Shown here in pieces: positions 1 to 64,000 of a stretch of DNA of 64,000 bases. Position numbers and translations under genes: made by a program. The DNA comes from an uncultured Acidobacteriaceae bacterium. Lineage in GTDB: Bacteria; Acidobacteriota; Terriglobia; Terriglobales; Acidobacteriaceae. Location of the stretch: positions 13,996-77,995 of the forward strand of contig CALFMO010000063.1 in assembly GCA_937879855.1 (NCBI GenBank), read 5' to 3'. The notes under the pieces were generated by a model, which searched no databases, was not told where the DNA came from, and saw only the letters and a program-made list of their open reading frames with translations. Numbering within the stretch: the stretch's first letter is position 1; each line of letters starts with the position of its first letter.

Positions 1-184
1 CGTGTGCACAGCGGCTTCTCGCGGAAAGGATGATCACTATCGTGGCGCATTTCCGCACACAAGTGGTGAATTTTATTTTTTGTGGACGGAATTCTGGACG
101 GAACAGAAAACGGCCCGATCAGCAATTCAGGCGCAGCCCAAGCCAACAGTTTCTCTTTTTTGTTTGCTAGATTGCAGACTCGCC

Positions 185-1816
185 TTAATTCCCGGCCTTG
201 GGATCATGCGTCACGACGTCTTCCGAAAGCGCAAGGATGCAGTTCTGTCCGTCGAATCGGATCCGGTCTGCGGAATACGCAGTAAGCTTGATCTCGCCGG
301 ATTTTGTCCGAAGCCGGGTGATTACATTCCGGATCGGGCCTCCCCGCCGGAGTTGCGTCAGCAATAATCTTCGGTCGGCAGGATCCTCCCAAATCCTTAG
401 CTCGGACACAGTATGTCCAAGGATTTCGTGGCGCGAATAACCGTATCGGCCTTCAAAGGCGGCATTGACTTCTAGGAAGCGGCCCTCCTCCAGCGTCGTA
501 ATCGAAAAGGCAATCGGACTCGAATGGAATATCTTCTCAAATTTTTCCTCCGAGACCCGGCGGCCAGCTTCTGACTGGTCGAGCGCCTGCTCGGCTTTTT
601 GGAGGTCTGCTAATCGCTTTTCCAGTTCCGAACCGTAGATCTCAGCGGTTGAATAAAGACGGGCGTTTTGAATGGCGACAGCTGCAGGTATGGCAAGCAG
701 TTCAGCGCGCCGGAGGTGGTCATCGGTAAAGTGGTTCGGTTCCACATGTCCAACGGAGAGAAATCCAAGGAACTCCTCGGAGGCGACAAGGGGAACGCTC
801 AGCCAAGAACGGAACTGTCTGTGTCCCCTGAAGCTTTGCCATCCTTCCTGCTGTCTGGTGTCGGGGATCAAGACCCGCTTTCTCTCGGACCAGATACGCT
901 GAAAGAACGGAGACTCATCGGCAACGAATGTAAGTGGGGCTCGAGAAGATTTCTTGGCAGGTTCGGGACATGACCTTTCGCCCAACGCCAGCCAATGGGG
1001 GCCCCCTTCGGGGATAAGCACACGGGCGCAGGTGTAGGGAACCAACTCGGCCAGAGAGCGGAGCAGCGCCTCCATAACGCAATCCATGTGAAGATCTTCG
1101 GTAAGCGCAAGTGTTGCTTGGCGCAGGGCCTCCGCTTCCGCCCATGCGGAATTTGCCCGGCCGAGATTGGCGGCAACCTGGTCTTCGGCTTCCTTGAGCG
1201 CGGTGATGTCCAGCGCGGTTCCGCCCAGGCGAGTGATCGTTCCGTCAGCATCTCTCCGAGGAAAGCCGCGCACCCAAACCCAACGAATCTCACCGTCTGG
1301 CCTAACAATACGGAACCTATCGTCGAAGTGTCCGCTTTGCGCCGCTTGCTGGAGCTTTGCCAGCACGAGATCTCGATCATCGGGATGAATGGCCTTCTCG
1401 TACGAGGAAGGTTCCTCGATCAAGGATTGACAGGAGCGACCGGTGATAGTTTCGTAGGCCGGATTGACGTAGGTGGCCTTCTTCGACTCCGCGTCGATGA
1501 CCCAGAAAACTTCCTGGATGTTGTCGGCCATCTGGTGAAACTCCTGCTCGCTATCCTCAAAAACGGTCTTGGCCTGCCGTTCGGTGCGGTGCATTTGACG
1601 GATAACGTCGGCCAACAACAGGGCAAAGACAAGCAGGGCGCTTATTAAGGAAATCAGCAGAGCCAGGGCTACACGCGGCGATTGAAGATTGGCGACCAGG
1701 ACTGCGATCACAAGAACGGCCGAGACTACAACGAGAGTGACGGAGGCAATTTTCCACTCTCGTCGCTGGGCACTCGCACGACCCGGTTTAGAGCGGGGTT
1801 GGTCGGCTTGATGCAT
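185..1816 (-). CDS. membrane-anchored PAS-GAF-PAS sensor protein with no recognisable output domain
   Basis: Long ORF 185..1912 (575 aa). It has a TM stretch (IASVTLVVVSAVLVIAVLV, ALLISLISALLVFALLL). PAS-like segments are EVFWVIDAESKKATYVNPAYETITG, GEIRWVWVRG and a second PAS FHSSPIAFSITTLEEGRFLEVNAAFEGRYGY. The GAF-like core is RSWLSVPLVASEEFLGFLSVGH. The ORF ends just after the last PAS, with no HisKA/HATPase or GGDEF motifs. The start is uncertain: ATG 1912 would overlap the end of the upstream gene (1890), so ATG 1816 is used here. Confidence 0.75.
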   Translation of the reverse strand: MHQADQPRSKPGRASAQRREWKIASVTLVVVSAVLVIAVLVANLQSPRVALALLISLISALLVFALLLADVIRQMHRTERQAKTVFEDSEQEFHQMADNIQEVFWVIDAESKKATYVNPAYETITGRSCQSLIEEPSSYEKAIHPDDRDLVLAKLQQAAQSGHFDDRFRIVRPDGEIRWVWVRGFPRRDADGTITRLGGTALDITALKEAEDQVAANLGRANSAWAEAEALRQATLALTEDLHMDCVMEALLRSLAELVPYTCARVLIPEGGPHWLALGERSCPEPAKKSSRAPLTFVADESPFFQRIWSERKRVLIPDTRQQEGWQSFRGHRQFRSWLSVPLVASEEFLGFLSVGHVEPNHFTDDHLRRAELLAIPAAVAIQNARLYSTAEIYGSELEKRLADLQKAEQALDQSEAGRRVSEEKFEKIFHSSPIAFSITTLEEGRFLEVNAAFEGRYGYSRHEILGHTVSELRIWEDPADRRLLLTQLRRGGPIRNVITRLRTKSGEIKLTAYSADRIRFDGQNCILALSEDVVTHDPKAGN

Positions 1817-1889
1817 GGAGAGAACCCACGTATTTGCCCGATTATGGCCATGATACGCCGCCCAAGTGAAAGCGCTGCGCTGCGCAAGC

Positions 1890-2732
1890 TCAAAGCGGGT
1901 CCGAAATATCATCGAGCTTCGTAGGAGATATCAAGTAAACCTGGGCGAAATGCCTGTACTTCATACGGAACGTCCTCATGTCCTGGGAGCTAAATTTGGC
2001 TGTTCCCAGATCGAAACGTTGCAAGCTTCCGACCAGGCACGCTTGCCAGCATAGAGGGAAAAAGAGAAGAGTTTCTGGATTCCGTAGCGCTTGTGCGACC
2101 CCGGTCGCCGGGCCTTCTGCAACGAGCGGAGCCTCGCTTGTAACAAATGGCTCAGCTGCGGAGTCGCAATATCGCAGTGCCCAATTGAAGTCCCACAACC
2201 ACGACCCGCCTTTCTGAATTTCTTCGCGCATTTGCGTAATCGTCCGATTCTTGATGAACGGCGCTGGCGGTGGTGCCGATTCCATCGAGGTCAGCGTTAT
2301 AGTTTTGCTGTCAGAATGGACGTCTTTAACGGTCCACGTCTGAAGTGCTTTTCCTTCGTCTTCCTTTTGCGTAAAAAAAAGCGGTTACAGGGCGCGTATC
2401 ATCTGCATGTACCGTAACAAAAAGCCCAAATGTTTGTGCCAATTGCGAAAATGCTTTGAAAGCAGTTTCATCCGAATTCTCGAGAAATTGTTCTCAAGCT
2501 CCCTAAACGCGTCATCCGCCGATTCCAGTGAATCCAATTGCGGCGCCGTTCCAGCGTAATCGTAGAGTCCAGTTTCATGCCCAATCTGTTTGGTGCTTCG
2601 CACTGACCATCGCTTGTAAGGAATATCCAAGTGCCACAACGGTTGAGGCAGATTTTCGCGAGCGGGATCTATAAATCCGCTCATGTACCCTTGAGGAAGG
2701 TAGTGGTCCCTTCTGCCTTTCTTTGCCATCAC
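1890..2732 (-). pseudogene. DUF4238-like gene interrupted by a single in-frame TAA
   Basis: ORFs 2385..2732 and 1890..2285 are in the same reading frame, since 2732 and 2285 are both 2 mod 3. I translated the gap by hand and it is open apart from one TAA at 2385-2387. The joined length is 280 codons. The N-terminal HYLPQGYMSGF and the later FVTSEAPLV resemble, from memory, the DUF4238 signature (HYxPxFYLxxF ... SDxP). Confidence 0.6.
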
Positions 2733-2906
2733 GATACGCAGATTGTAAGTTCGATGTCGTAGGTAGATCCATTCTACCGATTGAACTTCTGCCGGTTACC
2801 CGAGCTCTAATTGGGCAGACTCATCTGGATCTTGATCGAAGCCGAATTGATGCCGCAGGGAACGCTCCTTTGCCGAGAGCCCATAGCGTCAGCACTGATC
2901 GTCTGC

Positions 2907-3161
2907 TCATTTGTTCCGCCGTGCCGCTTTCCACTTTGCCCAGCGCGCGCGTTGGGCAGCGGCAATTCGTTTGCGAGCCGCAGCTGACATGTTCCTTTGT
3001 TTCGCGCCTGACCGGGTAGCGCGACCAACTCCTCTGGCATCTCCGCGTATCCCGCCGAGGCCGCTCAGCGCTTTCAACGCCTGGTCCAACTGTTCGATTC
3101 TCCGCTGTGCTTGATTCCGTTGCTTCTTTAGCTGCTGGACCACACGAGCCAAGTTCGACAT
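2907..3161 (-). CDS. small basic coiled-coil protein, function unknown
   Basis: The start is ATG 3161, preceded by AGGAGAATCC (Shine-Dalgarno). The 84-aa product is MSNLARVVQQLKKQRNQAQRRIEQLDQALKAL... with a lysine/arginine-rich C-terminus (AAARKRIAAAQRARWAKWKAARRNK). The longer listed ORF (to 3266) has no ribosome-binding site. Confidence 0.55.
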   Translation of the reverse strand: MSNLARVVQQLKKQRNQAQRRIEQLDQALKALSGLGGIRGDARGVGRATRSGAKQRNMSAAARKRIAAAQRARWAKWKAARRNK

Positions 3162-3331
3162 GGATTCTCCTAGGGCAGGAATTGTAGCAGGGCGTCCTGA
3201 TTCGACTGGTTTCCAGTTCTGCTCATAGTGAAGGGCGCTGAAGGTATGTTGCCACGGGAGGTACACAGAATATCTTTTGTCCGCATCTAGGAGGCCGAAC
3301 GGCCGAATTCCTAGATTCGCATGCTCCCAAT

Positions 3332-5308
3332 TTAAGTTTGTGCGAATACGACGAAGCCGTTGGCGGGGATAACGATGTTTGCCGAGGCTGGGAAGCCATG
3401 CAGCGGCGGGCTGGATGCATTGATACCGCCGCCGTTACCGGCTACGATCGGGTTCACCCAATTGTCATAGACATCGCTGTTGAATACTTCCCGCCACGGA
3501 CCGGGAAATGGGAATCCGACGCCGTAGTTGTACCAGGTATGTTCGGCGAGAGTAGCGACGACAATCACGTCCTGCGCGCTGCCCTCGAGCCAGCGATGAA
3601 ATGCGATTACGCGGTTCTGCTCGTGAACGTGAAACGCGTTCACGTTATCTCCGCGCAGCGCCGGGTAATTCCAGCGCAGCCGGATCAAATCCTGCGTAAA
3701 ACGCAGATGATTCGCCCTGGCGGTATCGGTTCCTGCATTCAATCCAACCCACCAGATCAGATTCGATGAGGTGGGATCCCAACTCCATTGCTTATCCTCG
3801 AGAAACTCCTGGCCCATGAAAATCTGCGGAATTCCGGGAGCGGTGAGCAATAAACCCGTTGCGAATCGCGAGCGGCTGCGCGCGTACCATGACTCGTGGT
3901 TCGAGCCATCGGCAAGGGCGGGGATGCGCAGGTCCGTGCCCACCTTCACGATGTCGTGATTCTCAACGCAAGGCACCGCCTGCCAAGCATGAGCGAATCC
4001 CTGAGGATAGAGGTTAGCGGCGATCGCATCGAAATTGATGGAGGCACTCTGGCCATACGAAGCCGCCTGCACTGCGTTACGAACGGCGCTGCGCAAACCA
4101 TCGTGCTGCACTACGTCGAATCCGGCTCCTCCATTGCCGGTCGGGGCCACGATCGACGGCCAGCATTTTGGATAGTTGCCGACCTCGCCCGGCCAAAACT
4201 CAGCGTTTTGCAACAGCCGCGGCTTCACGTAGCGCAGCGTGCTGGTCAAGTCGCAGCAGAAAGTCCAACCCGAATCGCAATTCATCGAGATCAGATCGCT
4301 GATTTCGTCATAGCGAAATCCATCGACGTGAAATTCGCGGATGTAATACAGAGCGTTATTGATGAGGAACTGGCAGACATCGTTTTTCCAAAGCGCAAAA
4401 GAGAGCCCGCCGGTTCCCCTGTCCTGATCAGTGAAATATAGGCTATCGTTGTTGTTGCCGACATTTCTGGCGCGGTCCCAATAGTAGATGCAGTTATCGT
4501 CCAGCGCTCCCCTCACCGTGAATCCGCCGGCGTGGTTGTAGACTACGTCGAACGCGACCGCGATGCCGTAGACATGGCACAGATCGACCAGCGCTTTCAA
4601 CTGAGCCGGGTCGGGAGTAATATCCTGCAGGCCAAGCGGTGAAAAGCCTTTGGCCGTCAGCAAAGTATTGATGGTGGCCAGGTACCCATTAAGGGCAGTG
4701 GGGTCGGTGACAATATAAGGAAAGTCCGGGGAAAACAAATCGGTCCCGTTGTAGCCCATCGATGGATCCGTCTCCATCTCATCGACGGGGAGCGGTTGCA
4801 GGACATTGACCCCGAGCGCGACAAAATAGGGAATCTTCCCGATCACATCGAGGAACCCAGACGCGACGCCGGGCTTGCTGGGGTTGTACGTTCCAATGTG
4901 CAACTGGTAGATGATCATGTTGCTGAAGTCGGGCGTGACGAACGCCGAATCATGCCAGGGATATGCTGTACCGGAACGAATCAGGCTGTTGCAGTTGGGA
5001 AACGCCGAAGCTGGCGAAAGCTCTCGCGCATAAGGATCGCGCTTGTATCCGCTCCCTCCTGGCCCGACAACCCAAAAGCGGTAAGGATCACCTTCCTGGG
5101 CGGCGCCGACAAATCCTGTCCAATATCCATTCGCATCCTTCGCAAGCAGAAGGTTAGCGGTCTGTCCCGTCACCAACGAACCGCCGAAGGTGCCATTGAT
5201 ATAGACAGCGCTAGCAAGTGGCGCCCATGCGCGAAACGTAGCGCCGCCTCCGCTGACCAGGTTTGCCCCCATGGGAGTATTCGGCGAGATATTTGCCTGA
5301 GAAATCAT
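3332..5308 (-). CDS. GH13 alpha-glucan-active enzyme with N-terminal CBM48-like domain (branching/debranching type)
   Basis: 658-aa ORF with a strong Shine-Dalgarno (AGGAGGGAG) before the ATG. GH13 conserved regions are present: DVVYNHAG, DGFRYDEI, EFWP, VENHD. The N-terminus GATFRAWAPLASAVYINGTF...DPYRFWV looks like CBM48. Confidence 0.85.
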   Translation of the reverse strand: MISQANISPNTPMGANLVSGGGATFRAWAPLASAVYINGTFGGSLVTGQTANLLLAKDANGYWTGFVGAAQEGDPYRFWVVGPGGSGYKRDPYARELSPASAFPNCNSLIRSGTAYPWHDSAFVTPDFSNMIIYQLHIGTYNPSKPGVASGFLDVIGKIPYFVALGVNVLQPLPVDEMETDPSMGYNGTDLFSPDFPYIVTDPTALNGYLATINTLLTAKGFSPLGLQDITPDPAQLKALVDLCHVYGIAVAFDVVYNHAGGFTVRGALDDNCIYYWDRARNVGNNNDSLYFTDQDRGTGGLSFALWKNDVCQFLINNALYYIREFHVDGFRYDEISDLISMNCDSGWTFCCDLTSTLRYVKPRLLQNAEFWPGEVGNYPKCWPSIVAPTGNGGAGFDVVQHDGLRSAVRNAVQAASYGQSASINFDAIAANLYPQGFAHAWQAVPCVENHDIVKVGTDLRIPALADGSNHESWYARSRSRFATGLLLTAPGIPQIFMGQEFLEDKQWSWDPTSSNLIWWVGLNAGTDTARANHLRFTQDLIRLRWNYPALRGDNVNAFHVHEQNRVIAFHRWLEGSAQDVIVVATLAEHTWYNYGVGFPFPGPWREVFNSDVYDNWVNPIVAGNGGGINASSPPLHGFPASANIVIPANGFVVFAQT

Positions 5309-5403
5309 GAGGGGCTCCCTCCTAGGGGTTATGACAGCGCTCAGTCAAATCGTCGATCCAGGACCTTTTCCTAGTTGATACATTTTCCCAAGGTTCGATG
5401 GTG

Positions 5404-6960
5404 TTACTTGAGAGACGTCAGCCCTGGTTGAAGCCACGAGAAAAGAAAGCCAGCCATTTCGGGAAAAACAGTGGTCAATAGACCAAGCAAAGGAGCCGCA
5501 CCAAATCCAATGATCTTGACCCAGAATTCCGAGCCTAACTCTCCTGGCTTTGTGTTGGTTATGTGGCTCAACGTGGCATCTCTGTGCATGTCTGCGTAGA
5601 CGAACACTATGACTGCGCCGAATATTACAAACAATGAGAGCATGACTCCGCTGAGTGCCGGCCGGGGATCGAAAGGATAGTTTGATAAGGCTATTGTTGC
5701 GGCAACGAAGAGAAACAGCGCAGCCAAGGCTATTGTCCGAATTCGCCCCAACATAATTTGAGCGAATCCCAGGTATGTGAGACATGTAAGCTCTTCAGCG
5801 TTCCGAATGTGTTCTTGAGTCGCCTCCGGGAGAGGTTGTTTACGCTCACCCTTATCGCCGTCAGGCTGGACTAGGATGAGGGAGTACTTTTCTTTTCTCC
5901 ATGCGGGGACCAGAAGATGCGTCAGGACCCGGCCAGCGGTTGCGGCAATCCGTTCTTGAAGCTCTTCGAACTGCCGCAAGCCGGCAGCCTTTGGATTGCG
6001 ATAATTGAGCGAATACCACTTTACAAAGACTACACCCGCATTTCGAGTCGCATCGACTGCCGCCAAACAATCCTCCGCACCTTGACGTTCGATGTCCACG
6101 AGATTAGGGTGTGCGACGACGAATTCCTGCAATGACGTATGAAGGTGGTTCAAAGACTCGAGCTGTCGCGATAGCAGCTTGTATCGTACGTCGAGAACAT
6201 TCCCGCTCATTTTCCAGACTGTTCCCCATGAGAATCCCCGGAGAGCTCCTAGCGTGCGCCGCAACGGCATGCGATCGAGAAAAACAAGGAGCTGCCGCAA
6301 GCGGCTCCACGTCCACCAGAGCTGCCAGGCGGCGCCAAGAATTAAGCTGAAGCAAAAGTCCAGCCAGAGGCAGAAGATATATGCATACATTGTAGCTCCC
6401 AAGCTCCGAACTGGCACCTCACCCACGACAAGGGTGACAAGCATAAATAGGATGAAAAACAAAATAAAAATGAAGAACAGAGTGCCACCAGCCAATGGAG
6501 TCGCCGCAGCCTCGGCCGGTTCGGCGGCATATTCCCGGCTAAACATGGGCAGAACCTCCAACTCCTGATCTTTAGCCTTATCGTTGTCTTTATTATGAAT
6601 GGTGATGAGCAAGTGCTCTCTCCGAGGAAGAAGGGGCCGATCGGGGCCGAACAACGCGAGACCGTGCAGCGAATACCAGAACCAGATATATAGTCCAAAG
6701 GTCAAGGACAAGAAGGGGACAAGCGGAGACGCGCCGCTGGTAAGACTCATCGAGCGCCAGTAGACCGGAACGCGATTCGCGAGGGTAAGCGCATTTTCGA
6801 TTGGATAAACCCAGGCACGCACAGACACGACAAGCAATAAGGAAATCGCGATAACAAACAGAATCAGGATCCATCGAAACCGTGTGTCGCTATGGCTCCC
6901 GCGGTGTCGATTCGCAGCGTCTTCGTTCAGCCGTCTGGTAACGACAATATTGGTGACCAT
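5404..6960 (-). CDS. polytopic membrane protein, function unknown
   Basis: 518-aa ORF with several strongly hydrophobic segments (WILILFVIAISLLLVVSV, LFFIFILFFILFMLVTLVVG, IALAALFLFVAATIALS, VMLSLFVIFGAVIVFVYA) around a soluble central region. I recognise no family. It may be the 3' part of a longer, frame-disrupted gene (see 6927..7250). Confidence 0.7.
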   Translation of the reverse strand: MVTNIVVTRRLNEDAANRHRGSHSDTRFRWILILFVIAISLLLVVSVRAWVYPIENALTLANRVPVYWRSMSLTSGASPLVPFLSLTFGLYIWFWYSLHGLALFGPDRPLLPRREHLLITIHNKDNDKAKDQELEVLPMFSREYAAEPAEAAATPLAGGTLFFIFILFFILFMLVTLVVGEVPVRSLGATMYAYIFCLWLDFCFSLILGAAWQLWWTWSRLRQLLVFLDRMPLRRTLGALRGFSWGTVWKMSGNVLDVRYKLLSRQLESLNHLHTSLQEFVVAHPNLVDIERQGAEDCLAAVDATRNAGVVFVKWYSLNYRNPKAAGLRQFEELQERIAATAGRVLTHLLVPAWRKEKYSLILVQPDGDKGERKQPLPEATQEHIRNAEELTCLTYLGFAQIMLGRIRTIALAALFLFVAATIALSNYPFDPRPALSGVMLSLFVIFGAVIVFVYADMHRDATLSHITNTKPGELGSEFWVKIIGFGAAPLLGLLTTVFPEMAGFLFSWLQPGLTSLK

Positions 6961-7250
6961 TGAGAGTCCTGCGACAGCCCAGACAAGAAAACCAAGCTGT
7001 GAACCTGCGAGGAATTAGGAGGGAGACCTGGTGTCCACGAAAAAATTCCGCAGCCCCAACCTGCGAGAAGGGCCATTAGTGCAATCAGGAAACTCCCCAT
7101 AAGTATGAGCGAGCGGTGTCGCCAACCGTAAGTGGCGAAGTGCGCCCGGAACGCCGGTTTGGCGGTAAAGGATGCGTAGCGGCAGCACCATGCATGAAAA
7201 AGCGCCAATCCTAATAATAAGGTTAGAAATAACTTCATGCTCAGGGGCAT
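6927..7250 (-). CDS. small hydrophobic ORF, possibly the frameshifted 5' part of the 5404..6960 gene
   Basis: 107-aa ORF with two TM-like segments (MKLFLTLLLGLALFHAW, LILMGSFLIALMALLAGWGCGIF). It overlaps the downstream gene by 34 nt in another frame. In the downstream gene's frame, the sequence just upstream of its ATG is also hydrophobic (FLAGSQLGFLVWAVAGLS), back to a TAA at 7015-7017. Confidence 0.4.
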   Translation of the reverse strand: MPLSMKLFLTLLLGLALFHAWCCRYASFTAKPAFRAHFATYGWRHRSLILMGSFLIALMALLAGWGCGIFSWTPGLPPNSSQVHSLVFLSGLSQDSQWSPILSLPDG

Positions 7251-7587
7251 CGGCGGCCAGTCCGGCCAATCCCGTGCTCTCGGTCCCGGTCCGTGCGAAC
7301 CGAGGAGAGCTTCGCGGATGAAATCAGCCTGGCTAGGCGGCCCAAGCGTGTGATCATTTAACGCCTGCCAATGGCCAAGAGCCGCACCGTAATTCTTAAT
7401 TCAGATCTCCTTTTTCAAAGGGGACAGGACGCCTTAGCCCTCAGTGGTACTGTGCGGACCAAGCAAGGCGAGCCATATCTTCCGCTTCCCGATTACGCTC
7501 CACCGTCGCGAGAGCTCCTTCGCTGAAGTCCACGCACTATGCGACTGGTTCTGAGTAGCCGTTATTTTTGGTTCCGCGAAGCGAAAC

Positions 7588-7779
7588 TCAGTAGCTGATG
7601 CCGAATGCCAATCTGTTCACCCAGATACGTAATGTTGTCGAGTGCTGGCGCCGGAGGCTACCTGCTGGACCAGCGACAATCCTCCGCTTCTCTGCGCTGC
7701 TTCGCCGTTGCGGCTGGACTGCACGTGTCGATTCACTCTTCGCCGTGATTACTTCCGGCACTTGCCGCGAAGTGTCCAT
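7588..7779 (-). pseudogene. possible relic of an IS3/IS66-type transposase HTH (orfA) segment
   Basis: The short ORF contains QPQRRSSAEKRRIVAGPAGSLRRQHSTTLRIWVNRL. This loosely resembles the RRxxSxEEKxRIV....GxS...VARxHxIxxxxLxxWxxx pattern of small transposase HTH proteins. There is no intact transposase, no DDE domain and no terminal repeats. Confidence 0.2.
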
Positions 7780-7822
7780 TTCTGCTCAAAGCGGACACCT
7801 ATCCCCAAGTGTCCACTTCGCG
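7766..7822. repeat. nested inverted/direct repeats built on GTGTCC/GGACAC in an ORF-free region
   Basis: There is a 9-bp inverted repeat, CGCGAAGTG (7766-7774) with CACTTCGCG (7814-7822). There is an inner inverted repeat, GTGTCC (7772-7777) with GGACAC (7793-7798). The direct repeat AAGTGTCCA occurs at 7770-7778 and 7807-7815. A further GGACAC lies at 7882-7887. Confidence 0.5.
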
Positions 7823-8222
7823 AGAATGGCTCTCTTTCAGGTGATTGTCGAGACGGTCACAACCGGAGCTTACGAAACGGCGGACACAGCCAAGGAAAAC
7901 CTATAGCCTATTGGGACTCCGCTACCCGCAGAGATGGCGATTTATTGTGAACCATTCTTGGGAAGGCTGCGCGCAATGGGTTCATCCCACCGCTAGTCTT
8001 GAGGCCCGCCCGATCCTATCACTTCGAATGGCGGAAATAGAACCGAAACCCAAATACCAACAGGTCGGATCGACACTGGAATGGAGTCCGTTTACACTGC
8101 ACGCATTTGCGGGCCGCCAATCCAGAATTGGGTTTTGGATAAATCCACCATCTGTGTGGAACGCGATTCACTCAGTTATTTTGTCATCGGCACGGAGTAT
8201 GCGATGGTGAATCCCAAACAAC

Positions 8223-9782
8223 TCAGGATAGCGGAATCATATACGTGAGTACGAACCCAAATTTTCTTACCCATTTGTTCTGGGTCGGCAATGTGCTTGG
8301 CGCATTTGCACCTAGCGAAGAACCCACGGTGATGCCGTCGATTAGCCGAGATTCACGTCCAAAATGGACAGCAGGGGTGAGCAGGACATCCATGAGACGA
8401 AGCGAGATTCCCGTATCGAAGTCTGCCGATTTGGTTGTGAGATTGGCTCCAATTCCACCGCTTACAAGAAGTGAGCACCCGAGTCGACAATAAGAGTCAA
8501 ACTTTCGTAGATGCGGGATTACATAGCTCCCCAGGACTTCAGGTGCCATCACAGACAGGTGTGTGTCGCTCTCCGTTACAAGGGATAGAGCATTGCCGCT
8601 ACTGTTGAGAACTGTAGCGCCGTTCTGAACTTGCGGAGTGCTGGCAAACGTTCGATAAACAAGATTTGAGAATCCGAGGCCTGCTGAAAAGACTATGTTG
8701 TACGAAGTTGGGCTGGCGGTCCACGTTGCTATACTGCTGCTGGTTTTACTTATAATCTCAACACCTGTGATCGTGACTGTTGCTGCGGTTAGACGTGGAA
8801 CATCGAAATAATAAAACTGGCTATTTGCGTTGTCCGGAATTGACAGCAGTAGTACGTACGACTGTTGCAATGTCGCTTGCGCCGTCTGAATGTTTCCTAT
8901 CGCGTTCTTGATCTCACCGTCGCTAGAAATGTATGAGGAATATGTTGTCGGGTTCTTTGCGATATACGTATCAAACTGATTGAAGGTGGCAAGTGGAGGG
9001 ATAAGACGTAAAGCATCCGTTATCGCCGTGGTGACTAGCGCTTTTTGGTAAGCGAAACTGTCAGATTGCGATATCTCAGCGTGATCTGGATTGATCGGGT
9101 GTGCGGGTGAGCAGGTGTAAGCAGTGGTCGGCGCAGGGTTAAGGTGCTCCAGTGGCGTAGAGGGCACGGCGATCTGATAGCTCTCAAGGCAAGCCAAAGC
9201 AGCATTAGCATGGTTGATGGACGCCTGGATAGAGTCTATTTGATCGACAAGCTGACTTTGACAGGTACCGACATCGAAGAGGGGAGAAGTGGGATTGCAG
9301 GCTACTAGGCTGGCAAAAGCCGCGTACGCAGCAATGTGTGTCGCTGGAGCCAATGTGATCGCCTGGAGCGGATTGACCGCATTCTTGAGAATGTCGTTCC
9401 CTGGACTTGGAGGAACGATCTTTGCGAAGACAACAGCAGGTAGCAAGATTTCGTTTGGGCGCGGATGCCAAACCCTCACTAATATACGAGTTCCCGCATG
9501 AACGACAAGTGCCGGGGGAGCAACCTCCGCCGCTCGATCAATATCCCAGTAACAAACGCCTGAAGGCCGTGCGCCAAGACTCATGATCTCTGCCGGACCA
9601 TCTGGATATGCCGCTTGCGCTACGGCGCGACATCTGACTAACTGACGGCTATTCAGCCAGCCGTAGAACTGGGCATCGGTCAAGTTAGCAGTCTTCATAT
9701 ATTGTTGTGCATGAGTCGTGGCTGGAAGCATGATTTCAAGCAGCAGGCTACAAATAAACGCAAAACGGGCGCGGTACTTCAT
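8223..9782 (-). CDS. secreted orphan protein, possibly outer-membrane associated
   Basis: 519-aa ORF with AAAGGAG before the ATG and a signal peptide (MKYRARFAFICSLLLEIMLPATTHAQQ). It is Ser/Thr/Ala-rich. The C-terminal ~120 aa have alternating hydrophobic patterns suggestive of beta strands. I recognise no family. Sampled lines give about 47-48 percent GC, visibly lower than flanking genes. Confidence 0.7.
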   Translation of the reverse strand: MKYRARFAFICSLLLEIMLPATTHAQQYMKTANLTDAQFYGWLNSRQLVRCRAVAQAAYPDGPAEIMSLGARPSGVCYWDIDRAAEVAPPALVVHAGTRILVRVWHPRPNEILLPAVVFAKIVPPSPGNDILKNAVNPLQAITLAPATHIAAYAAFASLVACNPTSPLFDVGTCQSQLVDQIDSIQASINHANAALACLESYQIAVPSTPLEHLNPAPTTAYTCSPAHPINPDHAEISQSDSFAYQKALVTTAITDALRLIPPLATFNQFDTYIAKNPTTYSSYISSDGEIKNAIGNIQTAQATLQQSYVLLLSIPDNANSQFYYFDVPRLTAATVTITGVEIISKTSSSIATWTASPTSYNIVFSAGLGFSNLVYRTFASTPQVQNGATVLNSSGNALSLVTESDTHLSVMAPEVLGSYVIPHLRKFDSYCRLGCSLLVSGGIGANLTTKSADFDTGISLRLMDVLLTPAVHFGRESRLIDGITVGSSLGANAPSTLPTQNKWVRKFGFVLTYMIPLS

Positions 9783-10245
9783 GGCAGGCTCCTTTGAAAA
9801 AATCGTCGCTTTGACTATTATCGAAAACCTGAGTTTTTACAGGCTCACTCCAGCGCTGCGCATAGCATTTTCACCGGAGCGGAGTACCAAGGGGAAGGGA
9901 ACTGCATATTAGGTCAGACGGACGAAGGAGCTACAATTCCATAAGTTTTGTTACGAATTCCGAACTGGAATTATCGCACGCTCTTCCCGTTATTGAACAC
10001 GCCAGCGTATAAGCTGGTCCGGGACGTTGCATTTCTTGGAAACGAAGAACAATTCCTTCTTGTGAATAGCAAGCGAATGTCTACGAATTCTCAGATCACG
10101 CGGATCGGGCTTACCACGGCGATGAGTATCTATTCGGGAACACCCCCAGCGTTAGTGAACTCACTTCCCAAAAATGATCTTTCCCAGCAATCAATCGAGT
10201 TGACTGATTTCTCGCGCGGAATTGCCATGGCTGCCCTCGATTGGA

Positions 10246-10316
10246 TGAAGCATATTGTTTCATTAATGAAACGCAACTAAACCTATCTTGACGTTGTGTC
10301 CGCACCTTAAATAACA
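10246..10316 (+). promoter_or_regulatory. GAAAC/GTTTC element site a plus candidate promoter
   Basis: The element is TGAAGC-atatt-GTTTCA-ttaa-TGAAAC (10246-10272). GTTTCATTAATGAAAC within it is a perfect 16-bp palindrome. TTGACG (10288-10293) follows 15 nt downstream. The -10 is weak (ATAACA after a 17-nt spacer). The element lies upstream of the GH94-like gene. Confidence 0.4.
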
Positions 10317-10592
10317 TGTCGCGAATCAGTGCCTGTAAACAGTTGCGGAAGCTAAAGCCTGCATCTTTCCGACGGTTCCAAGATAGGGGCAAGGAATGTA
10401 TTACTCGAAGGCGTTGCGGATTTCGACGGATTCCTCTAGCACGATCTCCGATGTAGAAGGAAATGCGCAGAGGGGATGCCAAAGGAATTGGGCTCGACTT
10501 GAGCTATTTCGCCTTGGGCATCATTCTTGTTTAAATTGTGGACGCGAGACGGAGGCTTTGGACTCTTCGAAGAGTGTCTATGAAGGTGCTTA

Positions 10593-13439
10593 ATGGATCG
10601 TCGTCGATTTCTTAACGCTCTCGGGGGACTTGCCTTCGGGGGAATGTCCGTTCGTAGTTTACGCTCCGTCGCAGCCATCCCAGTTCCATGGGCAATCAAC
10701 AATGATGTGCTTCAACCGTCTAAGCCTTATGGTTCCGGGCACTTTGGCGAGTGGATCGAAGATCAGTTTGGACTCCCTGCCTATTTATACACTTGTGACC
10801 AGACGATAGATCCTAAAGCTGTCAGCCCTGTTTATAAGGTATGGCGTTCTCCTACGGATCATTCGCACCAAGTCGGCAACGATCGAGTTATCGCTGTCGC
10901 CTCGAATTATGGCCATGTGCAAGTCCGGCAGGATGAGGGAGCGCCGAAGTTTCTTAATGACTACTCTCCTCAGCGCAGCCAGTACGGTGGCGGGATCGGC
11001 TATTTGACCGATGGCAAAGTTGTATTAAGCACGTTCTATCCCGGCAACGCCGAAACCTTTGAGCGGATATTTGGAATGGGCTACTTCCAAAAGAAAGTCA
11101 CAGGCGGTAATTACTCTGTCGATCAAATAGTCTTCGCGCCGTTCGGTGACGATCCTTTGATCATCAGCCAGGTCACAATCAAACATCGCGGCAGGTCGGC
11201 CGCGGATCTCCGTTGGGTGGAATACTGGGGCTGCCAACAGTATCAGTTCTCTTACCGCTCGTTCCTGCAGGCCAGCATTGAAGGTGCGATAGGCAGGACT
11301 CCGGAACTGCGCCGTAAGTTTGCGGACCGGTTTGCACATCGATTCCATGTTTTGGATGGCAACGCCGGGCTGTTGGAGTCCAAACATTTTCTGGGGCGCT
11401 CCGCCGAGGACGAGTTAGCATGGCGAGATGTGCCACGTCTTGCGACCCAATGGGAGGGATGGTTAACCGAACCCGCCAAACCACCGAACGATGAAGTTAC
11501 GATGGAAGATATTACACCGCCGCCGACATTTCTCGTTTCCTTGGATGCCCCAGCTGACGGTTGGGCGACTAGCGGCGAGAGTTTCTTCGGCGCAGGCGGC
11601 GTACATCAACCTGCAGGTCTCGGTCGCGGCCTGGGTAGGGACGTGACCGCCACTGGTCCTGAGAGTGTCTTGCTGCTGGAGCGGCGCTTGCATCTTGCTC
11701 CGGGCGAGAGCCGCACGCTTTACTTTGCCTACGGGTACCTCCCCGAGGGATTCGAACTCAAATCATTGCTGCAGAAGTATCAATCAGACACCGATAAACT
11801 CTGGGAGGGCTCATGTCATGCTTGGAAAGCGGATGGTCCGCGGCTTCGCGTGGATTCCGAACCCTGGGCCGAACGCGAGGTCTCCTGGCACCACTACTAT
11901 CTTCGAAGCAATCTTACCTACGACAGTTTCTTTCGAGAGCACATGCTCACGCAAGGGGCGGGCTATTCGTATCTCTACGGGACCAATGACGCCCCCGAGG
12001 ATCCGTTGCAACAAACTTTACCTTTGGTGTTTGGCTTTCCAGCGATGGTCAAAGAAGTCTTGCGTTATACGCTCAAGGAGGTGCAGCCGGACGGCCGCAT
12101 CCCATACGGAATTGTGGGTCACGGAACCCTTATGCCGACACGCCAGCTTAACAGTAGCTATGAGTTATGGCTGCTCTTACTGGCGAGCGAGTATGTCCTG
12201 GGCACACGCGATGCAGCCTTTCTGGATGAGCGCATTCCAACCTATCCGATCTATGGACCCACAGCCGGCCAAGATACTGTGCGCAACCTTTTGGCTCGTT
12301 GCTATCGCCACCTCGTAGAAAAAACCGGGACCGGCGAGCATGGTCTGATTCAGCTTCTGAACGGCGACTGGAACGACAGTCTTGCCATGTGGCATACGTT
12401 GTTGCCGAAGCATCGAATGGGAGAAATCGTTCCTGGCACTGAGAGCGTCCTCAACTCTGCCATGGCGGGGTATGTTTTTGAGCATTATGCGCGGTTGCTT
12501 AGCTATACCGGCGAGACGGACTCGGCGGCTGAGGCCCGGCGCCGGGCCGAGATGCAGCGGCAGGCGTTGCGCGCCCAATGGACAGGTCGATGGTTCCGAC
12601 GGGCATGGCTCACACGTGAAGCGGGTTGGTTAGGCAATGAGCAAATATGGTTGGAGCCGCAGTCTTGGGCCATCATTGGGGGCGCGGCAACGCCCGAGCA
12701 AGTGGATGTGCTGGTCCCGGCGGTCGATCAATTACTGCGCCGACCTTCGCCCATTGGGGCCATGGACGTGGATAAGGTTGAGCCGGCGGCAATTATGGGC
12801 AAGGACGGCGGGGTCTGGCCGTCTCTCAACGGTATTTTGGCCTGGGCGCTGTCCCGGGTAGACGGAAAAATGGCTTGGGATGAGTGGAAGAAGAACTCGC
12901 TCGCATGCCACGCCACCGCCTATCCCGACCTCTGGTACGGCATCTGGAGTGGTCCGGACGTGTATAACTCAATTCTCTCCAAATATCCCGGGCAGACCTA
13001 TTTCAACGGAGCTCTTCTCGGCCCTGACGCCAGCAAAGCAGCTGATTCCCTGGAGGGCAATCCCAACGGGACCGATTTTCCGGTCATGAACATGCACTCG
13101 CACTCGGAGCAGCTGTATGGTGTAGCAAAGTTGCTAGGGATCGAATTTACCGAACGGGGAGTGACTCTGGCTCCGGTTCTGCCTTTTGACGCTTACCGCT
13201 TCCGCTCGCCACTAATAGGAGTGGAAAAGTCGAGCGAAGGGTATGAAGGCTGGTACAACCCTTCCGTCGCAGGCACGTGGACTATCGTCTTGCGCTTGCC
13301 GGCCATAGAGGCCGAAAAGGTAAATCATCTCGAAGTTGGTGGGATGCCCCAAGCTCTCACGCGTACGGCGGAAGGAGCTTTCGAGCTTCGCGGTGCCAGT
13401 AGACCTGGCAAACCACTGAGCTGGTCCGTCGGGATATAG
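10593..13439 (+). CDS. Tat-signal (alpha/alpha)6-barrel glycoside hydrolase/phosphorylase-like protein (GH94-like)
   Basis: 948-aa ORF with a twin-arginine N-terminus (MDRRRFLNALGGLAFGG). The motif LLNGDWNDSL resembles the GDWND motif I associate with GH94-type (glycosyltransferase-36 superfamily) catalytic domains. Size and architecture fit large GH94-like proteins. Confidence 0.6.
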   Translation: MDRRRFLNALGGLAFGGMSVRSLRSVAAIPVPWAINNDVLQPSKPYGSGHFGEWIEDQFGLPAYLYTCDQTIDPKAVSPVYKVWRSPTDHSHQVGNDRVIAVASNYGHVQVRQDEGAPKFLNDYSPQRSQYGGGIGYLTDGKVVLSTFYPGNAETFERIFGMGYFQKKVTGGNYSVDQIVFAPFGDDPLIISQVTIKHRGRSAADLRWVEYWGCQQYQFSYRSFLQASIEGAIGRTPELRRKFADRFAHRFHVLDGNAGLLESKHFLGRSAEDELAWRDVPRLATQWEGWLTEPAKPPNDEVTMEDITPPPTFLVSLDAPADGWATSGESFFGAGGVHQPAGLGRGLGRDVTATGPESVLLLERRLHLAPGESRTLYFAYGYLPEGFELKSLLQKYQSDTDKLWEGSCHAWKADGPRLRVDSEPWAEREVSWHHYYLRSNLTYDSFFREHMLTQGAGYSYLYGTNDAPEDPLQQTLPLVFGFPAMVKEVLRYTLKEVQPDGRIPYGIVGHGTLMPTRQLNSSYELWLLLLASEYVLGTRDAAFLDERIPTYPIYGPTAGQDTVRNLLARCYRHLVEKTGTGEHGLIQLLNGDWNDSLAMWHTLLPKHRMGEIVPGTESVLNSAMAGYVFEHYARLLSYTGETDSAAEARRRAEMQRQALRAQWTGRWFRRAWLTREAGWLGNEQIWLEPQSWAIIGGAATPEQVDVLVPAVDQLLRRPSPIGAMDVDKVEPAAIMGKDGGVWPSLNGILAWALSRVDGKMAWDEWKKNSLACHATAYPDLWYGIWSGPDVYNSILSKYPGQTYFNGALLGPDASKAADSLEGNPNGTDFPVMNMHSHSEQLYGVAKLLGIEFTERGVTLAPVLPFDAYRFRSPLIGVEKSSEGYEGWYNPSVAGTWTIVLRLPAIEAEKVNHLEVGGMPQALTRTAEGAFELRGASRPGKPLSWSVGI

Positions 13440-13514
13440 CTGAATTGTAAAGCACCTTCGAGACGTGAAGATGAAGACATAGTCAGAGATAGCTGACCGA
13501 GCGACGTCGGTTGC

Positions 13515-14714
13515 ATGATTAATAAGACAGAGTTACCCATGCCAACACTGCTGGCACGCCACTACTCGCGTAATGAATTGGAGGCACGGTTTGGCGACCT
13601 CTCGCAGGTCGCCGGAGTAACTATGGTAACTCTTTCAGATGGCGCGGCGCGCGGCGTGCGGGCTATAGTGTTCCGAACCGGGTCAGGGCTCGAGTTCTGG
13701 GTGTTGGTGGACCGGGCGTTCGACATTGCGAAATGCCAGTTTCGTGGGGTCGAGATTGGTTGGCAGTCCCCGGTAGGGGTGCGCGCGCCTTGGTTCCACG
13801 AAGTAAACGACGAGGCGGGCGCCAGTTTCTTGAGATCTTTTTCTGGCTTTCTGGTCACATGCGGGCTCGACCACGCCGGAGCAGCCTATCGAGATTCCGC
13901 GAATCGCTACTTTGCCCCCGACAGAACCAGCATCGATCAGCCAATGCACGGCCGAATCGCGTCCACGCCTGGCCAGTTGGTTGCCTATGGGCATGAGTGG
14001 CGCGCGGATCGCTGCGTTTTGTTTTGCGAAGGCGTGGTGAAACAGGCGGCGGTATTCGGTGAGCACCTGGTACTAACGCGCCGCTACGAAACTGAGGTGG
14101 GCGCGTCTTCTTTTGTTGTTCGCGATGTGGTACGCAACCATAGTTTCTCCGTTACACCGCATATGCTCCTCTATCACATTAACCTTGGCTTTCCTTTGCT
14201 CGACGAAGGTGCGGAATTCGTAGCTCCGACACGGGGCATACGATGGGCGTTTCGTGACGCAAGGCCCGAGGGCATCGGCTACCGTTTTCAACAGGGACCG
14301 CGTGACGAATGCGTTGAGCAAGTGCATGTTCACCACCCAGTTGAAGACGTGGATGGACAGGTTCGCGCGGCGCTAATTAACAGGAATCTGGGAGAAGGAG
14401 CTCTCGGCCTCTCCGTGGAATTCAACCGAAAGCAACTGCCCTACCTGCTCCAATGGCAGAACTTTCAGGCGGGCTCCTATTGCGTCGCGATCGAGCCGAG
14501 CACGTTTCACCCCCTCGGCCGCCCGCACGCGGAAGCTCACGGAGAACTCGCATGGCTGAAACACGGCGACGAGCGCGTCTACGACCTGCGCTTCTCTGTA
14601 CTCAGCGGCTCGAGCGAAATATCGAGATTTGAAAATGCCGTGCGCAAGGTAGTTCCTGACATTCCAGATCCCTTTGCAGAACCGGATGAAGGATTTGGCA
14701 TGGCTACTAGGTAA
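13515..14714 (+). CDS. aldose 1-epimerase-like (DUF4432-type) protein
   Basis: 399-aa ORF. Size, beta-rich composition and segments such as GLEFWVLVDRAFDIAKCQFRGVEIGW and HMLLYHINLGFPLL resemble the galactose-mutarotase-like DUF4432 family. The start is uncertain (ATG 13515 or 13539). Confidence 0.5.
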   Translation: MINKTELPMPTLLARHYSRNELEARFGDLSQVAGVTMVTLSDGAARGVRAIVFRTGSGLEFWVLVDRAFDIAKCQFRGVEIGWQSPVGVRAPWFHEVNDEAGASFLRSFSGFLVTCGLDHAGAAYRDSANRYFAPDRTSIDQPMHGRIASTPGQLVAYGHEWRADRCVLFCEGVVKQAAVFGEHLVLTRRYETEVGASSFVVRDVVRNHSFSVTPHMLLYHINLGFPLLDEGAEFVAPTRGIRWAFRDARPEGIGYRFQQGPRDECVEQVHVHHPVEDVDGQVRAALINRNLGEGALGLSVEFNRKQLPYLLQWQNFQAGSYCVAIEPSTFHPLGRPHAEAHGELAWLKHGDERVYDLRFSVLSGSSEISRFENAVRKVVPDIPDPFAEPDEGFGMATR

Positions 14715-14857
14715 TGGAACGCGATTCCAGATTTTGGGAACGGGTTTTTCAGCGCGGGCCTCTCAACGAATCGCGCTGACGTCACGGGTCGCACCGCCGC
14801 GGCGGTTGGATGTTGGCCACGAAGTCAGGCTTGCGCTGAATTTTGCGAAATCGAGGT

Positions 14858-15976
14858 ATGAAAGTGAAAAGACGAGAGTTTTTGACCCAGGCGTGTTTGA
14901 TCACTGCCGGTCAACTGATGGCGGGGGGGGCGCGGCTCGCGCAGGCGATCTTGAAGCGCGCTGCGAATAGGCCTTCTTCGTCAGGTGTGGAAACGAAATG
15001 CAGGTCATTAGAAATTCGCCTCATGGGTGCGAAGAGCCCCGTGCTGGATCGGGCGGTCGAAATCCTCGGCGCCAGAATCTATGAGCGCTGCGGGGTGAAG
15101 CCTGAATTCGGGGGCACAGCTGAGTGCAATGTTGAACTCGCGGTTCAGCCAGGAATCGGTAGGGAAGGCTTTCTCATCGAAGATGCGGCCCGGCGTTCAG
15201 TGCGTATCATCGGCAACGACAGCCGGGGGCTTCTCTATGGAGTCGGGAAGTTCTTGCGAAGTAACAATTACCATGATGGTTTCTTCACGCTGGGGAATTG
15301 GACAGGAACCTCACTGCCTGACAAACCATTGCGGGGAGTTTGTACTGTCCCCCATTTTTTCAATTTCTATCACGTAGCGCCGATTGAGCAGATGCAGCAT
15401 TACATGGAAGACCTTGCCTTATGGGGGTTTAACCTGATCGTCTTTGGTTTTGATATCCACAAGTTTGAGAGCATCCAGGATCCGGCGGCCCAGGCGATGC
15501 TCAGGCGCATGAATGCGATTGGGAGGATCGCAAAGAGCCTAGGCCTGGATGTCGGCATGGAAATCGCGGTGAACGACGGGTACGCGAACAGTCCGGAGGC
15601 GATGCGCGCCGACTGGACCGCCGGCCACGATGGGTACATCCATGAGCTTGCGGCTCACTATCATCTGGAACTCTGCCCCAATAAGCCGGGCGCCAAAGAG
15701 ATGTTGTTGCAATGGCGGCGGGAAACGCTCCAGGCGTTCAAGGATGTGGGGCTCGATTATGTTATTCCCTGGCCCTACGACAATGGCGGCTGCACCAATT
15801 CACAGTGTAAGCCTTGGGGAGCGAATGGATTTCTGACTCTCTCGCAGCCGATCGCAGAAATGGCCCGGAGTACGATTCCGGGATGCAGGGTCATCCTGTC
15901 GACTTGGCTCTTTGACTACTTTACGTCGGGCGAATATGTGGGGCTAGAGGAGAGGTTCGGCCTGTGGGCGGCATGA
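14858..15976 (+). CDS. Tat-signal putative glycoside hydrolase (GH20b/GH67-N-like lid plus TIM-barrel-like region)
   Basis: The start is ATG 14858, preceded by GAGG. The twin-arginine signal is MKVKRREFLTQACLITAGQLMAGGARLAQA. The segment REGFLIEDAARRSVRIIGNDSRGLLYGVGKFLR resembles the N-terminal domain of GH20/GH67/GH115-type enzymes. The functional call is weak. Confidence 0.45.
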   Translation: MKVKRREFLTQACLITAGQLMAGGARLAQAILKRAANRPSSSGVETKCRSLEIRLMGAKSPVLDRAVEILGARIYERCGVKPEFGGTAECNVELAVQPGIGREGFLIEDAARRSVRIIGNDSRGLLYGVGKFLRSNNYHDGFFTLGNWTGTSLPDKPLRGVCTVPHFFNFYHVAPIEQMQHYMEDLALWGFNLIVFGFDIHKFESIQDPAAQAMLRRMNAIGRIAKSLGLDVGMEIAVNDGYANSPEAMRADWTAGHDGYIHELAAHYHLELCPNKPGAKEMLLQWRRETLQAFKDVGLDYVIPWPYDNGGCTNSQCKPWGANGFLTLSQPIAEMARSTIPGCRVILSTWLFDYFTSGEYVGLEERFGLWAA

Positions 15977-16143
15977 TCTCGCCCGTTTTGACTCCGGTGC
16001 TGGCGGCATACGTGGGATGGAAAAACGCACTGTACGTAGCCGCGGCTTGGCACTTGTGGGCGCGACATTATGGTTAGGTATTTCGCCGAGCTTGTCAGAT
16101 GATCCCTGCATGCAGGAATTCGAGCGATCTTCTGACATCTTGC

Positions 16144-17430
16144 ATGTCCACTATGACAATTAGCGAACACATTCCACTTTCACGGATGCAGTTTCTGGAG
16201 AGAACAGGCCCGAGCGTTCAGGGGTTGAGCAACCTTGATTTGGAGATTCACAACTCCCTCTCTTCTCTGAATATTCCGCCTGAAAAGCTTCTTGGGCGGA
16301 AGATTGCAATTACCGTGGGGAGCCGCGGCATCGCCAGTCTGTTCGAGGTTACTCGTGCGACTTGTGAGTGGTTGAGAAAACAGGGAGCCGTGCCGTTCGC
16401 TTTTCCGGCCATGGGAAGCCACGGAGGCGCGACCGCCGAAGGTCAGCGTGAAGTGCTCGAAGGATATGGAATTACACGCGACTCTATCGGCGCGCAAATC
16501 TGCTCTTCCATGGAAACGGTGTCGCTCGGTTCGACCTCGGAGGGTTTCGGGGTCTTCATGGACCGCAATGCGTTTGATGCCGATGCAATTTTGGTGATGA
16601 ATCGAGTCAAGCCGCATACCGATTTCTCCGGGGCCGTCGAAAGCGGGCTTCTGAAGATGATGGCAATCGGCATGGGCAAAGCTACTGGCGCACGTGAAGC
16701 GCATCTGTGGTTTCGGAAATACGGTTTTGAACCCGTAATTCGTTCCATGTCCGAAAAAGTGCTGGCAAGCGGCAAGATCCTTTGCGGACTGGCGCTCATT
16801 GAAAACGAAGTTCATCAGATTGCAGACGTTCGCGCCAGCCTGCCAGGCGAGATTGCGGCCCAGGAACAAGCTGCACTTACAATTGCACGCGCCTTGGTTC
16901 CCCGCATTCCTTTCCGGAAAATTGATCTTCTGATTGTGGACGAGATCGGAAAAAATATCAGCGGCGCCAGCATGGACACCAAGATTATTGGCCGGGGTCT
17001 AGACCCAGCACAAATGCCTCCCGAAGGTCCGCAGGTTCGAATCATTTACGCACGAGACCTTACGCCAGTATCGGAAGGAAACGCGACCGGCGTGGGACTT
17101 GCCGATGTGATTCACGAGCGGTTGTACCGGCAGATTGACCACGAAAAAACCGCCATCAATCTTCGAACTTCTCTCAACCTTCCGGTCTCCCGAACTCCGA
17201 TACATTTGACCTCCGATCGAGATGCGCTGGATTTCGCTTTTGGCTGCCTGGGCAGCCCAGCGCCGAACGAGCAGCGCACGGTATGGATTCGCAATACGCT
17301 AAGTTTGGCACGTATCGGCGTCTCAGAGCTGCTCGCGCGCGAAAGCGCAGATCTCAAGGGCTGGCGCATGACTCCGGACGCGCTGGACCTGAAGTTCGAT
17401 GCAAACGGGAATGTTGACTCCCCGCTGTGA
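16144..17430 (+). CDS. LarA-N-like (DUF2088-type) domain protein, assignment tentative
   Basis: 428-aa ORF starting MSTMTISEH. The segment GRKIAITVGSRGIA...AMGSHGGATAEGQ...NRVKPHTDF resembles proteins annotated as lactate-racemase-domain proteins. The canonical LarA SDHTRP motif is absent, so this is at best a divergent member. Confidence 0.35.
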   Translation: MSTMTISEHIPLSRMQFLERTGPSVQGLSNLDLEIHNSLSSLNIPPEKLLGRKIAITVGSRGIASLFEVTRATCEWLRKQGAVPFAFPAMGSHGGATAEGQREVLEGYGITRDSIGAQICSSMETVSLGSTSEGFGVFMDRNAFDADAILVMNRVKPHTDFSGAVESGLLKMMAIGMGKATGAREAHLWFRKYGFEPVIRSMSEKVLASGKILCGLALIENEVHQIADVRASLPGEIAAQEQAALTIARALVPRIPFRKIDLLIVDEIGKNISGASMDTKIIGRGLDPAQMPPEGPQVRIIYARDLTPVSEGNATGVGLADVIHERLYRQIDHEKTAINLRTSLNLPVSRTPIHLTSDRDALDFAFGCLGSPAPNEQRTVWIRNTLSLARIGVSELLARESADLKGWRMTPDALDLKFDANGNVDSPL

Positions 17431-17498
17431 GGCGGGCTGATTTCTCGCGGTCCTGCGGGAGATCGTGAATCGGTATGAAGAAAGACACGGAGGGAACA

Positions 17499-18227
17499 AT
17501 GCGGGAGGACTTTCGAGCGGCACGAGTAGATTTAGCCGCCGTGCTGCGGTGGTCTAGCCGTTTGGGCTATCAACAAGGAGTCTGCAACCATTTCAGTTTT
17601 GTTCTGCCGGGCGAAAACAATATGTTCCTGGTAAATCCCGAGGGATTTTTTTGGTCGGAGCTGACTTCCAGCAGCCTGCTGTTATGTGATCTGGATGGCA
17701 ATATAATCGAGGGATCCGGCAGAGTGGAGCAGACGGCATTCTGTTTGCACGCTCCCATCCATCGGCATAATAAGAACGCAAGGGCTGTGCTACACAGCCA
17801 CACTCCGTACACGACAGCGCTTTGTCTGATCGAGGGTGGGAAGGTCGACCCGGTAAACATAACTGGCTTCCAATTCTCCGGCAAAATCGCATACGACGAC
17901 AATTGTCAGGGCGGGGCCCTCGCGACTAGCGAAGGCGATCGGGAAGCGGAGATTCTGGGCGACAACAACATCTTGATGATGCGCAATCATGGTCCGATTG
18001 TTGTGGGCCCCACCATTGCCGCCGCTTTTGATCGTCTTTATTATTTAGAGGAGGTCTGTAAGCGTCAGATTCTGGCAATGTCGACGGAGAAGCGACTACA
18101 GCAGGTTCCTTCGCCCGTGGTTGCGCAGCTTTCTGAGGATATTTCTTTGTACGATGCTTACGCGCAAAAGCATCTTGCCGCCATCAAGCGGGTCCTGGAC
18201 CGCGAAGAGCCTGAATACTCTCAGTAA
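17499..18227 (+). CDS. class II aldolase/adducin family protein
   Basis: Motifs HSHTPYTTAL and MRNHGPIVVGPTIAAAFDRLYYLEEVC are typical of class II aldolase/adducin N-terminal domain proteins. ATG 17499 is preceded by GGAGGG. The upstream ATG 17475 is also possible. Confidence 0.8.
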   Translation: MREDFRAARVDLAAVLRWSSRLGYQQGVCNHFSFVLPGENNMFLVNPEGFFWSELTSSSLLLCDLDGNIIEGSGRVEQTAFCLHAPIHRHNKNARAVLHSHTPYTTALCLIEGGKVDPVNITGFQFSGKIAYDDNCQGGALATSEGDREAEILGDNNILMMRNHGPIVVGPTIAAAFDRLYYLEEVCKRQILAMSTEKRLQQVPSPVVAQLSEDISLYDAYAQKHLAAIKRVLDREEPEYSQ

Positions 18228-18346
18228 ATCGAGCAGCCTGCGGCTGCAAGAAGGCGCAGATTGTTCGAGTTTGTGGTGAGTCACCGAATACGGGTGGCTT
18301 TCCACTGAGCTGCGGCTTGCGCTCTAGACTAGCGAGTTCGGCCGGG

Positions 18347-19320
18347 CTAGTCCTCAATACTGAACGTGAACAGGGAACTCCCCGAGGCGATCGTGATCTG
18401 TTGCTTACCGTTGCTGAGGTAAGTTACCGGACCGGCCGCTATTATGCCGCCCCAAACTGGCGCGCCATAACTCGGCGCCTGTTTCGGAGTCGAGCGCGAA
18501 GAATTGTCCCTCGTTCGTTCCCCCAAATACAACGTTACCGGCGGTCGAGAGAGAGTTGTACGTTGTTGTTTTCTTTAGCGAACCGAGGTAGGCGGTCAGG
18601 TCGTCGAGCTCGACGCGAGGAAGATTGGAAAAGGCAGGCAAGGGAGAGTCTTTTGACACCTCTAACTCGCGCAGATTCTTCTTGAGAAACGACCGCAAAT
18701 TCTCCCGATGGTCCATGATCTGAATTTAGTAAGTATCCTCGTTGAGCCTTACCCCGGAAATTTGTTGGCCGGTAATGTCGACCATCCGTACGGCTCGATA
18801 GGCAGTAATCGATTTAGCGTTCGGGTCGACCATGGCGGTGCGTAGATACGCTGGCGATCGAATGGAGCCGATATCGCTCAACTCGGGTCCTATCCGGCCG
18901 CCTTCTCCGCCTACGATGTGGCAATTCGAGCATCCGATCTGACGAAACAGCTTCGCGCCCGACGATGCATTACCAGGGATGGAGACGCCGCCAGAGGGGC
19001 GGCTTAACGACTTCACGAATGCCACTAACTGCCAAATCTGGTTGGGGGGAATATGAACCCGGCATTTGCGTCCCGGGGATTCCATCGAGGATGGTGTGGA
19101 ATAGAGCTTGATCGCCGGCGCCGTGGCGGAAAACGCCCCGTGTTAAATCGGGCCCGCGGCCGCCTTCGCCGTTGAGTCCGTGGCATTCCGCACAATGCGA
19201 GCGGAATATCTTAGCTCCGAATCTGGCAGCCTCTGGCGAGGATCTCTGCGACTGGTGGGGCTGCGCACCGAGGCAACTCATACACCAAAGGCAAACCACC
19301 AATCTAAATACAAGTTTCAT
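18347..19320 (-). pseudogene. decayed diheme cytochrome c / PQQ-propeller gene
   Basis: Four ORF fragments lie in shifting frames. The first carries a signal peptide plus CAECH (18970..19320). The second carries CSNCH (18726..19085). The third is the cytochrome C-terminal region ELDDLTAYLGSL followed by a propeller blade NVVFGGTNEGQFFALDSETGAELW (18405..18716). The fourth is the last blade GPVTYLSNGKQQITIASG (18347..18532). There is a frameshift at a G6 run near 19040. An in-frame TAA at 18726-18728 reads NEDTY*IQIMD and aligns with NEDTFSVQLLD of the intact paralog at 63146. A second frameshift lies near 18460. Most of the propeller is missing. Confidence 0.75.
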
Positions 19321-19369
19321 TCCGATGTCGACCCCATTTTTGGACGTCCAACAGACGGACACAGCTGTA

Positions 19370-20233
19370 TTACGTAGAGCTTTTCATTGCATGCTTGTCG
19401 GAAGAAAGCTCTTGTAACTGGTAAAGGGAGGCAATCGTGGCAGGATATTTCGGAATTGGTATCGCGTGGCTTGAGAACCGGGCAACACTCGCTGGTTCTC
19501 CTCTTACAAGTCTGGCGTGCAACTCGTTGATGACGGTCATCTCACCAAAGTAAATAGGGAAAGCGTCAGCAGCATGATAGCTGAGGATCAGCGTGCGGCG
19601 GGGATGCTTTGAAGAATTTGTCGTCGAGGAGTGGGGCGTCATGCCGTGCATAAAAATCGCCGTGCCGGCGTTGCCCTCGATCGGAATCGCCCGTGATTCG
19701 TCAACCGGTTCAGTGATCTTGCCGAGGAATACTTGATCTCGCGAATGATCGATCAGCGGGCGCGTATGCCACTCTGGGATTACCTGCAGACATCCATTCG
19801 ACGAGTCCGCGTCGTCAAGATACACGAGGACAGCCAGCGAATCAGTGTTGGTGAGGGGATAGTAGGAAATATCCTGATGCCATTCAACCATTGATCCGAT
19901 CGCCGCAGGTTTCATATTGATCTTGCTGTAGTGGAAAACGAGGTTGTGCCCTATCAGCTGCTCAACCCGGTCGAGCACTTTCTCGGAATTTGAAAAATCC
20001 CGGAATCGCGAATAATACGTGCAAGGTTCGTAGATCCGGCGGACCAGCACCCCATTGAGCGCCTGGAGGGGCTCCATTTCGAGCCTTGCTCTGTCGTGAT
20101 TTTCCAGGGTGCTGCCCCGACAAATGACCTCAATATCTCGCAGAAACTCGGAAACCTCGAGCTGGCTTAGCAAACCAGGGGCGCTTGTCCACCCTTCCTT
20201 CTTGTATTGTTCCATCTGATGATGTTCGAGCAT
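19370..20233 (-). CDS. phytanoyl-CoA dioxygenase (PhyH) family Fe(II)/2-oxoglutarate oxygenase
   Basis: WHQDISYYPL...YLDDADSSNGCLQVIPEWH and HGMTPHSSTTNSS..RRTLILSY are typical PhyH motifs. ATG 20233 is preceded by AGGAAG. The listed ORF extends to 20350, but that extra N-terminus has no ribosome-binding site and looks non-native. Confidence 0.8.
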   Translation of the reverse strand: MLEHHQMEQYKKEGWTSAPGLLSQLEVSEFLRDIEVICRGSTLENHDRARLEMEPLQALNGVLVRRIYEPCTYYSRFRDFSNSEKVLDRVEQLIGHNLVFHYSKINMKPAAIGSMVEWHQDISYYPLTNTDSLAVLVYLDDADSSNGCLQVIPEWHTRPLIDHSRDQVFLGKITEPVDESRAIPIEGNAGTAIFMHGMTPHSSTTNSSKHPRRTLILSYHAADAFPIYFGEMTVINELHARLVRGEPASVARFSSHAIPIPKYPATIASLYQLQELSSDKHAMKSST

Positions 20234-20342
20234 CTCGATCTTCCTGTCTGCCCTTTGCTTTCCCGACAAGTTAGTGTTTGTCGGGACCGGCAGCATCTGG
20301 GCTTGACGAACCAGAGTCTTGCCGCGACCCGTACATAATAGA

Positions 20343-20368
20343 TGAAACATAATGTTTCACAAACAATA
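20343..20368 (-). promoter_or_regulatory. GAAAC/GTTTC element site b
   Basis: TGAAAC-ataat-GTTTCA lies at 20343-20359. On the minus strand a TATTGT hexamer (plus-strand acaata, 20363-20368) lies 3 nt upstream of the palindrome. I found no convincing -35. The site is about 110 nt upstream of the PhyH start and also upstream of the divergent APC permease gene. Confidence 0.4.
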
Positions 20369-20481
20369 AAAATCGGATATCGTGAAGCAGCGAGGAACGC
20401 TTTGTTTGGCTCAATTACCGGGCGAAGCCCCCGTGAGTGAACGGGCAAATAATTGAAGAGAGAAAGGGACCGTAATTCATC

Positions 20482-21957
20482 ATGCGCACAAAGGACAATG
20501 CCGGCAAGGCCACCCGGCTAAAGAGTGGACAGATCAGTCCTCTGGGTCTTGCCGCCTTAGCAATTGGCATTCTGTCGCCTGCTCTCGGTCTCTTTGCATT
20601 ATGGGGCCCGATGCAGGCAGCGGGCGGGCCGATCTCTCCCCTGGTTTTTCTCGGTGCAGCCGCCCTCGCCTTGCCCACGGCGATCTCTTACGCGGTGTTG
20701 AATCAGGAAGCTCCCTCTGCGGGCGCGGCTTCCACTTGGTTGTGGCGGGCAGTGTCGCCGGCGGTTGGCTACCTCATTGGGCTCACAATGACCACTTATT
20801 TTGTACTTGCCGCATTGGCACAGCCTCTATTATTCGGTCTGTTCTTTCGCGATCTACTGGTTTTCTTCGGACTGCCGGACTTTGGACTGGTGGCTCTGAT
20901 TCTAGCGATTCCCGTAATCAGTTTGCCCGTGATGTGGGCTGCTTATCGCGGAGCCGAAGCCTCCACACGAGTGGCGGTGACGCTGATGATCATTGAATCA
21001 GCCGTGGTCATCGCCTTATCGGCAACGATTCTGTACGTGAAGAGCGGCGTGCCAGGCGGTGTTAATGCGACACCCTTCAATCCGCTCGCGGCCACCCATG
21101 GATTTCAAGGCTTTTGGACCGCCATGCTGCTCGGAATTCTTGCCTACTGTGGTTTTGACGTGGTTTCCACCGCCGCCGAGGAAACGAATGCGCCCCGCGA
21201 ACATCTGCCCAAAGCGATTCTTCTGACCATTGTTGGCATCACGATTTTCTGGGCTCTGAACGCGTGGGTTTTCACTTTGGCGATACCCCACGAGAAAGTC
21301 GTCGAGTATTCCTCGCAGGGTCTGACCGCTGTCACACCAATGGCCCGTGAGTTTTGGGGGAAAGGCAGCCTGCTCATCATCTTGACGGCCTTTACCGGAC
21401 TCTTTGCGGTGTACATCAGTTGTGTGCTGGGAGCCTCGCGCATCATTTTCGCATTGGCCCGCCACGGATTGTTGCCACGCGCCCTCTCGGAGCTGGACGG
21501 TTCGGGGCGTGTGCCCACGAATGCGGTCCACGCCGTGTTCGGCCTGGTGATGCTCGGAGACGTCGCCGCGATACTCATTCTGCGTAACGGCCTTGCCGCT
21601 TTCACCTGGTGGGCGAACGCAATGGTGTTTTTTGCCACACTCACCTTTGCCGCAGTCAATATCGCAAACATCTTCTACTTCCGTCGGATCGTCCGGGAAC
21701 GATTCAGGCCGTGGCCCAATTTAGTTGTTCCAGTATTTGGGGCGATCTCTACGTTTTATGTTATGTATGAAACATTCTTCGTGGCGTTATGGAACGCTGA
21801 CTTTCGAACCGGACGCAGTGTGGTGATCTTCAGCGTTCTTCTGTTTCTTCTTTTCATACTGATCGTTGGCGGGATGGCGATGAAATCGCCGCTTCGTCTG
21901 CAAGGCGAAGCTCCAATTGAAGCGGATTCCACACGGACCGCTTCGGTCATTACCTGA
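20482..21957 (+). CDS. APC-family amino acid/polyamine permease
   Basis: 491-aa ORF with about 12 hydrophobic segments. Composition and length are typical of amino-acid permeases of the APC superfamily. Confidence 0.75.
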   Translation: MRTKDNAGKATRLKSGQISPLGLAALAIGILSPALGLFALWGPMQAAGGPISPLVFLGAAALALPTAISYAVLNQEAPSAGAASTWLWRAVSPAVGYLIGLTMTTYFVLAALAQPLLFGLFFRDLLVFFGLPDFGLVALILAIPVISLPVMWAAYRGAEASTRVAVTLMIIESAVVIALSATILYVKSGVPGGVNATPFNPLAATHGFQGFWTAMLLGILAYCGFDVVSTAAEETNAPREHLPKAILLTIVGITIFWALNAWVFTLAIPHEKVVEYSSQGLTAVTPMAREFWGKGSLLIILTAFTGLFAVYISCVLGASRIIFALARHGLLPRALSELDGSGRVPTNAVHAVFGLVMLGDVAAILILRNGLAAFTWWANAMVFFATLTFAAVNIANIFYFRRIVRERFRPWPNLVVPVFGAISTFYVMYETFFVALWNADFRTGRSVVIFSVLLFLLFILIVGGMAMKSPLRLQGEAPIEADSTRTASVIT

Positions 21958-21972
21958 AAACGGTTAACCTTG

Positions 21973-23484
21973 TCACTGCTTCAGAGCCACCACAGTCACA
22001 GCGGACGGCGGAAGATGAACAGTATCCTTCGCGAGCTTTTGCGCTACCGGGGCTGTCGTAGTCGATTGGTCCACGCGTTGCTCGTCGCCGCCGGCCGCGC
22101 CGTCGATAGTCACCTCCAGCCCTCGATCACGCTTGTTAACCAGTAGTACCTTGCGTTTGCCCTGGGGGGTGATAAATCCCTGGGCGTATATTTGCACCGC
22201 TGGGTCGGGCTGCATAATTTCATCGGCCGCGTTCGGCTCAATGATCTTGTCACCCGGACCAAAATTATCGTGCAGCACCTTTACCACCCAGTAGCGGGCA
22301 TTGGGTTCACCGGTTTCCCAATTGACAAGCGTTGTGCTGGCAAACTGGCCGGGATAATCGATCAACTCGGCAGCGGTGATGATGTCGATACCCTTCGCCG
22401 CCAAATGTCCATAGACATACGCCCAGACCGCGCCCGACAAGTTCCAGAAAGAAGGGGGAATAGGCTCCGCAGGCTTCACTGCTTCGGCTGGAACTAATAT
22501 CGATCCTAATTCGGTGATATCGGTTTTTGCCTCCGGTAAGAAACGCTTGCGAATGGCTTCGATGTAGCCGACGGCGGTCAATATCCGGTCAGCCTGGCGG
22601 AAAATTGTGTACTGCATGATTTCCGGGGTCTCATCCGATTCGGAAAAGGTGTAGAAGTGATAGGAAACGATGTCGACCGGAATCCCGGCCTGGTGATTCT
22701 TCGGATCGAAGAAATACGTGACGAACTGGGGAAGGTTCGCGGTATCGGAAAGCGTCGGTCCCATGAACTTCATATTGGGAGCGATCTTCCGGACGGATGC
22801 TACACTGGCGTCGTAGAGTGCCGTGAGATCTTCCGGACTGAAGCGCTGGTCTTCCTCATTAAGCGGCTCCCAGTATTCGAAGTCGTAAGCATGTCCCGAA
22901 GGATGCCAAACGCCCAACTCATCCTTGAAACCGCCATTAAGGTACCAACCCGCCACACGCGCCTGATAGGCGGCAAGTAGCTCCGCGCTCGACGGGCTCA
23001 CCTTCCCGTCTCTCGAATAGGTCCAATCAATCGCTTGGGGGTCCTCCGGGTAAAGGTTGGGAGTAGGCGTTGTGAGCATCCAGGATGGGATTGTGCCCGC
23101 CTGGAACACGACCGGATGTCCGGCAGTCGCTTTCATAAAATCGTCGATCACGTCATCCAGGAGATTAAAGTCCCAATACGTCTGGCTTTTATCCGGAGGC
23201 CGCAGTTCGGCGACCGCTAACTTAGGATAGGGGAACCAAGGCTGGATACGTGAGTAGTCGGCATTGAGGTCATGCAGCGCCTTGTAAAGCTTGTCGTGGA
23301 TAGGCTGGCCGCGGTAAAGCGGTGGCTCGGGGCAGTCCTGAATTGCGATATTTGACTTGGATATGGCAACGACTTTATCCCAATGGAGCACCAACTTGAT
23401 GTCGGATTCAGCTACTGGAGCCGCGAAACGTGGCAAGGGTCCAATGACAAATAGCAAGATCAAGATTCGATGGAGACCGCTCAT
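21973..23484 (-). CDS. secreted clan GH-A glycoside hydrolase (GH39-like), paralog of 38981..40513
   Basis: 503-aa ORF with a signal peptide (MSGLHRILILLFVIGPLPRFAAP). YWEPLNEE is a candidate acid/base NE motif, and SYHFY is also present. It aligns clearly along its length with the 510-aa protein at 38981..40513 (RIQPWFPYPKLAVAEL vs RLSPWYPYPRLAVLEL). Confidence 0.7.
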   Translation of the reverse strand: MSGLHRILILLFVIGPLPRFAAPVAESDIKLVLHWDKVVAISKSNIAIQDCPEPPLYRGQPIHDKLYKALHDLNADYSRIQPWFPYPKLAVAELRPPDKSQTYWDFNLLDDVIDDFMKATAGHPVVFQAGTIPSWMLTTPTPNLYPEDPQAIDWTYSRDGKVSPSSAELLAAYQARVAGWYLNGGFKDELGVWHPSGHAYDFEYWEPLNEEDQRFSPEDLTALYDASVASVRKIAPNMKFMGPTLSDTANLPQFVTYFFDPKNHQAGIPVDIVSYHFYTFSESDETPEIMQYTIFRQADRILTAVGYIEAIRKRFLPEAKTDITELGSILVPAEAVKPAEPIPPSFWNLSGAVWAYVYGHLAAKGIDIITAAELIDYPGQFASTTLVNWETGEPNARYWVVKVLHDNFGPGDKIIEPNAADEIMQPDPAVQIYAQGFITPQGKRKVLLVNKRDRGLEVTIDGAAGGDEQRVDQSTTTAPVAQKLAKDTVHLPPSAVTVVALKQ

Positions 23485-23589
23485 TTAAAGACTCCCGTTT
23501 TCGGCGTCGCCCGTTAACGCAGCTCAATTTTGATCAAGCATTTCTAAACTGGCGGGTTACTCGCTCAATTGCCGACCTCGATCTCACCT

Positions 23590-25584
23590 TCACGATTCGA
23601 CTATGGGTAGAACAATGTGCGATGGCCGATTCGAATTATGAAATATCGTTTGAGAAGCTTTTTTCAATTGAGTCTCCTCACCGAAGCGCCCTCCAGTGTT
23701 GGGATTGCGGTCATACTTGGGGAAGTTGCTGCTGGAAATCTCCACCTGAATCCGATGTCCGTTTTTGAAAACATGGCTTACTGACCATAGGTCGATGGTG
23801 TATTCGTAGTTTTTACCGGGAGTGATGAGTTCCTGCTTCTTGAAAGAATTTCGGTAACGCGCTCGTATGATTCCCTCGCGAAGTATTTGAGCGTAGCCGT
23901 TGGGGTACACATCGACGAGTTTGGCTGTAAAGTCGGTATCCGGGGCGGTGGAAGCTGCGTACAGCGTGCACAGGATGCGGCCGGTTACTTCTAAATCCTT
24001 CCCGACCGGTTCGCTGGTATAAACCAGAATATCGTTTCGACCTTGCACTAAGCGCTGGTCCCGCGGGCCGTCCGAATTTGGAATGCCATAACCCTGCCAC
24101 TGCTCAATACATCCGTAGGTCGGCACCGGATCCTGCGGATCATAGACGAAGTCATCGCTGGCTGCGCCTTTGGAAGGCTCGGTGGTCAGAATCCCGTCTC
24201 CATAGCGGCTGTTCGCATGCCCCGAACTTCCGAAATAATATTTCGTCGGAACCGCCCGGCTCAGCGGCCAATCCACTTCCTTCCGCCACTCGTTTTCGCC
24301 CATCACAAAAATGTTTACGGGCGGCTCGTCGAGCATGCCGTTTTCGATTCCTTTTAGCCAGTAGTCATACCAACGCAGCTCAATCGGCTTTTGAAAAAAC
24401 AGGTCCCATCGTAGATCGGGGGGAAGATCCTCAGCGCTCGCCTGGACGCCGAAGTCGATATCGCCCACTATGCGACGGCCGGTTGCGTGCTCCCAGGGGC
24501 CGACAATCAGATGGTGCTTCTTGCGCAGCGCTTCCGGGCCGTACTGGTTCATTCCCAGATAGCCGTTGATTGTGGCCTGCGAAACCTGGTCGTACCAACC
24601 CGTAATGTTTAATGTGGGCACTTTAACCTGCGGATATCTGCCGGCACTCATTTCCCCGACTTTGGGCCGGTCGCCCACGCTGAAGCGCCAGTAATAATCG
24701 TTGTCTGGATGCTCCATGAAGTCTTTCCAAAGCTCGGTACTCTTTCCCAGCAGCACTTCGTCGATGGATTTTACGGGAAGATGATGAACCGCTTTGTTCC
24801 AGTCGAACCAATCGGTTTCGAGATTGAAGTTGTTGGTCCGGCTCCCGCCGAGAACAGCGAGTATGTGCATGCTGTTGGTCAGCTGGAATGCACCGTTGGG
24901 ATAGATGTTGTCGTGGTGATCGTCAGGGCTGCAATACGGAATGATCGTGCTCAAGTAAGGGCTACCTTCGGTGGCTCCCATCCACTGCGTGAATCCGAGA
25001 TATGACGGACCCGCCATGCCGATCTTGCCCGAACTCCATTTTTGCACGCCGATCCAATTCAGACAGTCCTGCACATCCTGGCCTTCATATCCACCCTTGC
25101 GCCAATCAGTGTGCCAAAAGAAATAAGGATCACCGCCAGAGTCATATCTCCCTCGGCAGTCAACTGTGATGACCACATACCCGCGCGGCACAAAGTATTT
25201 CGCTCTCGAAATAGCGAAGCCGGTGTTTGATTTGTCGTAGGCGTAGTGAAGATAAACGACCGGGAAGTTCCCTTCTGCCTTTGGCCGCCAGATGTTGGCC
25301 GCGAGCATGACCCCGTCCCGCATGGGGATTTTCATATTGAATTCAAACTGGATTTCATACTGCGGCTGCGACAACTTGCTTACCCAGGACGGATCAGCTC
25401 GCACGAACCAGGGCTCGTTGCCCGAATTTGTAGTGACTGAGTCGGCGGGGTCGAGATCCGCGGCACCGGGTTTTGCGGCTTCCGCTTCCGCAGCCAGCGA
25501 AGCTGGAACCACGGGGAGCGCGGCTGCTGCCACGCTGGCTACTCCCTTCATAAAGTCACGCCGGCCCAGCGATTCATTGGACAT
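23590..25584 (-). CDS. Tat-signal CocE/NonD family hydrolase (S15 X-Pro dipeptidyl-peptidase-like), paralog 1
   Basis: ATG 25584 is preceded by GAGGAGAG. The twin-arginine signal is MSNESLGRRDFMKGVASVAAAAL. The nucleophile elbow is GPSYLG. The conserved C-terminal jelly-roll ends HRIQVEISSSNFPKYDRNPNTG, as in CocE/NonD proteins. Confidence 0.85.
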   Translation of the reverse strand: MSNESLGRRDFMKGVASVAAAALPVVPASLAAEAEAAKPGAADLDPADSVTTNSGNEPWFVRADPSWVSKLSQPQYEIQFEFNMKIPMRDGVMLAANIWRPKAEGNFPVVYLHYAYDKSNTGFAISRAKYFVPRGYVVITVDCRGRYDSGGDPYFFWHTDWRKGGYEGQDVQDCLNWIGVQKWSSGKIGMAGPSYLGFTQWMGATEGSPYLSTIIPYCSPDDHHDNIYPNGAFQLTNSMHILAVLGGSRTNNFNLETDWFDWNKAVHHLPVKSIDEVLLGKSTELWKDFMEHPDNDYYWRFSVGDRPKVGEMSAGRYPQVKVPTLNITGWYDQVSQATINGYLGMNQYGPEALRKKHHLIVGPWEHATGRRIVGDIDFGVQASAEDLPPDLRWDLFFQKPIELRWYDYWLKGIENGMLDEPPVNIFVMGENEWRKEVDWPLSRAVPTKYYFGSSGHANSRYGDGILTTEPSKGAASDDFVYDPQDPVPTYGCIEQWQGYGIPNSDGPRDQRLVQGRNDILVYTSEPVGKDLEVTGRILCTLYAASTAPDTDFTAKLVDVYPNGYAQILREGIIRARYRNSFKKQELITPGKNYEYTIDLWSVSHVFKNGHRIQVEISSSNFPKYDRNPNTGGRFGEETQLKKASQTIFHNSNRPSHIVLPIVES

Positions 25585-25687
25585 CTTCTCTCCTCGTTTC
25601 GATCTTTGTCTGACTAGCTTCGCGGCTCGGATCAAATTGTTGACCGACATCTACAGCCAGATGGAGCTAACAACACAGAAGTTACGA

Positions 25688-27400
25688 TTAGCGTCCGATC
25701 AGGGCGACCTGTTTGGACTCGGCGTGGCGAACACGGACTATGTAGTCGCCGCCGCTCAATGCCCGCAAGGTGTATCCCGCCTGTTGGAGATCGCTTCGCT
25801 CATTCAGCATCTTGTCTCCTGCCATGACCCGGAATGGTTTGAAGCTCAATCGCAGTACGGCTACTCCACGATCGTCGAAGGTCTGGTATGCGACCTTGCG
25901 GTCTTCGTATTTCACATTCTGAACAACAGAAGAGGAGCGCAGAAGATGATTCTGTCCAATAGGTGCCAAGTCGGGAATGGCCCCCATGGCCCACATGAGA
26001 TTCCGCCCGGCATCGGCGTATCCATCTTCAAACCAGTACGTAGAGCCATGACTAAGTCCGCAGCAGGCAAACTTGCCGTCGGAACTCATGAAGTAGGTTG
26101 CATAATTCAGGGAGCGGAAGGCATTTTCTCGCGCGTTGGCATCGCCGGTTTTTTCGTAATACAGGGCGTTGATGGCCCCCCAGGCTGCGGTGCGGCAACT
26201 CAACCCCGCCCTCGAGCAACAACTGAGGCCGCTGAGGCCGGGGATTGGCACTATTGCATGCTGCTGCTCGTCGATTGCCCAAGCCCCGAAAAAGGGTCCA
26301 CGTCCGAGCATGCCGCGACTTCGATCCAGCAAGTATCCGACGTGAGTCTGCCAGGAGCGCAACGCTGTTGGATTAGGGTCAAGGCTCGCCGGATCATTGT
26401 GGGTAAGGATGTAATACGCGGTCATCATGGAGCTTTGGTCATTGACATTCAGCGTATCTTTGGGGACATCTTCGTAATAGCCTGTCCACAGGTCCGAAGA
26501 TGGATTCTCGGTGAGTTGGATGGTAAGAATCCAGTTCCAAGCGAGATCCCGCGTCTTTCGAAAGCCTGCTATGTCGCCCGCGCCGATGCGGATTAGTTCG
26601 TCAAATAGTCTGACGGAAGCGACGATCATGCCCCCAAACTCTTCACGGTCAATTACCTCGCCGCTGTGGGCATCGACACGAAAGGGCCAGGGAGTGTGGT
26701 CCGCATCCCCTGGACGGACATGTTTAACGAGGGCGTCGGCGCAACGCAATCCCGCGTCCAGGTATTTCCGCTCGCCGGTTATTTCATAGAAATACACGTA
26801 GCCAAGGCCGAGTTCCGCGATCTTGTCAGTTTCGATTCCGCCGTAGAATTGGGTTGGCATGTCGGAGATGCAGCGCCCGTATTCTTTATCGCCGGGACAC
26901 GACGTGGCGAATGGAACCCCAGCCCAATTCCAATCATTTGGCGTGGTTCCGTGGGCCATTTGGTAATCGAGCATTTCGCGAATGACGGGGATGGCTTCTT
27001 CGTCCCCCGAATATGGATACCAGTTCACCAATTCGTCCACGAGGTGAGCGTATAAACTTGCGGGGTTATGCTGGTAAACAACCCCTTGCAGATTTTCTTC
27101 CTGGAAGATAGGAAACGTCAGATAGATCTTGAGGTTTGTGCCTTTCGCAGTATCCAGCGGAACTTTGTGTTCTAGAAAATCCCACGTCAATCGCAAAACC
27201 TGGTCGTAACCGAGATTTCTCTCCGGGTGGTACCAAGCCAAAAGCTTGTCATGAGAATCCAAAACGACGTCGTGCCAGGGCATTTGAGCATTGAGGTAGT
27301 TAGGGTCTTGGGCCGCAGACGAGCAGACCCAGAAAAAGACCCCCCAACTGCCGCATAGAAAGGCTCGGACGAACCAGTGGCGGACCTTAAAAGATTTCAT
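25688..27400 (-). CDS. secreted helical-repeat ((alpha/alpha)-toroid-like) protein, putative glycan-active enzyme
   Basis: ATG 27400 is preceded by AAGGAGG. The signal peptide is MKSFKVRHWFVRAFLCGSWGVFFWVCSSAAQ. The 570-aa product is Trp/Tyr-rich and helical. I cannot assign a family. The listed ORF start at 27484 lies inside the upstream palindrome and lacks a ribosome-binding site. Confidence 0.75.
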   Translation of the reverse strand: MKSFKVRHWFVRAFLCGSWGVFFWVCSSAAQDPNYLNAQMPWHDVVLDSHDKLLAWYHPERNLGYDQVLRLTWDFLEHKVPLDTAKGTNLKIYLTFPIFQEENLQGVVYQHNPASLYAHLVDELVNWYPYSGDEEAIPVIREMLDYQMAHGTTPNDWNWAGVPFATSCPGDKEYGRCISDMPTQFYGGIETDKIAELGLGYVYFYEITGERKYLDAGLRCADALVKHVRPGDADHTPWPFRVDAHSGEVIDREEFGGMIVASVRLFDELIRIGAGDIAGFRKTRDLAWNWILTIQLTENPSSDLWTGYYEDVPKDTLNVNDQSSMMTAYYILTHNDPASLDPNPTALRSWQTHVGYLLDRSRGMLGRGPFFGAWAIDEQQHAIVPIPGLSGLSCCSRAGLSCRTAAWGAINALYYEKTGDANARENAFRSLNYATYFMSSDGKFACCGLSHGSTYWFEDGYADAGRNLMWAMGAIPDLAPIGQNHLLRSSSVVQNVKYEDRKVAYQTFDDRGVAVLRLSFKPFRVMAGDKMLNERSDLQQAGYTLRALSGGDYIVRVRHAESKQVALIGR

Positions 27401-27463
27401 CGGGCCCTCCTTAAGTGATGGCGAGGTTTCCAGAATCACCGATCGGTGCTGCCCCAAAAACAT

Positions 27464-27525
27464 ATGTGAAACGAACTGTTTCACATGAAAGATCGGAGAA
27501 TACGACCACTTATACTCCTTGTCAA
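27464..27525 (-). promoter_or_regulatory. sigma70-like promoter with GAAAC/GTTTC element site c just downstream of -10
   Basis: On the minus strand, TTGACA (27525-27520) is followed by a 17-nt spacer and TATTCT (27502-27497). After 10 nt comes the palindrome ATGTGAAAC-gaact-GTTTCACAT (27464-27486, 9-bp arms). Confidence 0.55.
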
Positions 27526-27660
27526 GATTAGACTAAGAATCAGCGGGAATAGGCCGGAAGTTCAGTCAGTAGAGTCAGGGAGCCGATCCTAACGCAGTCT
27601 GGTTTTCGATACCGAGAGCGCTGCGTACCTACAGAGTCACAAGATGCGGTGGATAGAATC

Positions 27661-29442
27661 TTATTGTGATAACACCGGCATGCCGGACCCTTCCTTCAGT
27701 ACCTGGAAGGTGTTGACGTGGGGTGCGTCAAATCGCTCGAGTGCTCCACTAGGCCAGCGCACTTCGAGAAAGTCGACTTTCGACGCCCCTCCGAGACCGA
27801 AGTGCAACCTCATATCGCTCTGGGACATGTAACAGCAGCCGCTTCGGACCTCCGCAACCTGGTTGAGTCCTCCTGCTTTGATTTTGACTCTTGCGCCGAT
27901 GGCATCGCGATTGGACCGGGTACCAACCAGCTTGAATGAAATCCAGTTTGCTTTTTTTCCGCGATTTCTAAACAAGCTGGCTCGGGAATCCAGATTGTTC
28001 ACGACGATTTCGAGAGCCCCACTATTGTCCAGATCGCCATACGCAAGGCCGCGCGACGAAGTACGCAGCAGCGTCCCCGGACCGGACTGCTCGGTCATGT
28101 CGGCAAACGTTCCATCCTCCAGGTTGTAGTAGAAGTTTTTCTCTTCGTTGAAGCGGCTGCCTCGCTTAAGTTGATCGATGTTCGGGTAGACGTGACCGTT
28201 AGCTATAAAAATGTCCTGCCACCCGTCATTATCCAAATCCACAAACGCAACGCCCCAGCCAACTTGATGCGTGCGGTACCCCAGCCCGGCCCGAATGGCC
28301 ACATCAGTAAAATAGCCGTCCCCGTCATGGAGAAAAAGCGCCGGGATGTCGTCATCAAACGTCGTGACTACCAGACTCAGCCGGCCGCTGTGATTGAAGT
28401 CTGCGGCATCTGCTCCCATCGACCCCTGCTCTTCGCCGTTTTCATTAAGGGCTACTCCTGCCTGAAATGCCGTGTCGGTAAAGGTTCCGTCATGATTGTT
28501 ACGGAGCAGGATGTTGGGTGTCGAATCGCAAGCCAGAAAAACGTCGGGCCATCCATCTCCGTCGAAATCGCCTGTAATGACTGAAAAGCAGTAATACCCC
28601 GAGGGCTGGTCAAAATGACTCTCCTGTGAAACATCTTTGAACGTTCCATTCCCCAGATTGCGGTACAAGATGTTTTGTCCACCTGGAAGCCCGCGCGGTC
28701 CGCATACCACCAGCAGTCCTTTAAAAGCGCACGAATTGCTGGCTTCCGGCGTAGTCTTAGGATCGAAGCGGACATAGTTAGCCACCGCGATGTCGAGGAA
28801 GCCATCGCGGTCATAATCGAAGAAGGAACAGCCTGTGCTCCACCTATTGCCGTCCACAGGGAGCCCCGCTTTTCTCGTGACATCGGTGAAGTGGCCGCCT
28901 CCATCATTGTGATAAAGCACATTGTGCCCGTAATACGTGACAAAAAGATCTTCCTTGCCGTCGTTGTCATAATCGCCGACGCATGCACCCTGGCCCCATC
29001 CATGCGAGACCAGTCCGGCTTCTGCGGTGACATCTTTGAAGTGAAGATTACCCAGATTTTTGTATAAGCGACTGGTGGGTCTCGCCGCACCTGCCGCTGA
29101 AGTCCATCGGTCGCCATTGACAAGAAAAATATCCGGCAGTCCGTCGCCGTCGTAGTCGAAAATCGCTACGCCCCCGCCGGTGGCCTCGACAAGAAACTTT
29201 TTGTTCAGGGGGTCGCCTGAAACATGGTGGAAGTCGAGACCGGCCTGCGGTGCAATATCCTCGAGCGAAATGGTCGGCAGATTCTTAAGAAGTGTGACCG
29301 GTTTTCGAGGCGGCGGCTCGTGATGCGGAGAAGCCATTCCCGTCTGACCGAACGACCTGCAATTAATCGCCAAGATAAGTGTCGCAAGGCAAGCCCATGG
29401 TCGAGCAGCTGGGCGAATTTTCCCGCGGGGAAAGGGGCGCAA
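27661..29442 (-). CDS. CRTAC1-family protein (FG-GAP/VCBS repeats plus ASPIC/UnbV C-terminal domain)
   Basis: Repeated FDYDGDGLPDIFLVNG-like calcium-binding repeats are present. The C-terminus NRDAIGARVKIKAGG...MSQSDMRLHFGLG...VEVRWPSG is typical of ASPIC/UnbV. Confidence 0.85.
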   Translation of the reverse strand: MRPFPRGKIRPAARPWACLATLILAINCRSFGQTGMASPHHEPPPRKPVTLLKNLPTISLEDIAPQAGLDFHHVSGDPLNKKFLVEATGGGVAIFDYDGDGLPDIFLVNGDRWTSAAGAARPTSRLYKNLGNLHFKDVTAEAGLVSHGWGQGACVGDYDNDGKEDLFVTYYGHNVLYHNDGGGHFTDVTRKAGLPVDGNRWSTGCSFFDYDRDGFLDIAVANYVRFDPKTTPEASNSCAFKGLLVVCGPRGLPGGQNILYRNLGNGTFKDVSQESHFDQPSGYYCFSVITGDFDGDGWPDVFLACDSTPNILLRNNHDGTFTDTAFQAGVALNENGEEQGSMGADAADFNHSGRLSLVVTTFDDDIPALFLHDGDGYFTDVAIRAGLGYRTHQVGWGVAFVDLDNDGWQDIFIANGHVYPNIDQLKRGSRFNEEKNFYYNLEDGTFADMTEQSGPGTLLRTSSRGLAYGDLDNSGALEIVVNNLDSRASLFRNRGKKANWISFKLVGTRSNRDAIGARVKIKAGGLNQVAEVRSGCCYMSQSDMRLHFGLGGASKVDFLEVRWPSGALERFDAPHVNTFQVLKEGSGMPVLSQ

Positions 29443-29451
29443 GAAGAACTC

Positions 29452-30462
29452 CTAGGGTGCCGGCACTGGGGTACGAGCCCGGGAACCGCCGGTCTTCATT
29501 CTCAAGAGTGCCTGCTCCTCCGCTAGAATCTGCGCCTCCTTGATGTCTGACTGCCGTAGCTCCCTAAGGTATTTGAAGAGCTCCTCTGCCTTTTTGGGGT
29601 CACCGTATCGCTGCTGGAGTCGTGCCAAATGGTAGTAGCTGAGCTCAAATTTCGGATCTAGTTTTATTGATTCCTCGTAGTCATCGATGGCCGCCTGGTA
29701 CTTTTTCAGTTCCTCATCGGATCTTCCCCGCATCATCCACGCCAGGGGTTCGAGCGGATACCTCTCTGTCGAGAGCATGAATTGTTCATTCGCTTCGGAG
29801 AAACGTCCAAGTCTAAACAACGCGAGGCCGTAATTGTAAGCATAAGAGCTGAATTCCTTGTTGGTTGGAGAATTGCTGAGGCGGACTGCCTTGGCAAAGA
29901 ATGGCAGAGCCTCGTCGAAGCGATTCTGTGTGTAGGCAATCCTGCCCAAAAAGAAATTAACGGGTCCTTCGAAGTCACGATGATTCACAAGCGGCTGAAA
30001 TTCACGACGCGCCGCATTCAAACGGCCCAGACGAAACAGACTGACGCCACGACTGAATCGCCAAAGGCTCTGCAGCGGTTCTGGCGGATTGGGAGGGCGG
30101 AGAATACGAAGGACATCCAGATCTCGATTCAGCGATTGATACAACTGCGCGAGCCTCGAGCGGACTTCCGTGTTCGAGGGATCCAGTTCGCATGCTATTT
30201 CGTAATGATGCATTGCACGTTGTGAATCGCCCAAACTCAACTCGACCTCTGCGAGGGCTGCATGATATTTCGGCTGTCTTGGGCTCAGCCGAATGGCCTC
30301 AGTCAGGGACGCCTTAGCGTCGTTGGCATCCCCATTCTGAAACGTTTGCCACCCCCTTTCCGCCAGTTTAGCGCCGGTTTGACTCTGCCCAGCCCACGCC
30401 GAGAGGGCCGCAAGGGCGAGAACAAGCACAGACGACGCGAAAGCCTGCAATTTACCTTTCAT
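29452..30462 (-). CDS. tetratricopeptide-repeat lipoprotein/periplasmic protein
   Basis: 336-aa ORF with a signal peptide and multiple TPR-like A..Y......A...F..AL repeats. It ends 9 nt upstream of the CRTAC1 gene start, so it is probably co-transcribed. Confidence 0.8.
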   Translation of the reverse strand: MKGKLQAFASSVLVLALAALSAWAGQSQTGAKLAERGWQTFQNGDANDAKASLTEAIRLSPRQPKYHAALAEVELSLGDSQRAMHHYEIACELDPSNTEVRSRLAQLYQSLNRDLDVLRILRPPNPPEPLQSLWRFSRGVSLFRLGRLNAARREFQPLVNHRDFEGPVNFFLGRIAYTQNRFDEALPFFAKAVRLSNSPTNKEFSSYAYNYGLALFRLGRFSEANEQFMLSTERYPLEPLAWMMRGRSDEELKKYQAAIDDYEESIKLDPKFELSYYHLARLQQRYGDPKKAEELFKYLRELRQSDIKEAQILAEEQALLRMKTGGSRARTPVPAP

Positions 30463-30542
30463 CGCCTACCACTTTACCTAAACTCTCTCGGCGGAGGAAG
30501 CTCAAATTGCGAAGGCGGTGGTACATGGGAAAATGACATGGA

Positions 30543-30559
30543 TGAAACGTGCCGTTTCG
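30543..30559. promoter_or_regulatory. weaker GAAAC/GTTTC palindrome (site i) overlapping a GC hairpin
   Basis: TGAAAC-gtgcc-GTTTCG lies at 30543-30559. GAAACGtgcCGTTTC is a perfect 15-bp palindrome. It overlaps the hairpin GTGCCG-ttt-CGGCAC (30549-30563). It sits 80-100 nt upstream of the TPR gene start. Confidence 0.25.
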
Positions 30560-30618
30560 GCACGGTTTAGCCAGACGGCGGCAATCCCTATGAATAAAAC
30601 CTGAGGCCAATCGACGTA

Positions 30619-30692
30619 TGGTACATAATGTTTCACAAATGAAACACAACGCAAGAATTCTCTTGACAATCAATCTGTGTCGTTCGTACGAT
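30619..30692 (+). promoter_or_regulatory. GAAAC/GTTTC element site d plus sigma70-like promoter of the TonB-dependent receptor gene
   Basis: The element is TGGTAC-ataat-GTTTCA-caaa-TGAAAC (30619-30645). After 17 nt come TTGACA (30663-30668), an 18-nt spacer and TACGAT (30687-30692). Confidence 0.5.
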
Positions 30693-30787
30693 GTGCGGCG
30701 AACTGAGGGGCGCAGTTCAAAGTCTGGCTCACAGGCAACCGTCTCTATTACGTGCTTCGCGAAGTGCAAAGAGAGGGGGAGACCAAC

Positions 30788-33700
30788 ATGCGTTTATCGA
30801 GAGCATTACTGACTCTAACGAGTGCGGTTTGTCTGTTTTCCGCCGCGGTTGCTCAGGTGGCGCCGAGCGCCATCGTGGGTTCAGTCACAGATCCGTCAGG
30901 AGCGGTCATGAGCGGAGTAGAGGTCACCATCGCCGACGTCAATACCGGATCCGAGCGAAAACTGAAGACCGGTGCCGACGGGGGCTACACGGCGGAAGAC
31001 GTGAAGCCCGGGTCTTACGCGATTACTGCCAGGGCATCTGGCTTCAAAGAAACGAAGGTCATTGGTATTGTCTTGCAGGTAGCCCAGCGGGCGCGTGTCG
31101 ATATCACACTCCAAGTAGGAACCTCCGCCCAGCAGGTTGAAGTGCAGGGCGCGGCGCCAACTCTCGAAACTGAGACCTCGTCGGTTGGAAAGGTGATCGA
31201 CACGCAGGATGTTGAGAATCTGCCCCTCAATGGTCGACAGTTTTTGCAGCTCGCGACCTTGATCCCTGGCGTTCACAGAACCTATAACCCGCCTTACCTT
31301 GAGACTACTGGGGGCAGCGTCTCTGAAAACGGTATGTCCAATGAATCCAACAACACAATGGTCGATGGCATCATGAACCAAGAGACGGGTGCCGGGCGAA
31401 TGACGTTTTCACCGAGCGTCGACATGATTCAAGAATTTAAGATGCAGACCAACACTTACGATTCTGAGTATGGGCGGACGGGTGGAGCTCAAATCGAGGT
31501 TATCACTAAACGGGGCGGGAACAGCTACCACGGCTCAGCCTATGAGTTCATCCGCAATAACGTCTTGGATTCCAGGCCTTATTTTCAAAGAGGGTCGCTC
31601 CCCGCGTTTCGGCGTAATCAGTTCGGCGGGACCTTTGGGGGACATATTCCCCACTCCAAGAAAGACTTTTTTTTCTTTTCGTACGAAGGACTCCGTCTGC
31701 GGCAAGGATTAACTGCGGTATTGAGCCTTCCTCCAGCCGCAATCCGTGGAGGAGATTTCTCCGGAACCGGAACTACCATCTATGATCCGCTAACCTTGGA
31801 TCCGAACACCGGTCAGCGGCAGCCGTTTCCCGGAGATGTGATTCCCGCCAACCGGCTTAACCCCACCACGCTGTATTTCTTGAACAGATTCCTGCCTAAC
31901 CCTGCCCCGGGCAGCGGCGTCAGCAACAACTATATATCGAATCCAAACCAGACCAACAATACTAACCAGTACAGCATCCGGTACGACAGAGACTTCTCAG
32001 CGAAGGATTCTATAACCTTCCGGTACACGCGAAACAAAACTTTCCTGCTTCTCCCCAGGGGTGACTCCGGAGTGGCCACGCCTTTGCCTGGTCTCGGAGA
32101 GCTTATCAATTTGTATGGTAACAACCATCAGGGAAAGTGGACACACCTCTTCAACACCACGACCATGAACACCCTGACTATTGGGTTTAGTCAGTACAAC
32201 CAACAACGGCATCCCGAAACGACCAATAAAAATATTATTCCAGACTCTGGTATGCAAGGAGTAAACGACGTGCAGGCCGGGATCCCTGCTTTCAATATCG
32301 CTGGTTTTAGCAGTTTAAACGATAACTATGTTTCTCCCATTTCGCAACCGTTTGACAACTATGTCTTGAACGATACTTTTGCCAAGGTATGGGGGAAACA
32401 TTCTTTGCGGTTCGGAGGCGGGATCCTCTACAATCGCACACAATCATTCCTCAATTTGTTTGATCGTGGCACCTTGAATTTTAGTCCCACGTATTCAACT
32501 CCCTCAATAGGTGCGGCGGGGAATGAGTACAACGCTTTCGCCGAATTCCTGCTAGGGGCTCCGACGTCCACGTCGATTTGGCTGAACCCAGTCAAAACGG
32601 ACTGGAGATCGCACACCGAATATTGGTTCTTACAGGACGACTGGAAGGTCACGCCAAACCTGTCGGTTAACCTGGGTGCGCGTTACGACCTTTATACTCG
32701 CCCCTATGATACTGGGAATCGGGAATCAGCATTTGATCTTGGTACACAAAAAGAGGTCTTTCCTGGTTCAGTACCCAATCTGCCAGGAGTTCCGCCGGGA
32801 TCCGTCACTGCTGAGAGCTTGGGGTATTCCCGCCAGTTGCAGTTTCAGACGACGCACAACAACTTCAGCCCACGAGTTGGATTTGCTTGGAGAATGTTTG
32901 GGAACGAAAAGACAGTCATTCGCGGTGGCACTGGCGTTTTCTACAACTGGCTTGTGATTGACTCTGCGACGAACTTAGCGCTTGGCCCGCCCTGGGTGCC
33001 GCGCACATCGATCAGCTGTAATAATGATGTTCCGTGCACGAATGCGACCAACCCGTTTTCTGCCACGATCCCCATTGGCTTCAGCGGAAACCTTGCCATT
33101 AAGACCAATAGAACACCTTACGTTGTCCAATTCTCTCTTGGCGTCCAGCGCGAGCTGACTCCGACCACGAGCTTTGAAGTGAACTACGTGGGGAATGCGG
33201 CTTTCAAGAACCTATTGGGTTTAAATCTCAACCAACCTGTGCCCGGTCCTGGTCCGATTAATCCCCGACGTCCTTACCCAAACCTGGGCGACCTGAGCGG
33301 CTACTTCAGTATAGGCAGGTCGCACTACGACTCGCTGCAAACCGCGCTCCGCAAGACTTACGACTCCACCGGATTGGTTGTTCTTGCGTCCTACACCTAT
33401 AGTCATGCGTTGGGTGACTCCATCAGCGGGCCGCAAGTCAATGAAAGGCCATCGGGTGCAATACGCGACAATAGACATCCTGATGCAGAGTACGGAAATA
33501 CCAGCTACGACATCCGTCACATTTTTTCACTAAGCGGAACCTACCAGCTGCCATTTGGGAAGGGCAGGCCGTTCGCGAATTCGGCTGCCGGCGTTGCGGA
33601 TGCGATTATCGGTGGCTGGAGCCTGGATACGATTCTGAGCTTCCAAACGGGACAGTGGATTACGCCGAATGATATCGTGAACGTCTCGAACGCCGGGGGC

Positions 33701-34057
33701 AGTCGCCCCGATGTAATCGGGAATCCGAACGGATTCTCCCATCCGAACAGGGCGGCGGAAATACGACAGTGGTTTAACACGGCTGCATTCCAGCGGGCTG
33801 CCCAATTCACGTTCGGAAACGCCGGCACGGGGATTATAGAAACGCCAGGCTATAGCGACGTGGATCTCTCCCTGCAGAAACGCTTTCCCATTGGGGAGCG
33901 ACTCGGTATGCAATTTCGAGCCGAGTTCTTCAATGCATTCAATCACACGAATCTCGGCGCACCCAATACAAGTTTTGGGTCTCCGGGCTTTGGCACCATT
34001 AACAGTATTGTGGGGTCGGCGCGGGACATCCAGTTTGGATTACGCTTTGACTTTTAG
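30788..34057 (+). CDS. TonB-dependent receptor with N-terminal carboxypeptidase-regulatory-like domain
   Basis: ATG 30788 is preceded by GGGGGAG. The signal peptide is MRLSRALLTLTSAVCLFSAAVAQ. The CarboxypepD_reg-like segment is GSVTDPSGAVMSGVEVTIADVNTGSERKLKTGADGGYTAEDVKPGSYAITARASGF. The plug region is ENLPLNGRQF. The C-terminus RDIQFGLRFDF has the terminal aromatic residue typical of outer-membrane barrels. Confidence 0.9.
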   Translation: MRLSRALLTLTSAVCLFSAAVAQVAPSAIVGSVTDPSGAVMSGVEVTIADVNTGSERKLKTGADGGYTAEDVKPGSYAITARASGFKETKVIGIVLQVAQRARVDITLQVGTSAQQVEVQGAAPTLETETSSVGKVIDTQDVENLPLNGRQFLQLATLIPGVHRTYNPPYLETTGGSVSENGMSNESNNTMVDGIMNQETGAGRMTFSPSVDMIQEFKMQTNTYDSEYGRTGGAQIEVITKRGGNSYHGSAYEFIRNNVLDSRPYFQRGSLPAFRRNQFGGTFGGHIPHSKKDFFFFSYEGLRLRQGLTAVLSLPPAAIRGGDFSGTGTTIYDPLTLDPNTGQRQPFPGDVIPANRLNPTTLYFLNRFLPNPAPGSGVSNNYISNPNQTNNTNQYSIRYDRDFSAKDSITFRYTRNKTFLLLPRGDSGVATPLPGLGELINLYGNNHQGKWTHLFNTTTMNTLTIGFSQYNQQRHPETTNKNIIPDSGMQGVNDVQAGIPAFNIAGFSSLNDNYVSPISQPFDNYVLNDTFAKVWGKHSLRFGGGILYNRTQSFLNLFDRGTLNFSPTYSTPSIGAAGNEYNAFAEFLLGAPTSTSIWLNPVKTDWRSHTEYWFLQDDWKVTPNLSVNLGARYDLYTRPYDTGNRESAFDLGTQKEVFPGSVPNLPGVPPGSVTAESLGYSRQLQFQTTHNNFSPRVGFAWRMFGNEKTVIRGGTGVFYNWLVIDSATNLALGPPWVPRTSISCNNDVPCTNATNPFSATIPIGFSGNLAIKTNRTPYVVQFSLGVQRELTPTTSFEVNYVGNAAFKNLLGLNLNQPVPGPGPINPRRPYPNLGDLSGYFSIGRSHYDSLQTALRKTYDSTGLVVLASYTYSHALGDSISGPQVNERPSGAIRDNRHPDAEYGNTSYDIRHIFSLSGTYQLPFGKGRPFANSAAGVADAIIGGWSLDTILSFQTGQWITPNDIVNVSNAGGSRPDVIGNPNGFSHPNRAAEIRQWFNTAAFQRAAQFTFGNAGTGIIETPGYSDVDLSLQKRFPIGERLGMQFRAEFFNAFNHTNLGAPNTSFGSPGFGTINSIVGSARDIQFGLRFDF

Positions 34058-34084
34058 TGGCGAAGTGCAACGTTCTTGAGATAA

Positions 34085-34121
34085 GCCGCTGAGAAAGCGT
34101 ATCTTCCAGCGGCCTATTTCT
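34085..34121 (+). terminator. candidate Rho-independent terminator after the TonB-dependent receptor gene
   Basis: The stem is GCCGCTG (34085-34091) with CAGCGGC (34107-34113) around a 15-nt loop. It is followed by CTATTTCT. The T-tract is short, so strength is uncertain. Confidence 0.4.
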
Positions 34122-34283
34122 CGCGCACGATTGTATACGAGTGGTGCTGCCCCCAAATGACTGTTGTGTCCTAGTCAGACCATCCTACGCTCGCTGGGAA
34201 TCGAAGAATCGCGAGGACTGATCGCACCTTCGTTTTGTCAGCGAAAGTCACCCAGAACTTTGATGTTGGATTAAGGTAAAGCC

Positions 34284-36419
34284 ATGTCCAACGGTATAAC
34301 TCGTCGCGTATTCCTGCAGTCGACCTCGATGCTAGCGGGAGCAACTTTGATCGGGACATCGGCGGCGCCGGGTGCCCCACTGCCGGCTTCGCCAGCGGAG
34401 GCCGACCTCGGTGAGACTGAAACCGCGCTGACACTGCGGCTGCAGAGCGAAGATGTAGTCGAGGCAGAAATACGCGAGTACCTGATGAAGCGGGTTCGAC
34501 CGCTCCCCGAGCCGAAGAGCGCGGCCGAGTGGACCGCCGACGAAAAGCGCTTACGGAAACACCTGCTGGAGAATGTGATATTTCATGGATGGCCGAAGGA
34601 ATGGGTGGATTCACCGCCCAAATTCGAGGATCTCGGGCTTATCCCGTCGGGAAAGGGATACCGCTTACGCAAGCTCCGATACGAAATTGTTCCGGGATTT
34701 CTGACGACCGCACTTCTGCGCGAACCAGAGAACCCGAGCGGAAAGTGTCCTGCAACGATCAACGTAAACGGCCATGACCCGAGTGGAAAAGCGGCCAAGT
34801 ATGAGCAGAAGCGCTGCATCAACAACGCTCTGCAAGGAATGTACGCCTTGAGCCTAGAGTGGGTAGGAATGGGGGAAATGGCCCGTCCTGAGAATGATCA
34901 CTGGAACGGATCGCACCTTAATCTTGTCGGGGCCAGTCCCACCGGATTGCACTATCTCGCGCTACGTCGGGGCCTAGACTACCTCTGCCAACATCCCAAC
35001 GTAGATTGCAGAAAAATCGGTATTACCGGACTTTCCGGGGGCGCGTGGCAGAGCATTATCAGTGCCTCCTTGGACGAGCGCATCGCCGCCGCGATACCCG
35101 CGTGCGGATACTTCTCGTTCACATCGGCAATCGAGCGCAACTCGGATGTGGGAGACATGGAGTATCATCCGCACGACCTGTTTATTGATGGCGATTACTC
35201 GACGCTTACCGCCATGATGGCGCCGCGACCCACGATGTTGATTTACGGAGCGGTGGACGAATACGGACTGCGAGCTCCGCTGCAGAAGCCTCATCTTTAT
35301 GACGAGGTAAAGCCCTTCTTTAAGTTGTACGGGAAGGAAGATAATTTCGTATGGCACGAAAATCTCGATCCCGGAACACACAACTATGAACTCGACAATC
35401 GCGAGCAATCCTACGCGTTCTTTACTAAGCACTTTGGTCTTCCGGTTGTCGATCGCGAAGTGTCGGTCGATTCCGACATGAAAACCTACGAAGAGCTCAA
35501 GGTAGGCATTCCGGCAGATAACCTCACCATTACCAGTCTAGCAAGAAAGATGGCCGCGCAAATCCAACGCTCGCCTGTACCGGGGGATGCGATGGCCAGA
35601 GGCATGTGGGCCACAAAGTCGAGAGCGCGACTTAAGGAAGTTGTGCGTTATTCGCCCGTGACGGTGAAACATGAGTGGCCTCAGTTCAGCGATCGAAGCA
35701 AAGGAATCGAGACGCTGGGCTGTCTCCTTGAATTCACTAACGACCTTAGGGCCACCGCTGTGTGGGTTAGATCAACATCTACCACCGATAATGCTCCGGT
35801 GGCAATTGTGCTGGATGACAGCGGCGGCCGATCGACCGGAACCGATCTTCTTTCGGAACATCTCAAGCGCGGGGATCAGGTTCTGGCCGTGAATTTAATC
35901 TTCACCGGAGACGCGTCGCCCGACTACCCTAAGAATGAACCCGTGCATGTGCCCGAGGTGTACACCCAATTATTAACCTCGCCGAAACAGATGCCCGGAG
36001 TGGTGGGATGGCTAAAGACGAGGCCGCCCTCCGCGTTATATGGATTGTTGTTGTCTGCCGCGGGAGACCGTCCACTAGGCATGCAGGCGGCACAGTTGAT
36101 TGGAATTGCAGACTGGGTGCGGCAAAAGAGGGGCTCGCGTTCCATCTCCGTGGAAACAATTGGGATTAGGAATCAGGTCACGGCATTGATCGCCGCGGGG
36201 CTGGAGCCGACGCGTTTTTCCGACCTCAAGGTTCGCGAAGGCATGAAGAGCCTGGGCTATCTGCTGGAGGACGACGTCCATTATCAGGATGCCCCCGATC
36301 TATTTTGCCTCGATCTGTACAAAGATTTCGATATCGACCTTTTGGCAGCGCTCGGCGAGCCCACAAAAATTACTCAGACATACATCGAGGCTCGACCTGT
36401 TAGCGCGAAAAGGAGCTAA
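34284..36419 (+). CDS. Tat-signal alpha/beta hydrolase (acetyl-xylan-esterase/dienelactone-hydrolase-like) with C-terminal extension
   Basis: 711-aa ORF with the twin-arginine signal MSNGITRRVFLQSTSMLAGATLIG. The nucleophile elbow is GITGLSGGAW. The context LALRRGLDYLCQHPNVDCRKIGI is typical of AXE1/DLH-fold esterases. Confidence 0.7.
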   Translation: MSNGITRRVFLQSTSMLAGATLIGTSAAPGAPLPASPAEADLGETETALTLRLQSEDVVEAEIREYLMKRVRPLPEPKSAAEWTADEKRLRKHLLENVIFHGWPKEWVDSPPKFEDLGLIPSGKGYRLRKLRYEIVPGFLTTALLREPENPSGKCPATINVNGHDPSGKAAKYEQKRCINNALQGMYALSLEWVGMGEMARPENDHWNGSHLNLVGASPTGLHYLALRRGLDYLCQHPNVDCRKIGITGLSGGAWQSIISASLDERIAAAIPACGYFSFTSAIERNSDVGDMEYHPHDLFIDGDYSTLTAMMAPRPTMLIYGAVDEYGLRAPLQKPHLYDEVKPFFKLYGKEDNFVWHENLDPGTHNYELDNREQSYAFFTKHFGLPVVDREVSVDSDMKTYEELKVGIPADNLTITSLARKMAAQIQRSPVPGDAMARGMWATKSRARLKEVVRYSPVTVKHEWPQFSDRSKGIETLGCLLEFTNDLRATAVWVRSTSTTDNAPVAIVLDDSGGRSTGTDLLSEHLKRGDQVLAVNLIFTGDASPDYPKNEPVHVPEVYTQLLTSPKQMPGVVGWLKTRPPSALYGLLLSAAGDRPLGMQAAQLIGIADWVRQKRGSRSISVETIGIRNQVTALIAAGLEPTRFSDLKVREGMKSLGYLLEDDVHYQDAPDLFCLDLYKDFDIDLLAALGEPTKITQTYIEARPVSAKRS

Positions 36420-36781
36420 GACTGTCGAAGAGACGGTGAAGACCCACTTTCCGTGTTTAGCTGCGATCTATGTACGTAGGGCATTTGCACTTCTCTAATA
36501 GCAGACAATATTGTTCTTCGCTGTCTCGGAGGCGATCCTTCGCGGATTTTCGTTTGGAAATATCTCCGCCATACCCGAGGCGTACATCGGATCGCTGTCC
36601 TGGCCGAAAATGGCCGACTGGCTGGTTCAACACGTATCGTACGGCCCGTCCTTCTTCCTGGCGCCCGCAATGATTGTGTAAGTTTTTACATGGAGTTTTC
36701 TTGTTGGTGCCCAGCAGAATGAGTCATGTCGAACGTGGAACGAGTTTGCATTCGGGGGTTACGGGTGTACGCTAGGTATCG

Positions 36782-37690
36782 TCAGGAGAGCGCAAAAAAG
36801 CGATTCTCTAATTGCCCTGTCACACCGGTTTCCATTGCATAGAGTCCGCCCGCTAAGCGGTCACCTGGCGGGGAGTCGGCCGAGGCCGTTGTGATATATA
36901 GCGTTCTTCGATCGGCACCGCCAAAGGTGCAGGTCGTGATATTCTTCACCGGCATTTCGATGATACGGTCTATTTTGCCGTCGGGTGCGACTCGGACGAC
37001 ACATCCGCCGGAGTATCGACAGTTCCACAAATAACCATCGGCATCAACGGTGGACCCGTCCGGTAGGCCCCGCGGAAAGTCCTGCAGAAATGGCGCCTCG
37101 CCTGACACCTTGCCCGTGCCCGGATCGTAATCATACGACCAAATCGTGTTAGCGAGGCTATCTCCAAAATAGAATCTCCGGTGGTCGGGGCTCCACGCCA
37201 GAGTGTTAGAGATTCCGAGTTCACGCCGCCATATGCTCACTTCACCGTTTGGATCCACGCGGTAGAGAACGCCGTCCGTGCCACCGGCTTCGCTTGCCGA
37301 GCCATCCGCATTCACGTTGTTGCGCATGGATCCGATCCAAAGCGAACCGCGAGGATCGGCCCGTGCGTCGTTACACCGGACCTTGGGGAAGCCATCCAGA
37401 TGAAAGCCGTGTTCGCGGCGAATGTCCGACGCGGGTTCCCAGAAAATCACGCGCGAGCCCAGCACGACTGTGAGTACTCCATTCTGGTTTGTCAAGACTA
37501 AGGCTGTGACCGGTTCGTCGAAAAACCATGTGCGAACACACTGGTCAGCGAGAGTAAAACGATGCACCAGGAAACGGTTGACATCAGTCCAATACACCGC
37601 CTCTTCCGCGGCATGCCATACCGCGCCTTCTCCGCATCGGTCGCCAGTCGGTGCAACACAGATGGGCGATGACATCATCAGCGCACTCAT
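36782..37690 (-). CDS. SMP-30/gluconolactonase/LRE family lactonase
   Basis: The 302-aa product has GEGAVWHAAEEAVYWTDV, GPDGSTVDADGYLWNC and TTCTFGG..RRTLYITTA, typical of six-bladed SMP-30/gluconolactonase proteins. Its start overlaps the stop of the upstream MFS gene by 4 nt (ATGA). Confidence 0.85.
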   Translation of the reverse strand: MSALMMSSPICVAPTGDRCGEGAVWHAAEEAVYWTDVNRFLVHRFTLADQCVRTWFFDEPVTALVLTNQNGVLTVVLGSRVIFWEPASDIRREHGFHLDGFPKVRCNDARADPRGSLWIGSMRNNVNADGSASEAGGTDGVLYRVDPNGEVSIWRRELGISNTLAWSPDHRRFYFGDSLANTIWSYDYDPGTGKVSGEAPFLQDFPRGLPDGSTVDADGYLWNCRYSGGCVVRVAPDGKIDRIIEMPVKNITTCTFGGADRRTLYITTASADSPPGDRLAGGLYAMETGVTGQLENRFFALS

Positions 37691-38955
37691 GCAACGTCCT
37701 CCACTGCCTTCATTTTAGCGGCGGAGACATTACCGGGCGATCCAATGAAGTTCCACAAGAGCGCAGCAATAAAGCTGAAAGCAGCTGCCAAGCACAGGGC
37801 ACTCACCCAACCGAAATGACTTGCGACCCAGGGCGTGAGGATGGGAGCAATAATGCCGCCGATGCCCGCCCCGGTATTCATGGTTCCAGATACGGTGGCC
37901 GAGTATTCCGGAAAAATCTCTACGGCCGTCGCGAAATAGCAGCTGATGGCAAGGTAAACTCCGCCAGCGGCTAAGGAGAGACAAGCTACCGCGAGATATG
38001 CCCAAGGGATAAGGGCGCCGCAGGGAATAAGGATGGCAGCGGTGATTAGACCTCCCATCACAACCCGACGGCGAGCCGAGGCTTTCCCAATTTTAGGAAT
38101 CAGGCGGTCACTCAAAGCGCCGCCGAGGGGAGCTGAGATGGCCATGGTGAGAAAAGGCATGGCGGTAAAAAATGAACTCCGGAGCATGGATATTTTTCGA
38201 ATATCCACCAGATATGGAAAGAACCAGAAATAATAGACGTAGGTGACGTAGCCAAAAAAGAAGATGGAGATGACCAGCATCCAGACTTGGGAATTAGTAA
38301 GTATCAGCCTCCAGGGAGTTTCGGGTTTGGGCTCAACAGATAGTTGGGCGTGCGAGGCGGATGTTGATGGCTCCGGCATTCCTGAATGAAAAGCAAAAGC
38401 CAGCAAGAGTCCAATCGCCGCGGATATGTAAAACGCCGAGCGCCAGCCCAAGTGCACAACGACCCAAGCCACTGCCGGCGGGGTGAATGCCGATCCGGTG
38501 CCGATGCCTGCAAACATCACTCCCGCCGCCAGTGCATGTTCCTGAGGACCGAATGAGTCTCCGATGATGCCGTTCGCACAAGGAAAGGCGCCGGCTTCGC
38601 CGGCGCCAACCATGAAGCGAGTTATCCAGAATGCGGGCAACAGATAGGCAGCGGTCGTGATAAAACCCTTTCCGGCCCATCCGCTCATTGCGGTGAAGAC
38701 CGACCACCAGACGAGGGCGAGTGTAAGCGATTTCTTGTGTCCAAAGTGGTCGCCAATCCATCCCGCCGGAATCTGGAAGACGGTGTAACCAACCACGAAG
38801 GCGCTGAATATCATTCCCATCTGCACACGGCCCAGACCGAACTCGGTCTTGATGGAGGGGCTGGCGATTGAAATGTTCACCCGGTCGAGGTAGGTGACGA
38901 CGCTGAGCAAAAAGAGAAATCCCAACGTGCGTGTGCGCTTCGGCATGCAATTCAC
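37687..38955 (-). CDS. MFS transporter (anionic sugar/sugar-acid type, ACS-like)
   Basis: The 422-aa product has 12 TM-like segments. YLDRVNISIA and GWIGDHFGHKK are MFS motif-A-like. It resembles hexuronate/galactonate-type permeases. Confidence 0.8.
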   Translation of the reverse strand: MNCMPKRTRTLGFLFLLSVVTYLDRVNISIASPSIKTEFGLGRVQMGMIFSAFVVGYTVFQIPAGWIGDHFGHKKSLTLALVWWSVFTAMSGWAGKGFITTAAYLLPAFWITRFMVGAGEAGAFPCANGIIGDSFGPQEHALAAGVMFAGIGTGSAFTPPAVAWVVVHLGWRSAFYISAAIGLLLAFAFHSGMPEPSTSASHAQLSVEPKPETPWRLILTNSQVWMLVISIFFFGYVTYVYYFWFFPYLVDIRKISMLRSSFFTAMPFLTMAISAPLGGALSDRLIPKIGKASARRRVVMGGLITAAILIPCGALIPWAYLAVACLSLAAGGVYLAISCYFATAVEIFPEYSATVSGTMNTGAGIGGIIAPILTPWVASHFGWVSALCLAAAFSFIAALLWNFIGSPGNVSAAKMKAVEDVA

Positions 38956-38980
38956 CTCGACAAATAATTCACGTTTGCGG

Positions 38981-40513
38981 CTACCTGCTCAGAGTGACGA
39001 CTGCAACGGCAAGTCCAGGCAGAGGTACGTGGTCCCTTTGCATCACTGCTTTACGCGGTGGATCGAAACTGGTGGTTTGATCCACGTATTCGACCTGTGC
39101 ATCTTTTCCGTCAGGAAAGGCAATGTCAACAACTCGGTCGCGTTTGTTCACCAGCAGTATCTTCTTTTTTCCATTGCTACTTATAAAGCCTTGCGTGAAG
39201 ACGTAGTCGAGCGAGTTGCGCTCGTCTCCAACTTCCGAAGAAATGAACCTCGATTCCACTAATTTATCGCCAGGTGCGAAGTTCTCCCGCAGCACTTTCA
39301 AAACCCAATAGCGAGCGTTCGGCTTGCCGGTGACCCAGTCGACTAGCGTAGTTCCAGGGTATTGTCCCGGATAGTCGATGAGTTCCGCTTCGTCTATCAC
39401 ATCGATTCCCAACTGCGTCAAACGCGCATAGAGATAGGCGTACAAGCCGCCGCTGAGATTCCAATATGAATTTGGAATTGGCTGCGTCAATTCCGCGGTG
39501 CGCGCATTGGGCAGAATTGTGCCTACTTCGTTCACATGCGTAGCCGTGGTGGGAGACAGCCGTTTGCGGATGCGCTCGATATAGCGAACGACATTGATAA
39601 AATCTTCGGCTTGATCGTACAAGGTATGGGTCATCACCTCGGGACTTTCATCCGCACTCGGTATGGCATAGAAGTGATAGGAAATCACATCCAGTGGGAT
39701 GCCCGGCTCGTGATGCTTGGGATCGAGGAAATATTCAAAGTACTCGGGATGATTTAATGGACCACTCGGGTCCAAAGCCATGCCCACGAACTTCACTCCG
39801 GGAGCAACTTTACGCACCTGTGTGACGATTGCGTCGTAAATGGCGGTGTAATACTCTGGCGACATTTCGTGTTCTACCCCAACCTCGTTCAGTACCTCCC
39901 AGTAATCGAATTTGTAGTGATAATCGGAGGCGTGCCACCTCCCATACTCATCTTTAAACCCGCCGTGCGTGTACCAACCAGCAACCCGCGCCCAATAATC
40001 CGCCACTTCCTTCATGCTGGCATCACGCAACTGCGTGCCCTGTTCATAGTTCCACGCGATCTCGTCGGGATCGATCGGGTATAAGACCGGCTTGTCAGAA
40101 TTGAACATCCACTCCGGAATAGTGCTGATGTTCATGTCCACGGAATGGCCTGAGGTAGCCTCCATGAAGTCCGCAACGACGGGGTCGAGCAACGAGAAAT
40201 CCCACGAGGTCTTTCCATCATGAGGCGGCTCCAACTCGAGCACCGCTAGCCGCGGATAGGGATACCAAGGGGACAATCGGACGTAATCCGTACCAAGTTG
40301 GCGTAGCGCCTGGAACAACTGATCATGAATAGGTTTTGCGCGGCGCATGGGGGGTTCTACGCACACCTCCACCGAAACGGATGTTCGCGACTCTTGAATC
40401 ACATGGGCCCAATTGAACTCGATCCGTGCGGGACTCTGAGAAAAAGCGGAAGGCGTCAGGAGAAGCGTGTTACCGACCAGAGAGAGAAAGAGCGCCGTGG
40501 TGCATTTGGTCAT
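38981..40513 (-). CDS. secreted clan GH-A glycoside hydrolase (GH39-like), paralog of 21973..23484
   Basis: 510-aa ORF with a signal peptide (MTKCTTALFLSLVGNTLLLTPSAFSQ). YWEVLNEVG and SYHFY are present. It aligns end to end with the 503-aa paralog. It is the first gene of a GH39-like/MFS/lactonase operon. Confidence 0.7.
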   Translation of the reverse strand: MTKCTTALFLSLVGNTLLLTPSAFSQSPARIEFNWAHVIQESRTSVSVEVCVEPPMRRAKPIHDQLFQALRQLGTDYVRLSPWYPYPRLAVLELEPPHDGKTSWDFSLLDPVVADFMEATSGHSVDMNISTIPEWMFNSDKPVLYPIDPDEIAWNYEQGTQLRDASMKEVADYWARVAGWYTHGGFKDEYGRWHASDYHYKFDYWEVLNEVGVEHEMSPEYYTAIYDAIVTQVRKVAPGVKFVGMALDPSGPLNHPEYFEYFLDPKHHEPGIPLDVISYHFYAIPSADESPEVMTHTLYDQAEDFINVVRYIERIRKRLSPTTATHVNEVGTILPNARTAELTQPIPNSYWNLSGGLYAYLYARLTQLGIDVIDEAELIDYPGQYPGTTLVDWVTGKPNARYWVLKVLRENFAPGDKLVESRFISSEVGDERNSLDYVFTQGFISSNGKKKILLVNKRDRVVDIAFPDGKDAQVEYVDQTTSFDPPRKAVMQRDHVPLPGLAVAVVTLSR

Positions 40514-40557
40514 TAAGATTAGCGTGCCGGCGGAACACCATATAGTGCAACTTGCGC

Positions 40558-40619
40558 ATACTACAAATTGCCGCTTTCGTTGTCAAGCGTGAAGCCGCAT
40601 GCCGTTTCATATATGAATC
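40558..40619 (-). promoter_or_regulatory. GAAAC/GTTTC element site g plus sigma70-like promoter of the GH39-like/MFS/lactonase operon
   Basis: On the minus strand the element reads GATTCA-tata-TGAAAC (plus-strand GTTTCATATATGAATC, 40604-40619, one mismatch from a perfect palindrome). After 17 nt come TTGACA (40586-40581), a 17-nt spacer and TAGTAT (40563-40558). Confidence 0.5.
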
Positions 40620-40769
40620 AGTTTGTATCGAGAGTCGCGCAGCTGTGACAACTTCACGGGGCCCCGTGGCGGCAGATATTTGCCATAGCGCGATCTCGCA
40701 AGTAAGCCCAAGAAGACACTGCATGAGCCCCAACATGTTTCGCGTCAGCCGGCGCAGGCTGGGTAAAGC

Positions 40770-40831
40770 TGAATCATAATGTAGCGTATTGTGAAACAAG
40801 CATTGACACATCCGCATCGGTTGTCTACTAT
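40770..40831 (+). promoter_or_regulatory. sigma70-like promoter of the SDR/dehydratase genes with a degenerate GAAAC/GTTTC element (site h)
   Basis: The promoter is TTGACA (40803-40808), a 17-nt spacer and TACTAT (40826-40831). Upstream lies TGAATC-ataat-GTAGCG-tattg-TGAAAC (40770-40797). This shares the TGAAxCATAATGT core with sites b and d, but the middle half-site is degenerate. Confidence 0.4.
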
Positions 40832-40883
40832 CTCACGTCAAGTAACTTTGCGTCTTTTGAAGCGATGGACGCGACTATAAGTA

Positions 40884-41651
40884 ATGAAACTCAGCGGACG
40901 AGTTGCAATCGTAACCGGCGGCGGTTCCGGAATAGGGAACGCAACGGTTCGTCTTTTTGCCGAAGAGGGCGCCACGGTGATCGTAGTCGATTGGCACAAG
41001 GATGCGGGAGAAGCGGCGGCGCAGGCGATTGTGAATGCCGGCTTCAAGGCCGAGTTCTGTTATGCCGATGTTTCCAAATCAGCCGATGTCGAAGCAATGG
41101 TCACGAGCACAATCAGCAGGCATGGCCGGCTAGACATTCTTTTCAACAATGCCGCCGTGCAGATTATGTCTAAGCTCGTCGAAACCACGGAAGAGTCCTG
41201 GGATCGGATTCACAGCGTGAATTTAAAAGGCGTTTTCTTGTGCTGCAAGTATGCAATTCCCCGGATCATCGAGTCCGGGGGGGGCGCCGTTGTCAACATG
41301 GCGTCGGTTCTCGGCTTCGTCGGTGATCCCGATCTGGCCGCCTATTGCGCCGCCAAGGGTGGAGTCATTGCGTTGACGAAGGCGGCATCGCTCACCTACG
41401 GTCCCCAAGGTGTACGTGTAAATTGTATCTGTCCAGGAGATGTCGAGACCCCCCTTTTAAAGGAATACTTCGACAAGGACCCCGATCCCAAAAAGCTGCG
41501 CCTTGAAGTTTCTTCAAAATATGCGCTGCGCCGGGTTGCCACTCCTCAAGAGGTCGCCAAGGTGGCTTTGTTTCTGGCCTCGGAGGATTCCTCCTTTGTT
41601 ACGGGCGGCATGCTGGTCGTAGATGGTGGGCTGACGATCAAGTGCTACTGA
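40884..41651 (+). CDS. SDR-family oxidoreductase (classical short-chain dehydrogenase)
   Basis: The cofactor motif is GRVAIVTGGGSGIG. NNAA is present, and the catalytic region is S...YCAAKGG. The product is 255 aa. Confidence 0.85.
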   Translation: MKLSGRVAIVTGGGSGIGNATVRLFAEEGATVIVVDWHKDAGEAAAQAIVNAGFKAEFCYADVSKSADVEAMVTSTISRHGRLDILFNNAAVQIMSKLVETTEESWDRIHSVNLKGVFLCCKYAIPRIIESGGGAVVNMASVLGFVGDPDLAAYCAAKGGVIALTKAASLTYGPQGVRVNCICPGDVETPLLKEYFDKDPDPKKLRLEVSSKYALRRVATPQEVAKVALFLASEDSSFVTGGMLVVDGGLTIKCY

Positions 41652-41773
41652 GCCTTCCTGCAGTGTGCTTTCTCAAGAGATGATGCTGACGATTTGTGTG
41701 GTGGTGGCATTGACGCTGTCTCTTGCTATTTGTAATTGTTCCGCTCAACTCGTACCGAAAGGATCAGGACACG

Positions 41774-42967
41774 ATGAAGATTGTAGATTTCAAGACAACA
41801 ATTGTGACGGTGCCAATGGAGGCACCGCTGCGCTGGAGCCTCGGGGTGGAGACAGGGACCACACGGACGATCATCGAAGTGATGACGGACGATGGCGTTG
41901 TCGGGCTGGGAGAAACCTACGGCGGCGATTCGACGGTCCGGGCGCTGGATTTTCTCCGTCCCATGGTCAAGAATGCGGATCCCTTCCAGATCGAAACAAT
42001 TCTGAAGAAACTCCAGGTTTTCTGTATTTCTTATGAAACATTCGTGCCCCCTCATGCCGTGGCGGCCTTGGAAATGGCTTGCTGGGATATCATGGGAAAG
42101 GTCGTAAATCGCCCCGTATGCGCATTGTTGGGCGGAAAGTTCCGGCAGCATGTTCCATTCGCGGGGTATGTATTTTTCCGTTATCCCTCGCCCGACGGCA
42201 AGAGTGGCGGCGAAGACACGCCGGAAAAGTTACTCGCCTACACCGAAGCTCTGATGGAGAAGTATAAGTTTGCGGTCTTAAAGATAAAAGGCGGAGCACT
42301 GCCCCCGGACCAGGAATTAGAGGCCATACGCCTGATTCGAGATCGTTTTCCAAAAGTGGGGCTGCGGTTCGATCCCAATGCCGCCTGGTCGGTGGGAACG
42401 TCCATTAATAGTCTGCGTAAGATGGGTGAATACGATCTGGAATATGCAGAGGATCCGACCTGGGGTATTGAAGGCATGTCCTTAGTCAGGAAAGATGTCC
42501 CCATTCCTTTCGCAACCAATATGTGCGTCATAAACTTCGATCAGATTCCGCTTGGCGTTCGCACTCGTTGCGTGGATATCATTCTCTCCGACATTCATTA
42601 CTGGGGTGGCCTGGCTAGTAACAAGAAACTCGCGGGCATCTGCGAAACTTTTCAGATTGGCCTGGGCATGCACAGCGATCGTGAACTTGGAGTCTCGACG
42701 GCGGCGCAAATCCATTTGGCGGCGGCGCTGCCATACATGACGTACGCACCGGATTCTCACTATCATCATCAATTGGATGACGTAATCACGCAGCCATTCC
42801 GATATCAGGACGGCGGTTTCAAAGTGCCGGATGGGCCGGGGCTCGGAGTAGATCTGGATCGAGACAAGTTGGCAAAGTATCACCGTTACCACGAAGAAAA
42901 AGGGGAAGCTGGAGAATTTCTAGACCCGTATCGGCCGGATTGGGCGCCCACTTTGCCGTTGTGGTAA
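41774..42967 (+). CDS. enolase-superfamily dehydratase, glucarate-dehydratase (GudD)-like
   Basis: The product starts MKIVDFKTTIVTVPM. It has LKIKGGALPPDQELEAIRLIRDRFPKVGLRFDPNAAWSV and LEYAEDP...FATNMC. These align well with what I recall of E. coli GudD (FKLKGGVL..., ITLDPNGAWS, LAYAEDP, TATNMI). Substrate specificity cannot be inferred. Confidence 0.75.
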   Translation: MKIVDFKTTIVTVPMEAPLRWSLGVETGTTRTIIEVMTDDGVVGLGETYGGDSTVRALDFLRPMVKNADPFQIETILKKLQVFCISYETFVPPHAVAALEMACWDIMGKVVNRPVCALLGGKFRQHVPFAGYVFFRYPSPDGKSGGEDTPEKLLAYTEALMEKYKFAVLKIKGGALPPDQELEAIRLIRDRFPKVGLRFDPNAAWSVGTSINSLRKMGEYDLEYAEDPTWGIEGMSLVRKDVPIPFATNMCVINFDQIPLGVRTRCVDIILSDIHYWGGLASNKKLAGICETFQIGLGMHSDRELGVSTAAQIHLAAALPYMTYAPDSHYHHQLDDVITQPFRYQDGGFKVPDGPGLGVDLDRDKLAKYHRYHEEKGEAGEFLDPYRPDWAPTLPLW

Positions 42968-43005
42968 TTGGGCCGGAGCACGATGTTCGTAGATGATAAA
43001 CCACC

Positions 43006-43831
43006 ATGCGCAACAAATCGAAAGCCAATGTGAGGAGGGCGGGCTTTCTAAAAGTGGTAGAAAAGGTTTTTCGACTGCTGGAAACCCTGGCACAATCGGA
43101 AGCGGGCGTTCGAGTCAGCGATCTTGCGCGAACTCTTAGGCAGCCGAAAGCCTCGGTGTATCGGATACTGCTCACTTTGGAAACTCTAGGATATGTGAGG
43201 CAGGATGCTGACACCCTGGCGTATCAGTGCACCGCGCATGCAGCGTGGTTAACCCCGCAATCAGGCGAACGAGACGTTGCGGAGGATCGCGCTCGCGAAT
43301 GGAACGATTGCTCGCCAGGTTTGAGCAAACTGTAAATTTGGTGATTTTTGACCGGGACCGGATCTTCTATATCGAAATTCTTGAGGGGCTGCGCTCAATC
43401 CGCCTGGCCGCCACTCCGATGACCTATGCGCCACGCACTCGGCTGCAGTGGGAAAGTCGATACTCGCTTTTCTGCATCCGTCCGAGGCGTTGCAGATCTT
43501 GAAAGAACACGCTCTTGAGAAACACACTTCAAAGACTGTGGTATCGGAAAGAATGATTCTAGTGCAACTGGCCCAGGCGCGAGAGCACGGTTACGCGATC
43601 GATGATGAAGAGATTGAAATCGGAGCCCGCTGCATCGCGGCACCCATTTTTGATGGCCATGGCCGGCCCGTGGCGGCACTCAGTATCTCGGGGCCGGTCA
43701 ATTATGTGAGGGCCAGCATGTGTTTGAAAATGGCGAAGTCGCTGAAAGAAGCTAACAGCGGTATTTCCAAGCAATTTGGTTTCGCCGAGAGCAGACGGAA
43801 TGAGTCGAAAGAGGCAGATTTCTGTTTCTAA
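43006..43831 (+). pseudogene. IclR-family transcriptional regulator broken over at least three reading frames
   Basis: The N-terminal wHTH (VEKVFRLLETLAQSEAGVRVSDLARTLRQPKASVYRILLTLETLGYVRQ) is in frame 1 (43006..43335). The effector-domain start (MERLLARFEQTVNLVIFDRDRIFYIEILEGLRSIRLAATP) is in frame 0. The remainder (ATHSAAVGKSILAFL...GYAIDDEEIEIGARCIAAPIF...ALSISGP) is in frame 2 (to 43831). The total of 826 nt is not a multiple of 3. Confidence 0.7.
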
Positions 43832-43852
43832 GACCTTTGAAAGCTATCCCGA

Positions 43853-44908
43853 ATGAAAACCGCGATCATCGATTTGCGAAGCGATACCGTTACCCAGCCC
43901 ACGCTACAGATGCGTCGCGCAATGGCCGAGGCGAAAGTAGGGGATGACGTCTACGGCGAAGATCCCACAGTAAATCAGCTACAGCAGCGTGCGGAACAGG
44001 TATTTGAACGGGAGGCGGCGCTTTTCGTTCCATCCGGAACCATGGCGAACCAAATCGCAATCAATATTTATGCCCGGCCCGGCCAAGAAGTGATTTGCGA
44101 GGAGCGAGCGCACATCTTCAATTCAGAATTGGGCATGATGGGAGCTTTTTCCGGCTGCCTGGCACGACCGGCTCGGGCTGAGGATGGTATTTTGACGTGG
44201 GATCTCATCAGCCAGCAGTTGCGCGGCCGAGGCGCGAAATATGGCAATACCGCGCTGATCGCGCTCGAAAACACCGCCAACTTTGCCGGCGGCGCGATTT
44301 ATGACCTCGAAGTCACGAAAGATATCTGTCGGCACGCGCACAGTGCGGGCATTCCGGTGTTTCTCGACGGTGCTCGAATCTTCAATGCGGCGGAGGGACT
44401 CAGTATTCCAGTCGTTGATCTGACGCGGGACTGCGACTCCTTTATGTTTTCCCTTTCGAAGGGGCTGGGAGCCCCGGTCGGATCTTTGCTCGTTGGCAAC
44501 GCCGATTTTATTCAAGAAGCGCGGCAAGTCCGAAAGATGCTCGGAGGGGCCATGCGCCAAGCCGGAATTCTGGCTGCCGCGGGTCTGGTAGCTTTAGAAC
44601 ATGGTCCAGCGAATCTTGCCGCAGATCATAAGAACGCGAAATTTCTTGCCGATGGGCTTGCCGATAGCTCGTGCGTGCGCGTAGCTTCCGCCAAAGTGGT
44701 AACCAATATTGTTTTGATTGAAACGACAGACTCTCGCATGACAGCCTCGAATCTGGTGAGCAAGTTCGCCGAGCACGGGCTACTTGCCAATGCGATTATG
44801 CCGAATACGGTTCGTCTGGTAACTCACCGCGACGTGAGCCGTGCGGATTGTGAGCGGGCCTTGCAGATAATCCAGCGCGTGCTTTCGGCATCTTCTACAA
44901 CAAATTGA
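43853..44908 (+). CDS. ltaE: low-specificity L-threonine aldolase (PLP-dependent, beta-eliminating lyase family)
   Basis: The N-terminus [32 protein letters not shown] is present. The PLP-lysine context is [13 protein letters not shown]. The product is 351 aa. Confidence 0.85.
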
Positions 44909-44944
44909 TCGCTCGCGCCGGAGTATTTCGTACGAAGGATATTT

Positions 44945-45952
44945 ATGGTGAAAAAGACCGCACAGAACGAAGGAATGCGACGATCTACGCTTAACAAACA
45001 TAAGCCCGAGTTTCTCGTCGAGATGTTACGGCGGATGCTGCTTATTCGAGCGTTTGAGTCGAGACTGCCCGTGCTATCGACGCAGAGCCTGCTTCGCGGT
45101 TCCAGCCATGCCTGCATCGGCCAGGAAGCGGCCGCGGTCGGCGCCTGCTTCGCGTTACAGCCATCCGATTACGTCACCAGTACGCACCGCGGACACGGCC
45201 ACACTATTGCCAAAGGCGGCACGGTGAAATTCATGATGGCCGAGTTGCTTGGCCGCGCCGACGGATGCTGCCACGGCAAGGGCGGAAGCATGCATATCGC
45301 TGACTTTTCGATTGGTATGTTGGGGGCCAATGGAATTGTAGGAGGTGGAATTGGCATTGCCACAGGCGCGGCACTTTCGTGCGCGATTCGCGACAGCAAG
45401 CAGGTGGTCCTTTGTTTCTTTGGCGAGGGCGCAATCAATCAGGGAATTCTTCTGGAATGCGGAAACATGGCCGCTTTATGGAAGCTCCCGTTAGTGTTTT
45501 TGTGTGAGAACAATCAGTTTTCGATGTCCACTCGGCCCGACGACGTCACTGCAGTTCGGGAGTTGTCTCTTCGTGCTGAAGGAATGGGCATCCCTGGCCG
45601 CACAGTGGACGGGATGGATGTGTTGGCCGTATTTGAAGCGGTATCCGCGGCCGTCGAGCGCGCACGAAGTAGCGCGGGGCCGGCTTTTATCGAGGCCCGG
45701 TGCTACCGCTTTGAGGGTCATTTTCTCGGCGATGGTTTGAAATATCGATCCAAGGACGAACTTGCCCTTTGGCATGCAAAAGATCCAATCTCGAATTGGC
45801 GTAATCGGCTGATTAAGGGCGGCATTATCAGCGAGAATGACGCCGCCACTCTGGCTCAACAAACCCAAGACGAGTTAGATCAAGCCGTGGAGTTTGCGAA
45901 ATCCAGCCCTGCTCCCGATCCTGCGGCCGTATGGGAAGACTTGTATGCCTGA
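44945..45952 (+). CDS. thiamine-diphosphate-dependent 2-oxoacid/acetoin dehydrogenase E1 alpha subunit
   Basis: LRRMLLIRAFE, YVTSTHRGHGHTIAKG, GSMH and GGGIGIATGAAL are present. The TPP-binding motif GEGAINQG...N (GDG-type) is also present. The product is 335 aa. Confidence 0.85.
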   Translation: MVKKTAQNEGMRRSTLNKHKPEFLVEMLRRMLLIRAFESRLPVLSTQSLLRGSSHACIGQEAAAVGACFALQPSDYVTSTHRGHGHTIAKGGTVKFMMAELLGRADGCCHGKGGSMHIADFSIGMLGANGIVGGGIGIATGAALSCAIRDSKQVVLCFFGEGAINQGILLECGNMAALWKLPLVFLCENNQFSMSTRPDDVTAVRELSLRAEGMGIPGRTVDGMDVLAVFEAVSAAVERARSSAGPAFIEARCYRFEGHFLGDGLKYRSKDELALWHAKDPISNWRNRLIKGGIISENDAATLAQQTQDELDQAVEFAKSSPAPDPAAVWEDLYA

Positions 45953-46946
45953 CGAGAGGCTCATTACATATTCAAACGCGCTGAATGAAGCACTCCGCGA
46001 AGAGATGGTGCGAGATAAGAGTGTCTTTGTCCTAGGCGAAGAAATCGGTGTTTGGGGCGACGGCGGCGGTGTGTTTGGCGTGACCAAAGGCTTGGCCAAG
46101 GAGTTTGGTCGGTCCAGGGTGAGAGATAGTCCGATTTCCGAGGAAGGAATTGTTGCTGTCGGCGTGGGTGCCGCCGCAACCGGAATGCGGCCGGTTGTGG
46201 AGTTGATGTACGGCGACTTCTTGCCGTTGGCCATGGAACCGCTGGTCAATCAGGCGGCCAAGATGCGATATATGTTCGGCGGCCAGGCACAGGTTCCAAT
46301 GGTGCTGCGTTCGAATGTGGGCGCTGGCGGAGGCAAGGCGGCTCAGCATTCCCAGTCGCTTGAGACCTGGATTATGCACGTACCGGGCATCAAGCTGGCT
46401 ATGCCAAGTAGCCCTTACGATGCGAAAGGACTACTGAAGACGGCCATCCGCGATAACAATCCGGTTGTCTTTCTCGAGCACAAGCTCCTTTACTTTACGA
46501 AAGAGGTTGTGCCGCGGGAGGACTACACTGTTCCCTTCGGCGTTGCCCGCATTCGCCGCCCGGGCAAAGACGTCACAGTAGTGGCTATGCAGGCTATGCT
46601 AAACAAGGCGTTGTTGGCGGCGGAGAAGTTGGCGCAGGAAGGGATTGAGGTCGAGGTAATCGACCCGAGGACGCTGGTGCCGCTGGATATCGAAAGCATC
46701 GTTGAATCCGTACGGCGCACGAACCGGCTAGTCATTTGTCACGAGGCGGTGGAGCGCGCGGGCTGGGCGGGAGAAGTTGCCATGCAGGTCATCGAGCATG
46801 CCTTTGATTTTCTCGATGCGCCGATTGTGCGAGTCTGCGGAAAGAATGTTCCCATGCCTTATAGCGCCAGCCTGGAAAACATGGTGATACCGAATGAGGA
46901 AGACCTCGTTTCCGCTATCCGGCAAATGATTGCCGCTTCGCGCTGA
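45945..46946 (+). CDS. 2-oxoacid/acetoin dehydrogenase E1 beta subunit
   Basis: The start ATG 45945 overlaps the alpha-subunit stop (ATGCCTGA). ITYSNALNEALREEM..D..VFVLGEEIG, DSPISEEGIVAVGVGAAATGMRPVVE and EHK.LY are typical of E1 beta subunits. No E2 or E3 gene follows. Confidence 0.85.
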   Translation: MPDERLITYSNALNEALREEMVRDKSVFVLGEEIGVWGDGGGVFGVTKGLAKEFGRSRVRDSPISEEGIVAVGVGAAATGMRPVVELMYGDFLPLAMEPLVNQAAKMRYMFGGQAQVPMVLRSNVGAGGGKAAQHSQSLETWIMHVPGIKLAMPSSPYDAKGLLKTAIRDNNPVVFLEHKLLYFTKEVVPREDYTVPFGVARIRRPGKDVTVVAMQAMLNKALLAAEKLAQEGIEVEVIDPRTLVPLDIESIVESVRRTNRLVICHEAVERAGWAGEVAMQVIEHAFDFLDAPIVRVCGKNVPMPYSASLENMVIPNEEDLVSAIRQMIAASR

Positions 46947-46955
46947 AAAAAACTG

Positions 46956-47666
46956 CTAGCCGCGCGCTAGATATGGTTGTTTCACCGGCAGCACAATCGC
47001 TTCCAACATATTCATATGTGCCGGAAGACTTGCCATCAAGATGGCGGCTTCGACTATCTCCGCTACTTCCATGAAGGGTTCGCTGGGCGGGCAGAGCTCT
47101 GGCGAGCCAGGAACCTCCACGCGCACGTTTCCGGGATGAAGGCAAGACGCTGAAATGCCATATTCCCGACCTTCCAAAGCAGTAGTGACGGTTAATCCCC
47201 ACAGCGCACACTTGCTGGCGGAATACGGGGCCGAGTTGGGACGCGGCCGCTGCGCTGAAATGCTCCCAATATTTATGATTCGCCCCGTACCCTGAGGCTT
47301 CATGATGCGCATCGCTTCGCGAGTGCACAGAAATGGGCCCTTCAGATTGGTGGCGATCACCCGATCCCAAGTTTCCACGGAAAGTTGATCAAGTGGTCCG
47401 CCCTCGACCAAGCCTGCGTTATTGACAAGAATATCAAGTCGGTGGAAGGCTTCCAGAGCTTGCTCGAAAAGGCGTGTCACATGCGCTTCAATGGTAACGT
47501 CCGTCTGGACGACCAATGCGGTGCCGCCGGCATCTTTAATTTGTTGAGCCGTTTTCTGTAGAAGATCGAGATTCCGCGCCGCGAGTACGACTTCGGCTCC
47601 CTCGCGAGCGAGACCACATGCAATGCCTTTGCCGATTCCGCTGCTGGCGCCTGTCACGAGCGCCAT
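46956..47666 (-). CDS. SDR-family oxidoreductase
   Basis: ALVTGASSGIGKGIA, NNAG and the catalytic S...YSASK are present. The first ATG (47666) falls directly at the beta1 strand. The in-frame upstream codons read LSRLTGK, so the true start may be upstream and non-canonical. Confidence 0.8.
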   Translation of the reverse strand: MALVTGASSGIGKGIACGLAREGAEVVLAARNLDLLQKTAQQIKDAGGTALVVQTDVTIEAHVTRLFEQALEAFHRLDILVNNAGLVEGGPLDQLSVETWDRVIATNLKGPFLCTREAMRIMKPQGTGRIINIGSISAQRPRPNSAPYSASKCALWGLTVTTALEGREYGISASCLHPGNVRVEVPGSPELCPPSEPFMEVAEIVEAAILMASLPAHMNMLEAIVLPVKQPYLARG

Positions 47667-47788
47667 TTTGCCGGTGAGTCTGCTCAGGTATCCCCCTCGT
47701 GCAGTAAGACCTTATGGCTGAACTGCAGATCTTTGTGGATTAGCGTCAGAGGATTATACCTTTCGGCCGACCCGAGCTCATTGTCAAT

Positions 47789-49702
47789 TTATGCAGGAAT
47801 AATAGGAAGGAGGATGTGGGAGGGATAGCGGCGGTCATGATAGATAGTTTGCTTCGCCTTTCGAAGTTCCGCATCCTCGCCAAGCGAATGCCCGGTGTTT
47901 GGATTGCGGTCATAATTGGGGAAGTTGCTGCTGGAGATTTCGACCTGAATTCGATGTCCCTTTTTAAACACATGACTGACCGACATTAAGTCGATGGTGT
48001 ATTCATAGACGGTGCCTGGGGTTATTAATTGTTGTTTTTTGAATGAGGTGCGGTAGCGGGCCCGGACAATTCCGTCGCCAAGAATTCTCGCGTAACCATC
48101 GGGGCCGAGATCATTGAGAATGGCGGTAAAATCGGTGTCGCGAGCGTCGGTGGCGGCGAACAGCGTTACCAGGATTCTGCCCGTGACTTCTACGTCCTGA
48201 TCGAGCGCCGGCGTCGCATATATAAGGATGTCATCGCGATGCTGGATCGCGCGCCGGTCGCGCGCGCCATCAACATCATCCGACAGATAATCCTGCCACG
48301 GCTCGACATTGCCGTAGGTAGGAACTGGATCCTCGGGATCGTAAATGAAGACATCAACGGACTCCGAACCGGGCTCCGCGGTACTCAGTTGACCATCTCC
48401 AAAACGGCTGTTGGCTTTTCCTGAACTGTGAAAGTGATATTTCGTCGCAACGGCCCTGCTGATCGGCCATTGCCTTTCACCCCGCCACTTGTTGTCGCCC
48501 ATGATGAACACGTGCACAGGAGGTTCATCCATGACGCCGTTCGAGATTCCCTTGAGCCAGAAGTCGTACCAGCGTAGCTTCACCGGCTGAAAGTCGGCGT
48601 CGGCCTGGGGACCGAAGTCAATATCTCCGGTCTTTCTGATGTACGCGTTGTGTCTCCACGGCCCAATGATGAGACGATGTTTGTCGCGCAGTTCGGGCGG
48701 GCCGTAGAGCATCATCTCCATGTAGTTATTGATGGTGTCCTGCTGAACCTGGTCATACCAGCCGGTAATATTCAGCGTGGGCACCTTGACCTGGGAATAT
48801 TTCCCCGGCGTCATCTGGTTTACTGCGGGCCACTCGGCCACGCTGAAGCGCCAGTATTCGTCGTGGTCGGAATGATCGAGAAAGTCCTGCCAGAGCTGCA
48901 CCCGCTTGCCAACGAAAGTCTGATCCATCGTACGCAAAGGCAAATGATGATAGATTTTCTCCCAATCGAAAAAGGGACGAAGATCGTCGTTATTCGTATG
49001 ACTTCCGGCCAGTTTGGTCAGGAAAAGGGTGCTGTTTCCCAATTGGAACGCCCCGCCGGGGTAAACATTGTTGTAGTGGTCACCGGGGCTACACTCCGGA
49101 ACCAACGCGGCTAAATAAGGACTTCCAAGATAAGCGCCCATCCACTGCACCATGGCAAGATATGAGGGGCCCTGCATCGCGATCTTTCGCGCCGACCAAG
49201 GGCGCTCGCCTAGCCAGTTAAGGACATCCTGTACGTCTGTTCCTTCAAAGCCGCCTTGCTTCCAATCCTCATGCCAATAAAGATAAGAAGTGCCGCCCGA
49301 GCCGTAGCGGCCGCGCAGGTCGACTCCGGCGAAGGCATATCCACGCGAGGCATAATACTGCGCCTCGGTCGTCACCCAATGGCTGGTGGAATCGTACGGC
49401 GTGTACATCAGGATCACCGGATATTTGCCCGATCTTTTCGGGCGCCAGATGTTTGCCGAGAGTTGGACTCCATCTCGCAGGGGAATCTTGACGTCGAATT
49501 CGAACATCAGGTCGTGCTCAGGTTGGGAAAGCGCTTTTCTCCATGCTGCGTCCGGTTCAAAAAACCACGCTCCCTGAACTGCCCCTTTCTCGGACGGGAC
49601 TTCCGCTTCCAAAGCACCAGTTACGGCCATGGCACTCCCGAGGGCAAGCGAACTCGTTCCCGCCGTTTTCAGAAAGTTTCTGCGCGTCCAATGGCATTGC
49701 AT
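47789..49702 (-). CDS. Tat-signal CocE/NonD family hydrolase, paralog 2
   Basis: The twin-arginine signal is MQCHWTRRNFLKTAGTSSLALGS. The nucleophile elbow is GPSYLA. The C-terminus is HRIQVEISSSNFPNYDRNPNTG. By eye it is about 60 percent identical to the 23590..25584 product over long stretches. Confidence 0.85.
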   Translation of the reverse strand: MQCHWTRRNFLKTAGTSSLALGSAMAVTGALEAEVPSEKGAVQGAWFFEPDAAWRKALSQPEHDLMFEFDVKIPLRDGVQLSANIWRPKRSGKYPVILMYTPYDSTSHWVTTEAQYYASRGYAFAGVDLRGRYGSGGTSYLYWHEDWKQGGFEGTDVQDVLNWLGERPWSARKIAMQGPSYLAMVQWMGAYLGSPYLAALVPECSPGDHYNNVYPGGAFQLGNSTLFLTKLAGSHTNNDDLRPFFDWEKIYHHLPLRTMDQTFVGKRVQLWQDFLDHSDHDEYWRFSVAEWPAVNQMTPGKYSQVKVPTLNITGWYDQVQQDTINNYMEMMLYGPPELRDKHRLIIGPWRHNAYIRKTGDIDFGPQADADFQPVKLRWYDFWLKGISNGVMDEPPVHVFIMGDNKWRGERQWPISRAVATKYHFHSSGKANSRFGDGQLSTAEPGSESVDVFIYDPEDPVPTYGNVEPWQDYLSDDVDGARDRRAIQHRDDILIYATPALDQDVEVTGRILVTLFAATDARDTDFTAILNDLGPDGYARILGDGIVRARYRTSFKKQQLITPGTVYEYTIDLMSVSHVFKKGHRIQVEISSSNFPNYDRNPNTGHSLGEDAELRKAKQTIYHDRRYPSHILLPIIPA

Positions 49703-49906
49703 GGCCGACCTCGCTTAATGTTCAGATTTCCACCAGTAAAGTGTGTTCCTCAATTACAGGCGACCGCCAATGCTGTCAAGCGCAAACGTTTTAATATGGG
49801 AAGAACAGGCTGCTTTATCCGCACAGAGAATTCATCATCAGGAATGGGAATTGCGCGCATTCCGCTTAACGCGATTCTTGGCGCCTGATAATACTGCGCG
49901 CTTAGC

Positions 49907-51034
49907 CTATTCTCGGAGAGGAGCTTCGTCTTTCTGTGGATAGAAGTCCGAGATGTTGTCCGTGGTCAGAACGACATGATCCGTGTGAGTCACAAGAGGA
50001 GGATGTTCTCCTTCGCATATTTTTATAGCCAGCTTAAGCACGCGCATCCCATAACTTTCAGGAAAATAAGCTACGGACGCTCTCAGTGGACCGCCCCGCA
50101 AAATATGGCGACGGCCCTCAGCCGTTCCTCCCTGACCGACCACCACCGAACGGTCCTGCCAACCAGCTTCTCGCAAGGCGCGTGTCGCGCCGATGGCCAG
50201 CGGATCAGAAAAGGCCGCCACCATTAAATAAGGCGCCCGTCGCACCAATTTTTGAATGAAACGTTTGGTTAAGGTATAGCCCTCCTGAGCCGTTACTCCT
50301 GGCGCGGCGAATTCGATCTCGGGCGCGGTCCAGCCTCGCGCTCGCTGACCGAGCGCGTCGAGTAAACCGACCTTGCGAGTGTTCTGCGTCGATCCTAATC
50401 CTTTCGAAGGAATAATAAGGCAGGTGACTGCGCTTCCTCGGGAATGCTTACGCGCAAATCGCAATAAATAGTCGCCGGCGAGCCAACCTGTCTTGTAGCT
50501 GTCGGCGCCGAAATAATAGGCTCCCGGCTGAGGAAAATTGAGCGCAATCGCGGGGACATTGGCGCTGTGGCATTTCGCGGCAATCACGTGGCTCAGCGCT
50601 TCATTGCGCTGATGCTCAATCAATACGTCGATACCTTCACTCAAAAGCTGCTCGGCGTTTGCCAACGCTTTCGAAGGGTTGTCTTCATTGTCAGCGGCAA
50701 TAAGCGCGACTCCAAACTGCCGCGCAGCCGCCACCACGCTTCGCGTTACCTCGCTGGCAAATGTGATTTTTCCGAGAGCGGCATACCCAATTCGTAGTCT
50801 CTTTCGCGAGGGCGCGAGTACATAGCGTCTCTTGCCAGGTGCGCGTGTGACATAACCGCGTTTTGCCAACGTGTACACGAAGCGAAACGCGGAGGTGTAA
50901 GGCAGCTTGGCGCGCTTGGCGATTTCAGTGATCGAGAGTTGCTCCGTGTTGTCGGTAAAGCTCTCCAATACATCGAGGGTTTTGGCCGCAGCTTCTATGA
51001 AATAGCGATTTTTGTCGCCGAACTCAGAGTCCAT
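49907..51034 (-). CDS. hybrid transcriptional regulator: IclR-type winged HTH fused to a LacI/PBP type-I sugar-binding-like domain
   Basis: The N-terminus YFIEAAAKTLDVLESFTDNTEQLSITEIAKRAKLPYTSAFRFVYTLAKRGYVTR matches the IclR-type HTH pattern. The remaining ~290 aa (RIGYAALGKITFASEVTRSVVAAARQFGVALIAADNEDNPSKALANAEQLLSEGIDVLI...VAAFSDPLAIGATRALREAG) look like a periplasmic-binding-protein/LacI C-terminal fold. Confidence 0.7.
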   Translation of the reverse strand: MDSEFGDKNRYFIEAAAKTLDVLESFTDNTEQLSITEIAKRAKLPYTSAFRFVYTLAKRGYVTRAPGKRRYVLAPSRKRLRIGYAALGKITFASEVTRSVVAAARQFGVALIAADNEDNPSKALANAEQLLSEGIDVLIEHQRNEALSHVIAAKCHSANVPAIALNFPQPGAYYFGADSYKTGWLAGDYLLRFARKHSRGSAVTCLIIPSKGLGSTQNTRKVGLLDALGQRARGWTAPEIEFAAPGVTAQEGYTLTKRFIQKLVRRAPYLMVAAFSDPLAIGATRALREAGWQDRSVVVGQGGTAEGRRHILRGGPLRASVAYFPESYGMRVLKLAIKICEGEHPPLVTHTDHVVLTTDNISDFYPQKDEAPLRE

Positions 51035-51064
51035 GCCGTTCTCCCTGCACTGTCATATGGGTAA

Positions 51065-51145
51065 ATTCGCTGAGCGAATATAATACATTCAATATCTGTA
51101 ACGCGAATAGTTTGTCTTGACAGTGGCCAATGCAGAAGATAAGTT
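51065..51145 (+). promoter_or_regulatory. 15-bp perfect palindrome plus candidate promoter of the sarcosine-oxidase-like operon
   Basis: ATTCGC-tga-GCGAAT lies at 51065-51079, and a third GCGAAT half-site at 51104-51109. TTGACA (51117-51122), a 17-nt spacer and TAAGTT (51140-51145) follow. The site lies between the divergent hybrid regulator gene and the oxidase operon. Confidence 0.45.
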
Positions 51146-51191
51146 GCCCAAATTGCAGAGAATGGCGGAGCTGATCCTTCAAGGAGAAAAC

Positions 51192-52355
51192 ATGGCGGAG
51201 ACGGCGGATGCGGTTGTAATCGGTGGCGGAATCCTGGGAGTGAGTACCGCCTATTACTTGGGCAAACTCGGGTTCGGAAAGATTGTGCTGCTTGAAAAAC
51301 AGACGCTCGCCTCCGGTTCCACGGGAAAGTCAGCCGCGGTGGTTCGTTCGTTCTATTCCAATGAAGTGTGCGTTCAGTTGGCCCGGCGAGCAGTAGACAT
51401 GTTTCAGAGCTTCAACGATGAATTGGGCGAGGATATCGGGTTCAAGCGGATCGGCTATATGGTCATCACCGATCAGCCAAAGACAGTCGATCGAGTCCTC
51501 GAACTCCACAAGAAATATGGAATCGTGTCGGCAAAGCTGTCCGCCCAGGAAGTGAAGAAAATGTTACCCCACATGAATGTCGAGGACGTTGTAGCCGCAG
51601 GGTACGAGCCCGATTCAGGCTATGCCGATCCACATTTGACGGTAATGGCACTGGTGCAGAAGGCGCGGGGACTGGGACTAAAAACATTTCAGAAAAGGCA
51701 CGCTGAACGAATCAACGCGAATAACGGCAAGATCATATCCGTTGACACCAACAAGGGTCCGATCTCCACCCCGATAGTTCTAAACGCCGGCGGACCCTGG
51801 GCTTCCCAAGTGCATCCATTCCCTGACATTCCGCTGCCACTTCGGTTGAGCAGGGAGCAGGACAGCGTCATCGAACCGCCGGAAGCATTTCACAACAACC
51901 CGGTAGTGTCGGATGCAATTCTAGGTCAATATTCCCGTTCAGATTCCGGCGGCCGTCTCCTCGCGGGATTGGGATATCCAAAGGAGGAGGAGCCTTGTGA
52001 TCCGGATTACTTCGACGAGCGCTCTGACCAAGACTTTGCCGACAAGTTGGCAGAAAAGCTCGTGCAGCGCTTTCCTTCTTTAGCAACCGCTAAATTTCTG
52101 CACGGCTGGGCTGGAATGTACACCATCACGCCTGATTGGCACCCTATCGTTGGGAAATGCCCGGGAACGGAAGGATATTACCTGGCCGTTGGCGGCAGCG
52201 GGCATTCATTCAAGATCGGACCACCGATTGGTGAATCGCTGGCTGCGATGATTGCCGGAAAAGAACCCCCGATTAACATTTCTGCGTTACGATTTGAAAG
52301 ATTTAAAGAGAATCAGGTGTTCGGTTCAGTCTGGGGCCCGGGCAACCGAGCTTAA
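51192..52355 (+). CDS. FAD-dependent oxidoreductase (DAO family, sarcosine-oxidase-beta-like paralog)
   Basis: ATG 51192 is preceded by AAGGAG. The dinucleotide fold is DAVVIGGGILGVSTAYYLGKLG. The C-terminal GGSGHSFKIGP is typical of the DAO family. It is shorter than and clearly distinct from the canonical beta subunit at 56395. Confidence 0.8.
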   Translation: MAETADAVVIGGGILGVSTAYYLGKLGFGKIVLLEKQTLASGSTGKSAAVVRSFYSNEVCVQLARRAVDMFQSFNDELGEDIGFKRIGYMVITDQPKTVDRVLELHKKYGIVSAKLSAQEVKKMLPHMNVEDVVAAGYEPDSGYADPHLTVMALVQKARGLGLKTFQKRHAERINANNGKIISVDTNKGPISTPIVLNAGGPWASQVHPFPDIPLPLRLSREQDSVIEPPEAFHNNPVVSDAILGQYSRSDSGGRLLAGLGYPKEEEPCDPDYFDERSDQDFADKLAEKLVQRFPSLATAKFLHGWAGMYTITPDWHPIVGKCPGTEGYYLAVGGSGHSFKIGPPIGESLAAMIAGKEPPINISALRFERFKENQVFGSVWGPGNRA

Positions 52356-52510
52356 GGCAACTTCGATTCGGTGGCTTGAGTTATGCCCTCGCCGGCGCTC
52401 GGGAATCAGGTATGAAGTGTCAGAGAAGTGTTTCCGTTAAAGCGGGTTGATCCGCGCAAACTGTTTTATTCAGCTGGCGTGAAAGAGTGCAGTCAAACCA
52501 GGAGAGATTC

Positions 52511-52774
52511 GTGTCTTTTGTAATCCAATGCCCAAATTGCGGATCTCGCAGCGCCTACGAATTTCGGTTCGGAGGTGAAGTGCGCCGGCGTCCTTCACTA
52601 CAGGCGTCGGATGACGAATGGGCCGATTATGTGTACAACCGCGCCAACCTCAATGGTCTTCAACAGGAATGGTGGTATCACCGTGACGGCTGTGGCAAAT
52701 GGTTTATGGCGGAGCGAGATACGACTTGCAATGAAGTGAAGGCCACGTACTGGATTGAAGAACCTGCTCAATGA
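52511..52774 (+). CDS. soxD: sarcosine oxidase delta subunit
   Basis: The Zn-ribbon-like CPNCGSRSAYEFRFGGE is present, followed by EWWYHRDGCGKWF, as in SoxD. GTG 52511 is preceded by AGGAGAG, and an upstream GTG at 52487 is also possible. The stop overlaps the soxA start (ATGA). Confidence 0.8.
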   Translation: MSFVIQCPNCGSRSAYEFRFGGEVRRRPSLQASDDEWADYVYNRANLNGLQQEWWYHRDGCGKWFMAERDTTCNEVKATYWIEEPAQ

Positions 52775-55665
52775 CTACCAAGGGAAAACGTCTTGCCCCG
52801 AAGCCGTCACAGCAGGTCGATCAGTCGCGGGCGGTGAATTTTTACTACGACGGACAGCGGGTGTCGGGGTTGGCAGGGGATACGGTGGCATCGGCTCTTT
52901 TCGCCGAAGGCCGTCGCATATTTTCGCGCAGCTTTAAGTATCATCGGCCCCGCGGACTGCTGTGCTGCTCGGGCGATTGTCCGAATTGCATTATGGAAGT
53001 GGACGGCAAGCCCAATGTGCGGGCGTGTCGCACCGCAATAAAAGATGGCATGCAGGTGTTGTCGCAGCATGCTTGGCCCTCCGTCGATCATGATGCGCTG
53101 CGGATCATCGAAAGCTTCGACCGTTTTCTTCCCATTGGTTTTTACTACAAAGCGTTATACAAGCCTCGCCTGCTTTGGGAAGTTGCCGAACCCATCATTC
53201 GTCGACTCGCAGGAATGGGGAGGGTCCGAGACGGCGAATGCGGACACATCGAATACGAATACCAGTATGAATTTGTCGATGTCCTCGTGGTTGGCGGAGG
53301 TCCCGCGGGAATGGAAGCCGCGCTCACTGCGGCCGAAGCGGGCAATTCGGTGTTGCTGGTTGACAATGAGACTCGGTTGGGCGGCCACCTGCTGTACGAG
53401 GCCAGAACCTACAGTTATCAGTCCATTGACCGACCGGGCTATGAAATAGCAGATCTCCTGGAATCAGCCTTGCGCGCACAACCGAAAGTGCGGGTGCTGT
53501 CCGGGGCGACTGCGTTCGGCGGCTACGAGGGCAATCTTGTTCCCGTGCTTCACGGCGAAACGCTCATTCATGTGCGGTATAAGAGCCTGGTGCTGGCAAC
53601 CGGCTGTCACCAATACCCATCCGTATTCCGCAACAATGATCTGCCTGGCGTGATGCTTTCGCGCGCGGCATTGCGCTTGATCAACTTGTTTGGATTGCTT
53701 CCTGGCAGCAAGGCAGTGGTTGCCACTTCCAATGATGAAGGCTACTTTGCCGCTCTGGAATGCTCGCGCGCAGGTATGACGATTGCAGCCCTCGTGGATG
53801 CAAGGCCCTCCCCCTCGACTCTGCCGCTGCAAGCGGCGGAATTGAAATCTGCCGGAGTCCCCATTTTCACTGGAATGACGATTCACGAGGCGCATGGCTC
53901 GGGCGCGGTTGTAGCGGCGACTATACGAGCGGCGGAAGGCAGTCCCGCTTCCACTGAACGTACCATTCCCTGCGATGCCATTCTGCTATCGACTTCCTGG
54001 CATGGGAACTCAGCCCTATTGCTTCAACTCGGGTGTCAGCTTGGTCTCGATAAGGAAATTGGCCAGCCAATTCCCAACAAAATGGCCGCCGGCATATTCG
54101 CAGCCGGAGAAGTTCTGGGATTGCGTTCGCTGCCCACGATACTCGAATCCGGGCGTTTGAGCGGCAGCGGGGCCCGGCAACACGTTCGGCAGCAAAGCTC
54201 AAATTGGTGGGAGGAATCGCAGAGGCTGCTCTCCCAAACCCGCCAAGAGTCGAAAGCGTTCTCCATTCCGGCAACCACGGATCAGAAGAAAAATTTCGTC
54301 TGTCTCTGCGAAGACGTTGTCGAAAAAGACTTAAGACAGGGCGTTACAGAAGGCTTCGACGAAATCGAAACTTTGAAGCGCTACAGCACAGTTTCAATGG
54401 GGCCGTGCCAGGGCCGCATGTGTTCTCGCAGTTCTACCGAGATATGCGGCCTAGCGACGGAGCGCGATTTTGGAGCTGTTGGCACCACCACGGCCCGCCC
54501 TCCTATTCACCCCATTCCCCTCGGAGTCCTCGCCGGTCCGGAGTTCCATCCCGTCAAGTACACGAGCATGCATTACAAGCATGCTGCATTAACGAAACAG
54601 TTCCTGGACATGGGCGTGTGGAAGCGGCCCGAAGTCTATTCGTCGGTGGCGGAAGAATACGATGCCGTGCGCAACCGTGTCGGCCTTATCGACGTCAGCA
54701 CTCTCGGTAAACTCGTGGTGAAGGGAAAAGACGCTCCCGCTCTACTCGACAACGTCTACACTCATTGGTTTTCCACCCTGAAGCCGGGACGGACCCGTTA
54801 CGGCGTCATCTGCGATGAGGCTGGAATCATTTTGGATGATGGCACGGTAGCACGACTCGCGCCCGACCATTATTACGTTACGACTTCCAGCGGAAACGTA
54901 GACGTTATCGAGCAATGGATGAAATGGTTGTCAACAGGGACCGGGTGGTGCGTTCACGTGGTGAATATCACATCGGGAATCGCCGCCGTGAATCTTGCCG
55001 GACCTGAGGCCCGAGGCGTTCTAAGCAAGCTTACCGATGTCGACGTTTCTGCAGCGGCGTTCCCCTACATGGCATGTCGCGAAGGCAATGTGGCCGGCGT
55101 GCCGGCAATTTTGCTTCGGGTGGGTTTCGTGGGTGAGACCGGGTGGGAAATTCATTTTCCCGCGGAATACGGTGAGTACCTGTGGGACGAGTTGTTGGAA
55201 GCCGGGGCCGCTGCGGACATTCGTCCATTCGGAGTCGAGACGCAGAGGCTGCTGAGATTGGAAAAAAAGCACATCATCGTCGGCCAGGATACAGATGCTC
55301 TTGCGAATCCCTACGATTGCGACATGAGTTGGGTGGTGAAGCTCGATAAGCCTGATTTTATCGGGCGGTATGCGCTCGAAAACATGAAGGATCAGGTCGG
55401 TCAGAACCGGTTGGTCGGCTTCCATTCACCCGGTGAAGGGCAGCCCGACGACGGCAATGCAATTGTCATCAATGGAAAGCTAGCTGGTCGGGTAACCAGC
55501 GTTCGTTTCAGCCCCCTGCTCAAGAAATACATTGGATTAGCCTGGGTGCCTGCGAACGATGCCAAGCCGGGGGCAGCTTTTAGCATTTATGCAAATGGGA
55601 AGGTCCATTCAGCGGTCGTCGTAGAAAAACCCTTTTACGACCCCGAAGGGAAAAGGTTGAAATGA
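52771..55665 (+). CDS. soxA: sarcosine oxidase alpha subunit (2Fe-2S-like N-terminus, FAD/NAD fold, C-terminal GcvT-like folate-binding domain)
   Basis: The product is 964 aa. The N-terminus is FYYDGQRVSGLAGDTVASALFAEGRRIFSRSFKYHRPRGLLCCSGDCPNC. The dinucleotide fold is VLVVGGGPAGMEAAL. The C-terminal aminomethyltransferase-like region is VGLIDVSTLGKLVVKG...GWEIHFPAEYGEYLW. Confidence 0.9.
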   Translation: MTTKGKRLAPKPSQQVDQSRAVNFYYDGQRVSGLAGDTVASALFAEGRRIFSRSFKYHRPRGLLCCSGDCPNCIMEVDGKPNVRACRTAIKDGMQVLSQHAWPSVDHDALRIIESFDRFLPIGFYYKALYKPRLLWEVAEPIIRRLAGMGRVRDGECGHIEYEYQYEFVDVLVVGGGPAGMEAALTAAEAGNSVLLVDNETRLGGHLLYEARTYSYQSIDRPGYEIADLLESALRAQPKVRVLSGATAFGGYEGNLVPVLHGETLIHVRYKSLVLATGCHQYPSVFRNNDLPGVMLSRAALRLINLFGLLPGSKAVVATSNDEGYFAALECSRAGMTIAALVDARPSPSTLPLQAAELKSAGVPIFTGMTIHEAHGSGAVVAATIRAAEGSPASTERTIPCDAILLSTSWHGNSALLLQLGCQLGLDKEIGQPIPNKMAAGIFAAGEVLGLRSLPTILESGRLSGSGARQHVRQQSSNWWEESQRLLSQTRQESKAFSIPATTDQKKNFVCLCEDVVEKDLRQGVTEGFDEIETLKRYSTVSMGPCQGRMCSRSSTEICGLATERDFGAVGTTTARPPIHPIPLGVLAGPEFHPVKYTSMHYKHAALTKQFLDMGVWKRPEVYSSVAEEYDAVRNRVGLIDVSTLGKLVVKGKDAPALLDNVYTHWFSTLKPGRTRYGVICDEAGIILDDGTVARLAPDHYYVTTSSGNVDVIEQWMKWLSTGTGWCVHVVNITSGIAAVNLAGPEARGVLSKLTDVDVSAAAFPYMACREGNVAGVPAILLRVGFVGETGWEIHFPAEYGEYLWDELLEAGAAADIRPFGVETQRLLRLEKKHIIVGQDTDALANPYDCDMSWVVKLDKPDFIGRYALENMKDQVGQNRLVGFHSPGEGQPDDGNAIVINGKLAGRVTSVRFSPLLKKYIGLAWVPANDAKPGAAFSIYANGKVHSAVVVEKPFYDPEGKRLK

Positions 55666-56384
55666 AGACACCATATAGGCTCACTCCTATGCATGCCTGG
55701 CACACACAGAATGGAGCACAGACCTCGGTGCTGGACGGCTGGGTGCGAGTTTTGGCCTATGGTGATTCGCAGGCGGAAATTCAAACCTGCCGTGGCGACG
55801 TCGGTATTTGCGATGTCTCGCCAATTGTGAAGATCGACGTTCGAGGTAAAAGAAGTGGCGAACTCCTTCAGCAGGTCTCAGGAGTGCCGATGCCAGAAGT
55901 GGGCCACTGTGCGTCGTTTACAGAGAAGGGCTACTCCAAGCCCATGTATGTTGCTCGTCTTGCTAAAGATAAGTACCTCGTGTTAGCCAAGGCAGGGCTG
56001 CGGGAACAGCTTTACAGAACCCTGGCGGACGAAGCTCTGGAGCATGGATGCGCCCACATAAATGACGTAACCTCAGCTTACGCCGCAGTCCACTTTGTTG
56101 GTCCGATGGCAACGACGCTACTCAAGAAGCTGGGATCGGCTCCCATCGATCACATTCAGCTGGATCGGTGTGTGCAGGCGGCGACCGCTCGTGTGTGGAG
56201 TCTGCTGATTCACCATGAAGCTCGCCAGGGCACCGCGTGGCTGATGCTGGTGTCTCGGGACTTCGGAGAATATGTGTGGGAGTCGGTGCTGGCGGCGGGA
56301 CAAAAATTCGGCATTCGGCCTATTGGGATGTTGGCGGCTCAGGTGATCACCGGCATGGAGGAAGTCGATGTGGCAACTCTTTAG
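55662..56384 (+). CDS. soxG: sarcosine oxidase gamma subunit-like protein
   Basis: The product is 240 aa. The ATGA overlap with the soxA stop indicates translational coupling. The GcvT-fold-like segment is ICDVSPIVKIDVRGK. Position and size fit SoxG, but sequence-level support is weaker than for the other subunits. Confidence 0.6.
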   Translation: MKTPYRLTPMHAWHTQNGAQTSVLDGWVRVLAYGDSQAEIQTCRGDVGICDVSPIVKIDVRGKRSGELLQQVSGVPMPEVGHCASFTEKGYSKPMYVARLAKDKYLVLAKAGLREQLYRTLADEALEHGCAHINDVTSAYAAVHFVGPMATTLLKKLGSAPIDHIQLDRCVQAATARVWSLLIHHEARQGTAWLMLVSRDFGEYVWESVLAAGQKFGIRPIGMLAAQVITGMEEVDVATL

Positions 56385-56394
56385 CCGGGAGAAG

Positions 56395-57576
56395 ATGTGG
56401 CGCCGCCGCCCGCTCAAGCCGCAATACGACGTCGTTATTGTGGGCGCCGGCATCCATGGCCTGGCCATCGCTTATTACCTCTGCAAGCGTGGTGTCACCA
56501 GCATTGCTCTCATTGAGAAGTCCTATCTTGGGGCCGGCAATAGCGGCCGTAATACAGCCATCCTTCGTTCCAATTACCGTACGCCCGAGGGCATTCCGTT
56601 TTATGACGAAAGCGTCAAGATTTGGGAGCACCTCTCGGAAGAGTTGGATTACAACCTCATGTTCTCGCAGCAGGGCCACATCACCGTCGCCCACACGTCT
56701 GCAACTCTTACCGGGCTTCGCGTTCGGGCGGATGCGAATCAAGTGCTCGGCGTGAACTCACGCCTCATTGATCCCGGAGAGATTAAGAAATTGGTGCCTT
56801 CCATTTATATCGGACCCAATGTGCGCTACCCAATCATGGGGGGGCTTTATCATCCACCCGGGGGAAACATTCGTCACGATGCAGTCGTTTGGGGCTATGC
56901 GAGGGCCGCGGACCGAATGGGCGCTGAGATTCACACGCGAACCGAAGTGACCGGAATCGATGTTGCCAATGGAGCGGTTCAAGGCGTCCGCACCACTGCG
57001 GGATTTATCAAGACGGCCACTGTAGTGAATGCGACTTCCGGCTGGTGTACTACGATCGCGCGAATGGCCGGGGTTCCGTTGCCCGTCACCTCCCACACTC
57101 TGCAGGCATGCGTCACCGAGCCGCTGAAGCCCTTCATGGACAAAGTGATCGTATCGGCGAATCTGCACGTGTATGTGAATCAGAGCGACCGCGGCGAACT
57201 CGTGCTGGGCTCGGAAATCGATCCCTACACTTCCTATAGCCAGAAAGCCACGCTGCCGACTCTGGAGATGATTGCCGGCCACACTTTGGAACTCTTTCCC
57301 TCGCTGCGCCATGTTTCCGTGATGCGGCAGTGGGGAGGAATCTGCGACATGACGCCCGATTACAGCCCCATTATGGGTGAATCGGAACTGAAAGGTTTCA
57401 TACTCGACGTGGGTTGGGGAACCTACGGTTTCAAAGCCGGACCGGTCAGCGGAGTTCGTATTGCCGAGCTGATCGCCACCGGAAAGACACCTGATCTTAT
57501 AAAGCCGTTCCTGCCCGATCGATTTGCTAAAAACCACCTCGTCGGAGAAAAAGCCGCGGCTGCTGTTTCAACCTAA
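56395..57576 (+). CDS. soxB: sarcosine oxidase beta subunit
   Basis: ATG 56395 is preceded by GGGAGAAG, 10 nt after the soxG stop. YDVVIVGAGIHGLAIAYYL and GAGNSGRNTAILRSNYRTPEGIPFY are present. The latter includes the histidine-free N-region typical of heterotetrameric SoxB. The C-terminal GWGTYGFKAGP is also present. Confidence 0.85.
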   Translation: MWRRRPLKPQYDVVIVGAGIHGLAIAYYLCKRGVTSIALIEKSYLGAGNSGRNTAILRSNYRTPEGIPFYDESVKIWEHLSEELDYNLMFSQQGHITVAHTSATLTGLRVRADANQVLGVNSRLIDPGEIKKLVPSIYIGPNVRYPIMGGLYHPPGGNIRHDAVVWGYARAADRMGAEIHTRTEVTGIDVANGAVQGVRTTAGFIKTATVVNATSGWCTTIARMAGVPLPVTSHTLQACVTEPLKPFMDKVIVSANLHVYVNQSDRGELVLGSEIDPYTSYSQKATLPTLEMIAGHTLELFPSLRHVSVMRQWGGICDMTPDYSPIMGESELKGFILDVGWGTYGFKAGPVSGVRIAELIATGKTPDLIKPFLPDRFAKNHLVGEKAAAAVST

Positions 57577-57723
57577 GGGCGCCTGAGGCATCTGTTCCAA
57601 CGTCCCGAAAGTTCATTGCCGAAGATTAAGGAGCATTTCTGATGTTGGTCCGCACTGCTGAAATCTTTAGTGGTTGTTGTTGACGTCCGGCAGTGCCATG
57701 CAGAAGGGAAAGGGACAAGTTTC

Positions 57724-59634
57724 ATGGGAAACGGTCAATTCAGCCGGCGTGATTTCATTCAGAAGGCAACCGCGGCAGCGCTAGCCGCCACTTCAGTCCC
57801 ACTTTCGGCACAGCCTCTTCCGACTGCGCCTCCGCCCGCGGACGCCGGCGAAACGTCTACGTCCGAGCCGGCAAAGTGGCAGGCAATGCTTTCGAAGCCG
57901 GAACATGAAATTCGCACCTTGATTGACGTGAAGGTTCCCATGCGGGACGGGATCAAACTCTCCGTCAATGTATTTCTGCCAACAAAAGAAGGGCGCTGGC
58001 CGGTAATTCTGGAACGCAGTCCCTATGGCGCCAAGAATACCGATTGGTACGTGAATCGGGCCATCTACTACGCGCGCCGCGGATATGTCTACGTTTTGCA
58101 GGATGTGCGTGGCCGCTACGATTCGGAGGGGACATTCCACCCGTGGGATCAGGAAATCGATGACGGCCGTGATTCTCTGGACTGGTGCGGCACTCAATCC
58201 TGGTCGACCGGCAGTGTCGGCATGATGGGCATGTCCTATATGGGCCTGGTTCAATGGCTCGCCGCTCCCACTGGATCGCCATACCTGAAGACGATTATTC
58301 CTCACGCCTGCGCCGCTGACTATTTCATGTACGGAATGAATTACACCGGCGGCGCATTTATGCATTACATCAACCTGCCATGGGGAATGGGCAACAGTGC
58401 TCACTCCCGGCAAAGCGCACTCCCCTATGATTGGGAAAAAGCTCTGCGATTACTGCCGATTTTGACGGCGGACGAGGTGCTTACCGGGCGGGCGGTTGAT
58501 TTTTATCACGAGTGGGTGTTGCACTCCAGCTATGACGATTACTGGAAGAAAGTCAGCAATTTCGGGAAATATCAGAAGATGGATATTCCTATTCTGCAAA
58601 TTTGCGGTTGGCTCGATCCTCATGTTCGCTCTCTGATTGCCAACTATGAGGGTATCCAGAAGAACGGAACGCCGCGCGCGATTCGCGAGCAGAAAGTGAT
58701 CATTGGCCCATGGATTCACACTGACAAACCGGTGCAATCGTATGGCGATCTAGACTTCGGGTCCGACTCCACGATCGATATGTACGAGATTTTCTTGCGT
58801 TGGTGCGATCATTGGCTGAAAGGGATCGACAATGGCGTCGAAAAAGAACCGCCGTTGCGACTATTTACCATGGGATCCAATAAGTGGAGGACATCGGAGA
58901 AATGGCCGCTCCCGGAAACTGTGTGGATGAAGTACTACCTGCACAGCAGCGGGAAAGCAAACAGTTTCTACGGTGACGGGAGATTAAGCCAAACAATTCC
59001 CGCCGACAATCAGCCGGCCGATCATTATGTATACGATCCTGCTGACCCGGTTTTGACGCTGGGGTCTGATGCCAATGGGCAAATTTTGCCGCTGGACAAT
59101 CGGCCGGTTGAAAGAAGAGATGATGTCCTCGTCTACACGACAGACACGCTGAGCGAAGATCTCGAGGTGACGGGTCCGACGCAGGCGCACATTTACGCCA
59201 GCACTTCTGCAACCGACACCGATTTCACGGTGAAGCTTCTCGATGTGTATCCGGAAGGCAAGGCCATCAATGTGTTTGAAGGGATCATTCGGGGGCGCCT
59301 CCACGATCCTGGCGCAATTCGTACAGGGTTGCCGGCCCCGGGCCAATATGAGCATCCGAAATTGCTTGAACCAGGCAAGGTCTACGAATTCATCGTGGAA
59401 GTGGGGGTTACCAGTACCGTATTTCTAAAAGGACACCGGCTTCGCATTGAGGTATCCAGTAGCAACTTCCCCCACTATGACAGAAATTTAAATAACGGCG
59501 GGCAGCTGGGAGTGGATCCACGGATCGTGGTAGCAAAACAGACGGTCTATCACAACACTCGGTATCCGTCGTATCTTGAGCTGCCGGTGATTCCGGGGAA
59601 GGGCAGCCGATCCTCGCGAAGCAATGAGGGTTAG
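57724..59634 (+). CDS. Tat-signal CocE/NonD family hydrolase, paralog 3 (more divergent)
   Basis: The twin-arginine signal is MGNGQFSRRDFIQKATAAALAATSV. The nucleophile elbow is GMSYMG. The C-terminus is HRLRIEVSSSNFPHYDRNLNNG. Confidence 0.85.
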   Translation: MGNGQFSRRDFIQKATAAALAATSVPLSAQPLPTAPPPADAGETSTSEPAKWQAMLSKPEHEIRTLIDVKVPMRDGIKLSVNVFLPTKEGRWPVILERSPYGAKNTDWYVNRAIYYARRGYVYVLQDVRGRYDSEGTFHPWDQEIDDGRDSLDWCGTQSWSTGSVGMMGMSYMGLVQWLAAPTGSPYLKTIIPHACAADYFMYGMNYTGGAFMHYINLPWGMGNSAHSRQSALPYDWEKALRLLPILTADEVLTGRAVDFYHEWVLHSSYDDYWKKVSNFGKYQKMDIPILQICGWLDPHVRSLIANYEGIQKNGTPRAIREQKVIIGPWIHTDKPVQSYGDLDFGSDSTIDMYEIFLRWCDHWLKGIDNGVEKEPPLRLFTMGSNKWRTSEKWPLPETVWMKYYLHSSGKANSFYGDGRLSQTIPADNQPADHYVYDPADPVLTLGSDANGQILPLDNRPVERRDDVLVYTTDTLSEDLEVTGPTQAHIYASTSATDTDFTVKLLDVYPEGKAINVFEGIIRGRLHDPGAIRTGLPAPGQYEHPKLLEPGKVYEFIVEVGVTSTVFLKGHRLRIEVSSSNFPHYDRNLNNGGQLGVDPRIVVAKQTVYHNTRYPSYLELPVIPGKGSRSSRSNEG

Positions 59635-59681
59635 GCGTGCCGCTTCCGCGATCGGCCGCGGAGGGTGGTACTCGCCGAAAC

Positions 59682-60149
59682 TTATTTCTGTGGCACGAGA
59701 GTGTCCTGAGAGTTCACCGCTTGCCACCGCCCATGACGCTTCACGAAGACATCGGTCCAGACATAGTGACCACTGGTGTTGTTCGCTATGTTTGAACTCT
59801 TCTGCTCCGCGCTACCGGTCACGACAGCAGTGTCTCCGAACACACGGACCTTCACGTCGGAGAGAGTTTCAAATTCGAGGCCGCCGCCTCCCGACTTGAG
59901 GTCAGATAGATGCTGGGCTTTGGTCTCTACACCGGTCGCGCCTAGATAAGTCCAATCGTCCGCCAGTATGCGATCCAAAACCTTTGTGTCCTTGCCATTG
60001 TCTGCCTTCGCCCATTCGTTTTCGAGATTTACAAACATTTGCTGAAGGCTGGCTGCGTTGGCTTTTGATTTTGGCTGTGTATTTGGCTCCTGGCACAGGG
60101 CGAGCGGCACAACAACGATCAGGACCGTAATTGCCAAGCTTCGTTGCAT
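59682..60149 (-). CDS. secreted DUF4440/SnoaL-like (NTF2-fold) protein, paralog of 62473..62922
   Basis: ATG 60149 is preceded by AGAGGTGGA. The signal peptide is MQRSLAITVLIVVVPLALCQ. It shares long identical stretches with the other copy: ADDWTYLG, ETKAQHL and TAVVTG...WTDVFVKR.G.W.AVNSQDT. Confidence 0.75.
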   Translation of the reverse strand: MQRSLAITVLIVVVPLALCQEPNTQPKSKANAASLQQMFVNLENEWAKADNGKDTKVLDRILADDWTYLGATGVETKAQHLSDLKSGGGGLEFETLSDVKVRVFGDTAVVTGSAEQKSSNIANNTSGHYVWTDVFVKRHGRWQAVNSQDTLVPQK

Positions 60150-60195
60150 GGGATCCACCTCTTTGAACTTGTCGATGTGGCGAAAAAGATTGACA

Positions 60196-60248
60196 TGAAA
60201 CATACTGTTTCACGGATGGACAATAAAAGCACCTGCGTATATTGTCAA
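60196..60248 (-). promoter_or_regulatory. sigma70-like promoter with GAAAC/GTTTC element site e just downstream of -10
   Basis: On the minus strand, TTGACA (60248-60243) is followed by a 17-nt spacer and TATTGT (60225-60220). After 7 nt comes the palindrome TGAAAC-agtat-GTTTCA (plus-strand TGAAACATACTGTTTCA, 60196-60212). It lies 47 nt upstream of the DUF4440 start. Confidence 0.55.
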
Positions 60249-60302
60249 CACTTGAGTTTCAAGAGAAGCTGCTGTGACGAATCGAGTCCAGCAGAAAACG
60301 GG

Positions 60303-61227
60303 GTGACGGAGAATCTTTTCAAGGTCTTTCTCAATGGAAATATGGTCGCGCGGAACGAAGCATGGGTGAGCATTGATAGTGTCGCAGTCGAATATGCGGC
60401 CATGGTGTTCGAAGGGATTCGAGGATACTGGAACGAACGCGAGTGTCAGCTCTATGTCTTTCGGCTCGCGGATCACGCCCAACGATTGAAAGAATCCGTC
60501 ATACTGATTGGGGATGGAAACTGAGCTCGGCGCAGCCGACTTTTCTCGGACGGTGTTGCAAGCAATCGAGGCGAACGGCGTAAGCCAGCATGTCCACATC
60601 CGGCAATTAGTGTAGGTCGATGCCGGCGGCGAGATGTTTACCCAAGGACCGGTTGGCGATGCCGTAGTGGTGACCCCAAAGTCGGGGTGGTTTGCCGGCG
60701 GTCATGAAGGAGCCATGCGGGCGTAAGCAGCGGCAGCGAATCAGCGACAACTCAAGTCCTCCCCGTATCAAATGCGCGGCGAATTCCCAAAATGGACGTT
60801 TGGCTTCTGCTTCAGGCGAAGACGGATGGGTGCGCCTTAAATCCTGGATCAGGAGGTCACGCAGAAGAAGGCCCATGTTCTCCGAAATCCAAGGATATTA
60901 GGGAGCGGAGTGTTTCCATAGGTGATGGTGAGCATCGATCTTGGCGTAAGGCATTCGAGGTCCTTAATTGTTTTCCAGTCGGCCAACGATTCAAGTTTGA
61001 TCTGTTATTCCAGCCACCACGCTCTGGAGTCTTGGCGTTTGCCGTGCCTGAACCATAATCGATCCATCGAATCCTGTTCGCTTGAGTTCGGGTCCAAGAT
61101 GCCCCCGCAGAAATTCCCGGCGAAAGCACGACATCGAATCATCGATCCAGATAAATTCGTCTGGTGTATAACGCCAGAAATGCTGGTGAGCCTCGATGCG
61201 CGTGAGCGCGGTTCACACTGTCTTTGA
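60303..61227 (+). pseudogene. ilvE: decayed branched-chain amino acid aminotransferase gene
   Basis: The N-terminal part is intact-looking (FLNGNMVARNEAWVSIDSVAVEYAAMVFEGIRGYW...FRLADHAQRLKES). A +1 frame change follows near 60510. After that, a single frame carries recognisable remnants (HIRQLV*VDAGGEM vs the YIRPLIFVG pattern; VVVTPKSGWFAG). That frame has four in-frame stops: TAG 60613, TAA 60724, TAA 60838 and TAG 60919. The catalytic-lysine region is not conserved. Confidence 0.7.
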
Positions 61228-62091
61228 ATAGCGCTGCTCTGAGAAGTTCGCGACGCGTTGCCGCGATTCGCCAAGCCCTTCAATCCCCAACTCGACAACA
61301 TCTCCAGATTTGAGATACTGCGGCGGCTTCATTCCGAGCCCAACCCCGGCGGGCGTGCCGGTGCTGATGACGTCTCCGGGAAGCAACGTCATGAATTCGC
61401 TCACGTACGACAGGAGTGTCGCAACTTCGAAAATCATATTGGCCGTGGAACTGTTTTGGCGAATCTCCCCGTTAACTTTAAGCCACATTTCTAGATTGCT
61501 CGGATCACGAAGCTCGTCCGGAGAGGCAAGAAACGGACCCACGGGCGCGAAAGTATCCGCGCTCTTGCCTTTCACCCACTGACCTCCGCGCTCGAGCTGA
61601 AAACTGCGTTCAGAATAGTCGTTGTGCAGGACGTATCCAGCCACGTAGTCGAGCGCCTTTTCTGTCGGGACATAGAGCGCAGCCTTGCCCACCACTAGCG
61701 CAAGTTCGACTTCCCAGTCCACCTTGCTACCATTCCTCGGAATCACCACGTCATCATTAGGTCCGACTAAGGAGGTTGTCGCTTTAAAAAAGATGACCGG
61801 TTCCTTCGGAATCGCGGCCCCGGTCTCTGCCGCATGATCACGATAGTTGAGCCCGATACAAACGATCTTGCTGGGACGACAAATCGGCGGCCCCAAACGT
61901 ATTGGGGATGTGACGCGCGGAGCCGAAGAGAAGTGGGTCTTCAGCCAGCCGCGAAGAGCATCCATGCCACCTCGCGCGAAGAATATCTCGTCATAGTCCG
62001 ACACGAAATCTGAGACATCCAGACGGGAGCCGTCGTCGAGAAGGACCCCCGGCCGCTCTCTGCCAGCTTCGCCGAATCGAATGAGCTTCAA
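61213..62091 (-). CDS. fumarylacetoacetate hydrolase (FAH) family protein
   Basis: The product is 292 aa. KIVCIGLNYRDHAAE, FFKATTSLVGPNDDVVIP, DWEVELALVVGK and LPGDVISTGTPAGVG are typical FAH-family motifs. Confidence 0.85.
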   Translation of the reverse strand: MKLIRFGEAGRERPGVLLDDGSRLDVSDFVSDYDEIFFARGGMDALRGWLKTHFSSAPRVTSPIRLGPPICRPSKIVCIGLNYRDHAAETGAAIPKEPVIFFKATTSLVGPNDDVVIPRNGSKVDWEVELALVVGKAALYVPTEKALDYVAGYVLHNDYSERSFQLERGGQWVKGKSADTFAPVGPFLASPDELRDPSNLEMWLKVNGEIRQNSSTANMIFEVATLLSYVSEFMTLLPGDVISTGTPAGVGLGMKPPQYLKSGDVVELGIEGLGESRQRVANFSEQRYSKTV

Positions 62092-62139
62092 TGTTTTACT
62101 CTCGCAATGCGAGCTTAATGTGCATCGCCAGCTAAGGTT

Positions 62140-62473
62140 CTAGCTCAAAAACATGTTCCATCGCAGCCATTTGTCGTCAGGCTTTGATTCCGGCAACGCT
62201 CGCTGAAATCTCCACATGAGCTGCTCCCAAGCCTGCACTCTCGATTCTGCTGATCGGCCTTCGCTTTCTTCTCAAACGAAAGTCTCTCATTTACTTCCAT
62301 AATCATGAACATGCGCGTGCCGAGCAGGTAAATGTCGAGATTCTCGATACCGGACTCCTTTAAGCCTTGCATGATCTCGAGCCAGATCTTCTCGTGAGGC
62401 GGAAACCGAGAAATCGACGAATCGCTTCGCCACGCCTGCGTGCCTCGACGCGGAAAGCATCAGCAGAGAACAT
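62140..62473 (-). pseudogene. rhaM: decayed L-rhamnose mutarotase-like gene
   Basis: Hand translation gives RhaM-like pieces in three frames. These are MFSADAFRVEA..., then PPHEKIWLEIMQGLKESGIENLDIYLLGTRMFMIMEV, then VQAWEQLMWRFQRALPESKPDDKWLRWNMFLS*. The total of 334 nt is not a multiple of 3. Its ATG shares one base with the stop of the upstream DUF4440 gene (TGATG). Confidence 0.6.
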
Positions 62474-62922
62474 CACTGATGAGTCAGCGGTGTGTCCTGG
62501 GAATTTACCGCCAGCCAATGTCCCTGACGTTTCACGAACACATCTGTCCACAAATAGTCTCCGCTGGTATCTTTACCGCTATTACTGCTCTTTTCGTGTT
62601 CGCGTCCAGTGACGACGGCGGTGTTTCCGAACAGTCGAACCTTCATGTCCATTAGGGTGATGGATTCGAGCTTGTCCTGCCCCGTTTTGAGTCCAGCCAG
62701 GTGCTGAGCTTTCGTTTCAAGTCCAACAGGGCCCAAATACGTCCAATCGTCGGCAAGCAATTTTCCCAGGGCGACTGCGTCCTTATTCTTGTCCGCCTCC
62801 GCCCACCGGTTCTCGATTTGTCTAAACATCTCCGTCACGCTGGCGTCTGCCTGGCTGGTTTGGCCCACAGCCCACGATACAGAGGCCGTAAAGAACAACA
62901 TAATCGCTATGCTTCGTTTCAT
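62473..62922 (-). CDS. secreted DUF4440/SnoaL-like (NTF2-fold) protein, paralog of 59682..60149
   Basis: ATG 62922 is preceded by GGGAGGG. The signal peptide is MKRSIAIMLFFTASVSWAVGQ. It is clearly homologous along its full length to the 59682..60149 product. Confidence 0.75.
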   Translation of the reverse strand: MKRSIAIMLFFTASVSWAVGQTSQADASVTEMFRQIENRWAEADKNKDAVALGKLLADDWTYLGPVGLETKAQHLAGLKTGQDKLESITLMDMKVRLFGNTAVVTGREHEKSSNSGKDTSGDYLWTDVFVKRQGHWLAVNSQDTPLTHQ

Positions 62923-63069
62923 GCGGTTTACCCTCCCTAATTCTGCCCAGCCGCCCGCTAAGGCCCCGAAAGCCTGCAAGAAAGAGATATGCCCCGCGAG
63001 CCAACCGGAAGCGAGCAGAAAGTCTGCCCGGACGATAGTTAACTGTCAAGCGAAAAAGCGGGACATATC

Positions 63070-63130
63070 ATTTCATTAATGAAACGCATCAAACTTCTCG
63101 CTTGACATGAATTCAAGCCGTTCGTAGTAT
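63070..63130 (+). promoter_or_regulatory. GAAAC/GTTTC element site f plus sigma70-like promoter of the cytochrome c gene
   Basis: ATTTCA-ttaa-TGAAAC lies at 63070-63085. After 16 nt come TTGACA (63102-63107), a 17-nt spacer and TAGTAT (63125-63130). On the opposite strand another TTGACA (plus-strand tgtcaa near 63045) lies 20 nt from the palindrome. The site therefore sits centrally in a divergent promoter region. Confidence 0.5.
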
Positions 63131-63145
63131 GCGCTGAACCTCGAT

Positions 63146-64000
63146 ATGGAAAAGACTGCCGCCTTCGAGACGAAAGGAAATACCCACTTGCGATTGCTTG
63201 GAGGCGACCTGAGGAAGCTAACTCGGTTCGTCGTCCTGGTCTCGGCCGCTTTGCTCGCTGCGGAGTTCTTGCAGGTGTTGTCAGCCCAAGAGAAAACCAT
63301 CACTAACCCCGGAGCCGGAAACCTGGCAGCGATTAAAGAGGGCGCGTCGCTTTTTCGCGCCAACTGCTCGCCGTGCCACGGACTACACGCGACAGGAGGC
63401 GGCAGGGGGCCAGATCTAAGCGCGAATCGCTGGACACACGGAGCGACTGACGCTGATATTTTTCGCACCATTACCCAAGGGGTCCCGGGAACCGAGATGC
63501 CGGCCAATGGGTTTGAAGATTCGGAGGTCTGGGCAATCATCGCCTATCTTCGTTCTCTTGTTCCTCCGAGGCAGACTCTCAGCGGCGACATTGCGAAGGG
63601 CGAAAAGAGCTTCTCCAGTATCGGATGTCCGCAATGCCACATGATAAAGGGACGGGGCGGCTTGCTCGGTCCTGATTTGTCACGGGTTGGCGCATCACGC
63701 TCGGCCGCCTATCTGATGGATTCCATTCGCGACCCCAGCAAGGATCTGAGCGACGGCATGCTCGACCCCAATAATCATTGGGGCCTTCCGCTCGTTTATG
63801 ACACCGTAACTGTCGTGACCACGGGGGGCAAGAAGATAACCGGTGTTGCCAAAAACGAGGATACGTTCTCTGTCCAGTTGCTCGATACCGACCAGAATTT
63901 GCAGTTTTTCGACAAGAAGGACCTCCGTCAAGTGATTCACGAACGGAAGTCCTTAATGCCGGTGTATTCCGAGCAGGTGCTGAGCACGGATGCATTGCGC
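63146..64000 (+). CDS. diheme c-type cytochrome domain protein, 5' part (runs off the window end)
   Basis: This ORF is not in the supplied track. I translated it by hand from ATG 63146 to 64000 (285 codons, no stop). It carries two CxxCH motifs (CSPCH, CPQCH) and a signal/anchor segment (FVVLVSAALLAAEFL). It is homologous to the decayed gene at 18347..19320. The ATG lies only 15 nt after the -10 box, so either the leader is very short or the start is downstream (TTG at 63188). Confidence 0.75.
   Translation, partial: MEKTAAFETKGNTHLRLLGGDLRKLTRFVVLVSAALLAAEFLQVLSAQEKTITNPGAGNLAAIKEGASLFRANCSPCHGLHATGGGRGPDLSANRWTHGATDADIFRTITQGVPGTEMPANGFEDSEVWAIIAYLRSLVPPRQTLSGDIAKGEKSFSSIGCPQCHMIKGRGGLLGPDLSRVGASRSAAYLMDSIRDPSKDLSDGMLDPNNHWGLPLVYDTVTVVTTGGKKITGVAKNEDTFSVQLLDTDQNLQFFDKKDLRQVIHERKSLMPVYSEQVLSTDALR

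Follow-up and report, generated by a model that had tools for sequence, protein, structure and literature searches.

A 64,000-nucleotide stretch of DNA from an uncultured Acidobacteriaceae bacterium, hereafter the window, carries a short GAAAC/GTTTC element that recurs upstream of functionally unrelated genes. This raises the question of whether the copies are operators and, if so, which kind of regulator might read them.

Recurrence of the element in the window

A sequence check of the 64-kb window found every site quoted in the preliminary description in its place, and the counts exceeded those of every shuffle. The dyad TGAAAC-N5-GTTTCA gave three exact matches (at 20343, 27467 and 60196), where base composition predicts about 0.003 per 64 kb, and nine matches with up to two mismatches against a shuffle mean of 2.43 (0 of 100 shuffles reached nine). 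GTTTCA-N4-TGAAAC matched exactly at 10257 and 30630 and eight times with up to two mismatches (shuffle mean 2.77, with eight reached in 0 of 100 shuffles). The 18-mer of sites a and f and the 17-mer of sites b and d were both indeed identical. The strong copies were also intergenic as claimed, all nine matches with at most one mismatch lying in non-coding DNA, which makes up 12.6% of the window.

An independent repeat finder grouped sites a, b, c, d and e into a 22-nt family (D3) and sites a, d and f into a 30-nt family (D4), and found no longer flanks common to the copies of either family in the window; apart from promoter hexamers, the flanks of the copies differ. At just 22-30 nt, the sites are too short for REP or MITE repeats, and the copies showed neither long shared flanks nor terminal repeats independent of promoters, which settles the concern that they might belong to a longer dispersed repeat. 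The GAAAC/GTTTC element is real, conserved and promoter-linked, and is a predicted binding site for a regulator of the IclR kind.

Two promoter-anchored architectures

The sites had been regarded as one element of which different copies preserve different pairs, with GAAAC as the distal half-site of the three-box form. Instead, they constitute two architectures at different, fixed promoter positions (class A and class B) and one separate operator type (w2). Class A (sites a, d, g and f in the window) consists of three boxes, GRTAC-N5-GTTTC-N6-GAAAC, and is separated by 14-18 nt from a TTGACA -35 box downstream of it; class B is a two-box dyad, TGAAAC-N5-GTTTCA, located 3-15 nt past the -10 box (sites c and e). 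The class A scan yielded 34 distinct candidates, in 32 of which the gap to TTGACA was 14-18 nt, and 15 of which had TAGTAT as the -10 box. Boxes 2 and 3 were nearly invariant; the distal box, present in about 32 candidates, had the consensus G-R-T-A-C over the 34 sites, not GAAAC. This third box was backed independently by a metagenome scan specified by boxes 2 and 3 and the promoter only. Among its 95 distinct hits, 15 had G[AG]TAC in the exact box 1 register, against 0.19 expected by chance. Class B, with 13 distinct sites, was tied to TTGACA-N17/18-TAnnnT promoters at a distance of 3-15 nt past the -10 box, and in 10 of the 13 the distance was 9-13 nt.

Sites a to g were assigned from the sequence together with the reading of the promoter. 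Site a (TGAAGC-atatt-GTTTCA-ttaa-TGAAAC, 10246-10272, plus strand) is a class A site with the -35 box TTGACG (10288-10293) 15 nt downstream and the -10 box TAACAT (10312-10317). It is followed by an operon encoding a GH94-like protein, DUF4432, a nickel-pincer isomerase and a class II aldolase (10593-18227). Site d (TGGTAC-ataat-GTTTCA-caaa-TGAAAC, 30619-30645, plus strand) has TTGACA (30663-30668) 17 nt downstream and TACGAT (30687-30692) as -10 box, and its targets are a TonB-dependent receptor (30752-34057) and the next gene (711 aa). On the minus strand, site g (CGATAC-aaact-GATTCA-tata-TGAAAC, 40604-40630) is found 17 nt upstream of TTGACA (40581-40586), with TAGTAT (40558-40563) as -10 box; it precedes an operon for a GH39-like protein, an MFS transporter and a lactonase (40513-36782). 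Site f (GGGAC-atatc-ATTTCA-ttaa-TGAAAC, 63059-63085, plus strand) has TTGACA (63102-63107) 16 nt downstream and TAGTAT (63125-63130) as -10 box, and its target is a cytochrome c gene (from about 63146). The minus strand has a divergent TTGACA (63044-63049), 20 nt from the site f dyad, which faces DUF4440 paralogue 2.

Both class B sites are on the minus strand. Site c (TGAAAC-N5-GTTTCA, 27467-27483) begins 13 nt past the -10 box of the promoter TTGACA (27520-27525)-N17-TATTCT (27497-27502), and its target is an operon for a 598-aa secreted protein and an S15 peptidase. Site e (60196-60212) begins 7 nt past the -10 box of TTGACA (60243-60248)-N17-TATTGT (60220-60225), in front of DUF4440 paralogue 1 (59682-60152). 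Site b is a perfect 17-bp two-box dyad, TGAAACATAATGTTTCA (20343-20359, unstranded). It overlaps a candidate minus-strand PhyH promoter, TTGTGA (20357-20362)-N16-TATTAT (20335-20340), and lies about 120 nt upstream of an amino-acid permease gene (20482). Site b also overlaps the first ATG of the longest PhyH ORF, but as the Pfam match begins at residue 49 and the orthologues have 282-287 aa, it is upstream of the likely true PhyH start.

Two further sites had been listed as weaker copies. The first, w2 (TGAATC-N5-GTAGCG-N5-TGAAAC, 40770-40797, plus strand), proved to be the separate operator type, as judged from its sequence and conserved arrangement. It differs from classes A and B in spacing (N5, then N7) and in position, 5 nt upstream of the -35 box of its promoter (TTGACA, 40803-40808; -10 box TACTAT, 40826-40831), and the operon behind it encodes an SDR, an MR_MLE dehydratase and an IclR regulator, here called group X. 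The other listed copy, w1 (TGAAACGTGCCGTTTCG, 30543-30559, intergenic, unstranded), exists but is not weak in its core, which is a perfect GAAAC-N5-GTTTC. It includes a hairpin, GTGCCG-TTT-CGGCAC, no promoter could be assigned to it, and its status is uncertain.

Conservation and IclR-family assignment

Classes A and B both recurred in related acidobacterial contigs and were absent from more distant relatives. In the DNA of the clade (219 kb) there were 13.1 sites per 10 kb of non-coding against 1.39 per 10 kb of coding sequence, whereas the densities in unrelated loci (1.23 Mb) were 0.75 and 0.45, respectively. The intergenic enrichment proposed as a check in the preliminary description was therefore found, as was conservation upstream of orthologues of the GH94, TonB receptor and GH39-like genes. 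The GH94 orthologue in locus L082 is preceded by an orthologous class A site, and L081 has a permease-GH94 operon with a site, with PhyH and permease orthologues that each have a class A site. TonB receptor orthologues in L105, L112 and L118 (72-83% identity) share the class A element of site d, and GH39-like orthologues in L090, L132, L135 and L198 have class A sites. The w2-type arrangement was kept upstream of the equivalent operon in L001 and in L199/L200. In this clade of uncultured soil Acidobacteria the element marks an unusually large nutrient-scavenging gene set, which agrees with the earlier proposal of a cis-regulatory operator, still a predicted one, common to functionally diverse genes.

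The element had been said to match no described motif. However, its boxes, flanking bases and alternating layout are those of the IclR operators compiled by Suvorova & Gelfand 2021 (PMC8222616), a study whose coverage did not extend to the phylum Acidobacteria. Two IclR motif types are described there, GKTYCRY-W3-4-RYGRAMC (group 1) and TGRAACA-N1-2-TGTTYCA (group 2), together with three-box sites of alternating direction in 32 orthologous groups; PcaU, PobR and HmgR are precedents for the binding of such sites by one IclR protein (PMC8222616). In position counts, the class A sites (34) and class B sites (13) have the same GRAAC/GTTYC boxes, flanked as TGRAACA...TGTTYCA in group 2 and as GTTYCRY...RYGRAAC in group 1, and the flanking RY and A/T positions agree with the published consensus. 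The three boxes likewise alternate in direction and combine a group 2 pair with a group 1 pair. The spacing differs, being N3 instead of N1-2 for group 2 and W2 instead of W3-4 for group 1, which displaces the middle box by 1 bp. As the period of about 21 bp from box 1 to box 3 is retained, the element can be read as a spacing variant of the IclR operator. It also differs from the published operators in its distinct GRTAC box 1, in the different, fixed promoter positions of the two-box and three-box forms, and in the size of the regulon, which greatly exceeds the one or two neighbouring operons that are usual; at least seven promoter regions in 64 kb are atypical for the family.

In the published systems, regulators act on their own genes and the operators have IclR genes nearby (PMC8222616); similarly, autoregulation is predicted here, and IclR genes were found behind class B sites (group Y) and divergent from N4 dyads (group Z). 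By tblastn, IclR genes were present in loci retrieved by the DNA pattern alone (L113, L140, L097, L123, L170 and L173), although many of the compared loci were ascertained through the motif itself, and the co-localisation computed here is circumstantial. Within the window, the only such pair of adjacent operator and IclR gene is w2 and the decayed group X gene (43006-43831, plus strand), which is probably a pseudogene because it has +1, -2 and -1 indels relative to its orthologues. X is the likely partner of site w2 rather than of classes A and B. The claim that none of the sites has an obvious cognate regulator gene beside it must be amended accordingly, as X lies in the operon behind w2 and the window holds a second IclR-type gene, an HTH_IclR hybrid regulator (49907-51034), but it stands insofar as the likely class A/B regulator is encoded outside the window.

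The most likely candidate for that regulator, judged from sequence comparison, is group Y, a 277-aa IclR orthologous group paralogous to X (members P0140, P0138 and the L113 gene), of which no gene was found in the 64-kb window. In L198, L201 and L113, a class B site precedes an aminotransferase operon that ends with the Y gene, and the Y loci contain class A and B sites at high density. The Y start codon is overlain by a further dyad, TGAAAC-N5-GATTC, which is a weak clue because it coincides with the conserved N-terminus MKQxD(S/A) and because the second box would read GATGC in many Y proteins. In L097, L123 and L170 a single GTTTCA-N4-TGAAAC dyad is situated between a divergent IclR gene (group Z) and its target; in L170 there is a TTGACA box 18 nt away on each side.

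Proposed mechanism and alternatives

The sites are probably operators of an IclR-family transcription factor with a large nutrient-acquisition regulon in one clade of uncultured Acidobacteriaceae-like bacteria, with group Y as the likeliest regulator and w2 as the operator of X. The putative regulon comprises TonB receptors, glycoside hydrolases, transporters, peptidases, small secreted proteins, cytochrome c and sugar-acid enzymes. In the mechanism that we infer for binding, stoichiometry, sign of regulation and effector, the winged-helix domains of the factor would read the GRAAC/GTTYC boxes. The class B dyad (17 bp, TGRAACA-N3-TGTTYCA), which sits at about +3 to +30, immediately after the -10 box, may mediate repression, because a protein bound there would block RNA polymerase. 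Class A spans about -75 to -50, at its fixed distance of 14-18 nt from the -35 box, and may be bound by an IclR tetramer, or by a dimer in an alternative dimerisation mode, that touches polymerase from upstream. This would suggest activation, with anti-activation as the alternative; activation is uncertain because near-consensus -35 boxes are unusual for activator-dependent promoters.

It is unlikely that two IclR-type proteins share box 2, with an activator on GTTTC-N6-GAAAC at about -60, as in group Z, and Y as a repressor on GAAAC-N5-GTTTC. As the two dyads overlap at class A promoters, the proteins would exclude each other and form a switch. Group Z indeed uses the N6-spaced dyad alone, at the distance from the -35 box that class A shows, the near-invariance of boxes 2 and 3 sets them apart from the different and weaker box 1, and the class B and Y autoregulatory sites are N5 dyads only. 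However, no Z-like gene was found by tblastn in any clade locus, one-protein three-box sites have the precedents named above, and the fixed register of box 1 fits a single complex equally well. A regulator of another family, for example a CRP/FNR-like global one, would make the resemblance to IclR boxes coincidental and appears quite improbable. GTTTC-N6-GAAAC is a 16-bp 5-6-5 dyad centred at about -60 from the inferred start, which is class I CRP geometry, and a large regulon with position-dependent dual control is typical of global regulators such as CRP and CcpA. The half-site GTTTC, however, differs from both TGTGA and TTGAT, CRP offers no equivalent of the N5 dyad or of the third box, and the pattern-retrieved loci gave IclR genes but no CRP-family genes beside the dyads (tblastn for IclR; unsystematic for CRP).

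Regulation of all sites by X itself is very unlikely, even though the window has no canonical IclR gene other than X, which stands in an operon behind a GAAAC-box site and has a recognition helix very similar to that of Y. The three frame-breaking indels in X stand against well-preserved class A and B sites, L002 retains sites although X is absent at the syntenic place, and L001 and L199, where X is intact, have no class A or B sites but only the w2-type operator with its different spacing and position. We give almost no credence to the remaining reading, that the element is not a protein site but a dispersed repeat (REP or MITE), a hairpin of the 5' leader RNA or an ECF-sigma -35 box. Class B dyads lie within the transcript, where a 6-bp hairpin could form, and TGAAAC resembles sigma-W-type -35 boxes, but the shared sequence is short with unrelated flanks, and class A lies upstream of the -35 box and is untranscribed from that promoter. 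Moreover, the half-sites of both classes are conserved in sequence without co-variation, Rfam covariance models at gathering thresholds gave no match in the whole window, and there is no CGTA/CGTC -10 box at N16.

Among known systems, KdgR, the IclR-family repressor of the gamma-proteobacterial pectin and sugar-acid regulon (box RWWGAAACGNCGTTTCAKKA), is comparable to the preferred IclR-type regulator in its GAAAC...GTTTC dyad, oriented as in class B, and in its multi-operon, carbohydrate-related regulon. The pentamers of KdgR are separated by N3 instead of N5, and no three-box upstream form is described for it. Against the NCBIfam KdgR model X and Y scored a substantial 140-172, which is below the cutoff of 275, so they are not KdgR equivalogs. 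The LacI-family regulators PtxS (TGAAACCGGTTTCA) and Cra read the identical hexamer TGAAAC/GTTTCA, also oriented as in class B. These proteins require N0-N2 spacing in even palindromes with a central CG and no third box, whereas the present sites are of odd length with N5 spacing, or N4 in the opposite orientation, and a LacI-type reading was rejected. CcpA/cre and CRP offer a functional analogy only, as position-dependent dual regulators that cover many catabolic and uptake genes. In these systems one operator type occupies two promoter positions, activating upstream of the -35 box and repressing within or downstream of the promoter, as we infer here; the protein families and half-sites are unrelated, and in the present clade each position has its own box arrangement.

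Sites in the window and their promoter geometry

The GAAAC/GTTTC sequences quoted in the preliminary description were all found in the window where it had placed them, and the 18-mer and the 17-mer reported as identical between pairs of sites were confirmed. TGAAAC-N5-GTTTCA was present three times exactly and nine times with at most two mismatches (shuffle mean 2.43), and GTTTCA-N4-TGAAAC twice exactly and eight times with at most two mismatches (shuffle mean 2.77). None of 100 shuffles reached nine and eight matches, respectively. All nine matches with at most one mismatch fell in non-coding DNA, which accounts for 12.6% of the window according to a hand-curated gene map. In a blind repeat search, the sites came out in two short families (22 nt and 30 nt), with no longer flanking sequence in common. 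A lack of intergenic enrichment, membership in a longer repeat and a lack of conservation at orthologues had been named as signs against an operator; on all three points the outcome was that of a real operator. The stretches at 1-9.7 kb and 43.8-59.6 kb of the window, the latter including amino-acid catabolism genes, contained no sites, and the element is therefore specific to a regulon rather than common to promoters in general. A perfect hairpin, GTGCCG-TTT-CGGCAC (30549-30563), overlaps the dyad at 30543-30559 in its right half; the dyad may serve as an operator, belong to a terminator-like structure, or do both.

The intergenic regions were read on both strands and subsequently scanned systematically, which revealed two distinct ways in which the sites are positioned relative to sigma-70-like promoters. 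Class A sites consist of GRTAC, N5, GTTTC, N6 and GAAAC (boxes 1, 2 and 3), followed after 14-18 nt by TTGACA, a spacer of 17 or 18 nt and a -10 box that is usually TAGTAT. In the window, this class comprises sites a, d and f on the forward strand and site g on the reverse strand. The 27-bp three-box sequence of site d is TGGTACATAATGTTTCACAAATGAAAC, and site f has a second TTGACA at a distance of 20 nt on the opposite strand. Class B sites are 17-bp dyads, TGAAAC-N5-GTTTCA, that start 3-15 nt (mostly 9-13 nt) 3' of the -10 box of TTGACA-N17/18-TAnnnT promoters; sites c and e, both on the reverse strand, belong to this class. Site b is located inside the candidate core promoter of PhyH. When a start site ∼7 nt after the -10 box is assumed, class A would extend from about -75 to -50 and class B from about +3 to +30 relative to the predicted start. 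The sets contained 34 sites of class A and 13 of class B. Their -10 hexamers also differed, with TAGTAT in most class A promoters, often after CGTTCG (for example at 40558-40563 and 63125-63130), and TAnnCT followed by CC in class B promoters (27497-27502 and 60220-60225). This difference may reflect tuning of promoter strength or a further contact.

Conservation in relatives and metagenomes

The gene content of the window is acidobacterial and includes a CarboxypepD_reg plus OMP_b-brl_4 TonB receptor and FG-GAP/ASPIC proteins. The nearest relatives were MAGs of uncultured Acidobacteriaceae or Terriglobia and contigs from soil metagenomes, with 76-86% protein identity for the best of them. Both site classes were found in loci fetched via proteins and not via the motif, namely L002 (MR_MLE, 85% identity), L081 (GH94, 86%), L082 (GH94, 80%), L198 and L201. 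The class A site 5' of the GH94 orthologue in L082 is orthologous to site a. Sites were absent from more distant orthologous loci (at most 74% identity; L003-L007 and L083-L086), and the element is therefore clade-restricted; they were also absent from 73 non-acidobacterial loci. In 219 kb of clade DNA, a set partly ascertained through the motif itself, there were 13.1 sites per 10 kb of non-coding versus 1.39 per 10 kb of coding DNA, and the protein-ascertained loci, listed site by site, had the same pattern. The corresponding values for 1.23 Mb of unrelated loci were 0.75 and 0.45.

Metagenomes were scanned with a pattern covering boxes 2 and 3 and the promoter only (GTTTCA-N5-GAAAC-N14-18-TTGACA-N17-18-TAnnnT). 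The scan returned 111 stretches with 95 distinct matches, mostly unrelated conserved promoters or chance, and only the ∼20 matches with a distal box were used. At the exact register of box 1, G[AG]TAC was present in 15 of the 95 distinct matches versus 0.19 expected, which independently validates the third box. The consensus of this box is thereby corrected from GAAAC to GRTAC. Orthologues of the TonB receptor (72-83% identity) and the GH39-like gene (65-75%) of the window were located downstream of metagenome matches.

Two unrelated conserved modules were also retrieved. A promoter-like module, ccccgGTTTCAatcyGGAAAC-N14-TTGACActcartccgtaacatgtTAYTTT, was highly conserved on many contigs of ∼0.55-0.62 GC (L100, L102, L103, L107, L111, L119-L121, L126, L148, L157, L159, L161, L167, L188, L190, L193, L194 and L197). 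The other, cttccaggtgccGTTTCAcgtaAGAAAC-N14-TTGACAgaaagctttaatg..TAGTCT, was found on contigs of ∼0.41 GC (L091, L099, L104, L144, L146, L153, L156, L158, L162, L164-L166, L169 and L171) and presumably represents a single promoter conserved in an abundant organism.

Match to IclR-type operators and candidate regulators

Two motif groups have been described for the IclR family, GKTYCRY-W3-4-RYGRAMC (group 1) and TGRAACA-N1-2-TGTTYCA (group 2). Three-box sites of alternating direction, in which one pair of boxes fits each type, were reported for 32 orthologous groups, with PcaU, PobR and HmgR as experimental precedents, and were read as evidence for two dimerization modes (Suvorova and Gelfand, 2021; PMC8222616). 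Boxes 2 and 3 of class A correspond to GTTYCRY-W2-RYGRAAC, with W2 instead of the W3-4 of group 1, and the class B dyad to TGRAACA-N3-TGTTYCA, with N3 instead of the N1-2 of group 2. The boxes and their flanking positions are the same as in the published types, the 21-bp period from box 1 to box 3 is preserved, and the middle box is displaced by one base. No acidobacterial entries were present in that study or its supplement. The literature on the hexamers yielded PtxS (LacI-type), parS, KstR and CRISPR repeats, none with this spacing and none from Acidobacteria. ECF-sigma promoters (TGAAAC-N16-CGTA), LysR T-N11-A, Fur-type 7-1-7, ARG and Rex boxes were each rejected on spacing or orientation against the established consensus. 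Judged by its sequence, the element represents an operator system of the IclR type, new in its phylum-level setting but not without precedent. Peculiar to it are the one-base spacing variant, the distinct distal box, the position-specific use of two-box and three-box forms, and the size of the regulon, which far exceeds what is usual for the family.

The window contains an IclR gene (43006-43831) and a hybrid HTH_IclR+Peripla_BP_4 gene (49907-51034). When the retrieved loci were searched with tblastn, several of those obtained solely through the DNA pattern turned out to contain IclR genes. The IclR genes sort into three orthologous groups, X, Y and Z. Group Z (L097, L123 and L170) consists of local regulators divergent from a TonB receptor or other target, with a single GTTTCA-N4-TGAAAC dyad between regulator and target; in L170 this dyad lies 18 nt from TTGACA on either side, which is class A geometry. 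Group X comprises the gene at 43006-43831 and those of L001 and L199. X is the third gene of an SDR-MR_MLE-IclR operon in the window and L199, and directly follows MR_MLE in L001. The operon has a conserved operator, TGAAwC-N5-GTmsCr-N5-TGAAAC, 5-6 nt 5' of the -35 box; the sequence at 40770-40797, previously taken for a weak copy of the element, is this operator and not one more copy.

Group Y includes P0140 (L198, on the same 508-kb contig as L002), P0138 (L201), members in L113 and L140, and a divergent one in L202. Y is a protein of 277 aa that is 50-60% identical to X, and its gene closes an aminotransferase operon with a class B site 5' of it in L198, L201 and L113. In L198 and L201 (both 9906-10020), Y has its own promoter, TTGCCG-N17-TAGCCT, and a TGAAAC-N5-GATTC dyad over the start codon. 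The promoter is conserved and ends 8-9 nt before the ATG, which suggests a leaderless mRNA with its start codon inside the dyad. Many Y proteins have a conserved N-terminus, MKQxD(S/A). Y genes sit in regions rich in class A and B sites. The window contains no Y gene; synteny with the L002/L198 contig, if maintained, would place it ∼10 kb past the right end.

Proposed mode of regulation and regulon members

X could be considered the regulator of all sites. Within 200 bp, the X gene of the window carries +1, -2 and -1 indels; in L002 it was lost at the syntenic place while class A and B sites were kept, and in L001 and L199 it was kept with the 40770-40797-type operator only. This makes Y a better candidate than X for the regulator of classes A and B. 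The hybrid is an unlikely regulator, since it is conserved in L001 and L199, where class A and B sites are absent, and a different conserved sequence precedes the hybrid's own gene. The hybrid combines an IclR-type HTH with a periplasmic-binding-protein (LacI-like sugar-binding) domain (49907-51034 on the reverse strand of the window; L001, 17979-19103; L199, 8953-10080; L002, about 16571-17683), and is conserved beside DAO and sarcosine-oxidase-like genes. A GAGCGAATA-type sequence is present 5' of it in both the window and L001. A global regulator of another family would be an alternative to an IclR protein. A non-protein element (repeat, RNA hairpin or ECF promoter) is difficult to reconcile with the absence of an Rfam match, the lack of long flanks, and the conservation of the half-sites in sequence with no co-variation between them.

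An IclR-family protein, probably Y, would bind both forms of the element. At class B sites, the bound protein would occlude the start region and repress transcription, including that of Y's own operon. At class A sites, the protein would contact boxes 2 and 3 in the manner of group 1, with an auxiliary contact at box 1, and may act from upstream as an activator, like the IclR activators PobR and PcaU. Repression or anti-activation is also possible there because the -35 boxes already match the consensus. Judging from the enzymes predicted to be under common control, 2-keto-3-deoxy sugar acids, amino sugars and amines are candidate effectors. The full proposal is that one IclR protein is a global nutrient-scavenging regulator in a clade of soil Acidobacteria and uses two dimerization modes, activating from the three-box form (tail-to-tail plus auxiliary box, around -60) and repressing from the two-box form (head-to-head, around +10). 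We put this forward tentatively and consider it somewhat doubtful. Two cooperating or competing IclR paralogues, with box 2 common to both, might be involved instead. As the two forms are tied to different promoter positions, they offer a natural test of two-way IclR dimerization on DNA. If a single protein has both modes, dozens of natural promoters would allow a direct test of alternative dimerization; under the simpler reading, the system would be one more IclR regulon, of value mainly for annotation.

Acidobacteria are abundant, mostly uncultured soil bacteria, and to our knowledge almost nothing is known of their transcriptional control. What emerges from the analysis is a sequence-defined regulon with two architectures at the promoter, a candidate for its regulator and a range of target families (TonB receptors, GH94-like and GH39-like enzymes, transporters, S15 peptidases, DUF4440 proteins and cytochrome c). 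Regulators of the IclR family usually act locally, and a large IclR regulon would be unusual. Predicted regulon members in the window comprise at least the GH94-like operon, PhyH and/or an amino-acid permease, the TonB receptor, cytochrome c, a secreted 598-aa protein with an S15 peptidase, the GH39-like/MFS/lactonase operon and two DUF4440 paralogues.

Several genes of the window are broken by frameshifts or stops (43006-43831, 62145-62372 and, on the reverse strand, 60590-61230). These are X and, near it, an L-rhamnose-mutarotase-like (rhaM) remnant and two tandem amidohydrolase_2-like starts (…IDAHQHFW… and …IDAHHHLW…). All long genes are intact, which suggests decay of a local pathway rather than assembly noise. 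The decayed pathway looks like a non-phosphorylative 6-deoxy-sugar pathway of the fucose or rhamnose type. Within the GH94-like operon, the gene between DUF4432 and the class II aldolase (16099-17430) matches the model for nickel pincer cofactor-dependent isomerases of group 22 (443.8 bits versus a curated cutoff of 400). The window also contains three paralogous S15 (X-Pro dipeptidyl-peptidase family) genes (23590-25650, 47789-49702 and 57670-59634), two of which have DNA stretches that are 70-74% identical (repeat families D1 and D2).

What the first reader, a model, noticed from the sequence alone, without database searches (positions are those of the whole stretch)
27464..63130. The element occupies two fixed positions relative to TTGACA-N17-TAnnnT promoters
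In class 1 the arrangement is GTTTCA-N4-TGAAAC, and it ends 15-17 nt upstream of a -35 box. At site a it is 15 nt before TTGACG. At site d it is 17 nt before TTGACA-N18-TACGAT. At site f it is 16 nt before TTGACA-N17-TAGTAT. At site g on the minus strand it is 17 nt before TTGACA-N17-TAGTAT. This puts the dyad centre near -60, the classic position of class-I activator sites. In class 2 the arrangement is TGAAAC-N5-GTTTCA, and it lies 3-10 nt downstream of the -10. At site c, TTGACA-N17-TATTCT is followed by the palindrome after 10 nt. At site e, TTGACA-N17-TATTGT is followed by it after 7 nt. At site b, TATTGT is followed by it after 3 nt, but the -35 there is unclear. Class 2 covers the transcription start, which is the classic repressor position. 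The same half-site vocabulary used in an everted and an inverted arrangement at activator-like and repressor-like positions suggests a dual-function regulator or two related regulators. For class 2 there is an alternative: the palindrome would be transcribed and could form a 5'-terminal stem-loop of 7-9 bp that affects mRNA stability.
Basis: partly seen in the sequence, partly recalled or inferred. Interest (0 to 1): 0.65.

Follow-up and report, generated by a model that had tools for sequence, protein, structure and literature searches.

The report
IclR-type operator boxes at acidobacterial promoters
The repeated TGAAAC/GTTTCA palindromes are real binding sites of an IclR-family regulator in an uncultured soil acidobacterium. 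One box arrangement always sits about 60 bases upstream of sugar- and glycan-utilisation promoters and the other sits on their transcription starts; this is a known kind of system with one new regularity.

Summary
In the window every palindrome with at most one mismatch is intergenic (9 of 9). They flank 6 of the window's 8 exact TTGACA-N16-18-TAnnnT promoters.

I tested 332 kb of related Terriglobia DNA that had been fetched without using the motif.
- GTTTCA-N4-TGAAAC: 15 hits, and 14 lie 15-18 nt upstream of a -35 box.
- TGAAAC-N5-GTTTCA: 11 hits, and 7 lie 5-14 nt downstream of a -10 box; none is in the upstream position.
- All other spacings give only 0-4 hits each.

The two arrangements match the published "group 1" and "group 2" IclR-family motifs. 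The upstream sites are in fact oriented three-box sites (YGRTAC-N5-GTTTCA-N4-TGAAAC), as already described for this family (Suvorova & Gelfand 2021).

IclR genes sit next to such sites in seven related loci. In two species, the operon that carries a 277-aa IclR has the inverted site on its own start, and the divergent promoter has the three-box site.

The window's own IclR gene is frameshifted and is linked to a different box variant. The cognate regulator is therefore probably encoded elsewhere in the genome.

Repression at the start site and activation from about -60 are inferred, not shown. A 5' RNA hairpin is disfavoured. Verdict: a new member of a known kind, of moderate interest.

The parts
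10246..10317 (+). Site a. Full three-box operator TGAAGC-ATATT-GTTTCA-TTAA-TGAAAC (10246-10272), then 15 nt, then -35 TTGACG (10288-10293), N18, and -10 TAACAT (10312-10317). It lies upstream of the operon that starts with the GH94-like gene 10593-13439 (followed by DUF4432, a nickel-pincer isomerase and a class II aldolase).
20343..20368 (.). Site b. Perfect inverted two-box site TGAAAC-ATAAT-GTTTCA (20343-20359), between PhyH (minus strand) and an amino-acid permease (plus strand). On the minus strand TATTGT (20363-20368) lies 3 nt upstream. No convincing -35 box on either strand.
27467..27525 (-). Site c. Minus-strand promoter with -35 TTGACA (27520-27525), N17 and -10 TATTCT (27497-27502). 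After 13 nt comes the inverted two-box site TGAAAC-AGTTC-GTTTCA (27467-27483). It lies upstream of the operon of a 570-aa unknown protein, an S15 peptidase and a GH39-like protein.
   Evidence: Promoter and boxes are conserved in L209 and L210 while the spacer varies.
30543..30559 (.). Extra inverted site with one mismatch, TGAAAC-GTGCC-GTTTCG. It lies about 80 nt upstream of the ATG (30462) of the TPR/FG-GAP operon. No promoter was recognised. It overlaps a second small hairpin (CGTGCC/GGCACG). Its status is uncertain.
30619..30692 (+). Site d. Oriented three-box site TGGTAC-ATAAT-GTTTCA-CAAA-TGAAAC (30619-30645), then 17 nt, then -35 TTGACA (30663-30668), N18 and -10 TACGAT (30687-30692). 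It lies upstream of the TonB-dependent receptor gene 30752-34057 and a 711-aa unknown gene.
   Evidence: The orthologous promoter in L209 keeps TGATAC-N5-GTTCCG-N4-TGAAAC, 17 nt, TTGACA-N18-TACGAT.
40558..40630 (-). Site g. Read on the minus strand: CGATAC-AAACT-GATTCA-TATA-TGAAAC (40630-40604), then 17 nt, then -35 TTGACA (40586-40581), N17 and -10 TAGTAT (40563-40558). It lies upstream of the operon of a GH39-like 510-aa protein, an MFS transporter and an SMP-30 lactonase.
   Evidence: The orthologous site in L211 keeps the same GATTCA variant, 18 nt before TTGACA.
40770..40831 (+). Different three-box variant TGAATC-ATAAT-GTAGCG-TATTG-TGAAAC (40770-40797). It ends 5 nt before -35 TTGACA (40803-40808), followed by N17 and -10 TACTAT (40826-40831). 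This is the promoter of the operon of an SDR, an enolase-superfamily dehydratase and the IclR gene.
   Evidence: The same layout is present in L215/L216 and L001.
43006..43831 (+). IclR-family regulator gene, read in three frames. Relative to L001 it has +1, -2 and -1 nt indels. It is intact in the syntenic loci L215 (270 aa), L213 (278 aa) and L001 (286 aa).
60196..60248 (-). Site e. Minus-strand promoter with -35 TTGACA (60243-60248), N17 and -10 TATTGT (60220-60225). After 7 nt comes the inverted two-box site TGAAAC-AGTAT-GTTTCA (60196-60212). It lies upstream of a secreted DUF4440/SnoaL-like protein whose likely start is near 60149.
63059..63130 (+). Site f. Oriented three-box site CGGGAC-ATATC-ATTTCA-TTAA-TGAAAC (63059-63085), then 16 nt, then -35 TTGACA (63102-63107), N17 and -10 TAGTAT (63125-63130). 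It lies upstream of a secreted di-haem cytochrome-c-type protein that runs off the end of the window.
   Evidence: Promoters of the same build are present in L160, L189, L150 and L212.

Best explanation
The element is the operator of an IclR-family transcription factor. It controls a regulon for glycan, sugar-acid and peptide utilisation in an uncultured Terriglobia acidobacterium.

The unit is a 6-bp box, TGAAAC or its complement GTTTCA. Boxes of alternating direction lie 10-11 bp apart, so the bound helix-turn-helix domains face the same side of the DNA, as expected for a dimer of dimers.

Two architectures are used.
1. An oriented three-box site, YGRTAC-N5-GTTTCA-N4-TGAAAC. Its promoter-proximal box ends 15-18 nt upstream of the -35 box, so the strong dyad is centred near -60.
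2. A two-box inverted site, TGAAAC-N5-GTTTCA, 3-13 nt downstream of the -10 box, across the transcription start.

Shown here:
- The boxes, their spacing, their orientation and their promoter positions.
- Their conservation in orthologous promoters of other species.
- IclR genes lying next to such sites.

Inferred:
- One regulator binds both architectures through two dimer geometries. This regulator is of the 277-aa type found in L211 and L212, and in this genome it is encoded outside the window.
- At the start-site operator it blocks RNA polymerase, including at the promoter of its own operon.
- From the -60 site it stimulates the promoter when its effector is present, in the way PobR and PcaU activate a divergent catabolic operon while controlling their own gene.
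For: Enrichment and location
- 4 and 5 palindromes against 0.13 and 0.15 expected. All nine are intergenic.
- 6 of the 8 exact TTGACA-N16-18-TAnnnT matches in the window lie next to the element.

Coupling of arrangement and position
- I tested 331.8 kb of Terriglobia DNA fetched without any motif in the query.
- Everted N4: 15 hits, 14 of them 15-18 nt upstream of a -35 box and none after a -10 box.
- Inverted N5: 11 hits, 7 of them 5-14 nt after a -10 box and none at 15-18 nt upstream of a -35 box.
- Every other spacing from N0 to N9 gives 0-4 hits, and only two of these (everted N2, inverted N4) lie after a -10 and none upstream of a -35.

Phylogenetic footprints
- Site c in the window, L209 and L210: the -35 box, the -10 box and both operator boxes are identical, while the spacer differs.
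- Site d has an ortholog in L209 and site g has one in L211.

Three-box nature
- In an oriented alignment of 18 upstream sites, the distal box has G in 16 of 18 and C in 15 of 18.

Family assignment
- Suvorova & Gelfand 2021 (PMC8222616) describe IclR motifs of group 1 (GKTYCRYW3-4RYGRAMC) and group 2 (TGRAACAN1-2TGTTYCA).
- They note that one is the other with its halves swapped, and they report three-box sites in 32 orthologous groups.
- They list KdgR as GAAACGNCGTTTC.

Link to the regulator
- L198 and L201: an IclR gene is divergent from a TonB-receptor gene that carries the everted site.
- L202 and L205: the everted site lies 18 nt before the TTGACA of the operon that follows the IclR gene.
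- L211 and L212: the operon Aminotran_3 / ~700 aa / IclR (277 aa) has the inverted site 10-11 nt after its -10 box, and the divergent promoter has the three-box site.
- The metagenome contig that carries P0128 has an IclR gene beside the ortholog of the site-c gene.
- The recognition helix KA[ST]x[YF]R[IV]LxTL is invariant in all these IclR proteins.

Precedent
- The family includes dual regulators. PcaU is a tetrameric IclR-type activator that remains on its operator with and without its effector (PMC5949891).
Against: - No intact IclR gene of the right type lies in the window. The only IclR gene, 43006-43831, is frameshifted and is tied to a different box variant. The cognate regulator is therefore inferred from other genomes.
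- The spacing differs by one base from the published consensus in both arrangements: GTT-10-AAC here against GTT-11-AAC, and N3 here against N1-2.
- The upstream-site promoters have a consensus -35 box and -10 boxes such as TAGTAT. Promoters of that quality usually need no activator, so the -60 site could be negative or merely architectural.
- Sites b and 30543 have no recognisable promoter.
- There is no transcript or binding data. Only DNA metagenome runs hold this sequence.
Confidence: 0.7

Rival explanations
1. Two paralogous IclR-family regulators share the same half-site. One binds only the everted or three-box sites at -60. The other binds only the inverted sites at the transcription start.
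For: - At least three IclR groups with the same recognition helix occur next to TGAAAC-type boxes in these bacteria: the L198 type, the 277-aa type and the L001/window type.
- Sites of the L198 type are two-box everted only, always 18 nt from the -35 box.
- In L006 and L007, IclR genes carry only an inverted N4 site on their own promoter.
- Suvorova & Gelfand find groups 1 and 2 mostly in different regulators.
Against: - In L211 and L212 a single IclR operon is flanked by both architectures, and no second regulator lies in the 20 kb around it.
- The upstream sites contain the inverted pair as boxes 1 and 2, so the two architectures overlap physically.
Confidence: 0.2
2. The family assignment is right, but every site is negative. 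The -60 sites act as auxiliary operators, for example by bridging through a tetramer or by blocking contacts upstream of the promoter. They are not activator sites.
For: - The upstream-site promoters are near consensus: TTGACA-N17-TAGTAT.
- From my own knowledge, E. coli IclR uses an upstream box as well as one that overlaps the promoter.
- Most characterised IclR and KdgR sugar regulators are repressors; the database names given to the homologs say 'KDG regulon repressor'.
Against: - No second operator is seen at or downstream of the core promoter in sites a, d, f and g.
- The strict distance of 15-18 nt and the fixed orientation of the asymmetric site are what a contact with RNA polymerase would demand.
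- In L202 and L205 the promoter after the site has a poor -10 box (CAAGCT), as expected for an activated promoter.
Confidence: 0.25
3. The start-site palindromes work as RNA. They form a 5'-terminal stem-loop that changes the stability or translation of the mRNA.
For: If transcribed, sites c and e would fold at -10 and -8.5 kcal/mol, with z-scores of -4.4 and -4.9.
Against: - Sites of the same kind in other species have uncompensated changes (TAAAAC...GTTTCA in L002 and L212; CGAAAC...GTTTCA in L211) and fold at only -1 and -3.7 kcal/mol.
- Where the boxes do vary, the changes are uncompensated rather than covarying. Only the loop varies freely.
- The same boxes, at the same spacing, occur upstream of promoters, where they are not transcribed.
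- The distance to the -10 box varies from 3 to 13 nt, so the hairpin would not be reliably 5'-terminal.
Confidence: 0.04
4. The boxes belong to a different regulator family. Candidates are a CRP/FNR-type activator for the 16-bp everted dyad at -60.5, or a TetR-type (PsrA-like, GAAAC-N-GTTTC) or LacI-type (Cra-like, TGAAAC|GTTTCA) repressor for the inverted dyad.
For: - The -60.5 position and the N4 spacing resemble class I sites of the FNR type.
- From my own knowledge, the PsrA and Cra consensus sequences contain GAAAC/GTTTC.
Against: - No gene of those families is found repeatedly next to the sites, whereas IclR genes are.
- The oriented third box and the use of both arrangements are features described for IclR, not for those families.
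- The only other regulator in the window, the HTH_IclR + Peripla_BP_4 protein, has its own separate palindrome, ATTCGC-TGA-GCGAAT.
Confidence: 0.05

Closest known systems
IclR-family binding motifs of group 1, group 2 and three-box type (Suvorova & Gelfand 2021, PMC8222616)
   Same: - The same half-site (GTTYCR / YGRAAC).
- The same two arrangements, each being the other with its halves swapped.
- The same three-box arrays of alternating direction.
- Box 1 to box 3 distance of about 21 bp, which is two helical turns.
- Regulator genes next to their sites.
   Different: - The everted site here is GTT-10-AAC, against their main GTT-11-AAC and NGT-12-ACN.
- The inverted site here has N3 between TGAAACA and TGTTTCA, against their N1-2.
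- Acidobacteria are absent from their taxon table.
- They measured positions only relative to the start codon. They did not report that the two arrangements occupy different positions relative to the promoter.
PcaU and PobR of Acinetobacter baylyi (IclR-type activators with three-repeat operators)
   Same: - The operator is a palindrome plus a third external repeat.
- In L211 and L212 the regulator gene (in its operon) is divergent from the presumed activated operon.
- The regulator is a tetramer that stays on the DNA.
- The distance between operator and promoter matters.
   Different: - The box sequence differs (GTTCGA / TCGAAC type).
- Their substrates are aromatic.
- No separate two-box operator at the transcription start is described for them, as far as I know.
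- Activation is demonstrated for them and only inferred here.
KdgR of Enterobacteria (IclR-family repressor of pectin and KDG genes)
   Same: - Identical half-site, GAAAC / GTTTC, in the inverted arrangement.
- It controls a sugar-acid catabolic regulon.
- Its recognition helix is similar (my own recollection of the E. coli KdgR sequence).
- L143 in the metagenome scan is a kdgK locus with GTTTCA-N4-TGAAAC-N3-GTTTCA.
   Different: - The KdgR box has N3 between the hexamers, against N5 here.
- The window has no kdgK, kdgA or kdgT genes.
- KdgR is known only as a repressor.
Class I CRP/FNR-dependent promoters
   Same: The dyad is centred near -60.5/-61.5, one helical turn upstream of the -35 region, with strict phasing.
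   Different: - A different protein family and a different motif.
- The site here is asymmetric, with three boxes.
- The core promoters here are near consensus.

Membership tests
IclR-family operator, group 1 (everted) | Half-sites GKTYCR ... YGRAMC | tested here: met
   GTTTCA ... TGAAAC fits in all 18 aligned sites. The core positions T2-T3-C4 and G-A-A-A-C are invariant.
IclR-family operator, group 1 (everted) | Spacing: 17-18 bp overall (GTT-11-AAC or NGT-12-ACN) | tested here: not met
   The site here is 16 bp (GTT-10-AAC), one base shorter. N4 between the hexamers is the only enriched spacing.
IclR-family operator, group 2 (inverted) | TGRAACA-N1-2-TGTTYCA | tested here: inconclusive
   The half-sites fit (TGAAACA ... 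TGTTTCA), but the gap is N3, one base longer. Sites with N2 do occur on the IclR gene promoters of L006 and L007.
IclR-family operator, three-box type | Three boxes of alternating direction, with one pair matching group 2 and the other pair matching group 1 | tested here: met
   Site a has all three boxes. The distal box YGRTAC is conserved in the oriented alignment. The feature is described.
IclR-family regulon | An IclR-family gene next to its own sites, regulating itself and one or two adjacent operons | tested here: inconclusive
   Met in the related loci L198, L201, L202, L205, L211 and L212. In the window itself, the only IclR gene is frameshifted and lies behind a different box variant.
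IclR-family regulon | Direct binding of the protein to the boxes | not testable with these tools
   This needs EMSA, footprinting or DAP-seq.
KdgR regulon | A GAAAC-N5-GTTTC box (N3 between the hexamers) upstream of kdg and pectin genes | tested here: not met
   The spacing here is N5. The N3 spacing gives only 1 hit in 332 kb. No kdgK, kdgA or kdgT genes were found in the window.
CRP/FNR class I activation | A symmetric dyad centred at -61.5 (plus or minus whole helical turns), bound by a CRP/FNR-family dimer | tested here: inconclusive
   The position is met (a gap of 15-18 nt puts the centre at about -59 to -62). The site is asymmetric with three boxes, and no CRP/FNR gene is associated with it.
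PcaU/PobR-type activation | Effector-dependent activation of the divergent operon, with the regulator staying bound | not testable with these tools
   Only the layout is seen: a divergent arrangement in L211 and L212, and a third box.

The most novel reading that the evidence does not exclude
In this group of Terriglobia, a single IclR-family regulator reads the arrangement of identical boxes as the sign of regulation. The oriented three-box (everted) array at -60 activates. The inverted two-box array on the transcription start represses, including at the regulator's own operon. This would be the first functional meaning for the 'alternative dimerisation' that Suvorova & Gelfand proposed for the IclR family. 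It would give a simple rule for predicting activation or repression from sequence alone.
Probability: 0.4. Interest if true: 0.65.

Novelty: new member of a known kind. Interest (0 to 1): 0.42.

Why it matters
- Almost nothing is known about transcriptional regulation in Acidobacteriota, one of the most abundant soil phyla. I found no paper on an acidobacterial IclR regulon in the held library.
- This locus gives a well-defined operator, promoter models (TTGACA-N17-TAnnnT) and a candidate regulator family. The genes controlled include TonB-dependent receptors, glycoside-hydrolase-like proteins, S15 peptidases and a non-phosphorylative sugar-acid pathway.
- The strict link between box arrangement and promoter position is a concrete test of the idea that IclR proteins dimerise on DNA in two ways. 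It can be done with a purified protein and two short DNA fragments.
- If the link holds, the sign of regulation could be predicted for many IclR regulons, and IclR-based biosensors could be designed with it in mind.

Tried and rejected
- **HTH_IclR + Peripla_BP_4 protein (49907-51034) as the regulator.** Rejected. Its own divergent region carries a different palindrome, ATTCGC-TGA-GCGAAT (51065-51079), which is partly conserved in L001 and L002. It carries no TGAAAC boxes.
Unlikely. It has three indels relative to L001. Its operon promoter carries another variant, TGAAWC-N5-GTnnCR-N5-TGAAAC, 5-6 nt before the -35 box, in the window, L215 and L001.
- **Exact-match look-up of a window protein.** Nothing on record.
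- **Sequencing runs.** Only soil DNA metagenomes hold this sequence and there is no RNA, so transcription starts cannot be mapped.
- **Laying contigs on 30500-30720.** Related strains align over the site and core promoter but not over the flanks. There were too few contigs to count substitutions.
- **Metagenome scan with GTTTCA-N4-TGAAAC-N5-35-TTGACA.** It was capped at 120 stretches and dominated by chance hits from unrelated low-GC organisms, and the histogram of gaps was flat. Only the subset with GC of at least 0.5 and a full promoter clustered at 15-18 nt (5 of 7).
- **First pattern search in L001-L007.** Few hits. The useful loci came later, from homologs of the regulated genes and of IclR.
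- **LacI/Cra, TetR/PsrA and CRP/FNR assignments.** Considered from memory and set aside, because no such gene is associated with the sites and those families do not show three-box arrays.
- **NCBIfam.** No names for six of the unknown regulon proteins.

Full report
**Context.** The window has 54% GC. It encodes proteins typical of Acidobacteriota:
- a CarboxypepD_reg/OMP_b-brl_4 TonB-dependent receptor, FG-GAP/ASPIC and TPR proteins, and three S15 peptidases;
- GH-like proteins;
- a non-phosphorylative sugar-acid pathway (SDR, an enolase-superfamily dehydratase, a FAH-family hydrolase most similar to 2,4-didehydro-3-deoxy-L-rhamnonate hydrolase, and an SMP-30 lactonase);
- a sarcosine-oxidase-like cluster.

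The nearest genomes are Terriglobia MAGs (L001 at 86% and L002 at 85% amino-acid identity on the dehydratase). Only soil and rhizosphere DNA metagenomes contain the sequence, and no RNA run does.

**Check of the observation.** GTTTCA-N4-TGAAAC occurs 4 times with at most one mismatch, against 0.13 expected. TGAAAC-N5-GTTTCA occurs 5 times, against 0.15 expected.
- All nine hits are intergenic, although about 84% of the window is coding. Hits with two mismatches are mostly inside genes.
- Other spacings of the same boxes are not enriched.
- Six of the eight exact TTGACA-N16-18-TAnnnT matches in the whole window lie beside the element.
- Sites a (10257) and b (20343) lie outside the stated coordinates.
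- Site a is really three boxes (10246-10272).
- A further one-mismatch palindrome lies at 30543.

**The same rule holds in other species.** I collected Terriglobia loci through homologs of the dehydratase, of the gene downstream of site c, and of IclR proteins. The motif was never part of these queries. The results in 331.8 kb are:

| Arrangement | Hits | 15-18 nt upstream of a TTGACA-like -35 | 5-14 nt after the -10 of a full promoter |
|---|---|---|---|
| Everted, N4 | 15 | 14 | 0 |
| Inverted, N5 | 11 | 0 | 7 |
| Any other spacing, N0-N9 | 0-4 each | 0 | 1 each at everted N2 and inverted N4 |

With the four metagenome loci added, 18 of 18 everted sites have the -35 box 15-18 nt away. Of 10 stand-alone inverted sites, 8 lie 7-13 nt after a -10 box.

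Orthologous promoters give clean footprints.
- For site c, the window, L209 and L210 share TTGACA-N17-TATTCT-CCG, then 12-13 nt, then TGAAAC-N5-GTTTCA. The spacer and the flanks differ.
- The ortholog of site d in L209 keeps TGATAC-N5-GTTCCG-N4-TGAAAC, 17 nt, TTGACA-N18-TACGAT.
- The ortholog of site g in L211 even keeps the GATTCA variant.

**Anatomy.** I aligned the 18 upstream sites, each oriented towards its promoter. A third, distal box appears 5 nt before GTTTCA. Its consensus is YGRTACA, with G in 16 of 18 sites, C in 15 of 18 and the following A in 14 of 18.
- 'Class 1' is therefore an oriented three-box operator: box 1 (weak, TGAAAC-like), N5, box 2 (GTTTCA), N4, box 3 (TGAAAC).
- Box 3 lies nearest the promoter, and box 1 and box 3 are 21 bp apart.
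- 'Class 2' is the box 1-box 2 geometry on its own, with two strong boxes.
- The two promoter sets also differ in their -10 and discriminator regions: TAGTAT-GCGC against TAWTCT-CC.

[quoted passage not shown] - three-box sites with alternating direction in 32 orthologous groups;
- the suggestion of two dimerisation modes, and of tetramer binding with sites two helical turns apart.

The family includes repressors, activators and dual regulators. KdgR has the same GAAAC/GTTTC half-site.

The present sites differ by one base in each spacing (GTT-10-AAC, and N3 in the inverted site). Acidobacteria were not in that study's taxon table.

**Which regulator.** IclR genes lie next to the sites again and again.
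- In L198 and L201 an IclR gene is divergent from a TonB-receptor gene that carries the everted site 18 nt before TTGACA.
- In L202 and L205 the everted site lies in the 3' end of the IclR gene, 18 nt before the TTGACA of the next operon. L205 also has a second site upstream, serving a divergent promoter.
- L211 lies on the same 509-kb contig as L002 and L209, which together form a gene cluster much like the window. There and in L212, the operon Aminotran_3 / ~700 aa / IclR (277 aa; P0256, P0253) has the inverted site 10-11 nt after its own -10 box. The divergent GH39-like/MFS promoter has the three-box site.
- A further contig, for which no DNA was available, has an IclR gene of 277 aa beside the ortholog of the site-c gene.
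- All these proteins share the recognition helix KA[ST]x[YF]R[IV]LxTL.

The window's own IclR gene (43006-43831) is read in three frames. Relative to L001 it has +1, -2 and -1 nt indels, and related strains have CG inserted after 43287. It is intact in the fully syntenic L215. Its operon promoter carries a different array, TGAAWC-N5-GTnnCR-N5-TGAAAC, ending 5-6 nt before the -35 box; this is conserved in the window, L215/L216 and L001. This is an inference.

The other regulator in the window (HTH_IclR + Peripla_BP_4, 49907-51034) has its own palindrome, ATTCGC-TGA-GCGAAT, and is not the candidate.

**Mechanism.** Two things are shown: the positions, and the conservation of the boxes. The rest is inferred.
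- An inverted operator that spans roughly +1 to +25 is the standard geometry for blocking initiation or promoter escape. On the IclR operon it would give negative autoregulation.
- For the three-box site centred near -60, its strict distance, fixed orientation and helical phase fit a contact with RNA polymerase. This matches IclR-type activators such as PcaU, a tetramer that stays bound and for which the operator-promoter distance matters.
- Against activation: these promoters have a consensus -35 box and good -10 boxes. A purely negative or architectural role therefore remains a serious rival.
- One protein or two? In L211 and L212 both architectures lie beside a single IclR operon, and the inverted pair is physically contained in the three-box site. 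Both points favour one protein with two binding geometries. Several paralogs with the same helix exist, however, so two proteins are not excluded.

**RNA alternative.** Sites c and e would fold well as RNA (-10 and -8.5 kcal/mol). Sites of the same class in L002 and L211 carry uncompensated changes and fold at only -1 and -3.7 kcal/mol. The boxes show no covariation, and the same boxes work in untranscribed positions.

**Verdict.** The feature is real and conserved. It is an IclR-family operator system in Terriglobia, and so a new member of a known kind. The one aspect I did not find described is that the box arrangement is strictly coupled to the promoter position. If a single regulator reads both arrangements, this would give a function to the proposed alternative dimerisation of IclR proteins.

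Noticed in passing
window 43006-43831 (+): The IclR-family gene downstream of the SDR-dehydratase operon is broken by three small indels (+1, -2 and -1 nt relative to L001). Contigs of related strains (X2, X3, X7) have CG inserted after 43287. The gene is intact in the syntenic loci L215, L213 and L001. It is either a recent pseudogene or an assembly error confined to this gene.
   Followed up: partly
window 51065-51079 and 51103-51110: A palindrome ATTCGC-TGA-GCGAAT and a further GCGAATAG lie just upstream of a TTGACA. They sit between the HTH_IclR + Peripla_BP_4 regulator gene and the DAO / sarcosine-oxidase-like operon. Similar GCGAAT boxes occur at the same place in L001 and L002. This is probably the operator of that unusual fusion regulator.
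   Followed up: partly
window 40770-40831; L215 ~275-345; L001 8377-8440: The promoter of the SDR-dehydratase-IclR operon has a separate three-box variant (TGAAWC-N5-GTAGCG/GTCGCA/GTACCG-N5-TGAAAC).
   Followed up: partly
window promoters at 27497, 60220 (class 2) and 40558, 63125 (class 1); also L209, L210, L211, L212, L150, L160, L189: The two promoter sets differ beyond the operator. The -10 box and discriminator are TAGTAT-GCGC after upstream sites, and TAWTCT-CC(G) before start-site operators. Both forms are conserved across species.
   Followed up: no
L006 9901-9990 and 17399-17470; L007 9931-10010 and 12475-12540: In two more distant Terriglobia, the dehydratase promoter is followed by a different palindrome (TGCGGAAC-N5/6-TCCGC). 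The neighbouring IclR gene's own promoter is followed by YGAAAC-N4-GTTTCG. These are start-site operators with other boxes or spacings.
   Followed up: no
L082, L084, L146, L149, L152 (metagenome contigs, GC 0.36-0.41): A conserved extended palindrome, aaaaGTTTCATTAATGAAACtttt, lies exactly 6 nt upstream of TTGACA in five low-GC contigs. The core is the same 16 bp as site a, in an unrelated lineage and at a different promoter distance.
   Followed up: no
L143, minus strand, ~10170-10236: Upstream of a 2-keto-3-deoxygluconate-kinase-like gene lies GTTTCA-ATTA-TGAAAC-GTT-GTTTCA, 17 nt before TTGACA-N17-TATGAT. This is a three-box site whose second pair has the classical KdgR spacing. An IclR gene lies about 4 kb away.
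   Followed up: no
window 30700-30718: A palindrome GAACTG-N7-CAGTTC lies just downstream of the -10 box of the TonB-receptor promoter (site d). It could be a second operator or a 5'-UTR hairpin.
   Followed up: no
window 1890-2732 (-): Two adjacent short ORFs (1890-2285 and 2385-2732) each give a weak match to a different part of DUF4238. This looks like a split or decayed gene.
   Followed up: no
window 38981-40513 and 21973-23484; L002 7534-9081; L211 4620-6218: The 510-aa 'unknown' protein after site g is a paralog of the GH39-like protein (about 48% identity through the L002 ortholog). The regulon therefore contains at least two GH39-like enzymes.
   Followed up: no
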